Part shown: positions 1 through 64,000 of the stretch, in pieces
Numbering within the stretch: the stretch's first letter is position 1
Layout: each line of letters opens with the position of its first letter
Source: Antedon mediterranea
Taxonomy: Eukaryota; Animalia; Echinodermata
Assembly: GCF_964355755.1 (NCBI RefSeq)
Contig: NC_092678.1
Span: forward strand, 14,720,371 to 14,784,370
Length of the DNA stretch: 64,000 nt
Direction of reading: 5' to 3'
Notes under the pieces: model-generated
Seen by the model: only the letters and a program-made list of their open reading frames with translations
What the model was told of the DNA's origin: nothing
Database searches by the model: none
Program-made: the position numbers and the translations under genes

Positions 1-523
1 GCACCATTGATCAATACCAAACGCTTATCGGTATTATAGTTTTTAATGAATCAATACATTAATAAAAATACCCAATTAAATCAATCGCGTCAGTCCAATT
101 CCGACTTATGTTTCGATCACATAGTTCTGTGTCTACACTGTCCCCCTGTGATGCATTTGTTTTTATTGTACCTTTTTAATAAAATTATTATATGTTTAGG
201 CCTAATCACCCCAATTTAATGAAACGGTCAGATTCCGATTTCAATTGAACGAAAGTAGTACTGTATTTATTATTCATTGATAAGCCAAGGGTCCCATGGC
301 GTTAGCCGATTTCTTGAGCATTTGACTCATGTGTCAACCTGTAACACAAATCATTCTTCAACATTTAAAGAAAGAACCTCACACGTCTTTTTTTTGTGAG
401 TGATACTCTATGGATATGCCCACGGAAATAATATGTGGACATTGCAAACAATCATAGGCCTACAGTAACAAACATAATATGGCTAATAAGCATAACATTC
501 AGACTTGTTTGTTTTCTAGTGGA

Positions 524-1107
524 TTTTTATTTACTTTATCATGTAGAATAAAACTAGTAACAGTGGCTATATTAATAATTATTATACTGATTATCCTTGA
601 TGTTATCGCGTCTAATAATAAAATATTTTGTTGTTGATAAGCCCAATTTTTCAGCCTTGATTTTACATTTTCAACGAAAGTATTTATTTTTTGATAAGCC
701 CAATTTTGAAGTCTTAATAATGACCCTTCAACAGTGCATTTTACATGATATTGACCGAGGGTTTTTACGCCTCTATAGCCACTGATCAATACCACAATTA
801 ATGTACTTTTTTAAATGAATATTGAAATGTTTCAACATACCCAATTAAAAAAAAACGGTCCGTTTTCGAGTTCAATCTTTTGATTAGAGAGGTTGGAGTT
901 TCATTTTGAACGAAAGTATTTATTTGATTGATAAGCCAAATTTCTAGTCCTAGTGATTTGAGATTCAACGGGTTTTGCTTTCAATTGTATAATAATATAA
1001 TTATATATATATAAACAGATATAGATAACATCAAGGATAATCAGTATAATAATTATTAATATAGCCACTGTTACTTGTTTTATTCTACATGATAAAGTAA
1101 ATAAAAA
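524..1107. repeat. About 84-bp inverted repeat (524-607 / 1024-1107), MITE or fold-back-like, followed by (TA)n
   Basis: TTTATTTACTTTATCATGTAGAATAAAAC...TCCTTGATGTTATC recurs as its reverse complement; internal AACGAAAGTATTTATT..GATAAGCC subrepeats. Confidence 0.7.
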
Positions 1108-1159
<52 letters not shown>

Positions 1160-1483
1160 GTATAATTATGAATTCACCAACACTTTCAGGCCCAATAACA
1201 ATGATCCCGGGCCCGAGTTTTTGTAGACCAGACTTCCATGCAGAGCCACATGTTAAGGAATAATTATGAATCTCTTTATGATTTTAATATGGTTCGAAAT
1301 ATAAATGATATTACACAACAACGATTAGACAGCAACTGTGAAAGAGTCCAACTAATAAAATCGGAATGATCAATTAATTGAACATTTACAGCATAAGGCC
1401 CATACACTAGGACGATAACGATCGACGATAAATAGACAAATGTGCATTTTTAATACATAAACCAAAAGAAATATAAACAATTC

Positions 1484-1635
1484 CTTTGATGAAAATTATA
1501 TTTTCACACGTCCAATGAAATGACGTCATGATTAGTAAGACCAATAATAATATCGTGACAATACAGTGATTTTATTGTTTTTATTTATCATGACGTCATT
1601 TGATTGGAAATTGAAAAACATTATTTTTATCAAAG
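1484..1635. repeat. Short imperfect palindrome (possible MITE)
   Basis: CTTTGAT..TCCAATGAAATGACGTCATGAT is mirrored by ATCATGACGTCATTTGATTGGA..ATCAAAG. Confidence 0.5.
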
Positions 1636-1904
1636 ACAACATAAATGATTATCCTATAGGTCTAGAACGAAAACCTTTCTAATTTCTTTTGGTTATTAAT
1701 GTACTTAATTAACAGTATTGTATGGTTGGATGATCTGTTAAACACTACCAATATGGGTAAATGAAAAAAGTCAAATATAACATTTATTAAATGTTCACAA
1801 TCTCATTATGAGTAATAGTCGCACATGTTATAAGTATATTATTATTGGTAATTATATTATCTTCACAGAAACAAATCAAATGAAGACCCAATATTGTCAA
1901 TAAG

Positions 1905-1912
1905 ATGTCGAG
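1905..1912 (+). CDS. Probable start micro-exon, coding part (M-S-R split codon); exon 1869-1912
   Basis: cttcacag acceptor at 1868; aagATGTCGAG|gtgagt strong phase-2 donor that matches the next exon; in-frame upstream TGA. Confidence 0.65.
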
Positions 1913-4900
1913 GTGAGTTGTAAAGTTGAAGAACAACATTATACGAATATTAAATACATTTTCTAACAAGGCTATAAACAAAGGTATCATTATTTGGTTA
2001 ATGTATTGATGTAATTCATGTTATATGTTACAGATTACAAGCTGCTTTAAGGATTAATGACTTGCAACAAATTAAAGAAATATGTAAAAGAGAGCCAGAT
2101 ATTTTAAAATCCAAAGATAAGGTAAAACAAAAGATAGGCTTTCCATATTACTGATAAGAAATTATTTTCATTCAATTAGTTCCAAGAAGACCATACATTA
2201 AGTAAATTGTAAAACTGTAATCATTATGCCTATAATTCACATTCATTTAGACTAGACAAAAAGTAGTGAGCCCTCTAGCGGTGATTTGTGATTTCTGAGA
2301 TTCATCGAAGCGCGACAACATCACCCGGAAATGATGTGAATTAAAAATGTTAATAGGGTTAAACTCTTTTAACCAATTGAAAGCCTTAAATTATAGTTCC
2401 TTATGAATAATTCATGAAAATAATTAAAGCAAGGGTTAAAGAAGCATGTGACTTGGTTTTTGGAACAGGATAGCAGTTATGATCGTGTCAGGTAATCATT
2501 GAATTTGCTCTTCTTTTTGTTAGATTTTATACGGTTTTCATCAATAATAACATTGTACATTTTTACGAGACCATAAAAAAATTCCTCAATTTTTGAGTAA
2601 ACGAGTGACTAAATAAAAAGTTACTATGTAATGTAAATATTCGTTTGACAAAAAATGGGCATGTTGATATTTTCAGGTATTTTTTAAATGGCGATTGAAA
2701 TAGGTAAACAAATCACATGTATAACGGTGGTTTGTGCGAAGCTGGGCCTAGCCTTGATGGTCCAACGCGTACTGCGTGTTAATCAATGCGTATAGATACA
2801 CACGTAGTCGTTTAGGCCAATTTTTTACATGTTTATTTATTAATATTAGGCCCCATTCTCATTTATTTTAATTAATGTACTGAATGTACCACACTTTACA
2901 ACTCTATTTAAATTAGATTTTGTACTTGTATTAAATTCAAACGTTTTATGGGATTTAAAACATTAAGCTAGGCCTTGTAGTAGGCCTAGGACCACAGGCT
3001 AGGTTCTTCAGCCTAATTTATCATGCAGTATACCTCTAGCCCATCTTTCAAATACATATTTATATTAACATACTTTTTATATTTCTATATTTTTTATAGG
3101 ATCTGACTCCAGAAAACATTTGCATCACTTGAAAGCGGCTATTTATGGACAGCATGTTGACATTCAACAAAATTTGACCAGCTCTTATTAATTAAATGTC
3201 TTTTAAATTAAAGGTTTTCATTATAATGAAATGTACGGTGACAGAAATTTAAATGATTCTCATAATTGAGGTTTCTCATAGATTTAATATTGAAGGTAAA
3301 TAAATAAAGCTGTTTGTTATTCTTGCCTTTAGAAATAAACATGTTGTTAGTACTATATTATTATTAGGCCTAGGCAGCAGTACCTTACTTGATTTTATTT
3401 TTTTCAAATATTTAATTGATGAAATAAATGAGTTTGACTTCAATTAGTTGCCATTTTATTAGTTCCTGTGTGTTTTTATTTATATTCTTAAAATAATTGT
3501 ATACAACAACTTTAAAGTATTGCGAAGAAGTGATCAAATTATAGTAGGCCTATTTGTATGTTATTGTCGCTTAAAATTATGCAGTTAAAGTATTTGATTT
3601 TAGGGTGACAGAAACGGTTAGGCAAGAAAAGATATAAATTTGGGAATTTTGTTATGCGGTAAAAACAATTAAACATAATTTACCCCATATGCATGTAAAT
3701 GTAGAAAACATTGCTTATGTTAGCGCGACCGAAACTCGCTACTGGGAATAGAGCCTGCAAAAGCGACGCGTACACACCTACTCGGGCACCGGCGGAGCGC
3801 GATCGATAGTAAATATACCCGATTTCAAATGATCATAAAATTCTTTTAAAAAATATCAACATTTTGATTTTTTGAGGATTAAAAGTAAAGATATTGAAAT
3901 TTAACATAATATTTACAAATATGTATTTAAAAATTCGGAAACAATTTTAGCGTGATATTAAAACAAACTTTTTAGAGTTCCGCGATTTCCTACGCAGGAT
4001 TTGTTTGTTTTCATTGTTAATGAGCGAATGTTATCTAAACTGGAATCATTATAAATCTTTTAAATTTGTATTATAAGTAATTTCTTTAGTATTCTTAGTA
4101 ACATCGAATGTCTCTAATTAACTAACAGTTATTTATACTAACTATTGTTCAATAATAAGCGTGTATGAAGTCAAAATCTATATTAATAATGTTCTTAGTC
4201 AGTTCGTCTCGCTCGCGTGAAGTCTTCGGGTTTCTCAATACAATTCTCAGCGGTAAGATAGGCTCGCGCTAATGTTTAAATCAAAAGCACTCTCAAAACA
4301 CTTTTTTTCCAAAATTCGCAATATGACGTGAGTGTGAATTATTCAAATGTAATTAAATGATGATTTCCACTAATTAATTATTTGAATGAATGATTACTGT
4401 ATATTACGGGCTCGCTCGTTAAGCGTGGTTTCCACTAGCGACGCAACACAAGAACGTAACGCAACGCAAGTGAATTGACCAATCACAAGCGATTGCTTAT
4501 TCGCTTGTGATTGCTAACTGTCTATAACTTTGCTTGTCATTGGTTAAAACGCTTGCGTTGCGTTTGCGTCCTTGCGTTACGTTCTAGTGGGAACCAAGCT
4601 TTAGGCTGAAACCAACAATAAGAATATAACAAAACACGTTGTAGCTCCATCTTTCTCTCTCTAGAGGGCTCACTTCCGTGTGACAAATCCATCACACACC
4701 GCCACTTAAAGAAAGTTTGATATGATTAAACGTATAACTGTTTACTACAACATCTTAAATCTTTTCTTATATAGTAGTTATTTCAACATGTCATTGATAT
4801 GAATTTACTTCAACTGCTTCTTTAAATTCCACAAGTTCTAATGACTTTAAATCCGTGTATGCCATTAATGCATCACTCTATCACAACTAACATATTATAA

Positions 4901-7900
4901 TTAACTAAAAACTTAAAAAATTAACAAAACTTTTAAAATCATTTCATGCATGTTTTATCTAAACTCTTGACAAAGCGTCAGCTAAAAAATTGTCTTTTCC
5001 TCTGATATGATGAATTTCCAGATTCATTTCTTGAACTGCTAAACTCCATCTCAACAAGCGTTGATTCTCGTCTTTCATTCTTGCAAAGAACGTTAATGGG
5101 TTGTGGTCAGTCCAAACTACAATTGGAAACGGAGTAGATCCAAGATACACTTCAAAGTGCTTTAACGCTGACATCAAAGGTAATGTCTCCTTCTCAACAG
5201 TAAAATAACGTTTCTCATACTTGTTGAATTTTCTTGAGTAGAAACACACAGTCTTGTCAACACTATTCTCGTCTGTTTGCAACAAAACAGCACCAGAACC
5301 AACATCACTGGCATCAATCATCAACGAGAACTGTTTATCAAATTGTGGAGCCATCAACACCGGTTCGTTTGATAACATCGCTTTAACTTTAATGAACGCA
5401 TTATTGCATTCCTCCAACCACACAAAACTCGCATTCTTTTTCAGCAGATTCGTTAATGGAGCTACAAGCGTTGAGAAACTTCTGCAAAAACGTCGATAAA
5501 ACCCAGCCCTTCTCAGGAAACGCATTAACTCCTGCTTACTCTTTGGAACTGGGAAATCACAGACTACCTTAATCTTAGCACTTAATGGTTTCACTTTTCT
5601 GCACATGAAAACTTGCTTTTCATCAAATTTACTGTCAACTTTGCAGCTGTCAACCTGTCAAACAATGCCTTAATTCTCTGCACATGGACATCCCATGTAT
5701 CTATAAACAACCAAATTGTCTATATAAGCTTCACAGCCCTCCAACCCTGAAATTATACCATTAACCGATCTCTGGAACGTGGCTGGTGCGTTTTTTAAAC
5801 CGAAAGGCATGACCTTATACTGATAAAGACCCATGGGAGTTACAAAAGCTGACACTTCGTTCGCACGCTCTGTTAAAGGAATTTGTCAGTAACCCTTTAG
5901 AAGATCAAATTTACTGACAAACTTAGCACTACCCACACGATCAATACAGTCGTCTATACTCGGTGTGGGATATGAATCTGTAGTAGATTTAGCATTAACC
6001 TTCCGATAATCATTCATTCATTCAGGCTTATCGCCTGACTTTATTTACTTTAGGCTTCTGGCCCCTAGTAATTAACAAAATAATAATTACATTGAAAAAT
6101 AAAGCAATTTATGGTCACAAGATAAATGAATTAATTAATTTCGTTCTCTAAGAAAAACATATATCTTAACTTATAAGCATGATAAATATATTTAGATAGA
6201 TTATCAATAATTATTGGATCCTGTGATGACATTAAACGGTAGAATTTAAAAGTATTTGGATTTTCAAAAAATAAAGAAGGTATAAATTTTTTTCTGATTT
6301 CCTTGTAACGAGAGCAAACTGTAACAAAATGATATTCATTTTCAACTTCATTTATATTACAAATTTTACATAACCTATTGCTGCGCTCTATTCTTTTCCA
6401 TCTTCCCTTTTCTGCCTCTAGTTGAAGTGTGCCCAGTCTTAGTTGACTTAAAGCTCGCTTATATCTAGTATCAATGGTCTGTAGTAAGTATCCATCTACT
6501 CCGAAATTGTTTTTGAACATTTTATAATATCTTTTTTTTTTTAAGAAATATTTATGCTTTCAAGAAAAGATTGTCGATCCATATCGGTTAGCCTTTCTTT
6601 TATTTTATTAATTATATAAAATTTATCAAGGACATTATTTTGTGAAAACCATATGTTTCCATGACCAATAGAGCATAACATATGTTTTTCATCGCTTACC
6701 CAACAATTACTATTATTATTTGCGCTTTATGAAGTTGAGATTTATAACATTTCTTTGCATATTTGTCCTCGTTCATATTTACTAGTCTTACCCAATAACG
6801 GATAACACTTTCGATTGATAAAGAGAATCGTCCACCTTCTCCTCTAATTGAAACATTTGTGGCTGATTTCCCGACCCCTAAAACATATCTACAGAAATTA
6901 TTTTGAATATCATCAATTTTGTTGTTGTTTAGTTTTCCCCATATTTCACTACCATACAGTTTAATTGGGTTTATTTTAACATCAAATAAGTAGTTCCAAA
7001 TATTCACTGGAAGATGTCCATAATTATTTCTGATATATTATATTTTTGAGTGAGAAAAGTACTTGTTTTTCCTGTGTATTATTTTGTTCTCTGGCCTTTT
7101 CCCAATTTCCTGAACAATCGAAAGTGACTCCAAGGTATTTAAGAGATTTTACTATTTCAATTTCTTTACCAAGATAATTCCACTTTTCGTAGTTCTTAAG
7201 TTTTCCATTTTTTTTAAATACTATTATTTTACTTTTGTCAATGTTAACTACCAATCCCCACCTATTACAATAATACGCTTAGTCCATGGGCTGGAGGGGG
7301 GTTACCGTGCACTCCCCCCCCCCACAGTTAAACTTCTTTGGTATCATTTTCTTCCCACGGACATATAGAGTGAAAAAATCGATGTTAACAGAAAAATATA
7401 GGGATGCATTGTATGTACTTGCGTCATTTGTAATGATCATCAGTGTTTTATCTTCAAATAATTTTTGGGGTAGGGGGTAACATTTATCCTAATAACCCAA
7501 GAATCAAACATCTAATTAGTATTATCTTAGTAACATTGTGTAGCATACATAAAATCTTTTAAAATTTAAATAAAATTAATCGGAAGATTATTAAGGTCAG
7601 TAGAGGTCAAAAGGTCATTGACTTTTTGCAAAATGCAAATTTTTGCCAAAATATAGATAAATTTCAACATAGTATCTATAATTTTCAATATGTTTTATCT
7701 TAATTTTGTTTTACTTAGTATGATCTTGGTGTCGTTGTGTAGCATTCATGTTTTTTAATCATATAAAATTTGAATACAATTAATCGAACCATGATTAAGG
7801 TCAGTTGAGGTCAAAAAGGTCACTGACCTTTTGCAAAATTGCAAATATTGGCTATAATGAGATACATTCCAATATCAAATCTCCAATTTTTTCAATACTT

Positions 7901-10900
7901 TTTATTTTAATTGTGTTTTACTTGTGTTTACTGACATATTGAATAACAAAATATGTGTTAACATGAAAAAAATTGCACTGCATTAATACCAATTGACATT
8001 AAATTTTGTTATTCTTCAAAATGGCTACACAACACAACGACACCAAGATCATATTAATAAGATGTTTGATTCTTGGGTTATTGCTATTAATGTTACACCC
8101 TACCCCAAAAAATGTATTTTTATTGCAATTTTAAGAATAAAAAATGATAATTTGTGTATAATAAACTGCAATTTTAATCTTGTTAACATATATTTTCTTA
8201 TTCAATAGGTCAGTAAGCACAAGTAAAACACAATTAAGATAAAACATATTGAAAATTATAGATACTATGTTGAAATTTATCTATATTTTTAAAAAAATGT
8301 GCATTTTTGTAAAAGGCCTTGACCTTTTTACCTCTACTGACCCTACTAATAGTCCGATGAATTTTATTTAAATTTTATATGATTAAAAAACATGAATGCT
8401 ACACAACGACACCAAGATCATACTAATTAGTTGTTTGACTCTTGGGTTATTGCTATTATTGTTACCCCCTACCCCAAAATATGTATTTTTATTGCAATTT
8501 TTAACAATAAAAAATAACAATTTGTATATTATGAACTGCAATTTTTATCTTGTTAACATATATTTTCTTATTCAATATGTCAGTAAGCACAAGTAAAACA
8601 CAATTAAGATAAAAAATATTGAAAATTGTAGATACGATATTGAAATTTATCTATATTTTGTGAAAAATTTGCATTTTGCAAAAACGTCAATGACCTTTTG
8701 ACCTCTACTGACCTTAATAATCTTCCGATTAATTGTATTTAAATTTTAAAAGATTTTAAAAGATGTATGCTACACAATGTTACTAAGATAATACTAATTA
8801 GATGTTGGATTCTTGGGTTATTAGGATAAATGTTAGCCCCTACCCCAAAAAATATTTGAAGATAAAACACTGATGATCATTACAAATGACGCAAGTACAT
8901 ACAATGCATCCCTATATTTTTCTGTTAACATCGATTTTTTCACTCTATATGTCCGTGGGAAGAAAATGATATCAAAGAAGTTTAACTGTGGGGGGGGGGG
9001 GGGTGCACGGTAACCCCCCTCCAGCCCATGGACTAGCTAGTTTATTTAAAAGATCTTGTAATGAGTACACTGTATCACTGATTAAAACTAAGATCATCTG
9101 CATACAGTAGGTGATTAATATTTATGTTATCAATTTTTATTTTGTTTCGATTTTTAGCAGTATGTAATAACTCAGTTATATCATTAATAAAAATATTAAA
9201 TAATAATGAAGATAAAGGTGACCCTTGTTGTATTCCTACTTCACATTTAAAGGATTCTCCAATTTTGTTGCCAACCTTTAAATGCCCTTTTAGTTTACTA
9301 TACATTGTTTTTATAACTTTGATTATTTTACCTTTTATACCAGATTTTCTTAGTTTACTTATAAGGAAATCGTGTCTAATAGAATCAAAAGCGCGTTTTA
9401 AATCTATAAACGCCATGTACACAGTTCCTCGTTTTTTTGAGAGATATTTGTTAACAATTGTGTCTAAAATAAATATGTTATCAATAGTACGACAATTGAG
9501 AATAAGTCGAGAAGCGATGCGAGTAAGACGTGTCGAATAATCGCTCCTGGAAATCAAACATTTCACGTGTCACACCAGCTGAATGCATTGTTACACATAG
9601 TCGCAACCTACGTTTACTATTGTTCATTTACCTCAAGGAATTTTGTTTACTCGATTCCAGTGTTTTATTTGCCCGCAACATGGGCGGTGGTAAGCCAAAA
9701 GGAGGACAGAGGGACGATTCGCCTGCAGCCAGGCCACGTCGTAACCAAAAAGAGGCTGAAGGAAAAGGCATCCCTTGCCTTAATGATCAGTTAGATAAGT
9801 CCAATTGCGACATAGACTCTAAGGAAATCACTGTCATTATCCAATCTGAATTGAAACTCTTATTTGATGGCAAATCGAACATATTGGATAAATTAGCGAA
9901 ACAAATAACATCAAATGATCAAGGACCAACTGGCTGAGCATATTATGCAAATTGTTAGTAAAGCCACTATGGATGCTCTTAGATTTGAACTTGACGAGTC
10001 GAATGATCGCATGAAGAAAATGCAACAGGAAATCGAGGACATTAGGGAATCACTGGATGAAAGTGAACAAAATTCCAGGAGGAACTGTTTGGTGATACAC
10101 GGACTGGAGGAGAAAGTAGGTGAGAATACCGATAATATTGTTACACAATTATTTAGTTCTAAGATGAACCTTACGGTGAATCATAATGACATTAATAGGA
10201 GTCACAGACTAGGCCCCAAGAAACCAAGTAACGGCAAGCCCCGGGGAGTTATTGTGAAGTTCGCTCAATACAATAAAAGAAATGTTTATAAAGCAAAAAG
10301 AAAACTGAAAGGTACCGATACCTTTAAACACGAGAACCTAACAATGAAAAGGATGAAATTGTTAAGAACCATCAAAACCCAGCATAATTCCGCCTTGACC
10401 GCAGTCTGGACCCAAGATGGACGCATACATGTACTAACTAAGAATAATAAGAAGATTGTCGTAACAAAATTTTCCGATCTCAACAAACTGTTGCATCCAC
10501 CTAATTTACCGTGTGGTATTACATTAAATGTGAAATTGTGAGATTTCTTGTTTTTGCCATGAAACCAGAATTTTAACTATTGTATACATTATAGACTGCA
10601 TTAACTGTTTGGTGTGTGTGCTTTATTGTGATTCTTTTTATTGTAAATTGTGTTTTTTTTTTTATTATTGTATTGCTAACCTGCCGGTTTTTAGTCATTT
10701 AGTTGAACCAGGGAAGAGTTAAATTACAAAATTAAATTTAACTCTTCCCTGGTTGAACGCCATTTTGCTTAACAGCTTTGGTGAATTGATTGTATTTTGT
10801 TCTTTTTTCCAATACTACTTTATGAGCACGACTCAATATGAAAATAAATCGAGTCCTACACATTCCATAGATTGCTTTGAAAGTGACGAGGCTGGTTTAT

Positions 10901-13900
10901 GCAAATATTTCACTCCAACACAACTAAATGAGCTACAAGCGCAAATTGATAACAATGGTATCTTTACAACGTTACACATGAATGCACGTAGTCTTCCAAA
11001 ACACTTCGACGAACTTAGCATTATGTTAGATACCATAGGTCGTGCATTTGATGTACTTGGTTTCTCGGAAACCTGGATAAATAAGAACACGCCAATTGAC
11101 TTATTAAATATCAATGGTAACAATATGTACAAGGAGAAGGTAGAGTCGGTGGTGGAGTTTGTCTATATTTAAAAGAACAAATCAACACCGTAACACGTGA
11201 TGATTTTGTATTTAATGATAACTCCGTTGATTCACTTTTTCTAGAAATAATAAACACAAACGGCAAAACTACTATTGTAGGTATGTTGTATCGACCACCA
11301 AATTCAAACGTCAACTCATTTAACTCTGATCTGGAAGAAATCTTACATAAACTTAATCGCGAAAACAAAAACTGCTATATCTTAGGAGATTTTAATCAAG
11401 ACTTATTAAAATATGACATTCAAAAAACAACACAGGGATTCACAAACATTATTTACTCCACATCTTTTAATCCATTAATCAACTTACCCACCAGAATAAC
11501 ATCGTCTTCTGCTACAATTTTAGATAATATTATTACAAATGATGATAACATTTCGCATTGTGGAGTAATAGTCACTGACATTACCGATCATCTACCCATT
11601 TTCATGACAACACACTTGTCATTAAATACTAACACACAAGCTCCAATTACAAAACAAAAAATAATTAATGATACAACATTAAATAACTTGCTTATTGCTA
11701 TTTCTAATTAGGATTGGGGTGAACTATATTTATGCACAGATACCAATACATCATATAACCTATTTATTAAAAAGCTATCCAATCTCATAGATAATAACAT
11801 ACCTACAAAAAGTAATAAGCCAAATGGTAATACAAAGAAAAAACCATGGATCACAACTATTTTGATTTCAATAAAAAAGAAAAATAAACTTTATAAAAAA
11901 TACCTTAAAAACCAACACAATTATTAAAAAATATATATAAAAAGTACAAAAATAAATTAACTCATTTAATTAGAATTCGGAAAAAACAATATTATTCCAA
12001 AAAACTGGATGCAGCTCGACACGATTCAAAGCAAACATGGAAAGTTTTAAATGAAGTTCTAAATAGAAAAAAATGTGTTAAGCCAAATGAGGTAATTAAC
12101 CATAGTAATAACACTTTGGTATGTGATCCAAAAGGTATGTCTGACGCTTTTAATGACTTCTTTTCCAACATTGGAAATGAATTAGCAAACAAAATACCAA
12201 ATGTAAACAATTCTGACTTTAAACAATATATGAAAGAGAGTCAATCCCAATCCATATTTTTCAATCCTACGAATGAAGAAGAGGTCATTGAAATAGTTAG
12301 TCAAATCAAAAATTCAAATTTAGAAGGTGTTGATAACTTAAATAATCGCATTCTAAAACATATTATTTCTGCTGTGGCATCTCCTCTTGTACATATCCTT
12401 AACCTCTCTCTTGAGACAGGCATGGTCCCTGATAGTATTAAAGTAGCTAGATTAGTTCCAATTTTTAAATCTGGCAATAAAAGTGACGTCAGCAATTATA
12501 GGCCGATCTCTATTCTGCCTACCGCTTCAAAAATTCTTGAAAAAATTGTTCAAATTAGAGTAAATAATTATATCACAAAGTGTAACATCCTTAATAATGC
12601 ACAATATGGTTTCAGAAAAAAACAGTTCTACTTTTATGGCCGTTATAGATCTGGTTGAACGAATAACCGATGCGCTTGATAAGAAAAAAAAAACCCATCG
12701 GAATATTTATTGATTTGTCTAAAGCGTTTGATATCAACCATGATATACTTCTTAAAAAAATGGAACACTATGGCATAAGAGGCACAGCCCTTAAATGGTT
12801 TAGAAACTATATTAGTGGAAGGAAACGATTTAAGTCTATTGATAACACAAGTTCGTGTTTGATGGAAATAAATTGCGGTGTACCACAGGGTTCAATTCTG
12901 AGGCCTCTACTTTTTATTTTGTACATTAATGATGTATTTAATTGCTCAAACTCGTTATCTTTTGTTTTATTTGCTGACGACACAAACATATCTGCATCTC
13001 ACGAAAACTTGGATACGCTCATAGAACTTGTTAATGGTGAACTAAAAAATGTTTCGGATTGGTTCATGTGCAATAAACTATCGAGCAACGTTAAAAAAAC
13101 TAATCAGCGAAATCCAAGTAATTTAGGGAATGTAAATATTTATGTCAACAATAACAGAATAGATAGATTTAAATCGACTAAATTCCTTGGAGTGCCTATT
13201 GATGAATTTCTCACATATAAGAACCACATCAATGTTACAGCTATGAAATGAAATAACATATCTCGATATGTAGGCATACTATATAAAGTAAGACATTTTT
13301 TACCAAGCCTATGCTCTCTGGACAATATACAAATCACTCATTGAACCAGTATTAAATTATTGCAACATAATATGGTGTAGCACATTTCCAAGTTATCTAG
13401 ATAAGTTATTTAAACTCCAGAAAAGGGCATTACGAGCTATAACATGGTCAAAGTTTAATGATTCAATGACTCAATGTTTCTATAAAATTAAACTTCCTAA
13501 AATTGCTGATATCAATAAGTACCAAATTGGGCTTTTCATGTATAATGTAACTACTAATCAGGACGTGCGTTTTTCACCGCTCTTTATTAAAAATGGTTCT
13601 TACCATAATTATAATACAAGATCTAAAGACAAAATGAGACTCAGAAAACCTAATCGTACTTCTACTAGTTTTACTGTGTCATGTGTGGGACCCAAATTGT
13701 GGAATGACTTGAATTACGAACTGCAAAGTACCAAATCAATATATATATTTAAATCATTGTTTAAAGAACATTTATTATCATTTTACAAATAATTTTTAAA
13801 ATAATACTTGTTGCAGGATTTAGCTTTTTTATTATTTATGTTTTAGTTTTTTCGGCTAGTTAGGGACGCAGGGGGACACAACTAATCAAGCTCTTTTGAG

Positions 13901-16900
13901 TTTTTATGTGTTTCCTTTTCATCTTTTTTATGTTCTCATATATTGTTGTTGTATATGTTCATGATTGAGGATGAATAAAGAATATTTGAATTTGAATTTG
14001 AATTTTCTAAACCCTCCCTGTTCTTGATGTAATATTTCATTTTCTTCTGTTCATTTGCTTAATCTATTGCTTATAATGTATAAAAACACCTTGCCTAAAG
14101 TGGATATTAATGATACGCCTCTATAATTTGCTGGTTGATCTCTTTTACCCTTTTTAAATATAGGAATACTATTGCTTGTTGCCCATTGTTGAGGAACATT
14201 TCCAGAGGTAAAAATACTATTACAAATTTTCGTAATTGCGCTAATAGCAGCATTTGGCATACAAGTAAAAAATGCAATTGGGAATCCATCAATACCTGGA
14301 GCTTTACCCCTTTTCTGTGCTTTAATTGCATAAATTAACTCTTCCCGGCTGATTTCTTCATTGTAACAATCGTTATGTTCGCAATTTTTATCGTTATCGT
14401 CTTCTATATTGATTTCTTGTATATTATTTGTTTGATTTTGGAACATTGTTTTGAAGTAATCATGCCATTTTTTAAGTGTAATGTTTGTCACGTTTTGTTG
14501 TCGTTTGGTTTTAAGGTTTTTCCAAAATGTTGTACTGTTATGTTCCTTTATTAACCTGATTAATTTTTGTTGTGATGAATTTTTATGTTTATTTTTTTAA
14601 ATTTTATTATTTTTTTATAACTCCTTTTCTTTAAAAGATATTCCTTTAATAGTTTTATATTTTTTATATTTATTAAGAATGCTACGAATAATATTTTTTT
14701 TTTTATGCATTGACGATCAAAACATGTATTCTTTGGCAATTTTGTGCATTTTTTTTTTGTATTTGTGTTTGTTTTTTTGTATTTATGTAAACATATTCTA
14801 AAGTTCTATAAAGGTTAATTAGGGCTTCATCAATATCACTTTTTTCAACATTTTCATTAATATCATCAAGAAATTTGAAAATGTGTTCATCATTCCATTT
14901 GTCCTTGGCTTTATTCATCCTTGCTTCGGACCATTGAAATGTTTCATGTGTTTTCCAGATTTCTTTTTTTAAATCGTTCGTAATTTCTTTTTTTGTTTTG
15001 TTCAGTCTCTAATAAAATTTCAAAATGTAAGGGCATATGGTCGGATTCTATCCTAATTTCCACTTTTGGTCTATTCTAATAATCAGTACAAAAACGATAC
15101 GATTTATCTGGCTTCGGAACTAATATACATGGAGAACTCCAAGCACTCCAACTATGCTCGATTATATCATTTTTAATCATGTAAAGAATCACATTTTGTA
15201 ATATCTTCATCTTGAACGGATTTGCTCTATATGGATTTTGTTTTATTGGTGAACAATCAGCTGTCTTAACGTCATGCTCCACTAAGTTCATTCGACCTGA
15301 AACATCCGAAAACAACTTCAGATTTCCAAATATCAAACTAACAATTTCAACCTTACGATCACAAGATAAATGACCAACTTTTTCTTCAATGTTTGCAAGG
15401 ACATCTGAATTACTGAACTTAACACATGTATCAGGATCCACAAACTCTTCAGAATTCTCTTCAACAACACACGTAACTGGTGTTGACGTACAGGTATCAC
15501 TATTATTTCTCGCTGTGTATGGTTTCAACATGCATTTATATGACACAGTCGCTTCTTTTTACGCCTACCTGGAGTATCTAACACATAGTCAACTTCTCCT
15601 ACTCTTTCTAATACTTTGTAAGGACCAGCAAATCTTGCAGATAATGGTTAACTGGGAAGAGGCAACATAACTAACACTTCATCACCTGAATTAAAGCTTC
15701 TCTTTTCTGATTTCCTATCAAACAATCTCTTCATTTTAGCCTGAGCCTTCACGAAATTCTTTCTAGCCATCTCACGAGCACGATTTAATCGATCACGAAA
15801 TTCAGACACATAATCTAGTATCGATACAGACTCTTCTGCATTCCCTAACAGCCTTTCTTTTACTATTTTAAGAGGGCCTCGGACCCAATGACCATACACC
15901 AACTCAAATGGGCTAAACCCTAAGGACTCTTGCACTGTTTCACGAACAGCGAATAACAATAAGGGAACTCCCTCATCCCATTCCTTTTCACATTGAAAAC
16001 AATAGGTTTTAAGCATATTCTTAAGTGCTTGATGAAATCTCTCAAGTGCCCCTTGAGACTGTGGATGGTAAGCACTTGAACTTATATGGGCAACACCTAA
16101 CTGCTCTAACTAACTTGTTTAAATATCTTTGACATGATGTTTGATCCTTGATCGGACTGAACAGCTTTAGGCAATCTTACCCATGTAAAGAATTTTACCA
16201 ATGCTTTAACAACATTCTTAGCTGTAATACGCCTAAGAGGAATCGCTTCTGGAAACCTACTTGATGCATACATTATTGTTAATAGATACTCATTTCCATT
16301 TTTAGTACGTTGTAATGGTCCCACACAATCAACAATAACCCTTGAAAATGGTTCACCGAATGCAGGAATAGGCTTAAGTGGAACATTTTGATTAGGCTTC
16401 CCCACTACCTGACACGCATGACAGGAATTACAATAGTTAGACACATCGTTTCTAAGACCAGGCCAAAAGAAATGCCTGAGAATATTGTCTACCGTTTTAT
16501 TGACACCTAAATGACCTGAAAGAGGATGGATCATCATGCGCAATACCAATAATATCCTGACGGTATCCACTAGGAATAACTATCTGGTGAATCTCATTCC
16601 ACCCCATACTGGAAGACTCGGAACGACACCGACAACAAAATCTCCGCTAACAATATCTGCCAAAGCAGAAAATACCTCTTGGGCTTTACCCACAAGAGCA
16701 GTTTGTAACAACACAGTCCAGTGTCTAGCAGGCCACTTTAATATATTAGCAATTTTCTCAAAAGCTAAAAAATATGTCTCTACCTCGTCCTCATTAAACT
16801 TGGGAACCCATTTAATATTCTGAGTAATCTCTGAATCATTAGGTGTAGAAACCCGTGTGGTGTGACCCATTTTGTTAGCTAATTCTAATTTCCTTAACTC

Positions 16901-19900
16901 AAATTCATGTTTTTCTTTTTCCATTTCTCTTTGAGTTTGCATCTCTAGAATCTCTATTTTTCTTCTTTCAAAAATTGTTTTTTTCACAACTCGATTCTAG
17001 CCAACTCGACCTCATTCCCCGCAGTTTTTACAGATTCATGAGTAATCAAACCAACATGACTTCCAATCACATTTATCAAGTCATATTTATTCATGGAATC
17101 ATTTATAGATAGGCCTACTCCAACCCTAGTACCTAGGATTCGAAAACGCTCATCTGATAGCTGAGCTACCACCTCGATGGACATGCTATCCAAAAATTCC
17201 TCGTCAAAATCACTTTCTGACATAGTTTCTACTTGAAACAAACAAACAAACACACAGGTTAAAATAATAACCAATATGACGATAATTACCTGCCAAGCCC
17301 ATACAGTATTAAACCTACCGAGCGCCGTGGTCTCAATAACTAGACCCCTAAAATCAAAGCCAAACTGACTTCTAGTATCACAGGCAAGCCTACACAAGCC
17401 TAAAACAACAACACAGTTTTCTGGCTCGGCGGCCGCCAAACCACTTTTGCTATAAAACGCATCTAAACAAAAAACCAGCTTAGAATAAGCAACAAAAATT
17501 ACCATCAGTTCGATCTACAACAACAATTTCGTACTTTATTCCCGGACGAGCCCCCAATTTGTTACGGGCTCACTCGTTAGGCTGAAACTAGACTTGCCCC
17601 AAGTCCGTATTATCTTTTTTTAGTCGCGTGGAAGCGACTCTATAGTTCACTATGTCGGTCGATCGGTCGGTCTGTTGGTCTGTCGGTATGTCGGTCTGTC
17701 GGTCCGGTATCACTATGCGTTTTATCGCTTTCTGACGTTATCTTGTCAAGTAATTTTTTCACAGTATATTCCTTATGGCCAGGAATCGATGTGGTTATGT
17801 TTTCACGTGCGCAATAAAAAAGTACGTGGTCTACGCACGATTTTAACGAAATCACATTTGTAATCATATCTTCACAACCATGAATCACAATTAAATAAAA
17901 TTTGGTACTCATAAATTTCAGGGCATAAATCATCATATGGCAAAACAATTACGTGCGTAGCGCATGTAACGCATGCGTACGCGCGCTTAAAATTTTCAAA
18001 ATTTATTTTCGATGAAATAAGAGTACGTTTCAGGCAATTTTAAGCGTTTACAAAATTGCCATGAGTGCGCGTATTTTTGCGCGCGCACTGCGCGTTAAAT
18101 GTTATTACATACTGTACTCTTTTTGCCCGATTTCAGTTTTCTTGACTTGCTTTTCAACTCGAAATTACGTTATACGAGCACGTCAAAAGTGACAGGCTAC
18201 GCAAGTGTAAATTAAAAAAAATATAACTGTTTTTAAACATTTCAACATTTTTAAACATGTTCAGTCATTTCGGTTAGTTGGTAGGTTGGTCGGTCGGTCG
18301 GTAAACACTAAGCACGCGACTGCAGCCATCTATATGGCCTTGTTTTTTAATTTATTTGTTTTTATTTCGACCGCGATTTTTGTCTGAAAATACAGACTTG
18401 TGAAACACGTATAGAAATCGATTTGCAGACCGCAAACATCCGATAAGAATGACGTAGGTTATCATACTGTATTTGGCTATATGGGGCGGGCGGTATGTAA
18501 ATATGGATTTTGAATCAACCAATGATCATTTTGTTTCAAAATGAAAAAAGATCGAGACGTACGTACAGTGCTGAATGTACGATCGAGACTGTTGAAATAT
18601 AAAATCGTAATGCCAAGTTGTTTTGTTTATTAATTGTTTAGTCCTTGGCCTAGGCCTCTTTCGTAGGTCCCACTCAACTCGCACGTATGACCTGCCAAAT
18701 AAACGCCAATAAAGTAGCCCTATGACATACCACCACCGGCACACAACAGGGCTACACCACCACACATAACAGGACAGGGTCTGGGTGGGAATTAAATCAA
18801 ACTTATCTCCGCGTAATAAATGATCCATTCAATGTTTGATTTGCGGAGGAGAAGCTAGCCTATCATATCAAGACGAGTTTTCATGTTCTTGGGAAAACAT
18901 CCCATCAAATGTTTACCAGACTACTAGGCATATAAAATAATTTCTAGCCTTCAGAAACTTTCATAAATGTACCCTAGTACACATTGTCTAAACGTAACAT
19001 AGCGCATGCGCATCATCTTAGTTGTTGAGTCTTTGAAATTCTGAAATATGAATATTAAAACGGCGTACGAGTGAGTAGCCAATCGCATGCAGCTGAAACT
19101 AGTCAACCGGATAATCGTATGTACCAATAATTATTGGTGTCAAACCACGTGCCTTGTGCGTGTTTCCCCAGACGGAGTATCCAAAACCAAGTAGTATACG
19201 TATGAAACGCCATATGTGCCAAAATATGTATCTTTTTACTAATATTAAGACAAAACTCCGTCTGGAACCCAGACTAGGCTGAAACCAACAATAAGAATAT
19301 AACAAAACACGTTGTAGCTGTCGTCCATCTTTATTCATCTCCATCTTTCTCTCTAGAGGGCTCACTTCCGTGTGACAAACCCATCACATGTATAATACCC
19401 TGTATCAATAACACATGCTTTATTGACAAAAGCTGCAAATGAAATAAATAAACTCAGTGACAATATTAATCAGTACTTACTGCTACGGTCTTAAATTATG
19501 AGATCGATGTGTACAGTTATTGTAGAGGGTTGGCCGATTAGAAAGACAATTTCAAGTCAAGAGCCATTTTTTTTTTGCATGTGAAATAATTATAATAATT
19601 AATTTCATCTAAATCCAATCTAGTAAGACTTTTTCGAAATCATTATACAGATAATTCATAATGGTGACCAGACTCACATTTCTTTGTCAATCGACAACAG
19701 CAACTATGTATTGACTTTTTTCGCTTATCATTATAGTAATTATAATAATTATTTACTTCAGGGTTGTACAATAGCTGTTTGTGAGTTTAAATGTAATTTA
19801 TTTTAGTCATGTCATAACAATGTTTAATTTACAACAGTTGTCAATTATTATGTGACATGAATAAAAAAACATGTGTGCATTACAGCTGTAATCTATATTT

Positions 19901-22900
19901 ATAAACTACATGATTATGATTTCTTTCTAGCATGGATACACTCAACTACATAACTATTTACTATGTGCCAACCCTGCAACAGAAATAGTGGATTATCTCA
20001 TACGGCACGGCGCATCAGCAACGTCACAAACTGTGGTAATGTACACAAAATCATAATTCATATACGATTACAGTAGGTCTTTATGTCGTTATTATGAAAA
20101 CAGTAGGCCTATCTCTTCCAGCAAACATCTCATTTCATTTATAATTTGTCATTTATAATTAAAATTAATTATTTAGAATTATTTATTGCGAATTTTAGAA
20201 GCCAATAATATAATACTATATTCCACGTACACGGTACAATATACCTACTGACACCCAGTGGAATTCTCCGGGATCCTACTCAGGTCTCACGAAATATCCC
20301 CAGCACAGTAAACTAGTATTAAATGAGTAGCCCCAGAAATAGCCAAATAATAATTAAGAATTTAATTATTTAGAGAAAGAGGGACCACAGTAGTGGTATC
20401 AAATTTCTATAAATAAGCCAAATAATAAGGAATTTCATTATTGAGTGTAAGGTAACCACGACAGTGGTATCAAATACATAATAAATGTTAACTATTGTAT
20501 TACTGTGCTTATGTGGTGCTGTATATAAAGAAGCAGTTATGGAATGAAACAATAAACGAAGGCATGCAATAACCGACATTTGTTTATAGAAACAATATTA
20601 CATTACATAAAGTCAATTATGACATCATTATAATCGATTCTCATTCACACATTGCATTACAATTATAGTAGCACTTCAATGTAAATGTATTTTGTTTAAG
20701 TTGGTTTATATAATATAACAATCAACTCTTGAATACTTTTATTTGGGTCCTATTTTATATAAAGGCGTACATTTTCTTTTTTGATTCAATAAAGTATGAT
20801 AGTTAAGTACGAAATAAAAAAGTACTTACTACGACGTTTTGCAAGTCTACCGGTTTTCAAGTAGACTGGTTGTTAGTTGCGTTGACGTTGGTCAGTACGG
20901 CATGCTATATGTAAAAAGACAGATGTGTGTGTGTGATGTTTATTCTTTTGTACACTCATAATAATTTGTCATAACAATGTAGAATATACAACCATTATCA
21001 AAGTGGCATGACCGAAATATACGATTGCTTTACAGCAGGAATTTATATTTACTACTACATGGTTATGATTTCTTTATTTCTTTATAGTCTGGAGACACTC
21101 CACTACATGTATATTTACTATATGCCAACCCTACAAAAGAAATAGTGGATTGTCTCATACAACACGACGCAGTAGTTACATCACAAAACAAGGTAACATA
21201 CAATAGTAGGAGGTCTATTATGCCAGTATTAATACAACATTATCGGTTCAAGCATATTTCTTCCATGTATGATTTTATAATTAATAGGAATTATTTAGAA
21301 TTAGGTATTGCAAACTCAAAAACAGTTGTTGAAAAAAAAAAAAAATTAAAAACTATTGTGTATACTACTATCCTACTACTATTGTACCATGATCGATATG
21401 TGTTTGTACAAACAATTATTCCGTAGTATAACTAAGTGTGTCTCGCCAATTATGACGTCATATAATCGATTGTCATTCATACATTTGTAGTTCTTCAATT
21501 TATCTGTCTTTTTTTCAAGCTGGTTAGAACATAATTATTATTCTTGAAGTAATTTCATTGGGTCTTAATTTGTATTTAAGAGTAAAATTACTTTTTTTAT
21601 TCAATCAGGTACGATAAGTACGAAACAAAACAGTACTTACTGTACTACGAAGTTTTGCAAGCGTTCCGTTTTTTAAGTAGGCTGTTCTTGGTAGTTGTGT
21701 TGACACTGGTCAGCACGGCATGGTATAGGTAAATGAATTTGGCTGATTTTTGCATTTTTTTTACAGAATATGTTGTCAAAGCAAAATTAAAAACGTTTAT
21801 TCTAACAATTAAAAGTGCCTTGCCTTATGTAGAGATCAAATCATGTATAAATGAATAATTAAATTTAATTAATTAAACCAAAATCTATATGTTTTTGAAT
21901 TTACAAAAAGCTAAAATGATGTTTTTAGATCAGTTTTGGCTACTATAAATTATATTTTGCAACCTTTTTTCACACGCTATTTTAAAGTAATCAGCCATTT
22001 TTTTTCAAAAGTATTTATTCTAAGGAACAATTAATGCAAATATCAACTTCAGAAGGGTAAACTTACTGTCAAACAAAGCACTAGCCACACGATCATTACA
22101 GTTCTCTATCCTCGGTATGAGATATGAATCTGTAGTAGATATTAATCTTCTAATAATCAGTGCAAAAACAATAAAATTTATCTTGCGTTGGAAGTTAAAA
22201 AAATATAAATCTAGTAAATATAATGTGTAATTTGTACATCTGTACATTATCTTTGTTTTTGTTTTGTTTGTGTAAATATATTACAATAATAGACATTATT
22301 GTGTTATTGATTAATATTATGTCAGTTATTTTCCGTCCTCATGTTTGGTATAGGACATAATACTGCATTTAATGGTATGGTAAATTGTTGTGTTTTGTAA
22401 AAGCTTCCATAGTATGTTATCATTTCCGTGTGGATAACAGTGACTTAGTTGAATATGGTTGGATATTCTTGCAGTCTTTCAGTTAAATGACTTGATTTGT
22501 GGTGGTAATAATGTTTGGTGGTTTGTATTTAAGATGATTAGCAATATATATTTCTGGTAGTGTAGGCCAAATTAGAAAGAAGTAAATATTATGATTGCAA
22601 CTTCATCCTCATTGTTTGCACCTCCTTGCAAATAAATTACATAAAACGAACAATTCAAAATCAACCAAAAAATAACAAAACACAATGTAAGCATAATGTA
22701 CTTCACAAAATGTCATAATGAAATTATCAGCCAGATATTATAATTATTGACCTAAAAGTGGGCCGATTCGTTACGTCACACCTGGGTCGAATCATCCCGC
22801 ATTCAGTTATTTCCTAGACCTATAGCAGCTTTGGAATAGTAATTAGTAAGAAACATAACCTATGCTAGTGTTATCACTGCATTTTGTGGTGAGCAAAAAT

Positions 22901-25900
22901 GGTAAAGGGGTGCTCAAATAACTTTGGCTGGAGAGATGTGCATGAGGTAGAAACATCAGCAAGAATACAGTTGTGTACGCCTTCCGCCCGCTTCATTTGA
23001 AATGGCGTTATACTGTAACTGCAGCTGCGCTGATCACATCACATGAATGTTGTCTCGATATTCCTACTAACCCGAGTGATCTACTAATTGTGACGAATGA
23101 AAATGGCCGAGAATTGGCATTCGGCAGTTTCAAAGAAATTGGCCTAAAAACACATTTTTCGTACAAATTGTTAGTTATAATATAAAAATATGGATAGATG
23201 AGTGTTAAAAGGTGCCCCATCTCGAACGGCGCTAGTATCGGACTTACAAGGAGGAGATAGTAACATTTTGGCTTAGTGCTATTATATATTGAGCATACGT
23301 TCACAGCTTAATTATACACCTATACATATTTTATTTAAATTTGTTTGTTTATTATTATACTTAACTACAATTATTTTCTGTAATAACATGTATGTATGAA
23401 CATCATAATTATGAATAAATTATAGGATGGAAAAACCCCACTGCCATATACATATCTCTAGGGCCTAATTTATTGAATCAATCAAGCTTTGAATAAATTC
23501 CCTCTAAGATAAGCAATTTGATTAATGTTACCTGTTTCCTTTATTATAACCCCACCCCAATAGAATTAGTGAGTGGCCGAGCGGTTAAGACAGTGGAACC
23601 GTAGCCATAACGTCGGAAAGGGCTCCCATAGTCCTGGTGGTAGAACGAGTCTTCTCAGATAAGGAATATAAACCGTAGATCCAGTGTACACATCTGGCTC
23701 TAGTAGTAGTAGTAGTAGTAGTGCATCTTTCTATACGAATATGGGGTTACCCCGGTGTACTACACTACCCAGGTAAGAATTTGATCTCATAGTGATCTCA
23801 TGTTGATCTCAACATTGATGTCAGCCTCTGAGATATTTGAGAGATCACTTATGATATCATATTGAAATCACAAATAGATACCAGAGTGATATAAGCAATT
23901 GATATCATAGAATGATCTCATGGCGATCTCAACATTGATGTAAGCCTCTGAGATATTTGAGAGATCACTTATGATATCATATTGAAGTCACAAATAGATA
24001 CCAGAGTGATATCAGCAATTGATATCATATAATGATCTCATGTTGATCTCAACATTGATGTCAGCCTATGAGATATTTGAGAGATCACTTATGATATCAT
24101 ATTGAAATCACAAATAGATACCATAGTGATATCAGCAATTTATATCATAAAATGAGATCATGGCGAGATTGCCATGAAGATAATAAGGAGATCATGGTGA
24201 GATCGCCATGAGATAATAATGAGATCATAGTGAGATCGCCATGAGATAATTATAATAAATAATCATAGGAGATCATGGTGAAATGAGCTTAACAATAATA
24301 AATGTACCATAGAAATATCCTTGATTTAGTGCCTATTCTTGCGGACTAGATGTTACACTCTCAATAACATGATCCTCCCCATACCGCAAGAGTCATAAAT
24401 AAACCAAATACAAGTAATGTAATAATAGGCAAGTAACATTTTATTATTACAAGCTATTTTAAAATCTTGATTAAACAAAAAATAGTAAGCAAAGTGTCTA
24501 TTCAAATTAAAAAGGAAGCTGAAAAAAGTTGTTATTCATGTTGGTTTGTTGGTATATTTTATCGGATCTACGGCACGTGGTTAAAGCGGAGTTATAATGA
24601 TGTTATTAAAAAAAATAGTAGTTCCATGTGTGTCTTGGAGTTGGTGGGGTTGCTTTTCTTTTAATTCTGCTCGCAGCATTTGAAAGAAAAACCTCCATCT
24701 GTTTTCCGGCTTCCATTTTTACTGTTGTATTGATGTACTCCTTTCCCCTCTTCACTTTTATATTGTCATTTCATTTCATTTCATTTCAAAAGACATTCAT
24801 TTTCCTCCATAGCAATACAATACAAAATAATAAACAGAAATGGTAAGGTATATTAAAAATGAAAAAGTTGATTGTTGGATATACAAAAGAAAAGTTAATT
24901 AAAGAAAATTGGCTATGGAGGAAGGCATAATTCCGAAAAGATGAGGAAATCTTGTGCTGGGTATGCCTATGCAAATAAAATGGATAATAAAAGAGTGGAA
25001 ATTAAGAGAAACAAACAAGACAAAAAAAATAATAAAATAAATAGATAAATAAATCTAAAAAAATAGATCAATCAGATTTTAGAATCAGAAAATAAAACTC
25101 AAAAACCACAGTAGATCAATGTTCAGCAGCATAAATCAAATTGCGACATTCGATCGTTGTCTTTTTAATAGTTTGACATTAGGTGTTGTTTTAATTTAAT
25201 GGAAAATAAAGAAATTGAAACAGCATTTGTAATTGGGGGTGGTAAACTGTTCATAATTGATGGACCGGAGTATCTAATACTGTTTTGAAAATAATTGGTG
25301 TTGTGGATAGGTATGTGTAAATCAGTTCTAGAACGTGTAGGGTAATTGTGAATAGAAAAATTCGGAATAAACATATTGTTTATATGATTTGGAGAAGTGG
25401 AATGCAGGGCAGAAAATACAAATTTGCCTTGTTGCATTAAGTTTATATCAATGAGTTTGAGGAGATTAAGTTTGGAAAATAAATGGGAAGAAAGGGACCG
25501 CAGTGGAGCGCCAGATATAATCCTGATAGCTTTCTTTGGAATAATTTGCAGTTTACTGAGATTGGATACGTAAATATTGGCCCAGACAATGTTACAGTAG
25601 CTCAAATAGGGAAGAATGAGGGAGCAGTAGAGGGTTCGAAGAATATTAAGGGGTACAAATGAGGATAACCTAGATATGATACCAACGCTTTTGGAAGTCT
25701 TATTCTCTACTTCTTTAATATGATTTTTCTACGTTAGATTGCTGTCCATAACTACACCTAAAAACTTAGCTGATTGCACACAAGGTATATCCTGGTTGTC
25801 AATGGTAATTTTGTTGGCTGATAAGTCAATAGATTTTAATAGTTGTGGGGTCCCAAAAAGGATGAAGCTACATTTTTTATGATTAAGAGAAAGTTTATTC

Positions 25901-28900
25901 GCTGCAAAATATTGGGACAAATTGATCAAATTGGAGTTTACAGTAATGAATAAGGATTGGACATTTTTGTTAGAATAAAGTACTGTAGTGTCGTCAGCAT
26001 AAAGGAAACAATTTAGGAGCTTTGAAGAGAAGTGAATATCATTGATAGAATAAATAAGAGGGGGCCAAGTAGAGATCCTTGAGGGACGCCGCATGTGATA
26101 GGACTAAAAGTGGATATGGAGTGAGAGTATTTGGTACATTGGGCACGATTGGAGAGGTAACTATTTAAGAGATTAATTGCTGATCCACGGATTCCATAGT
26201 GAGATAATTTGTGTAGAAGAATACTGTGGTCAATAGTATCAAAAGCCTTGGAAAGGTCTATGAAAATGCCGATTGTAAGATGGCGGTTTTCGAAAGCGTC
26301 TATAATTGTATTTGTCAGGTCGATGAGAGCCATTGACGTGTTGTGTCCCTTTCTGAAACCGTATTGTCTGTTGAAAAGTAAGTTGAATTTGGTAATAAAT
26401 GAAAATATTCGGTCATAAATTAAAATATCATCATAATCATAAAATCATAAAATAGTCCACTCATGTTTGGAAAGTCAATTTGATTGCTTATGATATTGTC
26501 TAACTATGGATATGGTCTGTAAATGCGGGGAAGGTAGTGATTGCTAAATAAGGAATTAACAAAGTATTGGGCATCGTTATCTGATTCATATTTAAGGATA
26601 TCAATATTGAAGTCTCCGAGAATTTTGTTTTCTCTTGATAGTTTTGATAAGACAGATTCAAGTTCGTTCGTAAATTGAAGAGGGTCAAGGGATGGTGATC
26701 TATATACTGTACCAATGACAATGTTTTTAGAGTGAGGTCTATTATTCTCAATAAAAATGGATTCGCAAATAGAGGGATGGAGATGAAGATCATGTCTTGT
26801 AGAAAATTGAAGACCATCACGAATATACATGGCAACCCCACCGCCGTCTTTATGAGTTCGGTGATTGGTGACAAAGTGGTAGTTGGGGAGTTGAACCAAG
26901 GGATTATCGTACTTAAACCATGTTTCGCTTACGCCAATTACATCGAATGGTAAATCTAGTAATGTTAAAAGCTGTTTCATGTCAACAAAATGTTTTTAAA
27001 TGCTCTTTGAATTAAAATGGATAGTAGAGAAACATTCACTTGTGATATTAACAGAAAATTCATTAGGATCGTAATATTGGGAGGTGCTCATGTTGCTATT
27101 TGAAAAAAAATTGTGAATCAGGGTCAATATTGGAGGTAAAGTTATCTGGGTTGATTGAAGATGGGGAAAACAATAAACTTGATAATCGGTCGGAATTTGA
27201 TGTGTTGCAATCTGAACCACAGTGGTTATGAGACATGATAGTACAATGCAAAAAACAAAAAGTATAACAATAAAAAACAATTCAAATTGAAAAATAAAAA
27301 TTGATGTCAAGAAAAAATAATTCAAATAAGAAAAAAAAAAATTTCTTCGGGTCTTAAGGACCGGGGTGTGCTAATGGATATAGCTCAAGACATAAGGATC
27401 GGAAAATAGGAATACATGATATTTGGTAACGTTGTTTGAAAGGATTAAAGGAATTAAAAATAAAAATATGGTAAATAACAATACAAATTCATAACATTAT
27501 AATGATGATATCAATAACGCCAATATAACATTAGTATCAGTGATGTTAATATCAGTTATATTAATATTTGGCCCATACAAAAAAAATAATAGTATCAACG
27601 AAATAGGTAATAGTAATAGTTAAGATAATAATAATGTTAATATAATGTATTATAAAACAATAACATCAGTAATATCATTAGGGGTAAGATCAATAATAGA
27701 AATAATAATATAAACATAATAAAAATATAACATAATCAAAGTCAATAATGCAACAGCAAAATAAATAATATATTATATTTCATTTTCATGACCACTGGTC
27801 AAGAAATTTGCTATATGAATATCTCATCAACCACTGGTCAGAAAGAGATAATTGTGGTCTCAAATTACTCGTAAAGTATATTTTTATATTTTTTCTAATG
27901 TAATAAAAATCATAAAACTGTCAATAAACCCCTAATTTTGACCTTTGACTTATAGCCGGCACAAATATGTTTGGCTTAGAGGACACTTTTCATATCTCAG
28001 AAATTGTTGGGCGGATATGGTTATAGTTTGTGTCAAAATACTCAGAAAATACATATTTCTATTCACTTTAATGGACAACTTTTACTAAAAATGACCATTG
28101 GTCAAGAAAATAGCCATATAAATATCTCAGCAACCACTAGTCAGAAAGTTATAATTTTAGTCTCAAATTACTCGCAAAACATATATTTATCTTTGCTCTA
28201 ATACAACACAAAATGTTAAAAAAAACCTTATTTTGTCATTTAACCTATAGCTGGTACAAACATTTTTGCGTGGAGCACACTTGTATTTTTAATAACTAGC
28301 GAATGCTGTTTTTACTTAATATCAAAATACACTCATATTGATATCACTCTAATGAACAAGTGCCAAAAGACATATCATTACCAATGATCAAGAAAATGAC
28401 CATAGAAATATTTAGCAACTAGGTAGTTTTGGTCCCAAAATACTAGGAATGAATATGTTTAAAAACGAAATAACAAGTTATAAAAAAGTGGAGGCCGTAC
28501 TTTTCAGGTATCACATGATAAATTGAAACGCGTTGCCCACGATACACCATACGGTAGGCTACTCCAGGCCCGTAAACTAATTTTTATAGAGGGGTTCGAA
28601 TTTGAAAGTCTTTGATAGACCTACCAATTACGATTAATTTGTAGGCCCTATGTGTATTAAATTTCAAATACACCGGCTCTGTGGATGATGGTTTTCAGTG
28701 GACGAGGTGGCGATTAGGAGGGAATTCTCAACCTCAGCCCCCCACCCCCCACACCATCGTGTTGAGATTGAGTAAGGATATTTCGAAAATATGGACCTAT
28801 AGTTGACCAGAAATTAAGTTATGTAAAAATCGTATCAAAGTTGGAGTCAATTGTATAAAACTTTAAAAAATATATTTAAATCTGAAATATAGATCGAGCC

Positions 28901-31900
28901 AATTTCAATGGTAGGGACGGTTAAGTGAAGGGGTCTTCTGCACCACCTCAGTCCCATCATGGTTTGGGCTGAGGTAAGAAAATGGAAACATTGATCTTTT
29001 AGTTGGTACAATCATATCAAACTTCTCAATTCTTTAACGCTAATGTTGTTTGTATTGTCTACTTTTAATTTATGGATGGGGAAAGTCACGCCGTCTCCAC
29101 ACACACACAGCAAAATTTGAAATTCTAAGCAAGAAAAAAAAATCTTGTTTTAAGAAAAATTTCTTTAAATAATTATTTTTTTTTCTTGTCAAGATTTAAA
29201 ATTACTTAAAACAAGAAATAATTTTCTAGAAAAGACACATTTTCTTAAATTAAGTTTTTGCAATATTCTTGAAAATGCTTATTACAAGAAATATTTTACT
29301 GAAAATAAGAAGTCAATATCATTCTCTTTTTATTAAGAATAGTTTTGCTTAAAACAAGATTTGAAAATACTTAATTTGAAAAGTATTTTACTTAAAATAA
29401 TAAATAAATATTATATTTATCCCAATCAAGAATAATTTTTCATAATGATGAATTCTAAAAATTATTTAAAACAATAATTATTTTTCTAGGTAAGACAAAG
29501 TTTCTTAAATTAGGTTTCGCAATATTCTTTAAAATACTTATTTTAAGAAATGTTTTACTTAAAATAAGAAGTCAATATCATACTATCTTATCAAGACTAT
29601 TTTTGCTTAAATTGATATTCGCAATATTCTTAAAAATACTTATTTTGAGAAATGTTTTACTTAAAATAAGAAGTCAATATCATACTATCTTATCAAGACT
29701 ATTTTTGCTTAAATTGAGATTCGCAATATTTTAAAAAATACTTATTTTGAGTAGTATATCATACCACACAACCACTGATCATAACAAACAAATGAGGGCC
29801 CTTCCTTCACTAGAACTGGATAGGCCACACTCATTAAAAATGGTAATAAATAAACATAAAAAAATCTGAACAAAGGACATGGTGCTTTAAAATGTTATAC
29901 TGACCATCTAAGACACTGACACAAATATTAGGTTTATTTATACGAATGTATTATCTATTTGACCAATAGATATCCATGAAACATGTGTAAAGTAGTTGAA
30001 GATGTATTGTCCCCCTGACTAATAATAAATAATTAGTTTACATTTGTTGTTGAATACGCCATTTTAATGTCACGTAATAGTTATTCACTTTGACTAAAAT
30101 TTGGATCGAAAACAAGTTATTTACCTGAGAAAACTGTAATGTAGAGCAAAAAAAATGGTAAAATTGTCTGTCAGACAATGAATAAGTGAAATCATTATTT
30201 ATTTTCGCGTTTTTTTCTTATTGAAGTGAATAATGTCATTAAAACTGCAAAATGGTCTATTCAAAGTCTGACTTTATAACTCTTTATTTGTCATGATTTT
30301 GGGGCCAAAACATCTTATTATAATTAATTATTATTATATGGTAGCCAGTCGCCGAAAATGGTTATTGCCTAACGGCCATACATCATTTTACAACCTGGAA
30401 GCTTTTTGCCACCCGATTCCTACCTCTAGATTATCTAGCTGCGTGTCGGACAATTCAAATTTAATGTGAAAATGCTGTTCTAATTACATTTGGTACCATA
30501 TGTCAATTGTTATTGTCAATTGGTAACATCTATTAAACAGTAGCTGTTTGGTCTGGCTGTAATGTGGTTGTCCTACGCTATGAGCAGCGAATTGGATCTG
30601 ATGTTTTTAGATAAATTATTATATGTTTTCTGTTTTAAATATCTCTAACTATCTAGATTTTGCACTTTTCAATTATTAGTTGTATCATCATCCTTATCAT
30701 CTCCCTTTCTAATACATCTCTTATCACCATTGATGATCATCTTTTGAACTATTTTCCAATTTGCTGGAATCATTTTAATCAACTTAGCCAATGTAAAATG
30801 CAATGCCCCGCGAGCTTATGAAAACGTTGTAATAAGTCAGATTTACTCCAAGCCTGGTGTTGTAGTTGTTAAAGAGTCGCTTATATTTGGCAAACTTTAA
30901 TTTTGCAATATGGTCCGCAAATTCAGTTTAACGTTACCGGTTCCCATTTCCTTATAAATTATCAAACTATCAAGTTATCTAAAAACTTTCAGAGTTTCTT
31001 ACTGCATTTCACCAAGCCTAATAATGGAGTAGGCCTATGAGTATTCATGTTTTCAGTTGTTACATTATATAACAGTATTTAATTTAATTATTTATTCGGT
31101 CTATTTCAATATATACATAACAAAAAAATGGTCAACCTAAATGAACTTAATTACTGTAGCGGGGCCGGTTGACCCAACCCCAAAGTTATGTATAAGACTA
31201 ATTATATTTGATGTTTATGACTTCTTCACAGAGTGGATACACACCGATCAATATTTATCTAAAGCGTGATGATGTTAAATTAAAGATATTGTACTGTCTG
31301 ATAACCAATGGTGAATCACCAACATTATCAAAAGAGGTAATTTGACAAACCATATATTGCAATAGTATATCATACTGGTAATAGTACAAGTATGTTTAAT
31401 GATAATTATTATTTTTTGCTTCGTTTTTGTTCATCATATTATTACCTTCAAATGTAAGAATGTAATGTACTGTATGTTGTTTATTTATTGTTAAAATGAT
31501 GCATCTGCTCTGTATAATTAATACATTTTAGCTCCTTTCGATTAATTTGATTTAGTTAATCCATGTTGTATAATCCATCGAAGATAAATATTTATTAAAA
31601 ATATAACTTTTCTTATTTTTTTTAGGAAGGAAGCAATGCTCTACATGTACATCTAAGTGGTAGATATGTTAAACCTACGTTAGGAATAGTGACTTATCTC
31701 ATTAAACTTGGTATATCTCCAACATTAAAGAATAAGGTAAAGTACATAGGAGTGGGCCTATTTTCCCGTGATCTAATCTTGTGTAATTCTCGAGTGGGAC
31801 TCAGACACACCTCAGAGTGTCGTGTTCATAACTCAATACCTGCATCAGAGTGGTTACAAAAAGCAAATACAGTTGGACACCTATAACGTTCGTGGTACCG

Positions 31901-34900
31901 AGATTAAATCTATAAATGGGAAATGAAAATATATATTATTTTAATTATTCGCATCGTTAGTTTAATTTTATTTTTTATTGTATAAAATATATAAGCCTGA
32001 TTTGTAATGAACTGGAGAGAAAAAGTGACTTACGTACGTCTTCAATATTATGTAATAATATATTTTCATAAAGGCGGTTTTTGACATAGCATACGATACG
32101 GTAATAGGAATAGAGATAATTCATCGAATGCATTATTAATTTAACTATGTTTTATGTGGACATGTCATTTTTATAGAAGGGTCGAATTTCAAATCACAAC
32201 AGAAAGCAATATTTACATAAATCTGTATGTATAAATTACACGATTATGATTTATTTTATTAGTAACATTCATGATTATAATTTCTTGATAGGACGGAAAC
32301 ACACCGCTGCATGAATACATGCATTCAAATGAACCTACATTAGAAGTAGTAGACTATCTCACGAAGCAAGGTGCATCCGTAACAGCACTAAATAAGGTAA
32401 TAATGGCAAGTGATAATTTATATGATTACACCTATAACGTACGTATGATCTGCACCGCAAACATATCATCTTATCCACTTTATTTTATATCATATTAAAA
32501 TTGATTGAGTTATTTAGAATTACTTCTGCAATAATGATTTAGTAGTAATTAAACAAGATCCAACAGTTATTGTGAGATTGGTATGTTGAGCAATGGATAT
32601 AGTAATTTAACTATGTGTTATATATAGACATGCCTTTATAAAAGAACTGAATTTAGAATCATGACCGAAAGCAATGTTCACGTTAACCTGCATGCATAAA
32701 CCACATGATTATGATTTCTTTTATGATTCAGTAAAATTACAAAACAAAAGACAAATGATATAATTCGGTTGACGTTCCCAGCATTATGCACCTGAAAAAA
32801 AACCTTTTAATTTCATTTTCTTTGTGTATTATTATCATTACCTAACTATAATTATTTGCTGCAATACATTGTTTGTATAAAATTCATGATTATAATTTCT
32901 TTAAAGGACGGTAACACCCTGCTGCATGAATACTTGCGTTCAAATGAACCTACCTTAGAAGTAGTAGACTATCTCACGAAGCAAGGTGCATCCGTAACAG
33001 CACTAAATAAGGTAATAATGGGCTAAAGATAATGTATATTATCACGCCTATAACGTACGTATGATCTGCACCGCAAACATATTACCTTATCCACTATATT
33101 TTATATCTATATATAAATTTACGTAAGGGCAAAACTCGGTAAATCGCGCCTTACTTCTAGAAATTTTACTCGATGGTATATAAAGTTGGTTCGTACTTTC
33201 GGTACTGATTTTAACCGCCTGATGTAACCCTGTTTACTAATCAAATTGAGTTAGATAATTAGTTATTGACGATTAAAACGAATTTAGGTTCAACGATTTG
33301 CCCCAAATAGGGGTGTTTTCCGATCGTGGTATACACTGTCTAATGGATGTCCAACTTGAAAAATACCCGCACACAATAATACGAGGACGCTTCGCATTTT
33401 CCTATCTCCTCCTACGATAATTGTTTTTAATGGCTGAAAACCGGTTGAACTGCTCGAGTACAGTATCATAATGTTGAAGACATTTTCTTTAAAAAATACT
33501 ATTTTGATAGATTTAATATACGTTTTTACAAATGTATTGATTTGCGATGAATGGAACATTCCAATCTCTGTTCCACAAGTGTCTATTCCCTCAGGCGTCA
33601 TAAAGGCAAGTACTGTATACTCATAACAGAAATTTGATCCATTTTTTTTTTTTCAATCTGTGCTGCAGAGGTTGGATATAATTTTTTTTTTAACGGATAA
33701 TGAGCTAGCGTTTTCACTCGTCGTATATTATGTTCAAATCTTTATTATTGCAGTTAAACCACCCACATCATCACCCTTCCCTCACTGGCATGAGTAGCGT
33801 TGTAAAACCAGTAGAGGAGAGGCCTACAGTACATCACATGCCCAAAACGCAGAACAACTTTGGTGGGTAGGGTAGGGGCCAACTTAAGTATGAATTGGCT
33901 CTAAGAAACAATTGAATGCATTAGCCCTACTAATTAAGTTGAGTTAGATAATTTAATATTTATTGACGATTAAATCGAATTTATGATTTTCCCTGAATAG
34001 ACATGGTTTTCACAAATTGTTTTACATTAACATATACACGTCGTAGTGATGTATCGTTACCTGTACTGTACTATTTCAATCGACAAGGACGGTGATAGTT
34101 TCAACAAAGTATTACATCGCAATGTTTTACTGTGTTTAGTGGTATAATATTTGTAAAACATGAAAACAATAATAATAATAATAACTGGTACTTGATAGAG
34201 CGCATAATGCTGAAAGCCTCAATGCGCTTTACAAAGACAGAACAATTTAGAAAATTACAAATTAAAAAGGTGGCTTTGAGGAGAGATTTGAAGACACTGG
34301 TGGAAGTAGTCTGACGGATTTCAATAGGCAACGCATTCCATAGAGAAACGGATGCCGAAGAAAAGGAACGATTTCCATAAAACTTAGTGGAAGGATGAAA
34401 TATATGGGCAAGAAGAGACTCAGATCTAGATCGCAGAGACCGTTTATGAACATAAGGTTGAATAAGTTCAATTAATATTTCGTTACTAAATGGAAAAAGA
34501 ATATATTTAAAAATTGTTTCTCTTTGCACCCATCCTCTTCCTCATCCCTAAACCCTAATGTTACATACAAAACATAAATTAGGTTTGTTTAAATTTGACT
34601 TAAGCAATTGGTCTCATTTAGTGACAAGTTTCTCTATCGGAAGTAATTCCGACATGTATTATTGTCCTGCGGTACGTACATTTGAAATCGCCAGTTTTTT
34701 AACGCTGAAATTATTATGTATTCGAGAACCATCTGTGGGCACGACCATCTAGTCATATTACAATTGATTGAGTTATATCGAATTACTTGCTGCAATAATT
34801 ATTTAGTTGTAATTAAACAAGATCCTACAGTTATTGTGAGATTGGTATATTGAATGTTTTTAGCAATGAAATTAATAATTTGACTATGTTGTATGTATAC

Positions 34901-37900
34901 ATGTCATTATAAAAGATTTGAATTTAGAGTCATGACTTTAAGCAATGTTCACATTAACATGTGTGTATAAACTACACGATTATGTTTTCTTTTACCAGTA
35001 ACATTGCAAAATAAAGGAATGCGCAGATAATATTGATATAATTCGGTCTACGTTCACATCATATTCACAAGCAAAACCCTTTATTTCAATTTGTTTGTGT
35101 ATTATTTATCATAACCTAACAATACTTAGTAAACTATCTCACGAAGCAAGGTGCATCAATATTAGCACTGAATTAGGTTATAATATAGGTCTAGAAATAA
35201 TTTATATGAATATAGGGGAGCTCGCTTGGCTCGCATTTAACATTTTAAAGTAGTCTGGGAAGTGTAGAAGATGGTTCTCGGAATGAAAATGACTCTGGTA
35301 AAAATGACGTTCTCCTTCTACGTTTTCTGTCGGTTACCAGTATTAAAAATTCTTGACATTCGTAAAACTAAACCTACTGTTTTACAATGTCTTAGATTAT
35401 TAATAACATTTTAAAGTAGGCCTATGTGCGTATATTGTTTGGTAGGGCCCTTATAAAGCTGAGGTGGGGAGGTGGAGTTCATTTGAAAGAGGTGCTTATT
35501 CAAGGGATTGTAGTTTTAATAAGATGGTAACATTTATAATCAAATAAAATCCTCTAATAGATATATGAAAAGTAGTAAAAAAAGAATAACAAATGCTTGT
35601 AGATAACAGTGCGATGAATTCGACTACAAATAGTATAATTGTGTTACTATAAATAAAATACAATGTTGAGTTTATAATTGTGGATGGGCGTTTAGTAGAT
35701 AGTTGTGGCGATTTTTATTCAAAGTGATGTTTTATTGGGAAGGCATTTGTTAAAATAAATGTCATCCTAATAATGAATACATTATTTAATTTAAGCATCT
35801 TTTGAAACTAACTTCCGTTGCAAGAAGACGTTTTAGACGGCTTGCAACATGGGCAGACATCCCGGTCCTAACGAGACACAGATAGCCTACAATTATTCCT
35901 GCCAGCTTACTCAATAGTACTCGGCTATCGGGATTTCACTCGATTTCAAACAAAATGTCCTATCATCAGATCTCCCTATGTAATTTTATAATACTATTCC
36001 CCACAATATATTCCGATGCTTTATGGAGTATATTTAATTTGATCTTTATTAATTTGCAGTATAATTTTTATGTTTTATCACACGCGCGGTCCGATCCGAA
36101 AATAAACAAAAAAACTAAAATGGCTATATAGCCACTAACGGCCAACTTAGCTGAAACCAGGAAGTTGCAAGGTGAACATGTGAACTTATCGTGAACCCGG
36201 AAATTACTTCGACCCGTGTACAATTGAAATTGAATTTAAAATATACTGATGAAATCAAAAATGTTGTTATAAAAACATTTATTATATCTCCCTAAGATAT
36301 AAATATGGAACAATAGCGTAGTACTGAAAACTAATGTTATCAAAACTACGTTTCGCGGTACATCTAAGATAGATAAGGTAGGTAGCCAAGGCGGAGATTT
36401 ATACCAAAGTTTTTCTATTGTGCTCGCCTATGTCAGAATAAACCATTAATTTGTATATAGATTACACCTATAACGTACGTATGATCTGCACCGCAACATA
36501 TCATAATTTAATTATGTTTTATGTGGACATGTCATTATAAAATGGTTGAATTTAGAATCATGACTGAAAGCAATGTTTACATTAACATGTATGTATAAAC
36601 TACACGATTATGATTTATCAGTAAAATTGCAAAATAAGACACAATTGACACAATTCCGTCTAGGTTCACAGCATATGCAACAGCAAAACATTTTATTTCA
36701 ATTTTTTGTTTATTATTTATCTATAACTATAATTATTCTTTGCAATAACCTGTAATAACCCCGATAGTATAAACATGACATCATTATGAATTCGTTATAG
36801 ATCGGAAATAAAGATTTATATGATTATACCTATAAACGTACGTATGATCTGCAAACACATAACACAGTTAACATATTATTATAATGTAATGAGCTATATA
36901 AAATTATTTGGAAGTGAAATTGCACAAGATTCTAAAGTTACTGTAAGGTTGTTATATTGAGCAATGAAGTTATTAATTTAAGTATGTTGTTTGTAAACAT
37001 GCCGTTATAAATAGTTTGAATTTAGAATCATGACTGAAAGGAATGTTTACATTAACCTGTTGTATATACCGTTATATACTATTGTTAACCGTTTTTGATG
37101 TTGTATTGTTTTATGTTTCAAACCTGTTAGTGGCGGTATTTATCGCTGTTGGTTTTGATTGAATAAAATAAAAATAAAATAAAATACTTAACGATTATGA
37201 TTTTTCTTTCTTTAACATTGCAAACGAGAATCCACAGACAATCGATACAATTGAGTCTACGTTCACAGCATAATATGCACCAGAAAACCATTTTATTTAA
37301 AATTGTTATGATTATTTATCATTACTTAAATAAAATTATTTGCTGCAATGATCTGTTTTTTGTATAAACATATTGATTATATATTTTTTATAGAACGGAA
37401 ACACCCCGCTGCATGAATTCATGCGTTCTAATAAACCTACCTTAGAGATAGTGAATTATCTAACGAAGGAAGGTGCAACAGTAACAGCACTAAATAAGGT
37501 AACTTTTAAAGTTGTATTGTCCCCCAAAACATGAAAAATAAAGATGAAAAAAATCAAATTTTGAATAGACCATTTTGTAGTTATAATAAAGTTATTCACT
37601 TTCGCCGAAAAAAAATCCGAAAAAAATATTGATTTCGCTTATAAAAAATCAAAATAAGTTTACCATTTTTTCGAACTCATAAGTTCAGAAATTCCAAAAT
37701 AACGATGGTTAGCTAACAGCTCATAAATATGCATGATATGTTAATGAGTATCCAAACAGGGGAGATCCGATCTGTTCACCACGTAAACAAACATGTGCGA
37801 AGAACAGAAGAAAGTGCTGGGGTTTCCCTGATCGTATGATGTAAAAAGCTCTGCCGTTAATTTGCTGGTAAGTAGAATTCTATTTTAGATGAATGACACA

Positions 37901-40900
37901 TCCTCCTATAATAGTTTTTGGCGTATAGTTATAGGCTTAGCTATCTAGGCTAGGGCTATAATATAAGCCTACTTCTACTATCTAGTAGGGCCTAGGCCTA
38001 GTTAGTACTGTAGTTTACTACTGTGTAGTGTAGTGTAGTGTAGCAGCAGCTGTAGGCAGGCAGATAATCGGGTCAGAAAAGAAGACGGGAACCCACTTTG
38101 AGGCCTAGCTAGGTCCTATATGTCGTACTCACCTAGCTAAGCCATCACTCCACAACTAGCTACAGGAAATAGGCCTACTATGTTGATGTACCACTGATAT
38201 ACATTTGGAGCTCGAATTAATTTTGAAGTCTAAAAAAAAGACTAACTGATGACAAAAAACGAACATTTGGAAAATGATCAGCATACAGTACCAAAGAAGT
38301 TGACGGTAGAATAGATTGTTGTTGATAGCAACCAAAACGAAAATACTAGTAATTAGAATAGGCCTTTTTTAGGGAGGAGATGCACTTTTCAGGGATTCCT
38401 TACTGTACATTAGTACCCCAAATTGAAAACTTCAGATTCATGTACAGAAATAATAATTATATGTATGCAATAAATTGTGAAATATTTAACTTTTCTATTT
38501 GACTTTTGTATTTATACATCATTGTTTTTCAATTTATAGACTAAGCTAATGAAGACTGGAACAGAAGTTACACCCATACAGCATTTTAAAGGCAACTGGC
38601 AGTAGACTCGGTAGTGGAACACAAGATAAATATTGGATGACTATCATAAAGCATTAGGCAAATGTGTTGGTTGTTTTCCAGCTTTTAAAATGTTGTATAG
38701 TTTTCATAATTAGAGCAATAACATTTGTATACAGCATTAAATAAATAAAAAATACTACTACAGTACATGAGATAAAATCACCATAATTTTAATGTGTGAA
38801 GATTTACAGTACAGTACAGTAAAAAATGAGTTAATTACTAGTATATTTCATTGAATTTCTGCATTATATATTGTTGAAAATTTATTTTCAACTATTAATT
38901 GATGTGTTGATTGTGGCATTACAGCAATAGCTTGTCTTCTGTGATTGTTCATCCATTTTAAAGTGTCATAGTAAGAAACGTTCAAATAAATATTGTGAAT
39001 GTTGCTACCACATTTTGTGTTGATTTCTTCACCATTTTCCACTACTTGCTCATATTGTTCATTCAAGTGTGTTAATACCTATTAAAAGAAAGACATTATT
39101 TATTAAAATATGTACATAAAAAGTTTAATTGTGTGAATGTTGGTTTGAACGTTATTGCTTTGGAAGAATTTTCAACATAACGGTACTAAGTACTGTAAAG
39201 TACACATTCCAAAAAATATTTAACTTAGATTATTTGGTCATTTTCTCTAAAATAATTACATTATTGGATGTACAGTATAGGCCTAGTTACAATTTTCACA
39301 AATTTATATTAGCATTAAAATCTAATTAATCATGAAGGAAAAACCAAGCACCATAATCTCTCCTGGCCCTGGTGGTGACCTTATTTTCTATTTTTGGCAG
39401 CCATTCACAAGTTTTCGCTTTTTGAGTTTCGCTGCTCTTATGTATAATTTTTTTTAATCACAAACTCTACATAGAAAAGAAAATTAAATGTTTTAAAATG
39501 AATGAAAAGTGATATGAATAATGATAAATTAAAGACTATTATTAAATATTATAGTATTATACTAAAAATAAGACGAGTTGGTGGTGTCGAAATTCACACA
39601 AGTCACAATAAAACCATGGAGGTATAAAATATTTTATTTTTATACCTCCATGCTAAAACCTTATTCCTTACTCTATGCTCACAGATGAATGTTATAGGCC
39701 TAATCCTATTTAAAGCTAGGTTGGCAATAACTATTAATAAGGCTTACAAGTTGTATCTATTAGTATTAGCTAGGCCTGCTACTCACTCAGGGTGAACCCT
39801 CACTCAGGCCTACAACTAGGCCTAGGCCTAGTACTACTACCACTACTAGACTAGCTACTAGAACTACTCTAGGCCTAGTCAATAGATAGGGGATAGTACA
39901 CTCACTAGATAGCCAGTACAGCTGTAATGGGCTAGCTAGGCTTCCCATACTAACTAACAAAGCTGCACCATAGAAACTACAGTTCTTACTTACCAATATG
40001 CTAGGGCCTAGCCATAGTCTTTTCTTCAAGTAGGAGTTGTTTTTTTTTTGTGTAACTACAGAACTTTCCCACATCGTCGTCTCGCCATATCACGTCGTAT
40101 TTTTTTTCTGATGACCTAGAGGTCACATACACGCACAAGAATCATACAATATGCATAATTCAGGTCAAGGGTTAAATTAAACCGGAAGCCAGCTGGATGC
40201 CAGCCAACCGACTTCCGGTTGACTATTTTTTACTTTAAATTACGATTTTCTAAGGTAAATAATTTTTTTTTTTGATCCAATTTTTTTTCAAAGTGAATAA
40301 CTTTTATGTATCATTAAAATGGCCTTAAAAAAAAAAAAAAATTTTGTTCAAGGGGACAATACATCTTTAAGCACATGGTATTTTTTCAAAAGGTAATCGA
40401 GAATAACTGAAACGTGTTCAGAAAGAGTGCTGAAGCTTGTTAAAAGCTAATACAAAAGAAAAATTGAAAATAATTTGTTCAGTAATGACATGGAAAAGGT
40501 TTGGACAGGAATGAATGGTTGGTTATAAAGGATCGAATACGAAGAATAAAAATTATAAATTTGATAACCATCAATAGGTTATGCATATAAGGTCAAATTC
40601 ATAATCAAATATTTCCTGTTCATTAGGTAAAACTAATGAATTGTTCCGAAAGTTAAAACTTTCCAGGGTTCCAACCCCTGATAGTATACAATCCAAGGTG
40701 CTTAAAGCATGTGGTTCTCAAATATCCTGGTGTATTTACAGTCATTTTTAATACAAGAAGATTTTTTTCTGAATTCTGTTTCTTAATGTTAAGGTAAAAA
40801 TTACCAGATATAATTCAATATCCATTTTTATATTTTAATACGTCTTTGTAAAACAATCAGACTTTTTCTGGGTTTTGTAAATATTTTATATATTAGATAA

Positions 40901-43900
40901 AAAAAATAAATATGATGGAAATAACACAGATCAATTAAAATATATTGAATTTACTTCTTGTTAGATATCATCTTTTTAAAGGACCATCACCTCTCTTAAG
41001 CGACCACTACACCTTTATTTAATTTAGTGACAACCACTTTTAAAGAACCACCTCTTGTAAGCATTCATCTCTTTTAAAGGATCACCACACGTAAGAAAGG
41101 TAGTTTCTTACGATAAGAAAGGTAGTTTCTTACGATATATGTGTCACATAATTGTTTAAAGGACATTGGAAACCATAATCATCTTTTGCACTGCAAATTA
41201 TGATTTAATTAGGATTTGCTTGTTAATTAAAATTGTTGATGTATGTTGTTATTTTTTTATATCGGGAGTCCTTATTGAAACAAGCTCTAGAGCTTATAGA
41301 GTTATCTTGCTCTCATCCTGCCATTTTATTATATGTATTTATAATACAGTATTGTTGAATGAGCAACAAATAAAAAACAAACAAACGTTCTGCCATTCCT
41401 TATAATTGTATGAGTAAAACGTATGAGTATTCCTGTATCTGAAGTGTTTGTGAACACAATATGTCTTATAATATTCATATTGCATCAGCCACAAAACAAC
41501 AACAACAATCAATCATGTTATCAGTTGTGTATAACAGTATCATTTATAAGAATCTTTATATTTGATGTTTATGATTCCTTCACAGAATGGATACACACCG
41601 ATAACTATTTATCTGGAGCGTGATTATGTTAAATTAGAGATATTGTTCTGTCTGATAACCAATGGTGTATCACCCACATTACCAAAAGAGGTAATTTGAC
41701 AAAAAATTTAAATTGCAATAGTATAGCATACTGGTAATAGTATGCTTAATGATAATTATTATTTTTGCTTCGTTCTTTACCTTCAAACGTAAGAAGGTAT
41801 TGTACTGTATGTGAATTATTATTAACATGATGCAACTTCTCTTGGTATAAATAATACATTTTAGCCACTTTCGAGTAATTTGATTTAAAAATATTTATTT
41901 ATTAAAATATAAAATTTTATATCTTTTTAGGAAGGAATCAATGCTCTACATATACATCTAAGTGGTAGATATGTTAAACCTACGTTAGAAATAGTGACTA
42001 ATCTCATTAAACTTGGTGTATCTCCAACATTACAGAATAAGGTAAAGTACTGTACATAAGAGTGGGTATTATATTCCCGTGATCTAACATTGTGTAATTA
42101 TCGTGTGGGACTCAAACACACCTCAGATCACGAGTGTGGTGTTGTTCATAACTCTATACCTGCACAAGAGTGGTTACAGCAATCAAATACAGTTGGACAC
42201 CACTACTCTACAGCTTATAGAGTTATCATCTTGCTCTCATCCTGTCATTTTATTATATGTATTTGTAATACAGTATTGATGAATGAACAACAAATATAAA
42301 ACATACAAACGTTCTGCCATACATTATAAGTATGTATGAGTAAAAAGTATGAGTATTCCTGTATCTGAAGTGTTTTGTAAACACAATATGTCTTATAATA
42401 TTCATATTGCATCAGCCACAAAACAACAACAATCAATCATGTTATCAGTTGTGTCCAACAATAAGAATAAGAATCCTTATATTTTATGTTTATGATATAT
42501 TCACAGAATGGATACACACCGATAAATATTTATCTGGAGCGTGATGATGTTAAATTAGAGATTTTGTACTGTCTGATAACCAATGGTGAATCACCAACAT
42601 TACGAAAAGAGGTAATTTAACAAACATTTTAAATTGCAATAGTATATCATACTGGTAATAGTACACGTATGCTTAATGATAATTGTTATGTTTTGCTTCG
42701 TTTTTTACCTTCAAACGTAAGAAGATATTGTACTGTATGTTAATTATTATTAACATGATGCAACTTCTCTTGTTATAAATAATACATTTTAGCGACTTTC
42801 AATTAATTTGATTTAAAAATATTTATTTATTAAAAATATAACATGTTTTATTTTTTTAGGAAGGAATCAATGCTCTACATATACATCTAAGTGGTAGATA
42901 TGTTAAACCTACGTTAGGAATAGTGACTAATCTTATTAAACTTGGTGCATCTCCAACATTACAGAATAAGGTAAAGTACATAAGAGTTGGCCTATATTCC
43001 CGTGATCTAACATTGTGTAATTATCGGGTGGCACTCAAACACACCTCAGATCACGAGTATGGTGTTGTTCATAACTCTATACCTCCATCAGAGTGGTTAC
43101 AACAAGCAAATACAGTTGGACACCACTAAAGTTCGTGGTACCAAGATTAAATCTCTAAATAGGAAATGAAAATATATATATATTTTTAATTATCCGCATT
43201 CTTTGTTTAATTTAATTTGTTATTGTATGAAATAAGTACGTGTGATTTATAATGAACTTGAGAGAAAAGTGCCTTACGTACGTCTTCAATATTATGTAAT
43301 AATATATCTTCATATCACATAGCATGAGGTAATAGGGATAGAGATAATTTATATACAAGATAAAAAAAATAAATAAGATGGAAATAACACAGATCAATTA
43401 AAATATATTGACTTTACTTCTTGTTAGATATCATCTTTGTAAAGGACCATCACCTCTCTTAAGCGACCACTATCCCTTTAATTAATTTAGTGACCACCAC
43501 TTTTAAAGAACCACCACCTCTTGTAAGTGTCCATCTCTTTTAAAGGATCACCACACGTAAGAAAGTTGGTTGCTTACGATGTGTCACATAATAGTTTAAA
43601 GGACATTGGAAACCATAATCAATTCAAATATACACTTAAACACATTTTCTGCATTGCAACTTATGATTTAATTATATGATTAAAAAGTATGAGTATTCCT
43701 GTATCTGAAGTGTTTTGTAAACACAATATGTCTTATAATATTAATATTGCATCAGCCACAAGACAACAACAATCAATCATGTTATCAGTTGTGTCCAACA
43801 ATAAGAATAAGAATCCTTATATTTTATGTTTATGATATATTCACAGAATGGATACACACCGATAAATATGTATCTGGAGCGTGATGATGTTAAATTAAAT

Positions 43901-46900
43901 ATATTGTACTGTCTGATAACCAATGGTGAATCACCAACATTACCAAAAGAGGTAATTTGACAAACATTTTAAATTGCAATAGTATATCATACTGGTAATA
44001 GTACACGTATGCTTAATGATAATTGTTATGTTTTGCTTCGTTTTTTACCTTCAAACGTAAGAAGATATTGTACTGTATGTTAATTATTATTAACATGATG
44101 CAACTTCTCTTGGTATAAATAATACATTTTAGCGACTTTCGATTAATTTGATTTAAAAATATTTATTTATTGAAAATATAACATTTTATATTTTTTTAGA
44201 AAGGAATCAATGCTCTACATTTACATCTAAGTGGTAGATATGTTAAACCTACGTTAGGAATAGTGACTAATCTCATTAAACTTGGTGTATCTCCAACATT
44301 ACAGGATAAGGTAAAGTACATAAGAGTGGGCATATTATATTCCCGTGATCTAACATTATGTAATTATCGGGTGGGACTCAAACACACCTCAGATCACGAG
44401 TGTGGTGTTGTTCATAATAATAATAATAATAATAAATGAAAACTTATATAGCGCCGGTATCCTCCACCCATGTGGCGCTCATGGCGCTTTGTGCATTAAC
44501 AACGTGCGAGAACATCAGCGAATAGCGACGTCTTTAGGTTGGTCTTGAAACTGTTTAGACTAGTTGAGCATTTAACTGTTGCTCGTAAGCTGTTCCATAC
44601 ACTTGCGGCCGCAACGTAAAAAGATCTCTGACCCCACTGATTTTTCGCTCTACGCTCTTGAAGAAGGTTTTGTGACAATGATCGAAGGCCTCTGCGGGAT
44701 GATTCGTAACGATCCACAAGGTCAGATAAATAAGCAGGAGCACTGTCATTTAGGATCTTGAATACAAACAACGCAAGTTTGTACTTAATACGTTGTTGAA
44801 CAGGCAACCAATGCAAATCCATCAGGACAGGAGTTATGTGAGCGTTTGATTTTGTATAAGTTACAATTCTAGCTGCCATATTTTGCAAGCGCTGCAAACG
44901 TTGTTTTTGAGATTTTGGTATGCCAAACAACAAGGCATTACCAATGTCAATTTTAGAAGTGAAAAATGAGTGTACAATCAATTCAGCTGTTTTCTTGTTA
45001 AGATTACCGCGAATACGACCAAGGTTCCTAATCGATATGCATGCTGCTTTGGATACAGTTGTTATTTGTGCTTCCATAGTGAGATTACTATCCAGCATGA
45101 TTCCCAGATTCCGGACCACCGATGAGGGAGCGATGTTAGAGTTTCCGATTCTGATATGTGTGATGTTGATTTTGGAGATGTTACATTTAGACCCGACGAT
45201 AATAAACTCTGTCTTTCCATCATTCAACTTTAGGTAATTTGTTGTCATCCAATTGCGAACATCTTCTATACAGGCTTCCATCTTACTGATTGCTGCAGCA
45301 ACATCCCTTTGCACTGGATTTACTGACACATAAATCTGTGTATCATCTGCATAGAAATGGAAATGTAGACTGTGTTTGCGAATAATGTCACCAAGGGGAA
45401 GCGTATAAATGGAAAACTGGCCAGGCCCAATTACTGACCCCTGTGGTACACCATATTCCAGGCAAGCTTCATCTGAGAATGCATCATTGATACAGACTAG
45501 CTGTTATATTATTATATGAGTAAAAAGTATGAGTGTTCCTGTATCTGAAGTGTTTTGTAAACACAATATGTCTTATAATATTCATATTGCATCAGCCACA
45601 AAACAACAACAATCAATCATGTTATCAGTTGTGTCCAACAATAAGAATAAGAATCCTTATATTTTATGTTTATGATATATTCACAGAATGGATACACACC
45701 GATAAATATTTATCTGGAGCGTGATGATGTTATATTAGAGATATTGTACTGTCTGATAACCAATGGTGAATCACCGACATTACGAAAAGAGGTAATTAGA
45801 CAAACATTTTAAATTGCAAAAGTATATCATTCTGGTAATAGTACACGTATGCTTAATGATAATTGTTATGTTTTGCTTCGTGTTTACCTTCAAACGTAAG
45901 AAGATATTGTACTGTATGTTAATTATTATTAACATGATGCAACTTCTCTTGGTATAAATAATACATTTTAGCGACTTTCGATTAATTTGATTTAAAAATA
46001 TTTATTTATTGAAAATATAACATTTTATATTTTTTTAGGAAGGAAGCGATGCTCTACATATACATCTAAGGGGTAGATATGTTAAACCTACGTTAGGAAT
46101 AGTGACTAATCTCATTAAAATGGGTGTATCTCCAACATTACAGAATAAGGTAAAGTACATAAGAGTGGGCATATATTCCCGTGATCTAACATTATGGAAT
46201 TATCGGATGACACTCAAACACACCTCAGATCACGAGTATGGTGTTGTTTATAACTCTATACCTGCATCAGAGTGGTTACAGCAAGCAAATACAGTTGGAA
46301 ACCCCTAACTTTCGTGGTACCGAGATTAAATCTCTAAAAAAGAAATGAAAATATATATTTTTTTAATTATCCACATCGTTTGTTTAATTTAATCTGTTAT
46401 TGTATAAAAAAAGTACGTATAATTTATAATGAACTTGAGAGAAAAGTGCCCTACGTATGTAAAGTAGTAAAGTCGAAACCTAAGCTAATGCTAACGGCCT
46501 TGGTGCCCATCTCCATTTCCTTAGCGTTTGGGCCAGGGTCCACTAAGTGTGTGTGTTGCAGGGGTATGCAACTCCTCCCACACAAACGAGTCTGATTTAC
46601 CTTCCCAGTAATTTTAACATACCGGTACCCATTTCTATCACCAGAGCATAAGCACCAGCAAAACCTTTTATTTTAATTTATTTGTGTATTATTTATCATT
46701 GCATAACTAAATTGATTTTCTGCAATAACCTGTATGTATAATTTTTTTATAACTCTATACCTGCATCAGAGTGGTTACAGCAAGCAAATACAGTTGGACA
46801 CCACTAACGTTCGTGGTACCGAAATTAAATCTCTAAATAAGAAATGAAAATATATATTTTTTTAATTACCTTCATCGTTTGTTTAACAAATATAAAACAA

Positions 46901-49900
46901 ACAAACGTTCTGCCATTCCTTTGTGTGTATTGTTTATCATTTTCTAACTATAATTATTTTCTGCAATACACTGTTTGTATAAACTTCATGATTATAATTT
47001 CTTTAAAGGACGGAAACACCCCGCTGCATGAATACATGCGTTCAAATGAACCTATCTTAGAAGTAGTAGACTATCTCACGAAGCAAGGTGCATCCTTTAC
47101 AGCACTAAATAAGGTAATAATTATATGGCTACAGATAAGTTATATGATTACACCTAACGTCGGCAAAATTATGTTTATTTATCTATGGTTTACCCCATTT
47201 AAAAATGTAATGTTTTGGTGTGATTTCACTTACAACAATGGCATAAAAATAATCAATAAGGATACGAATAATTATGACCGGAAGAACACGCCGCGAAATG
47301 TTCAAACGTTTCTATTACAGTACGAATACTACTTTCAATTACAATTATCTCATATTTTTGCATCTTCCATAACACTCAATATCTCCTTACCACAATGCTA
47401 ATTTTCCAATAGATTCCAATATATTCATGGTATGTGCTACTGTTATTGTTTACGTTTAATAATAAACTTCGTCATAATAATTTTTTTCTCTATAGGACGG
47501 AAACACCCCGCTGCATGAATACATGCGTTCAAATAAAGCTACCTTAGAAGTAGTAAACTATCTCACGAAGCAAGGTGCATCAATAGCAGCACTAAATAAG
47601 GTAATATAAGTCTAGAAATAATATATATGATTACACCTATAACGTACGTATGATCTGCGCCGCAAACGTATCTTATCCACTTTATTTTATATCATATTAC
47701 AATTGATTGAGTTATTTAGAATTACTTGCTGCAATAATTATTTAGTATTAATTAAACAAGATCCTACAGTTATTGTGAGTTTCGTATATTGACTATGTTT
47801 TATGTGGACATGTCATTATAAAAGAGCAGAATTTAGAATTATGACAGAAAGCAATGTTTACGTTAACCTGTATGCATAAACTACATGATTATGATTTCTT
47901 TTATGATTCTGTAAAATTACAATATAAGAGACAATTGATATAATTCGGTCTACGTTCACAGGATATGCACAAGAAAAACGTTTTATTTAAATTTATTTGT
48001 GTGTATTGTTTATCATTATCTAACTATAATTATTTGCTGCAATACACTGTTTGTATAAACTTCATGATTATAATTTCTTTAAAGGACGGAAACACCCCGC
48101 TGCATGAATACATGCGTTCAAATGAACCTATCTTAGAAGTAGTAGACTATCTCACAAAGCAAGGTGCATCCGTAACAGCACTAAATAAGGCAATTCCACA
48201 TGTTACTCGAAAATTCGGAGTATTTCCATGAATTGAATTATAATGCCTTAGCAAATAGAGTAGCAAATACTGTACCTACTTCGGTTTACTGGCACCAACT
48301 TGTCGCTTTTTTTCGGACTGCAACAAACATGTGTCATTATTATTGCCTGTCGTATTAATGTTGGTCCAGACGTTTTATAGATTTGCTTTAACCACCATGG
48401 AGGTTTATACCTCCATGCTTTAACGTTGAGCAGTATAATGACCTTATACATTCTGGGTAAAAGGCCAGCGATAACTTTTTGGTTATAGTTGAAAAACAAC
48501 ACTGTGTGTGGTCGATGACCTAGCTCCCGGCGGGATCATGGCCAACGGTTTTTTAAAGTAATCATTCAAAATCTAGACTGTGTAAGTAAAAGACACCTTT
48601 CATCGCAATTTATATATTAAATGCTTCAATAGGCCTAGTAAGATTAGTCTAATATAATGTCGAAGGAAGACGCTTTGTTGAAGATCCAAGAAATAGTTGA
48701 AGAAGTGGCCAACATTTTAACAGGTTCGTAGGCCTAAATAATAATTATATTTTAATCTGCCAGCAGTCTAGGCCTAGCCTAGGCCTCCTTCCTAGTTAGT
48801 AATACTGTAGGCCTGGAACTAGTAGGTTAAGGCTAGCCTACTATGCCTGTACTGACGGACAGGTGTATAGGTTTAGCTTAGAATTTTAGTTCAGACATTG
48901 ACAGAGGGGACAAATATTGTCGGACCTATTTCAGCTAGGTATAAGGAAGGCCTAATAAAAGATAATATAATTATAATGTAACAGTTATTTTGTAATGTAG
49001 CCATGAAATATCTACGAAGGATTATATTATATACACATATTCCAATGAGAAATATAATGACATTTAAAAACACTTCTTTATATTTAATTAATTGTACACA
49101 CTAAGTGATCCCCGAAGTAATCACATCGATATTGAAACTTAATGTTTTTAACTCTAAATTAAAAAAAAAACATACTAAAAAAACAAACAAAAAACATACG
49201 TACTGCATAACTAAAATTGTTATATTAAATTTCTTTTTAAAAAACGGTGTTATTTACATTATCTTAAATTATTTTTTAGGTAATTGAAGAAGTTCGAAAG
49301 ATACTTATTACTAGGCAAAGAGGAATGAAAAACAAAAGAAAGCTTTTTAAAAAAGTGCTTAGCAAATTTTTCCAAAGAAGCGAATAATATAGTTTATTTT
49401 GGTATTTTAAAGAGAAACACCAGTGCTCCATCTGGTAAGTACAGTGTATGTTTTTGTACTTTTATCTATTCATAAATAGTTTTATAATGGACCAATGGTA
49501 GTGAGTAAAATACGTGTACATATTGTGTACGTATTTTTAACAGCTTGGTTCGACTCAAGCTAGTGTCATGCACTCCTCCCTTTGACAACTAAAATTAAAT
49601 AAATGACTTATGAATATTAATTTTTGACAGATTAATGCTCTCCTGGCCAGCCCACCCTTTCCCCTTCCTTTTACATTGACTACCTACAAAACTGTAGGCT
49701 ACATTAAAAATTTGAGCTACAGTATATCAAGTTTATGTCCATACATTATTCCACTCATTTAAATAAATTTATATAATATAATGTTTTCAATTTGTTATTT
49801 TTGGTTAGGTTCAAAGATAACCCATATGTTGTCAAATCTGTCAAACATATTTGTTGGGAAAAACTCATCAAAAAAAGTCTGCCGACCTTGAAGGTATTTA

Positions 49901-52900
49901 GTGTTTTTTTAAATTTAAAATACAAGTAATATTATGTACAAAATATCTTAAAGTGTTTTTTTAAAATCAAATTTATCTTAGCTTAAAATTCGAGGTATAT
50001 ACTATGTTTACAATAATTTATTAAAATCAAACAATTAAACAAAATTTACATTTAATTGTATGATTGTTATTATAAACATTGATACGGAATAAAAACATCA
50101 ATCAGGATTGAGCACCGTTTTGCGTATTGTCTTCCTAAATAGTAATATTAAAAATAAATTTAGACCCTAATAATTTAACTAAAAATAATAGATACAGCCA
50201 GGCCTGTCTTTGGGATCGGTATAAACAGGGCAAAGTTTGTGATTAAAAAGTTCAAATGCATATTCCACCCACCCTTATGTCTTATAATGTAAAATTATTC
50301 TTACCACCGTTCTAATATTGCGTCATGTTTTTGTGTTTACCGCCCCAGATATAGGACTCTAAAACCACACCGTACCCAATTAGTTGATGATGTTACACAT
50401 ATTTTAAATACAGTAATAACTAAAACTATATTAATCTCTTTTCATGTTTAGGAACATGAATAAAGATCCAGAATCCTGGTCTTCACGCCGATCAGGTAAT
50501 ATGCCGGTATTGCTTTTGGACACCGAAATGGCCTACATTAAAGTTGAGCAAACAATTCTAACTACAAAGAAAGCAAAATTAGATGAGGCTCTAGTTACTC
50601 TCCTCTCCACTTTTTACCTTCTGGATTTCAATTATCCAAAATGAAAAGAAGTAGGCCTCACTATCCTTTAACAGTTAGTGATTTGTGATGAAGACACACC
50701 TGTACACTTGACAAAGGCTGTTGAATCATCATTAGTATACATTAATAAATTTAATTAAAGACACCTAATAGTTTAAAGCCCATGTGCGGAGAAGAATTTT
50801 ACGAAATTTGTATTTTACCATTTTAATGTTTTTAAGTTTTCTTTTGATGGCATTTTATTATTAATAAAAACAAGTTTGTTTTAAAGAAGTTGTATATATT
50901 ATTGTACCTAATGTCATGTAAATTGTAGTTCTTAATGAAAATAACAGTATTGTTAATATTATGTTTTATAACATTCTTGAATTTATTTGTTTAAGTAAAA
51001 TATTACTTAAAATGAGTATTCATTTATCGTTCTTAAAATAAATTTTTAATGATTTATATTTTATAGAATTCTTGTTTCAAGCAATTTTTTCCCAATATAA
51101 GTAAGAATTTACGAATTTTAATTTGATAGAATTCTTGTTTCAAGCAATACTTTTCTTAAAATAAGTAAACATTTACTGGTTTTTATTTGATAGACTTCTT
51201 GTTTACTTATTTAAAAAAAAGTTTTGCTTGAAACAAGAATTCTACAAATGAAAATCGGAATATTCTTACTTATTTTAAGAAATATATTGCTTGAAACAAG
51301 AAAACTAAAAATATAAATCGGAATATTCTTACTTATTTTAAGAAAAATATTGCTTAAAACAAGAATTCTAAAAAATACAAATCGGAATATTCTTACTTAT
51401 TTTAAGAAAAAAATTGCTTGAAACAAGAATTCTACAAATAAGAATCGGAATATTCTTACTTATTTTAAGAAATATATTGCTTGAAACAAGAATTCAAAAA
51501 ATACAAATCGGAATATTCTTACTTATTTTAAGAAAAATATTGCTTGAAACAAGAATTCAAAAAATACAAATCGGAATATTCTTACTTATTTTAAGAAAAA
51601 TATTGCTTGAAACAAGAATTCAAAAAAAATACAAATCGGAATATTCTTACTTATTTTAAGAAATATATTGCTTGAAACAAGAATATTAAAATTAAAAATC
51701 GGAATATTCTTACTTATTTTAAAAAAAATATTGCTTAAAACAAGAATTCTAAAAAATACAAATCGGAATATTCTTACTTATTTTAAGAAAAATATTGCTT
51801 GAAACAAGAATTCTACAAATAAAAATCGGAATATTCTTACTTATTTTAAGAAATATTTTGCTTGAAACAAGAATTCAAAAAATACAAATCGGAATATTCT
51901 TACTTATTTTAAGAAAAATATTGCTTGAAACAAGAATTCAAAAAATACAAATCGGAATATTCTTACTTATTTTAAGAAAAATATTGCTTGAAACAAGAAT
52001 TCAAAAAATACAAATCGGAATATTCTTACTTATTTTAAGAAAAATATTGCTTGAAACAAGAATTCAAAAAATAAAAATCGGAATATTCTTACTTATTTTA
52101 AGAAATATCTTGCTTGAAACAAGAATTCAAAAAAATACAAATCGGAATATTCTTACTTATTTTAAGAAATATATTGCTTGAAACAAGAATTCTATAAAAT
52201 ACAAATCGGAATATTCTTACTTATTTTAAGAAATATATTGCTTGAAACAAGAATTCAAAAAAATACAAATCGGAATATTCTTACTTATTTTAAGAAAAAT
52301 ATTGCTTGAAACAAGAATTCTATTTTAAAAAATCGATAAATTGTTATTTATTTTAAGGCAGATACTGCTTAAAACAAGAATGAAAAAAACAATTAAATTC
52401 TTGGTAAGAATATTGTTCTTAAAGTATTATTTCTTGGTACTACTATCTTCATCTCCTATATGCGGAACATTATTTGGATAATAGAACAAATCATACATCT
52501 ACACATAATCAAGCATCGTATACTCTATCTCTAACAATATTTCAATCTTTTATCAACTAAAGCTGAAGTATAGTCGTTATCTCGGAACCGTCCTATGGTT
52601 ACCACCAGGTAGGCTTGCTTCATCAAGGCTTCTATGAATGGATGTACTGGTTGGGAGCAGAAAATCTAGTAGACCATACCCAGTACCGTTTTGATTACGA
52701 TCAATCGGGAATTTACCTCACAACATTTAAACACACATATGGTTGATGTGCTAATACTAAATTGTATATATATATTTTTTTGTCGCTTCGCTCGCGTACC
52801 ATCTAGGTCGTGCCCACAGATGGTTCTCGAATACACAGCAATTTCAGCGTAAAAAAATGCTTTTTTTTAATGTACGTACTACAGGATGATAATAATTATT

Positions 52901-55900
52901 ATTGTTTACAGAAACAAATAAATAGACACGATGATATGTATTAAACTGAAATTAGCACGCTGGGAATTACTTCCGAAAGAGAAACTTGTCACAAAATGAG
53001 TCCAAATTTGTTATTTGGACTCATTTAAACAAACCAAATTTGTGTTTTGTGTGTAACTTTAGGGTTGAGGGATGGGAAAGAAGATATGGGTACAAAGAAG
53101 AACAATGTTTTAATATATTCTTTATCTACTCAGTAACGAAATATGTTTTTCATGTTTGTTAGGCCTATAAATAATATACCACTTGATACAGTAACACATT
53201 TGCGATTTAATACTTTGTTAAAACTGTCACTGTTATAGTCCATTGAAATAGCATACGGTAGTACATGTAACGATACACGTACCACTACAACGTTTATATT
53301 CTTTGTAATTATTAATTAATACAAACGTTGAGAAGCAACTGTCAGTAGTACAGTTTATTTGTATATTGTACGTTTTGTATAACAGTAGGGCCTACTCACA
53401 GGCCTATAAATAATATACCACTTGATACAGTAACACATTTGCGACTTAATACTTTGTTAAAACTGTCACTGTCATAGTCGATTGAAATAGCATACGGTAG
53501 TACATGTAACGATACACGTACCACTACAACGTTTATATTCTTTGTAATTATTAATTAATACAAACGTTGAGAAGCAACTGTCAGTGCTACAGATTATTTG
53601 TATATTGTACGTTCTATATAACAGTAGGGCCTACACTCACAGTAATACGTTTATTTGTACATGATTGTTTTATACATCTAACAGTACCCACAATCACAGT
53701 AAATTCAATGGCGACCACAAATGTTAATACGTATTTACAGGGCCTGTTTCTGCTGCAACTGCTCAAAATACGGTATAAAAATACGGTATAAAATACGGTA
53801 TTTTTTATACCGTATTTTTTAGTACCCCGTTTCTGCTAACAATACTTCTTGGGTGGTCGTGTTAAATTTCATCTTTTTTACCCAATTTGCCATTCATTTA
53901 TTTGATCGATAATTAAAAGTCGCAATAAAGGAAGTTTTACGTCTCACTTTCAACAGCCTAGCCCTAGTGATAGATATGTTGTGAGAGCACAGAAAACATC
54001 GTAATGGGGACAATTAATTCGTTCCCTCCCCGAGTTATTGTATTTTGCCATGTTGTACTGCTTTCGCAGGCTCTTCAGCTTTGAGTTTACTTGCTTTGGA
54101 GACAAGTCTATTCCATACTCCTGCTTTATTTTTTTAGAAATGTCTTTATAAATGTGGTTGTCCCTTTTATTACCTTTTAGTTGGCCAGACATTTTAGCTT
54201 CCCCACACAAAATTATTTAGTAAAACTGTGACGTCTTCGCTCCACATTTTCGCCGAATATATATATACACGTGTGTAAAACAGCTGACAGCGACAGAAAA
54301 TAAAAACACGAATGTTGACCTTTTGTCATGTAAAAAAAAAAATACGGTATTTGGCCTACGTTCACATGATATGCACAAGAATAATGTTTTATTTCAATTT
54401 CTTTGTGTAATGTTTATCATTAGGCCTATCTAACTATAATTATTTGCTGCAATACACTGTTTGAATAAGCTTCATGATTATTATTTCTATAAAGGATGGT
54501 AACACCCTGCTGCATGAATACATGCGTGCAAATGAACCTACATTAGAAGTAGTAGACTATCTCACGAAGCAAGGTGCATCCGTAACAGCACTAAATAAGG
54601 TAATAATGGGCTAAAGATCATTGCAAAATAAGGGAATGCGCAGATAATATTGATATAATTCGGTCTACGTTCACATCATATTCACAAGCAAAACCTTTTA
54701 TTTCAACTTCTTTGTGTATTATTTATCATAAGATAAGATAAGATAAGATAACTTTTATTGATCCTCAAAAAAGAAATTCATTGCTCGTCATAATAACAAG
54801 AAAACACAATAAAAACAAATATAGCATAAAACCATTCATATAAAAACATCAAAAAATACAAGATAAAATTATCTTCTTAACTTTCTGTTGTACTGGATGA
54901 TACCTGAGGGAATAAATGATTTGGCATATCGATTTGTTTTCACACTGAGGAGCCTCAATATACCACTTGGATTAAGTTGGTCTATGATCACTTTGTGGAG
55001 AGGATGAGAGGCATCTGACTCAATGCGTTCAAAATCTTTCTGGAGGTGTTCATTACCTAATTATAATTATTTGCTGCAATACACTGTATGTATAAACTTC
55101 GTTATAATATTTTTTTCTCTATAGGACGGAAACACCCCGCTGCATGAATACATGCGTTCAAATGAACCTAACTTAGAAGTAGTAGATTATCTCACGAAGC
55201 AAGGTGCATCCGTAACAGCACTAAATAAGGTAATATAGGTCTAGAAATAATTTATATGACTTCAACTATCGTACGTATGATCTGCACCGCAACATATCAT
55301 CTTTTCTACTTTATTTTATATCATATTAAAATTGATTGAGCTATTTAGAATTACTTGCTGCAATAATTATTTAGTAGTAATTAAACAAGTTCCTACAATT
55401 ATTGTGAGATTGGTTTATTGAGCAATGAAATTATTAATTTTTTAAATAGTTTTATGTGGACACGTCATTATAAATTTGTTGAATTTAGAATAATGACAGA
55501 AAGCCTTGTTCACATTAACCTAAACTACACAATTATGATTTCTTTTTTCTTTTCTTGGATTTTTCTTTACCTTTCATTAACATTTCAAAATAAAGAAATG
55601 CACAGACAATTGACATAATTCAGTCTTCGTCCACAACATATGCACCAGCAAAACCTTTATTTCAATCTGTTTGTGTATTATTTATCATAATCTAACTATA
55701 ACTATTTGCTACAATAACCTGTATGTATAAATTCCATGATCATAATTTCTTTAAAGGACTGAAACACCACACAGCATGAATAATTAGTCATTTGAATAAT
55801 AGTTGTTTTGTTTCTTCAAAAACATATAATCCAAATTCTAGCAAATTGACTACGTCGCCCATGCGCCATGCATGTACACAATACTAGTACAAACATTCCT

Positions 55901-58900
55901 TTCATTAAATGTTACTTTAAACTTAATTTCAAATACAGTTAAAAACAAAATCATTTTGTTAACATTAATTATAAATACTACCGTATAACTTTATTGCGTA
56001 AATTAGTTCCCTTTGAAGATACGTAGTTTATTATTGCCTGAGTTATTACCACATTTGAGGGCACAGTTATTTTGCATTGAAGGATGCACTCAATTTTAAG
56101 TTTATCTGGAGATATTTAGCTTTTAAAACCTATTCACTGATTGTTTACTATGTTTAAATTAACTAGTATATAGTGTACGGTAATGATAGTTAATTATTAT
56201 CGGGCTTACGCGGAGCTACACATTGAAAGGATGGGAGATATCCTGTCACTGGCGAAAATTATGTTCCTTTATCTGGTTTTGACCCCATTGAAAAATGTAA
56301 TGTTTTGGTGTGATGTAACTTACAACAATAGCATCCAAATAATCAAAAAGGACACGAATGAATTATGAAGGGACGAACAGGTCGCGGAATATTCAAACGT
56401 TTCTATTCTAGTACGAATACTACTTTAAATTACAACTATCTCATATTATTGCATCTTGCATTACGCTCAACATCTCCTTACCACAATACTAATTTTCGTA
56501 TAGGTTCCAATAATATTCATGGTTTGTGGTACTGATATTTTTTACGTTTAATAATCCTTTTATAATACGGCCACATAAACATACACACTCCTGTGGTGAA
56601 TTTCCGTATCTCCCTTTATGTCATTTAAATCGGAATAGTCATGAAGAAAGTAATGTATTGTGTATATATGGTTGTAAATATACATGATTTGCAATATTGT
56701 AATAAATACCACTGGATACGGAATTGTTTGTTAGTTAGTGTAAATACTAACTAGAATGTTTTACATATGTATATTTGTTGTTTTTAATTTATTTAAGTTT
56801 ACCATAATTTTGAGTTTGCGATTTCCTTTTGATGAATACATTTAAATCAATATTTGAATTTCAGAATGGGGTTTACAATTACTATGAAATAGTGTACCTT
56901 GTATTGCGGTACAGTATTTTCTTAGAAGCTCTATGCTTAATTTAGAATTTACTTATGATGTGTCTACAAAAATGTTCATTTGATTTGCTTGTTGTTTGCA
57001 CTCACTTACTACAATTGGGGTTTTATATATGTCTGATTCCATAGACATATTGTTTCTTTGATTTCTAAATCGGTTTATAAACAAATATTTCTACTATTAG
57101 CAATACTTAAAACACTTTTATGTTTATAGGAAGGAAAAACAGCAGTATCTGTTTTAGAAGAAAATACGCAGATAGAACAAAAAGAAAAATGCATGATTTT
57201 AGAGTATTTTGACAGTAAGCTATTATATTAAAGTTTTTAACATGAAATTAGCAACAAATATTTGAATTCTGAAACAAATGTTATTCATAATGTTTACATA
57301 AAACCATGAATGTGAATGTATGTATGTTATGCGTATTTTTTATATTTTAATATTAGAATTGTTGGTTCCTCCTGAAATATTTGCCAGGGGTAAACAGGCT
57401 ATCAAAATATATAAAAATGAACTTAAAGATGGTAAAATTGCAGTTGTGAATTCGAGATGTATGTTTCTTGGGAAGGAAGGTGCTGGTAAGACTAGCTGTG
57501 TAAAGGCCATGCTTAAAGAAAGGTAACTAAATGCAAATTATTTACGTATACATATACATTTTAGTATTGAAATAATTATCAGTGTATTTTTAATTATATG
57601 TAAGGATGTGGACGACAACACAAAAGGAAAAACACGCCTTTTCTCACTTTTACCACGGTCCGGTGGTGTATTTGGTTTTAATTTGTTTTTAGCATAACAA
57701 TAGAGATCAGTATGGTCCTGAAAACCACAAAATAAATACAATGAGAAACAAAAGTAAATAATATTCTAAAATACAATCCAATTCTTAGTAACGACCTCAA
57801 CTTAACAGGCGACTCTAATAAAAATGATTCTCTCTGACGACTGCGACTATTACATCAAACGGCACGTCTACCTAAACAGCCTCTGTATACTTTGTTAGAG
57901 TATACAAATACCTAATTAATTACCTACACAATTGCAACATAAGTGCCTGAATATTACTATTATATTACTAGAATAAATGCATGTTGGAATTTACTCACAC
58001 TATTTGAATACTAAACTTAGTCTATTCATTGAATCAAGGAGTTATAATCTTAGGTTTGTGTAAAATATATAAACAATAACAAATCCATGGGCGCAGCCAT
58101 TTTGTATGATAAATAGAGGGCGCACTACATGACGATCTACCACGAACATGGTAGCCTCGTGTATACAAATTAATCAAGTGTGAACTGTAGGATGAACTAT
58201 TTTATACAAACTGTTAACTAGAAACTATCTTCTATAAACTAAACATTACTAAATCTATCTAAACATATTTTGTTAATACAAAGAAGGTTTATCACAAAAG
58301 TATATATTATAACATTATATGGCATAAAATCCTAGTTCAAAGATTGTAACACAATACTATTCAATAGGCTTCCTAACTGCACATTCCATGAGTCAAGGTT
58401 AACCCAAAACAAATGTCTAGGCCTATGAATGCAATCATCTTAAAATACAACATTAATGTTTCTTAAACATAACAGAATCTTATAAATGTATAACAAAGTA
58501 ATATATGTATAAAGTAAAGTAATTACCTTTTAATCAGATCTTTAATTAAGTAAGAGACAAAACTATCTGCTTCCTTTACCGGTTCATGAATACAAAAGAA
58601 AGCAAATCATTTGAAAAAGACTGTTACAATTATAGGGGACAGCAACACCTATATGGGGCAGTATTTAATTATCACATGATTAGATTAATCCCCACATATA
58701 TATTTGATGTAAATACTAATACTAATTTAACCATTTTACCTCACCATCATATTGTTAACATAGATTCAATCCCGACGAACCATCCACAGACGGTATCGTT
58801 ACAAGGACAGTGTTTCAATCAAATAGTAAGAGCGAATGGAAGAGGATTAAAGATGAACACGACGGTAAGATTTGTGTAACTACCTGTAGAGTAGAAAATC

Positions 58901-60838
58901 GAGTTTCTGCCGTCATGTGATGCCAAGCGAAACGTGGAATTAATATCTGTGATTGTAGTACTGACAAGTAGAGTTTTTTTATAGTCTTACTCTAGAGTTG
59001 TGGAATAGGCACGATGTTATATGTAATGTTTAAAATAATGTTATTACACATTGATACCGATTAAATGAAATTCAGTGTTTTCCATAAACTCCAACCAGCA
59101 TAATGATTTGTATACATATTGTTTTAACCAATTGCTATTTTTGTACAGATTCCGAGCTAACCAGGAAAATGCGTGAACATGTAATAAAACAAAGGGTTGA
59201 TAAGGAGTTAGGTATGTAATACAGCAAAACAAATTATATAACGCTTTTTAACAATTGAAATAAATCATTTATCCTTCATATTTTTTTAACGGACCTATTA
59301 TACAAATAATGAATGTCTATTAGTGTAATTGTACAAATAATGGCATGAGGTGAATGATGTTATATATCAACGAGGCAACGCCGAGTTGATATTTAACCTT
59401 TCATCATTCACCAAATGCCATTATTTGTACCATTACACGAATATAACATTCATTACTTGTTTTATATAACATCTAAATAGATTCCAGTCAGTTGAATCAA
59501 ATAAAAGGTAGCCCTCTAGGAAAGGCCCACATTTCATTCACATTGATTAAAACAGTAACATTTGGTTTTTAATAATATTATAGTAAATGTTATATTTATA
59601 TGGATTTTATAAACACACGTACTTTAGTGTTATGTATGTCCACAAACGACCAAACAATCCTAATACTAACAGGCCTAGGCCTAGGCCAGACCATAGTACT
59701 AGCTTGACGCTGATTACATTATAATGTACTATGTAAATATGAAATGCAATGTTGACAGTACATGGCCAGACAATACTGCCTCTCATATGTTGTTGTTGTT
59801 TGGTATTCTATGTATAAGTTAAAAACGTAAACGTAGGCGTCTGTGTCGTTTAAAATAGTACTTGGTCAAAATGGTCGATATTCGGCAATCTATAAATACT
59901 TTTATTTTATTTTATTTTCTAATAGAGGACAACCAAAGCTACCCAATTGGAGGTGATTCTGTGAATATTCCAAATGAAATAACTAGCATATGGGACTACG
60001 CTGGTCAATTGGACTACTACATAACGCATAGGGTATGCCTATCAATATGTTGTTTATTGGCAGAATATGATCTGATAATTGCATAGATATATTAATGTAG
60101 TAGTGATAGTGTTAGTGGTGATGATGGTGGTGGTGGTTGTAGTGGACGTGACAGTGGCAGTGAAATTGGTAGTAGCAGTGGTAGTGGAATTGGTATGTAG
60201 GGCCTATATTGCATTTTAATAATTTTAAAACAATTATATTCTAATAATATTTTTCTCGATTTACAGTATATTGTTTTCCCCCCACTTGTTAAACAAGCGA
60301 AGATGGCTTCATCTCAATAGAGTTGCCCAGACATCTATCTAATATTACATTAACATTACAATTATGAGTAGTGTTTTATTATAATTATCATTGCTTGCAC
60401 CATGTTCTTGACACGCACGTGTATATTAATTTGTAATATGTCTTTAAAACATTGTTTAATAATAGTATTATATACTACGAAGAACTTGCAGTCCACATTC
60501 TTATACGCAATGGTGTTAAACTGTAATTATTTTCCTCCTTATATTCTTAAAAAAAGGAATAAAAAGGAATATAATTATGTAGCGTTCTGATTTAACATTA
60601 GTATTGACATACTCGCTTCAATGTGCAGTATGCCTACTACGATGTAAGCTTAGGCCTACTAAATGTCACTAATTATAATAAAAGACTCTCTTCCAATAGA
60701 AAATATCTATCCATCATAATAACCACCTTATATCTGTTTTTGGTTTAGTTTTTCCTCACAAATACAGCATCGTACTGTGTTGAATTTAATGCTTTGGATA
60801 ACTTGGATGAACCAGCTAATCCACGAGATCCAGCAGTT
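1905..60838 (+). CDS. Multi-exon ankyrin-repeat Roc(-COR) GTPase gene (Roco family), 3'-incomplete in this window
   Basis: 23 AG/GT-bounded exons (one GC donor) with compatible phases splice to about 771 aa without stops: MSRLQAALR... N-cap, 15 single-ankyrin exons, pre-Roc [13 protein letters not shown]-loop [14 protein letters not shown]2 STDGI, G3 [19 protein letters not shown]. Confidence 0.88.
2034..2121 (+). CDS. ANK N-cap exon ([29 protein letters not shown])
   Basis: ttacag acceptor, AAG|gtaaaa donor, phase 2 to 0; ends like an ankyrin repeat before GxTPLH. Confidence 0.75.
4402..4696 (-). repeat. 3' LTR (about 113 bp net, plus MITE insertion)
   Basis: Matches 17560-17588 plus 19286-19388; begins TGTGATGG on the minus strand. 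Confidence 0.85.
4422..4600. mobile_element. PIF/Harbinger-type MITE in the 3' LTR
   Basis: TIR AGCGTGGTTTCCACTAG / CTAGTGGGAACCAAGCT, TTA TSD, nearly fully palindromic; the empty site is visible in the other LTR. Confidence 0.85.
4959..6012 (-). pseudogene. pol: Gypsy pol: RT core and RNase H (frameshifted)
   Basis: [33 protein letters not shown] (YxDD variant), DASDVG, EKE, TDHNPL, ADALSR. Confidence 0.92.
7280..9035. mobile_element. Non-autonomous Academ-like fold-back DNA transposon
   Basis: TAG...CTA termini, GCT TSD, TIRs over 400 bp, internal inverted copies of a ~370-bp unit; the host LINE frame is restored on removal. Confidence 0.85.
9679..10541 (+). pseudogene. LINE ORF1 (coiled coil plus RRM-type), frameshifted
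   Basis: [44 protein letters not shown] motifs. Confidence 0.82.
10822..13792 (+). pseudogene. LINE ORF2 endonuclease plus reverse transcriptase, several frameshifts and stops
   Basis: HMNARSL, SETW, YRPP, GDFN, TDHLP, NYRPIS, DLSKAFD, GVPQGS, FADDT. Confidence 0.92.
15079..16630 (-). pseudogene. pol: Gypsy pol: integrase followed by the RT N-terminus
   Basis: [18 protein letters not shown] zinc finger, [22 protein letters not shown], then [20 protein letters not shown]. Confidence 0.92.
16640..17223 (-). pseudogene. gag: Gypsy gag N-terminal part, internally deleted
   Basis: Coiled coil, then [37 protein letters not shown], typical of Gmr1-like gag. Confidence 0.8.
17540..17557 (-). promoter_or_regulatory. 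tRNA-Pro primer binding site
   Basis: Minus strand TGGGGGCTCGTCCGGGA directly inside the 5' LTR. Confidence 0.88.
17589..19276. mobile_element. Non-autonomous AcademH-like element
   Basis: 9-bp TSD GGCTGAAAC (17580-17588 / 19277-19285), TAG...CTA ends, a terminal hairpin at each end (GACTTG-CCC-CAAGTC; GTCTGG-AAC-CCAGAC). Confidence 0.7.
17615..18345 (+). mobile_element. Helentron-associated non-autonomous element (HINE/DINE-1-like)
   Basis: subTIRs AGTCGCGTG / CACGCGACT, (GGTC/GTCG)n microsatellites, 3' hairpin GCCAT-CTAT-ATGGC, inserted in a T run. Confidence 0.72.
19931..20035 (+). CDS. ANK exon A1 ([35 protein letters not shown])
   Basis: 105 nt, ctag|...|gtaatg, phase 0-0. Confidence 0.82.
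21088..21192 (+). CDS. ANK exon A2 ([35 protein letters not shown])
   Basis: 105 nt, atag|...|gtaaca, GxTPLH motif; flanks paralogous to those of A1. Confidence 0.88.
22048..22142 (-). pseudogene. Isolated Gypsy RT fragment
   Basis: [30 protein letters not shown], homologous to 5895-5990. Confidence 0.7.
23426..23461 (+). pseudogene. Dead ANK exon (5' stub DGKTPL, then frameshift/stop)
   Basis: ttatag|GAT GGA AAA ACC CCA CTG C CAT ...; no donor at +105. Confidence 0.65.
23566..23760 (+). mobile_element. tRNA-derived SINE with a Deu/Nin-like core
   Basis: A-box TGGCCGAGCGG, core TTCTCAGATAAGGAATATAAACCGTAGATCC and GGGGTTACCCCGGTGT, internal (TAG)n. Confidence 0.65.
23763..24290 (+). repeat. 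120-bp tandem repeat (about 3 copies) plus short GAGATC repeats behind a CACTACCCAG end (possible CACTA terminus)
   Basis: Units at 23791, 23911 and 24031 are nearly identical. Confidence 0.7.
24766..27400 (-). mobile_element. CR1-group LINE, decayed, internally deleted
   Basis: (TGAAA)n tail; [34 protein letters not shown]; 5' boundary approximate. Confidence 0.85.
27780..28450 (+). repeat. Degenerate ~300-bp tandem repeat
   Basis: ACCA(C/T)TGGTCAAGAAA..ATATCTCA..GTCTCAAATTACTCG recurs at about 27790, 28093 and 28380. Confidence 0.5.
29104..29750 (+). mobile_element. EnSpm/CACTA-like element, left end only
   Basis: Begins CACACAGCAAAATTTGAAATTC, nearly identical to 61010 onward; about 2 copies of the 102-bp subterminal repeat. 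Confidence 0.8.
30000..30315. mobile_element. Kolobok-family MITE, decayed
   Basis: AGATGTATTGTCCCC / GGGGCCAAAACATCT ends shared with the 37510-40366 element. Confidence 0.6.
31626..31736 (+). CDS. ANK exon B1 ([37 protein letters not shown])
   Basis: 111 nt, tttag|...|gtaaag, phase 0-0. Confidence 0.85.
32292..32396 (+). CDS. ANK exon C1 ([35 protein letters not shown])
   Basis: 105 nt, atag|...|gtaata. Confidence 0.88.
32907..33011 (+). CDS. ANK exon C2 ([35 protein letters not shown])
   Basis: 105 nt, AAG acceptor, gtaata donor. Confidence 0.8.
33106..34752 (+). mobile_element. Non-autonomous Helitron in a C-unit intron
   Basis: 5' TCTATATATAAA, 3' CTAG, inserted between A and T with no TSD; the empty site TTTATA|TCATATTACAATTG is seen at about 47690. 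Confidence 0.8.
34165..34482 (-). mobile_element. L2/CR1 LINE 3' fragment nested in the Helitron
   Basis: RSLRS..YGNRSFS...LWNALP..FKSLLKA with a (TTA)n tail. Confidence 0.75.
35127..35176 (+). pseudogene. Dead C-class ANK exon (5' half and acceptor deleted; final AAG changed to TAG)
   Basis: GTAAACTATCTCACGAAGCAAGGTGCATCAATATTAGCACTGAATTAG with C-unit flanks. Confidence 0.8.
36801..36813 (+). pseudogene. C-unit whose exon body is deleted
   Basis: C-type upstream intron, ttatag|ATCGGAAA, then immediately the C-type downstream intron (GATTATACCTATAAACGTACGTATGATCTGCA). Confidence 0.6.
37394..37498 (+). CDS. ANK exon C3 ([35 protein letters not shown])
   Basis: 105 nt, atag|...|gtaact. Confidence 0.86.
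37510..40366. mobile_element. Non-autonomous Kolobok-like DNA transposon
   Basis: TTAA TSD (37506-37509 / 40367-40370), TIR AGTTGTATTGTCCCC / GGGGACAATACATCT, further imperfect TIR (GTTATTCACTTT / AAAGTGAATAAC). Confidence 0.82.
40390..40760 (+). mobile_element. Decayed LINE fragment (Rex1/Babar-like)
   Basis: [21 protein letters not shown] and [12 protein letters not shown]-like remnants. Confidence 0.5.
41931..42041 (+). CDS. ANK exon B2 ([37 protein letters not shown])
   Basis: 111 nt, tttag|...|gtaaag. Confidence 0.85.
42860..42970 (+). CDS. ANK exon B3 ([37 protein letters not shown])
   Basis: 111 nt, tttag|...|gtaaag. Confidence 0.85.
44200..44310 (+). CDS. ANK exon B4 ([37 protein letters not shown])
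   Basis: 111 nt, tttag|...|gtaaag. Confidence 0.85.
44416..45500 (-). mobile_element. 5'-truncated L2/CR1-type LINE with an open RT C-terminal frame
   Basis: [35 protein letters not shown], (TTA)n tail; absent from sibling B units. Confidence 0.9.
46039..46149 (+). CDS. ANK exon B5 ([37 protein letters not shown])
   Basis: 111 nt, tttag|...|gtaaag. Confidence 0.85.
46459..46636 (-). mobile_element. SINE 3' portion
   Basis: Minus strand AAATGGGTACCGG...CTGGGAAGGTAA...GGAGATGGGCACC with a CTTTA-type tail; GC-richer insert in the B-unit flank. Confidence 0.55.
47009..47113 (+). CDS. ANK exon C4 ([35 protein letters not shown])
   Basis: 105 nt, AAG acceptor, gtaata donor. Confidence 0.82.
47496..47600 (+). 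CDS. ANK exon C5 ([35 protein letters not shown])
   Basis: 105 nt, ctatag|...|gtaata. Confidence 0.88.
48085..48189 (+). CDS. ANK exon C6 ([35 protein letters not shown]); donor is GC at a TE junction
   Basis: 105 nt and intact, but followed by gcaattcc instead of gtaata. Confidence 0.6.
48657..50757 (+). pseudogene. Spliced EnSpm accessory gene remnant (SAMD3-like C-terminus)
   Basis: Possible first exon [22 protein letters not shown]|gt; last exon at about 50452 [21 protein letters not shown] with stops. Confidence 0.55.
51225..52320 (+). repeat. 63-64-bp tandem array, about 17 copies
   Basis: TTGCTTGAAACAAGAATTCAAAAAATACAAATCGGAATATTCTTACTTATTTTAAGAAAAATA, head to tail. Confidence 0.95.
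52800..53640 (-). mobile_element. Inverted relative of the Helitron 3' region, including a ~240-bp tandem duplication (53161 / 53400)
   Basis: GGTCGTGCCCACAGATGGTTCTCGAATAC is the reverse complement of 34718-34746, and the similarity continues; two near-identical 240-bp blocks. Confidence 0.7.
53740..54352 (-). mobile_element. Harbinger-like remnant with a Myb/SANT (trihelix) ORF
   Basis: [13 protein letters not shown]...[17 protein letters not shown]...[12 protein letters not shown]; AAAATACGGTAT subterminal repeats at both ends. Confidence 0.7.
54495..54599 (+). CDS. ANK exon C7 ([35 protein letters not shown])
   Basis: 105 nt, AAG acceptor, gtaata donor. Confidence 0.8.
54730..55049 (-). 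mobile_element. Rex1/Babar-like LINE 3' fragment
   Basis: SDASHPLH...PSG..R...[11 protein letters not shown], (TTATC)n tail, TCAT on both flanks. Confidence 0.72.
55125..55229 (+). CDS. ANK exon C8 ([35 protein letters not shown])
   Basis: 105 nt, ctatag|...|gtaata. Confidence 0.88.
55757..55783 (+). pseudogene. Dead C-class ANK exon (stops, 3' truncated)
   Basis: ttaaag|GAC TGA AAC ACC ACA CAG CAT GAA TAA. Confidence 0.8.
57130..57214 (+). CDS. ANK C-cap/linker exon ([28 protein letters not shown])
   Basis: ttatag|...A|gtaagc, phase 0 to 1; GKTA start. Confidence 0.85.
57357..57522 (+). CDS. Roc exon 1 with the P-loop
   Basis: [25 protein letters not shown]...[19 protein letters not shown], phase 1 to 2. 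Confidence 0.93.
58764..58864 (+). CDS. Roc exon 2 (switch I)
   Basis: [33 protein letters not shown], catag|...|gtaaga, phase 2 to 1. Confidence 0.88.
59149..59211 (+). CDS. Roc insert exon ([20 protein letters not shown])
   Basis: tgtacag|...|gtatgt, 63 nt, phase 1-1. Confidence 0.72.
59298..59469. repeat. Palindromic MITE-like element
   Basis: GTACAAATAATGGCAT..GGTGAATGATG mirrored by CATCATTCACC..ATGCCATTATTTGTAC around a GAGGCAACGCCGAG centre. Confidence 0.65.
59926..60032 (+). CDS. Roc exon with the G3 motif
   Basis: ...[19 protein letters not shown]|gtatgc, phase 1 to 0. Confidence 0.93.
60749..60838 (+). CDS. Roc exon ([30 protein letters not shown])
   Basis: tttag|...|gtaagt; completes the Roco YY.TH.FFLT..A.Y motif. 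Confidence 0.88.
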
Positions 60839-61789
60839 GTAAGTTCAACATTATTTTAAACTTCAATTATTAATATTATTAATTGTTTCTCTTAGTAAAC
60901 AAAATATTTTATTACATAAAAAATATATACTAATATAGTATATTACATTAATTTTTTTTTAATTGTACCTACATTTTGTTTAATTGTACCTACATTTTAT
61001 TTTAGGGTCCACACAGCAAAATTTGAAATTCTAAGCAAGAAAAAAAAATCTTGTTTTAAGAAAAAATTCTTAAAATAAGTATTTTTTTTCTTGTCAAGAT
61101 TTAAAATTACTTAAAACAAGAAATAATTTTCTAGAAAAGACACATTTTCTTAAATTAAGTTTTGCAATATTCTTGAAAATGCTTATTACAAGAAATATTT
61201 TACTTAAAATAAGAAGTCAATATCATTCTCTTCTTATTAAGAATAGTTTTGCTTAAAACAAGATTTGAAAATACTTAATTTGAAAAGTATTTTACTTAAA
61301 ATAAGAAATCTATATTATATTTATCCCTATCAAGAATAATTTTTCTTAAATCAAGATTGATGAATTATAAAAATTACTTAAAACAATCAATATTTTTCTA
61401 GGTAAGACAAAGTTTCTTAAATTAGGTTTCGCAATAGTCTTGAAAATACTTGTTTTGAGAAATATTTTACTTAAAATAAGAAGTCAATTTCACACTACCC
61501 TTATCAAGATTATTTTTACTTGAATCAAGATTCGCAATATTCTTGAAAATGCTTATTACAAGAAATATTTTACTTAAAATAAGAAGTCAAAATCATTCTC
61601 TTCTTATTAAGAATAGTTTTGCTTAAAACAAGATTAGAAAATACTTAATTTGAAAAGTATTTTACTTAAAATAAGAAATCAATATTATATTTATCCCTAT
61701 CAAGAATAATTTTTCTTAAATCAAGATTGATGAATTCTAAAAATTACTTAAAACAATAAATATTTTTCTAGGTAAGACAAAGTTTCTTA

Positions 61790-63075
61790 AATTAGGTTTC
61801 GCAATTTTCTTAAAAATACTTATTTTGAGAAATGTTTTACTTAAAATAAGAAGTCAATATCATACTATCTTATCAAGACTATTTTTGCTTAAATTGAGAT
61901 TCGCAATATTTTTAAAAATACTTATTTTGAGAAATGTTTTACTTAAAATAAGAAGTCAATATCATACTATCTTATCAAGAGTATTTTTACTTGAATCAAG
62001 ATTCGCAATATTCTAAAAAATACTTATTTCGAGAAATGTTTTACTTAAAATAAGAAGTCAATATCATACTATCTTATCAAGACTATTTTTGCTTAAATTG
62101 AGATTCGCAATATTTTAAAAAATACTTATTTTGAAAAATGTTTTACTTAAAATAAGAAGTCAATATCATACTATCCTATCAAGACTATTTTTGCTTGAAT
62201 TCAGATTCGCAATATTCTGATTTTGAGAAATGTTTTACTTAAAATAAGAAGTCAATATCATACTACTGTATCTTATCAAGACTATTTTTACTTGAATCAA
62301 GATTCGCAATATTCTTTAAAATACTTATTTTGAGAAATGTTTTACTTAAAATAAGAAGTCAATATCATACTATATTATCAAGACTATTTTTGCTTAAATT
62401 GAGATTCGCAATATTTTTAAAAATACTTATTTTGAGAAATGTTTTACTTAAAATAAGAAGTCAATATCATACTATCTTATCAAGACTATTTTTACTTGAA
62501 TCAAGATTCGCAATATTCTTAAAAATACTTATTTCGAGAAATGTTTTACTTAAAATAAGAAGTCAATATCATACTACAGTATCTTATCAAGACTATTTTT
62601 GCTTAAATTGAGATTCGCAATATTTAAAAAAATACTTATTTTGAAAAATGTTTTACTTAAAATAAGAAGTCAATATCATACTATCCTATCAAGACTATTT
62701 TTGCTTGAATTCAGATTCGCAATATTCTGATTTTGAGAAATGTTTTACTTAAAATAAGAAGTCAATATCATACTATCTTATCAAGACTATTTTTACTTGA
62801 ATCAAGATTCGCAATATTCTTTAAAATACTTATTTTGAGAAATGTTTTACTTAAAATAAGAAGTCAATATCATACTATCTTATCAAGACTATTTTTGCTT
62901 AAATTGAGAATCGCAATATTTTAAAAAATACTTATTTTGAGAAATGTTTTACTTACTGTAAGATAAGAAGTCAATATCATACTATATCCTATCAAGACTA
63001 TTTTTGCTTGAATTGAAGTCAATTCTATTTTAATATTCTTAAAAATACTTATTTTGAGAAATGTTTTACTTAAAA
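61790..63075 (+). repeat. 102-bp tandem array, about 12 copies
   Basis: GAGAAATGTTTTACTTAAAATAAGAAGTCAATATCATACTATCTTATCAAGACTATTTTT... head to tail. Confidence 0.95.
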
Positions 63076-63773
63076 TAGATTGTCAATATCCTTATATTCA
63101 CACAACGGTAGAGCAGTTAGCACTTCAGTTTCAACTGATGAAAGAATCTGGGTAATCAAACTGTTCGTGCTTTGAATAATCGATTGCACTGCAACCACCT
63201 AAAGAAAATAATATTGATTTAATATTTTTTATATTCAAGTTTTAATATGTTTAAAAACTAAGTTGTGCTTTAGTTGGGGAGCTATGCAGCCTAACAAAAA
63301 AAATGTTATTTGTAACAATGAAATTGGTCACAAAAAAATGCAACATAAACTTAGAGTGTATAATGCCTAGGCCTAGGCCTAGTACCCAAGTCCTATAGTT
63401 ACTATAGCTAATAGTCCTGTATATAACAGTACCAGCAAGGCCTAGGAAATAGACGTATTTCTCTAATAAAAAATAGTTTAAAATGCATAATTGTTGTAAT
63501 TTTAAAGCAAAATGGCTTACCTGTGGAATCTTGTTTCTCTCCTTTAATTTTAGTAGAAAGAAATCAGCATTTTTTATACTATTATCTGCTTGTTCATCCT
63601 CTAGTTAGTAGGCCTTCTTGCTGAGCATCAACAAGATAATTAATATTAAACAATCATTAACAGTATAACAATACTAGAATTATCACTACTACTATCGTCA
63701 GTTGATAAATCATCCCCGTTATAATAGTTTTTTTCTTCATTAACTTCGTCAGTCTCCTAGTCTAGGCCTAGTT

Positions 63774-64000
63774 CTACTTCATCCTCAATTGGCATCCTCG
63801 TTTTCTCCAGGCATACTTATTACTGATGTTTCCATCGTCAACTGCAGGAGGTTGCCGATTGTTATACTCGTCCTTAAAATGGCGTCTTATGACATGCTTG
63901 TAAAACGAATTGTAAATTCCAAAGCTTGCCGGGCAGACAGCGAACCACCAATTCCACATGTTACTCGAAAATTCGGAGTATTTCCATGAATTGAATTATA
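63774..64000 (-). pseudogene. Zinc-finger N-terminus of a probable EnSpm transposase (frameshifted)
   Basis: [19 protein letters not shown] / CPASFGIYNSFYKHVIRRH. Confidence 0.6.

Follow-up and report, generated by a model that had tools for sequence, protein, structure and literature searches.

Can an animal gene in which each ankyrin repeat is carried by its own symmetric exon, ahead of a Roc GTPase domain, belong to a class of sensors that vary by gain and loss of exons? This question is raised by a locus of the feather star Antedon mediterranea, which was analysed here in a window, i.e. the whole stretch of 64,000 nt, of AT-rich animal DNA with 31% GC. The idea of an exon-shuffled ROCO receptor has already been published for brown algae, and an initial inspection of the letters of the window (hereafter the sequence-only reading) had suggested an ankyrin-based animal analogue. 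According to the present analysis, the window probably contains an ankyrin-Roc gene whose 20 one-repeat exons were generated by tandem duplication of exons together with introns, and which is likely a transposon-disrupted member of an expanded family of predicted NLR-like sensors.

Layout of the exon array and its duplication units

Splice-site scans, tblastn and DNA profiles were used for the delineation of the array, and 20 stop-free, AG-bounded exons of 105 or 111 nt were obtained on the plus strand, all of phase 0-0 and each with a product of 35 or 37 aa that corresponds to one repeat. Exon size and symmetric phase agree with the sequence-only reading, but its count of 15 intact exons does not, as five exons of a fourth class (D) had been overlooked and exon C6 lacks a GT donor; the other 19 of the 20 exons are canonical. 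The order of the array is A1 A2 D1 B1 C1 C2 C3 D2 B2 D3 B3 D4 B4 D5 B5 C4 C5 C6 C7 C8. The succession of A, B and C exons had been given correctly, but the class D exons (105 nt, starting at 31232, 41586, 42507, 43847 and 45687), one of which precedes B every time, were missing from it. Since all repeat exons are of phase 0-0, any subset of them keeps the reading frame, as had been claimed.

All features described in the following are located on the plus strand. A first coding exon piece of 8 nt with the ATG and a GT donor (1905..1912) is followed by an N-cap exon of 29 aa (2034..2121), which resembles the N-termini of the paralogue models P0008, P0010 and P0011. The array starts with exons A1 (19931..20035) and A2 (21088..21192) and continues with D1 (31232..31336), B1 (111 nt, 31626..31736), C1 (32292..32396), C2 (32907..33011) and C3 (37394..37498), the most divergent C exon (83-88%). 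Four D-B units come next: unit 2 (41586..42041; D2 41586-41690, B2 41931-42041), unit 3 (42507..42970; D3 42507-42611, B3 42860-42970), unit 4 (43847..44310; D4 43847-43951, B4 44200-44310) and unit 5 (45687..46149; D5 45687-45791, B5 46039-46149). The remaining exons are C4 (47009..47113), C5 (47496..47600), C6 (48085..48189), which has GC instead of the GT donor and adjoins a transposon fragment, C7 (54495..54599), within which the public model P0001 begins, and C8 (55125..55229), and a C-cap exon of phase 0-1 (57130..57214) completes this part of the gene. No exon copies were found on the minus strand in five profile searches of the window.

Within the classes, exon identity amounts to 78% for A, 93-97% for B, 83-97% for C and 90-97% for D, and no pair of exons is identical. 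A DNA profile built from the exons also matches three dead stubs at E-values of 1e-8 to 3e-5, so the array signal is far beyond chance. These stubs are the 5′ part of a C-type exon (23427..23445), the 3′ half of a C exon (35127..35179) and a further C stub (55759..55790). The assignment of exactly one ankyrin repeat to every exon holds for part of the array: Pfam Ank was matched above the curated cut-off by A2 and by the three C exons tested and below the cut-off only by A1, but not by the B and D exons (two of each tested). Classes B and D are probably ankyrin-like, judging from their DNA homology to the A and C exons. In the structural model of the paralogue P0160, class B forms a helix-loop-helix within the solenoid, and class D, which lies at the start of the model without a cap, forms two helices whose pLDDT is under 50. 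A candidate exon remnant at 3100-3170, with an acceptor-like site and weakly ankyrin-like letters interrupted by stops, was matched by no profile and was rejected. Decayed reading frames of LTR-retrotransposon and LINE type were read by eye in the long introns (2122-19930, 21193-31231 and 44496-45503).

The introns were duplicated along with the exons, in D-B units of approximately 0.9 kb and C units of approximately 0.5-0.6 kb, and the duplication unit in the middle of the array is the D-B pair including its introns. These co-duplicated introns, the three dead stubs and two intron-only remnants near 36800 and 46740 bear out the earlier suggestion of recent duplication with dead copies. Over the older split, between unit 1 and units 2-5, the exons are more conserved than the introns, with 30 variable sites out of 216 in exons vs 126 out of 476 in introns (P=2e-4) and no exon indels. 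Among themselves, units 2-5 differ at the intron rate (22/216 variable exon sites vs 44/502 variable intron sites, P=0.57). The pN/pS ratio was 0.44 for the C exons, 0.80 for D and 2.9 for B, the last being calculated from few changes. Positive selection on class B was considered and rejected, because the ratio is derived from only 15 changes and the face sites are not above the intron rate. A backward joint from 43660 to 41198 was observed in runs X2 and X6; it points to additional D-B units, in a form absent from the window, in another haplotype or a paralogue.

Roc exons and the transposon insertions

Downstream of the C-cap, five Roc exons were located: exon 1 with the P-loop GKEGAGKTS (G1; 57357..57522), exon 2 with the switch I motif STDGI (58764..58864), exon 3 (59149..59211), exon 4 with WDYAGQ (G3; 59926..60032) and exon 5 (60749..60838). 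Splicing of the ATG piece at 1905, the N-cap, the 20 repeats, the C-cap and the five Roc exons, 28 exons altogether, results in 946 codons without a stop. The last 265 residues of this product match residues 1-265 of P0001, which starts only inside C7, exactly, and the window therefore represents the Antedon mediterranea locus or an identical allele. Pfam Roc was matched by P0001 with 41.6 bits (cut-off 27; E 1.7e-10), and the five Roc exons are stop-free and 76-98% identical to P0160. The caps (2034-2121 and 57130-57214) and the downstream Roc exons (57357-60838) of the sequence-only reading were recovered, but the Roc domain is incomplete and is likely broken at 61012. G1, switch I and G3 are present, and G4 (ATHxD in the paralogues; residue 747 of P0160) is absent; neither G4 nor COR nor an effector was found in the window, and tblastn of P0160 matched nothing past residue 698.

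An acceptor is located 167 nt past Roc exon 5. It consists of a polypyrimidine tract with AG, is followed by GGT CCA, the Gly-Pro codons with which the next Roc exon opens (61006..61011), and then by a repeat terminus that is also present at 29106; a polypyrimidine-AG directly followed by GGNCCN occurs only once on the plus strand of the window. At the break point, after the residues RDP(S/A)V, the paralogues read GPLGMTN (P0160) or similar and lead on to G4, COR and the effector, and the window has a stop after GPHSKI, the same point where P0001 ends. The gene copy in the window is likely disrupted inside Roc by a transposon, a call that is based on six matching bases and their position, with the remaining exon lying beyond the window, and it likely makes no complete GTPase. 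The transposon is situated within the sixth Roc exon, contains a 102-bp satellite and runs off the window (61012..64000); the insertion may be restricted to a single haplotype. P0041 begins at MTNL, the residues that follow the break, and the identity of P0048 with the COR-B region of P0160 is 93%. Together with P0026, these fragment models, with accession numbers near that of P0001, may represent the 3′ remainder of the window gene.

The gene has been struck three times by the same high-copy element, of which pieces are found at 29106-29751, 48191-52390 and 61012-64000. The internal fragment (48191..52390, plus strand) contains an intron-bearing gene and a 63-bp satellite, and its first 52 nt (48191-48242) are identical to the last 52 nt of the window (52/52). 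The satellite arms of the element are composed of 102-bp and 63-bp units, and its terminus and satellite arms resemble those of CMC/EnSpm-type DNA transposons, which we take to be the candidate class. The fragment starting at 48191 leaves GC where the GT donor of C6 stood. A true GC-AG intron at C6 was rejected as a likely interpretation, the C being the first base of the transposon fragment. GT-AG joints of the element gene (48723/49280 and 49893/50452) in the RNA-like run X6 suggest that the element family is transcribed. Contigs of runs X1, X2 and X5 bypass a separate repeat insertion of 1.1 kb (57595-58696) in the intron that follows Roc exon 1, which indicates either a polymorphic insertion or a paralogue.

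Paralogues, splicing and binding-face positions

A search with the first Roc exon yielded hits for 13 of 88 candidates, all of them from Antedon mediterranea and distributed over contigs of four different lengths. The full-length paralogues are composed of Ank-Roc-COR, a low-complexity linker and a DED-like end, and many other models of the family are fragments. Pfam Ank, Roc and COR-A were found together in P0008, P0009, P0011, P0012 and P0160, COR-A being above the Pfam cut-off in these five and in P0007, and DED was matched in four of the five at E-values of 2e-7 to 2.5e-5, below the curated cut-off. With regard to the domain search suggested earlier, Ank and Roc were matched, and COR and DED-like modules were present in the paralogues but not found downstream in the window.

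The nearest full-length paralogue is P0160 (XP_071961256), which is 91% identical over 267 aa and keeps the D, B and C classes, the cap and Roc, in addition to G4, COR and a DED-like end; its model is placed on a contig equal in length to that of P0001. For its array an ankyrin solenoid was predicted (pLDDT 88.5), and the structural matches listed are DARPins and ankyrin-repeat proteins. In comparison with the 20 repeats of the window, P0160 has the array D B C x7, which includes one duplicated block of three repeats, with the limitation that the paralogue models are automatic predictions in which repeat counts may be incomplete, P0160 itself beginning with transposon-like sequence. Both repeat number and repeat order differ from those of this protein model, in accordance with the earlier proposal of a solenoid varied by exon duplication and loss; repeat number turns over between close gene copies, the paralogue side of this comparison being taken from the P0160 protein model, and tandem exon duplication probably enlarges the sensor in this family. 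Clades with good support were obtained for D, B, C and the P0010 type in a tree of 57 repeats, which is based on 36 columns and leaves many forks open. Repeats of the window and of P0160 interleave in it, and the repeats were therefore amplified separately in different gene lineages.

Comparison of P0012 with cluster representatives resulted in 103 proteins at E-values up to 1e-30. Among the 28 of these that were looked up, most belong to Antedon or Anneissia, one to Amphiura and one to Branchiostoma. In 16 scanned relatives the C-terminal ends vary (DED-like, Death, HEPN_DZIP3, ZU5, TIR), as do the N-terminal fronts (ankyrin, KIX/TAZ, Macro, fn3), and one DED-NACHT-LRR protein has the DED-like module in common with the family. 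The protein search with exon B5 matched no representative (2 candidates), a search that is insensitive since P0160 carries B as a cluster member, and the only locus from a metagenome scan was weak and unrelated.

For the analysis of transcripts, runs X2, X6, X10 and X11 were compared with a single exon each of classes D, B and C. No RNA run was among the matching runs listed, and X6 and X10 are called RNA-like solely because GT-AG or exon-exon joints are present in them and not in X2. X6 contains the joint of D1 with B1 as a 289-nt GT-AG skip (2 contigs) as well as C-C joints, and X10, which has an organism code other than that of X6, contains D-B, C-C and C-cap joints; none of these joints was seen for X2 or X11 among the matches listed. 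The letters of the X6 C-C joint match none of the eight C exons of the window, and they therefore derive from a different allele or from a paralogue. The exon classes do undergo splicing, and the joints listed respect their genomic order. Exon-skipping joints (D-C, D-D, B-B, C-B) were absent from the joints listed (15/222 and 15/18) and from the loose ends listed (24/213), in contigs that lose rare forms, and B-D and B-C joints were absent from the joints listed as well. Contigs of X10 run from the end of the B exon into the next intron (31707-32060), and most other intron stretches are uncovered; this coverage possibly represents a retained intron or an alternative 3′ end that would lead to an ankyrin-only product.

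Amino-acid variation biased towards the binding face was found by permutation with a strict DARPin set in P0010 (p 0.008), P0011 (p 0.044) and P0008 (p 0.040), without adjustment of these p values for the 7 groups and 3 sets examined. A first face set, which gave smaller p values, had been picked after viewing the variability, and the analysis was redone with the strict DARPin positions. The repeats of P0010 and P0011 differ sharply at the face positions on a near-constant framework. No face excess was detected in the C repeats of the window (p about 0.58) or of P0160 (p 0.58-0.92 for the two together), and same-class copies of the window, which are 83-97% alike, are nearly equal at the face positions. 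Among units 2-5, 4-6 of about 30-34 D/B face sites vary, which is not above introns (P 0.12-0.34). Over the older split the density of variable D/B face sites is 0.27-0.32 vs 0.265 in introns, and the D/B framework sites are conserved (P 5e-4 to 9e-5 vs introns). The proposed animal ankyrin analogue of brown-algal LRR-ROCO genes can consequently be retained at the level of the family, but not for the window copy, which is likely disrupted, has no face excess in its C repeats and has D-B units 2-5 that diverge at the intron rate.

Known ROCO systems and rival explanations

The animal ROCO proteins DAPK1, LRRK1/2 and MFHAS1 have a Roc-COR core, and in DAPK1 it is preceded by ankyrin repeats and followed by a death-fold domain. 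Unlike these proteins, the Antedon paralogues scanned are without a kinase domain, and they form a lineage-specific expansion with variable repeat number and not a single conserved gene. The available parts of PMC3341825 and PMC11378527 describe brown-algal LRR-ROCO genes (Ectocarpus, Saccharina) with one LRR per symmetric exon ahead of Roc-COR, dead intronic exon copies in Ectocarpus (PMC3341825) and splice variants of the one-LRR exons (PMC11378527). As far as these parts go, the Antedon genes are alike in the N-terminal solenoid, the single repeat per symmetric exon, the dead intronic exons, the multigene family with pseudogenes in which recent duplicates differ in repeat number, and the concave-face variation, which in Antedon is found in paralogues. 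By the same comparison they differ in the repeat unit (ankyrin, 105/111 nt, phase 0 vs LRR, 72 nt, phase 2), in their animal origin, in the DED-like end of the paralogues, in the lack of inverted exon copies among those found, in the four fixed repeat classes with D-B pairing and in the likely disruption of the window copy. By analogy, the Antedon array may be regarded as an ankyrin version of the brown-algal LRR-ROCOs that is of interest at the family level, and the family as one that would work like them and is not a member of that group.

From the excerpts of PMC11378527, ANK-ROCO architectures have already been noted in oomycetes and Gonium, and about forty ROCO domain combinations are given for animals; ROCO domains in TIR proteins of Aplysia are mentioned in the excerpt of PMC9334734. 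In the part of PMC8195603 at hand, bacterial AP-GTPase-COR proteins are described, the LRRs of which evolve fast and the C-terminal domains of which vary, together with death-fold protein expansions in sessile marine invertebrates. Like the NLR/STAND and AP-GTPase conflict systems treated there, the Antedon family combines a repeat sensor, an NTPase switch and a variable effector; unlike in NLR/STAND systems, the switch is a Roc GTPase and not NACHT/NB-ARC, and the sensor is an N-terminal ankyrin array. Among the papers listed in searches of the openly accessible literature, no description of crinoid or echinoderm ankyrin-ROCO exon arrays, including P0160, was found.

An NLR-like or immune role of the family is predicted from its architecture and from analogy. 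In intact members, a ligand inside the cell would dock onto the concave side of the ankyrin solenoid, the dimer state of the Roc-COR GTPase would change, and an adaptor or caspase would be recruited by the death-fold module at the C-terminus. In the germ line, whole repeats would be added or removed with the frame kept, through unequal crossing-over of homologous introns, and point changes at face positions would shift specificity. In the window copy, splicing through 61006 would reach a stop ahead of G4, COR and the effector, and the product would at most be an ankyrin solenoid with half a GTPase. This copy would be a casualty of birth-and-death turnover, and possibly an exon donor.

That the locus works in most animals is unlikely. 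The insertion at 61012 would then have to be rare, restricted to one haplotype or spliced around, or the truncated product would have to serve intact paralogues as a decoy or partner with ankyrin repeats only. No stop interrupts the 28 exons up to 60838, including the five Roc exons with their high identity to P0160, the bypass of 57595-58696 by contigs of three of four runs means that insertions can be polymorphic (unless the contigs stem from a paralogue), and the element, multicopy and with a gene spliced in an RNA-like run, may be young. However, the C6 donor was removed by a second hit of this element, D-B units 2-5 drift at the intron rate, and P0041 and P0048 resemble a split 3′ remainder, their adjacency being judged from accession numbers only. 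The neutral-like character of the recent D-B burst and the many fragmentary family models would also be expected if repeats were gained neutrally, by slippage of a symmetric exon prone to duplication, in a scaffold gene that is decaying or has no immune role, and if the family had no function in recognition, and the intron-like density of D/B face sites is explicable by relaxed constraint alone. This explanation is very unlikely to hold against the conservation of framework sites over the older split, the retention of Roc-COR and a death-fold-like end in several full-length paralogues, and the sharp face-position differences of P0010 and P0011 on their near-constant framework.

It is distinctly unlikely that transcripts choose exon subsets by alternative splicing or somatic recombination, as in a Dscam-like or brown-alga-like cassette. 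Every exon has the required phase 0-0, dead intronic copies have the brown-algal counterpart cited above, where splice variants of one-LRR exons are also described, and the RNA-like C-C joints carry letters not present in the window allele; yet none of the joints listed (D-B, C-C, C-cap) departs from the class order of the genome, neither the genome nor P0160 has D without B or B without D, and inverted copies like those of brown-algal ROCOs were not found. As class copies are so alike and near-equal at face positions, skipping would alter length more than specificity. An assembly artefact with false duplication is extremely improbable. Near-identical tandem units are hard to assemble and no contig among those listed spans the array, but none of the exons has an identical copy, the units are set apart by distinct insertions, pieces of run X2 match parts of the array without a difference (e.g. 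31676-31916 and 47195-47437), the classes recur in a separate paralogue, and the joint from 43660 to 41198 implies extra D-B units elsewhere. The reading as a tandemly duplicated, likely disrupted member of a larger family is the one followed here.

If this reading is true for the Antedon family, convergent recruitment would have made Roc-COR the switch of variable sensors inside animal cells, in addition to the NACHT-type NLRs. The features behind this case for convergence are the brown-algal-like gene layout, the turnover of repeat number, the face-biased variation and the swappable death-fold or HEPN ends. A more speculative extension, which is possible but rather doubtful, is that feather stars, and probably other sessile marine invertebrates, possess an undescribed NLR-like Roc-COR repertoire, in which clustered paralogues gain, lose and swap ankyrin modules of one exon each, with broken copies as exon reservoirs; per-animal, and possibly per-transcript, solenoids coupled to death-fold or HEPN effectors would then amount to a DARPin library of natural origin, shuffled in the germ line. 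The window copy, being likely broken, is a poor experimental subject, and P0160, P0010 and P0011 are better objects.

Two observations were made at the ends of related proteins. In P0021 and P0024 of Anneissia japonica, one or two HEPN_DZIP3 domains replace the DED-like module, and such an end would be a putative RNase effector on the Roc-COR switch. The Roc-COR relatives P0047, P0049 and P0095 have TAZ-KIX, Macro or CARD-fn3 fronts, which, from their domain content, look like integrated decoy or sensor domains.
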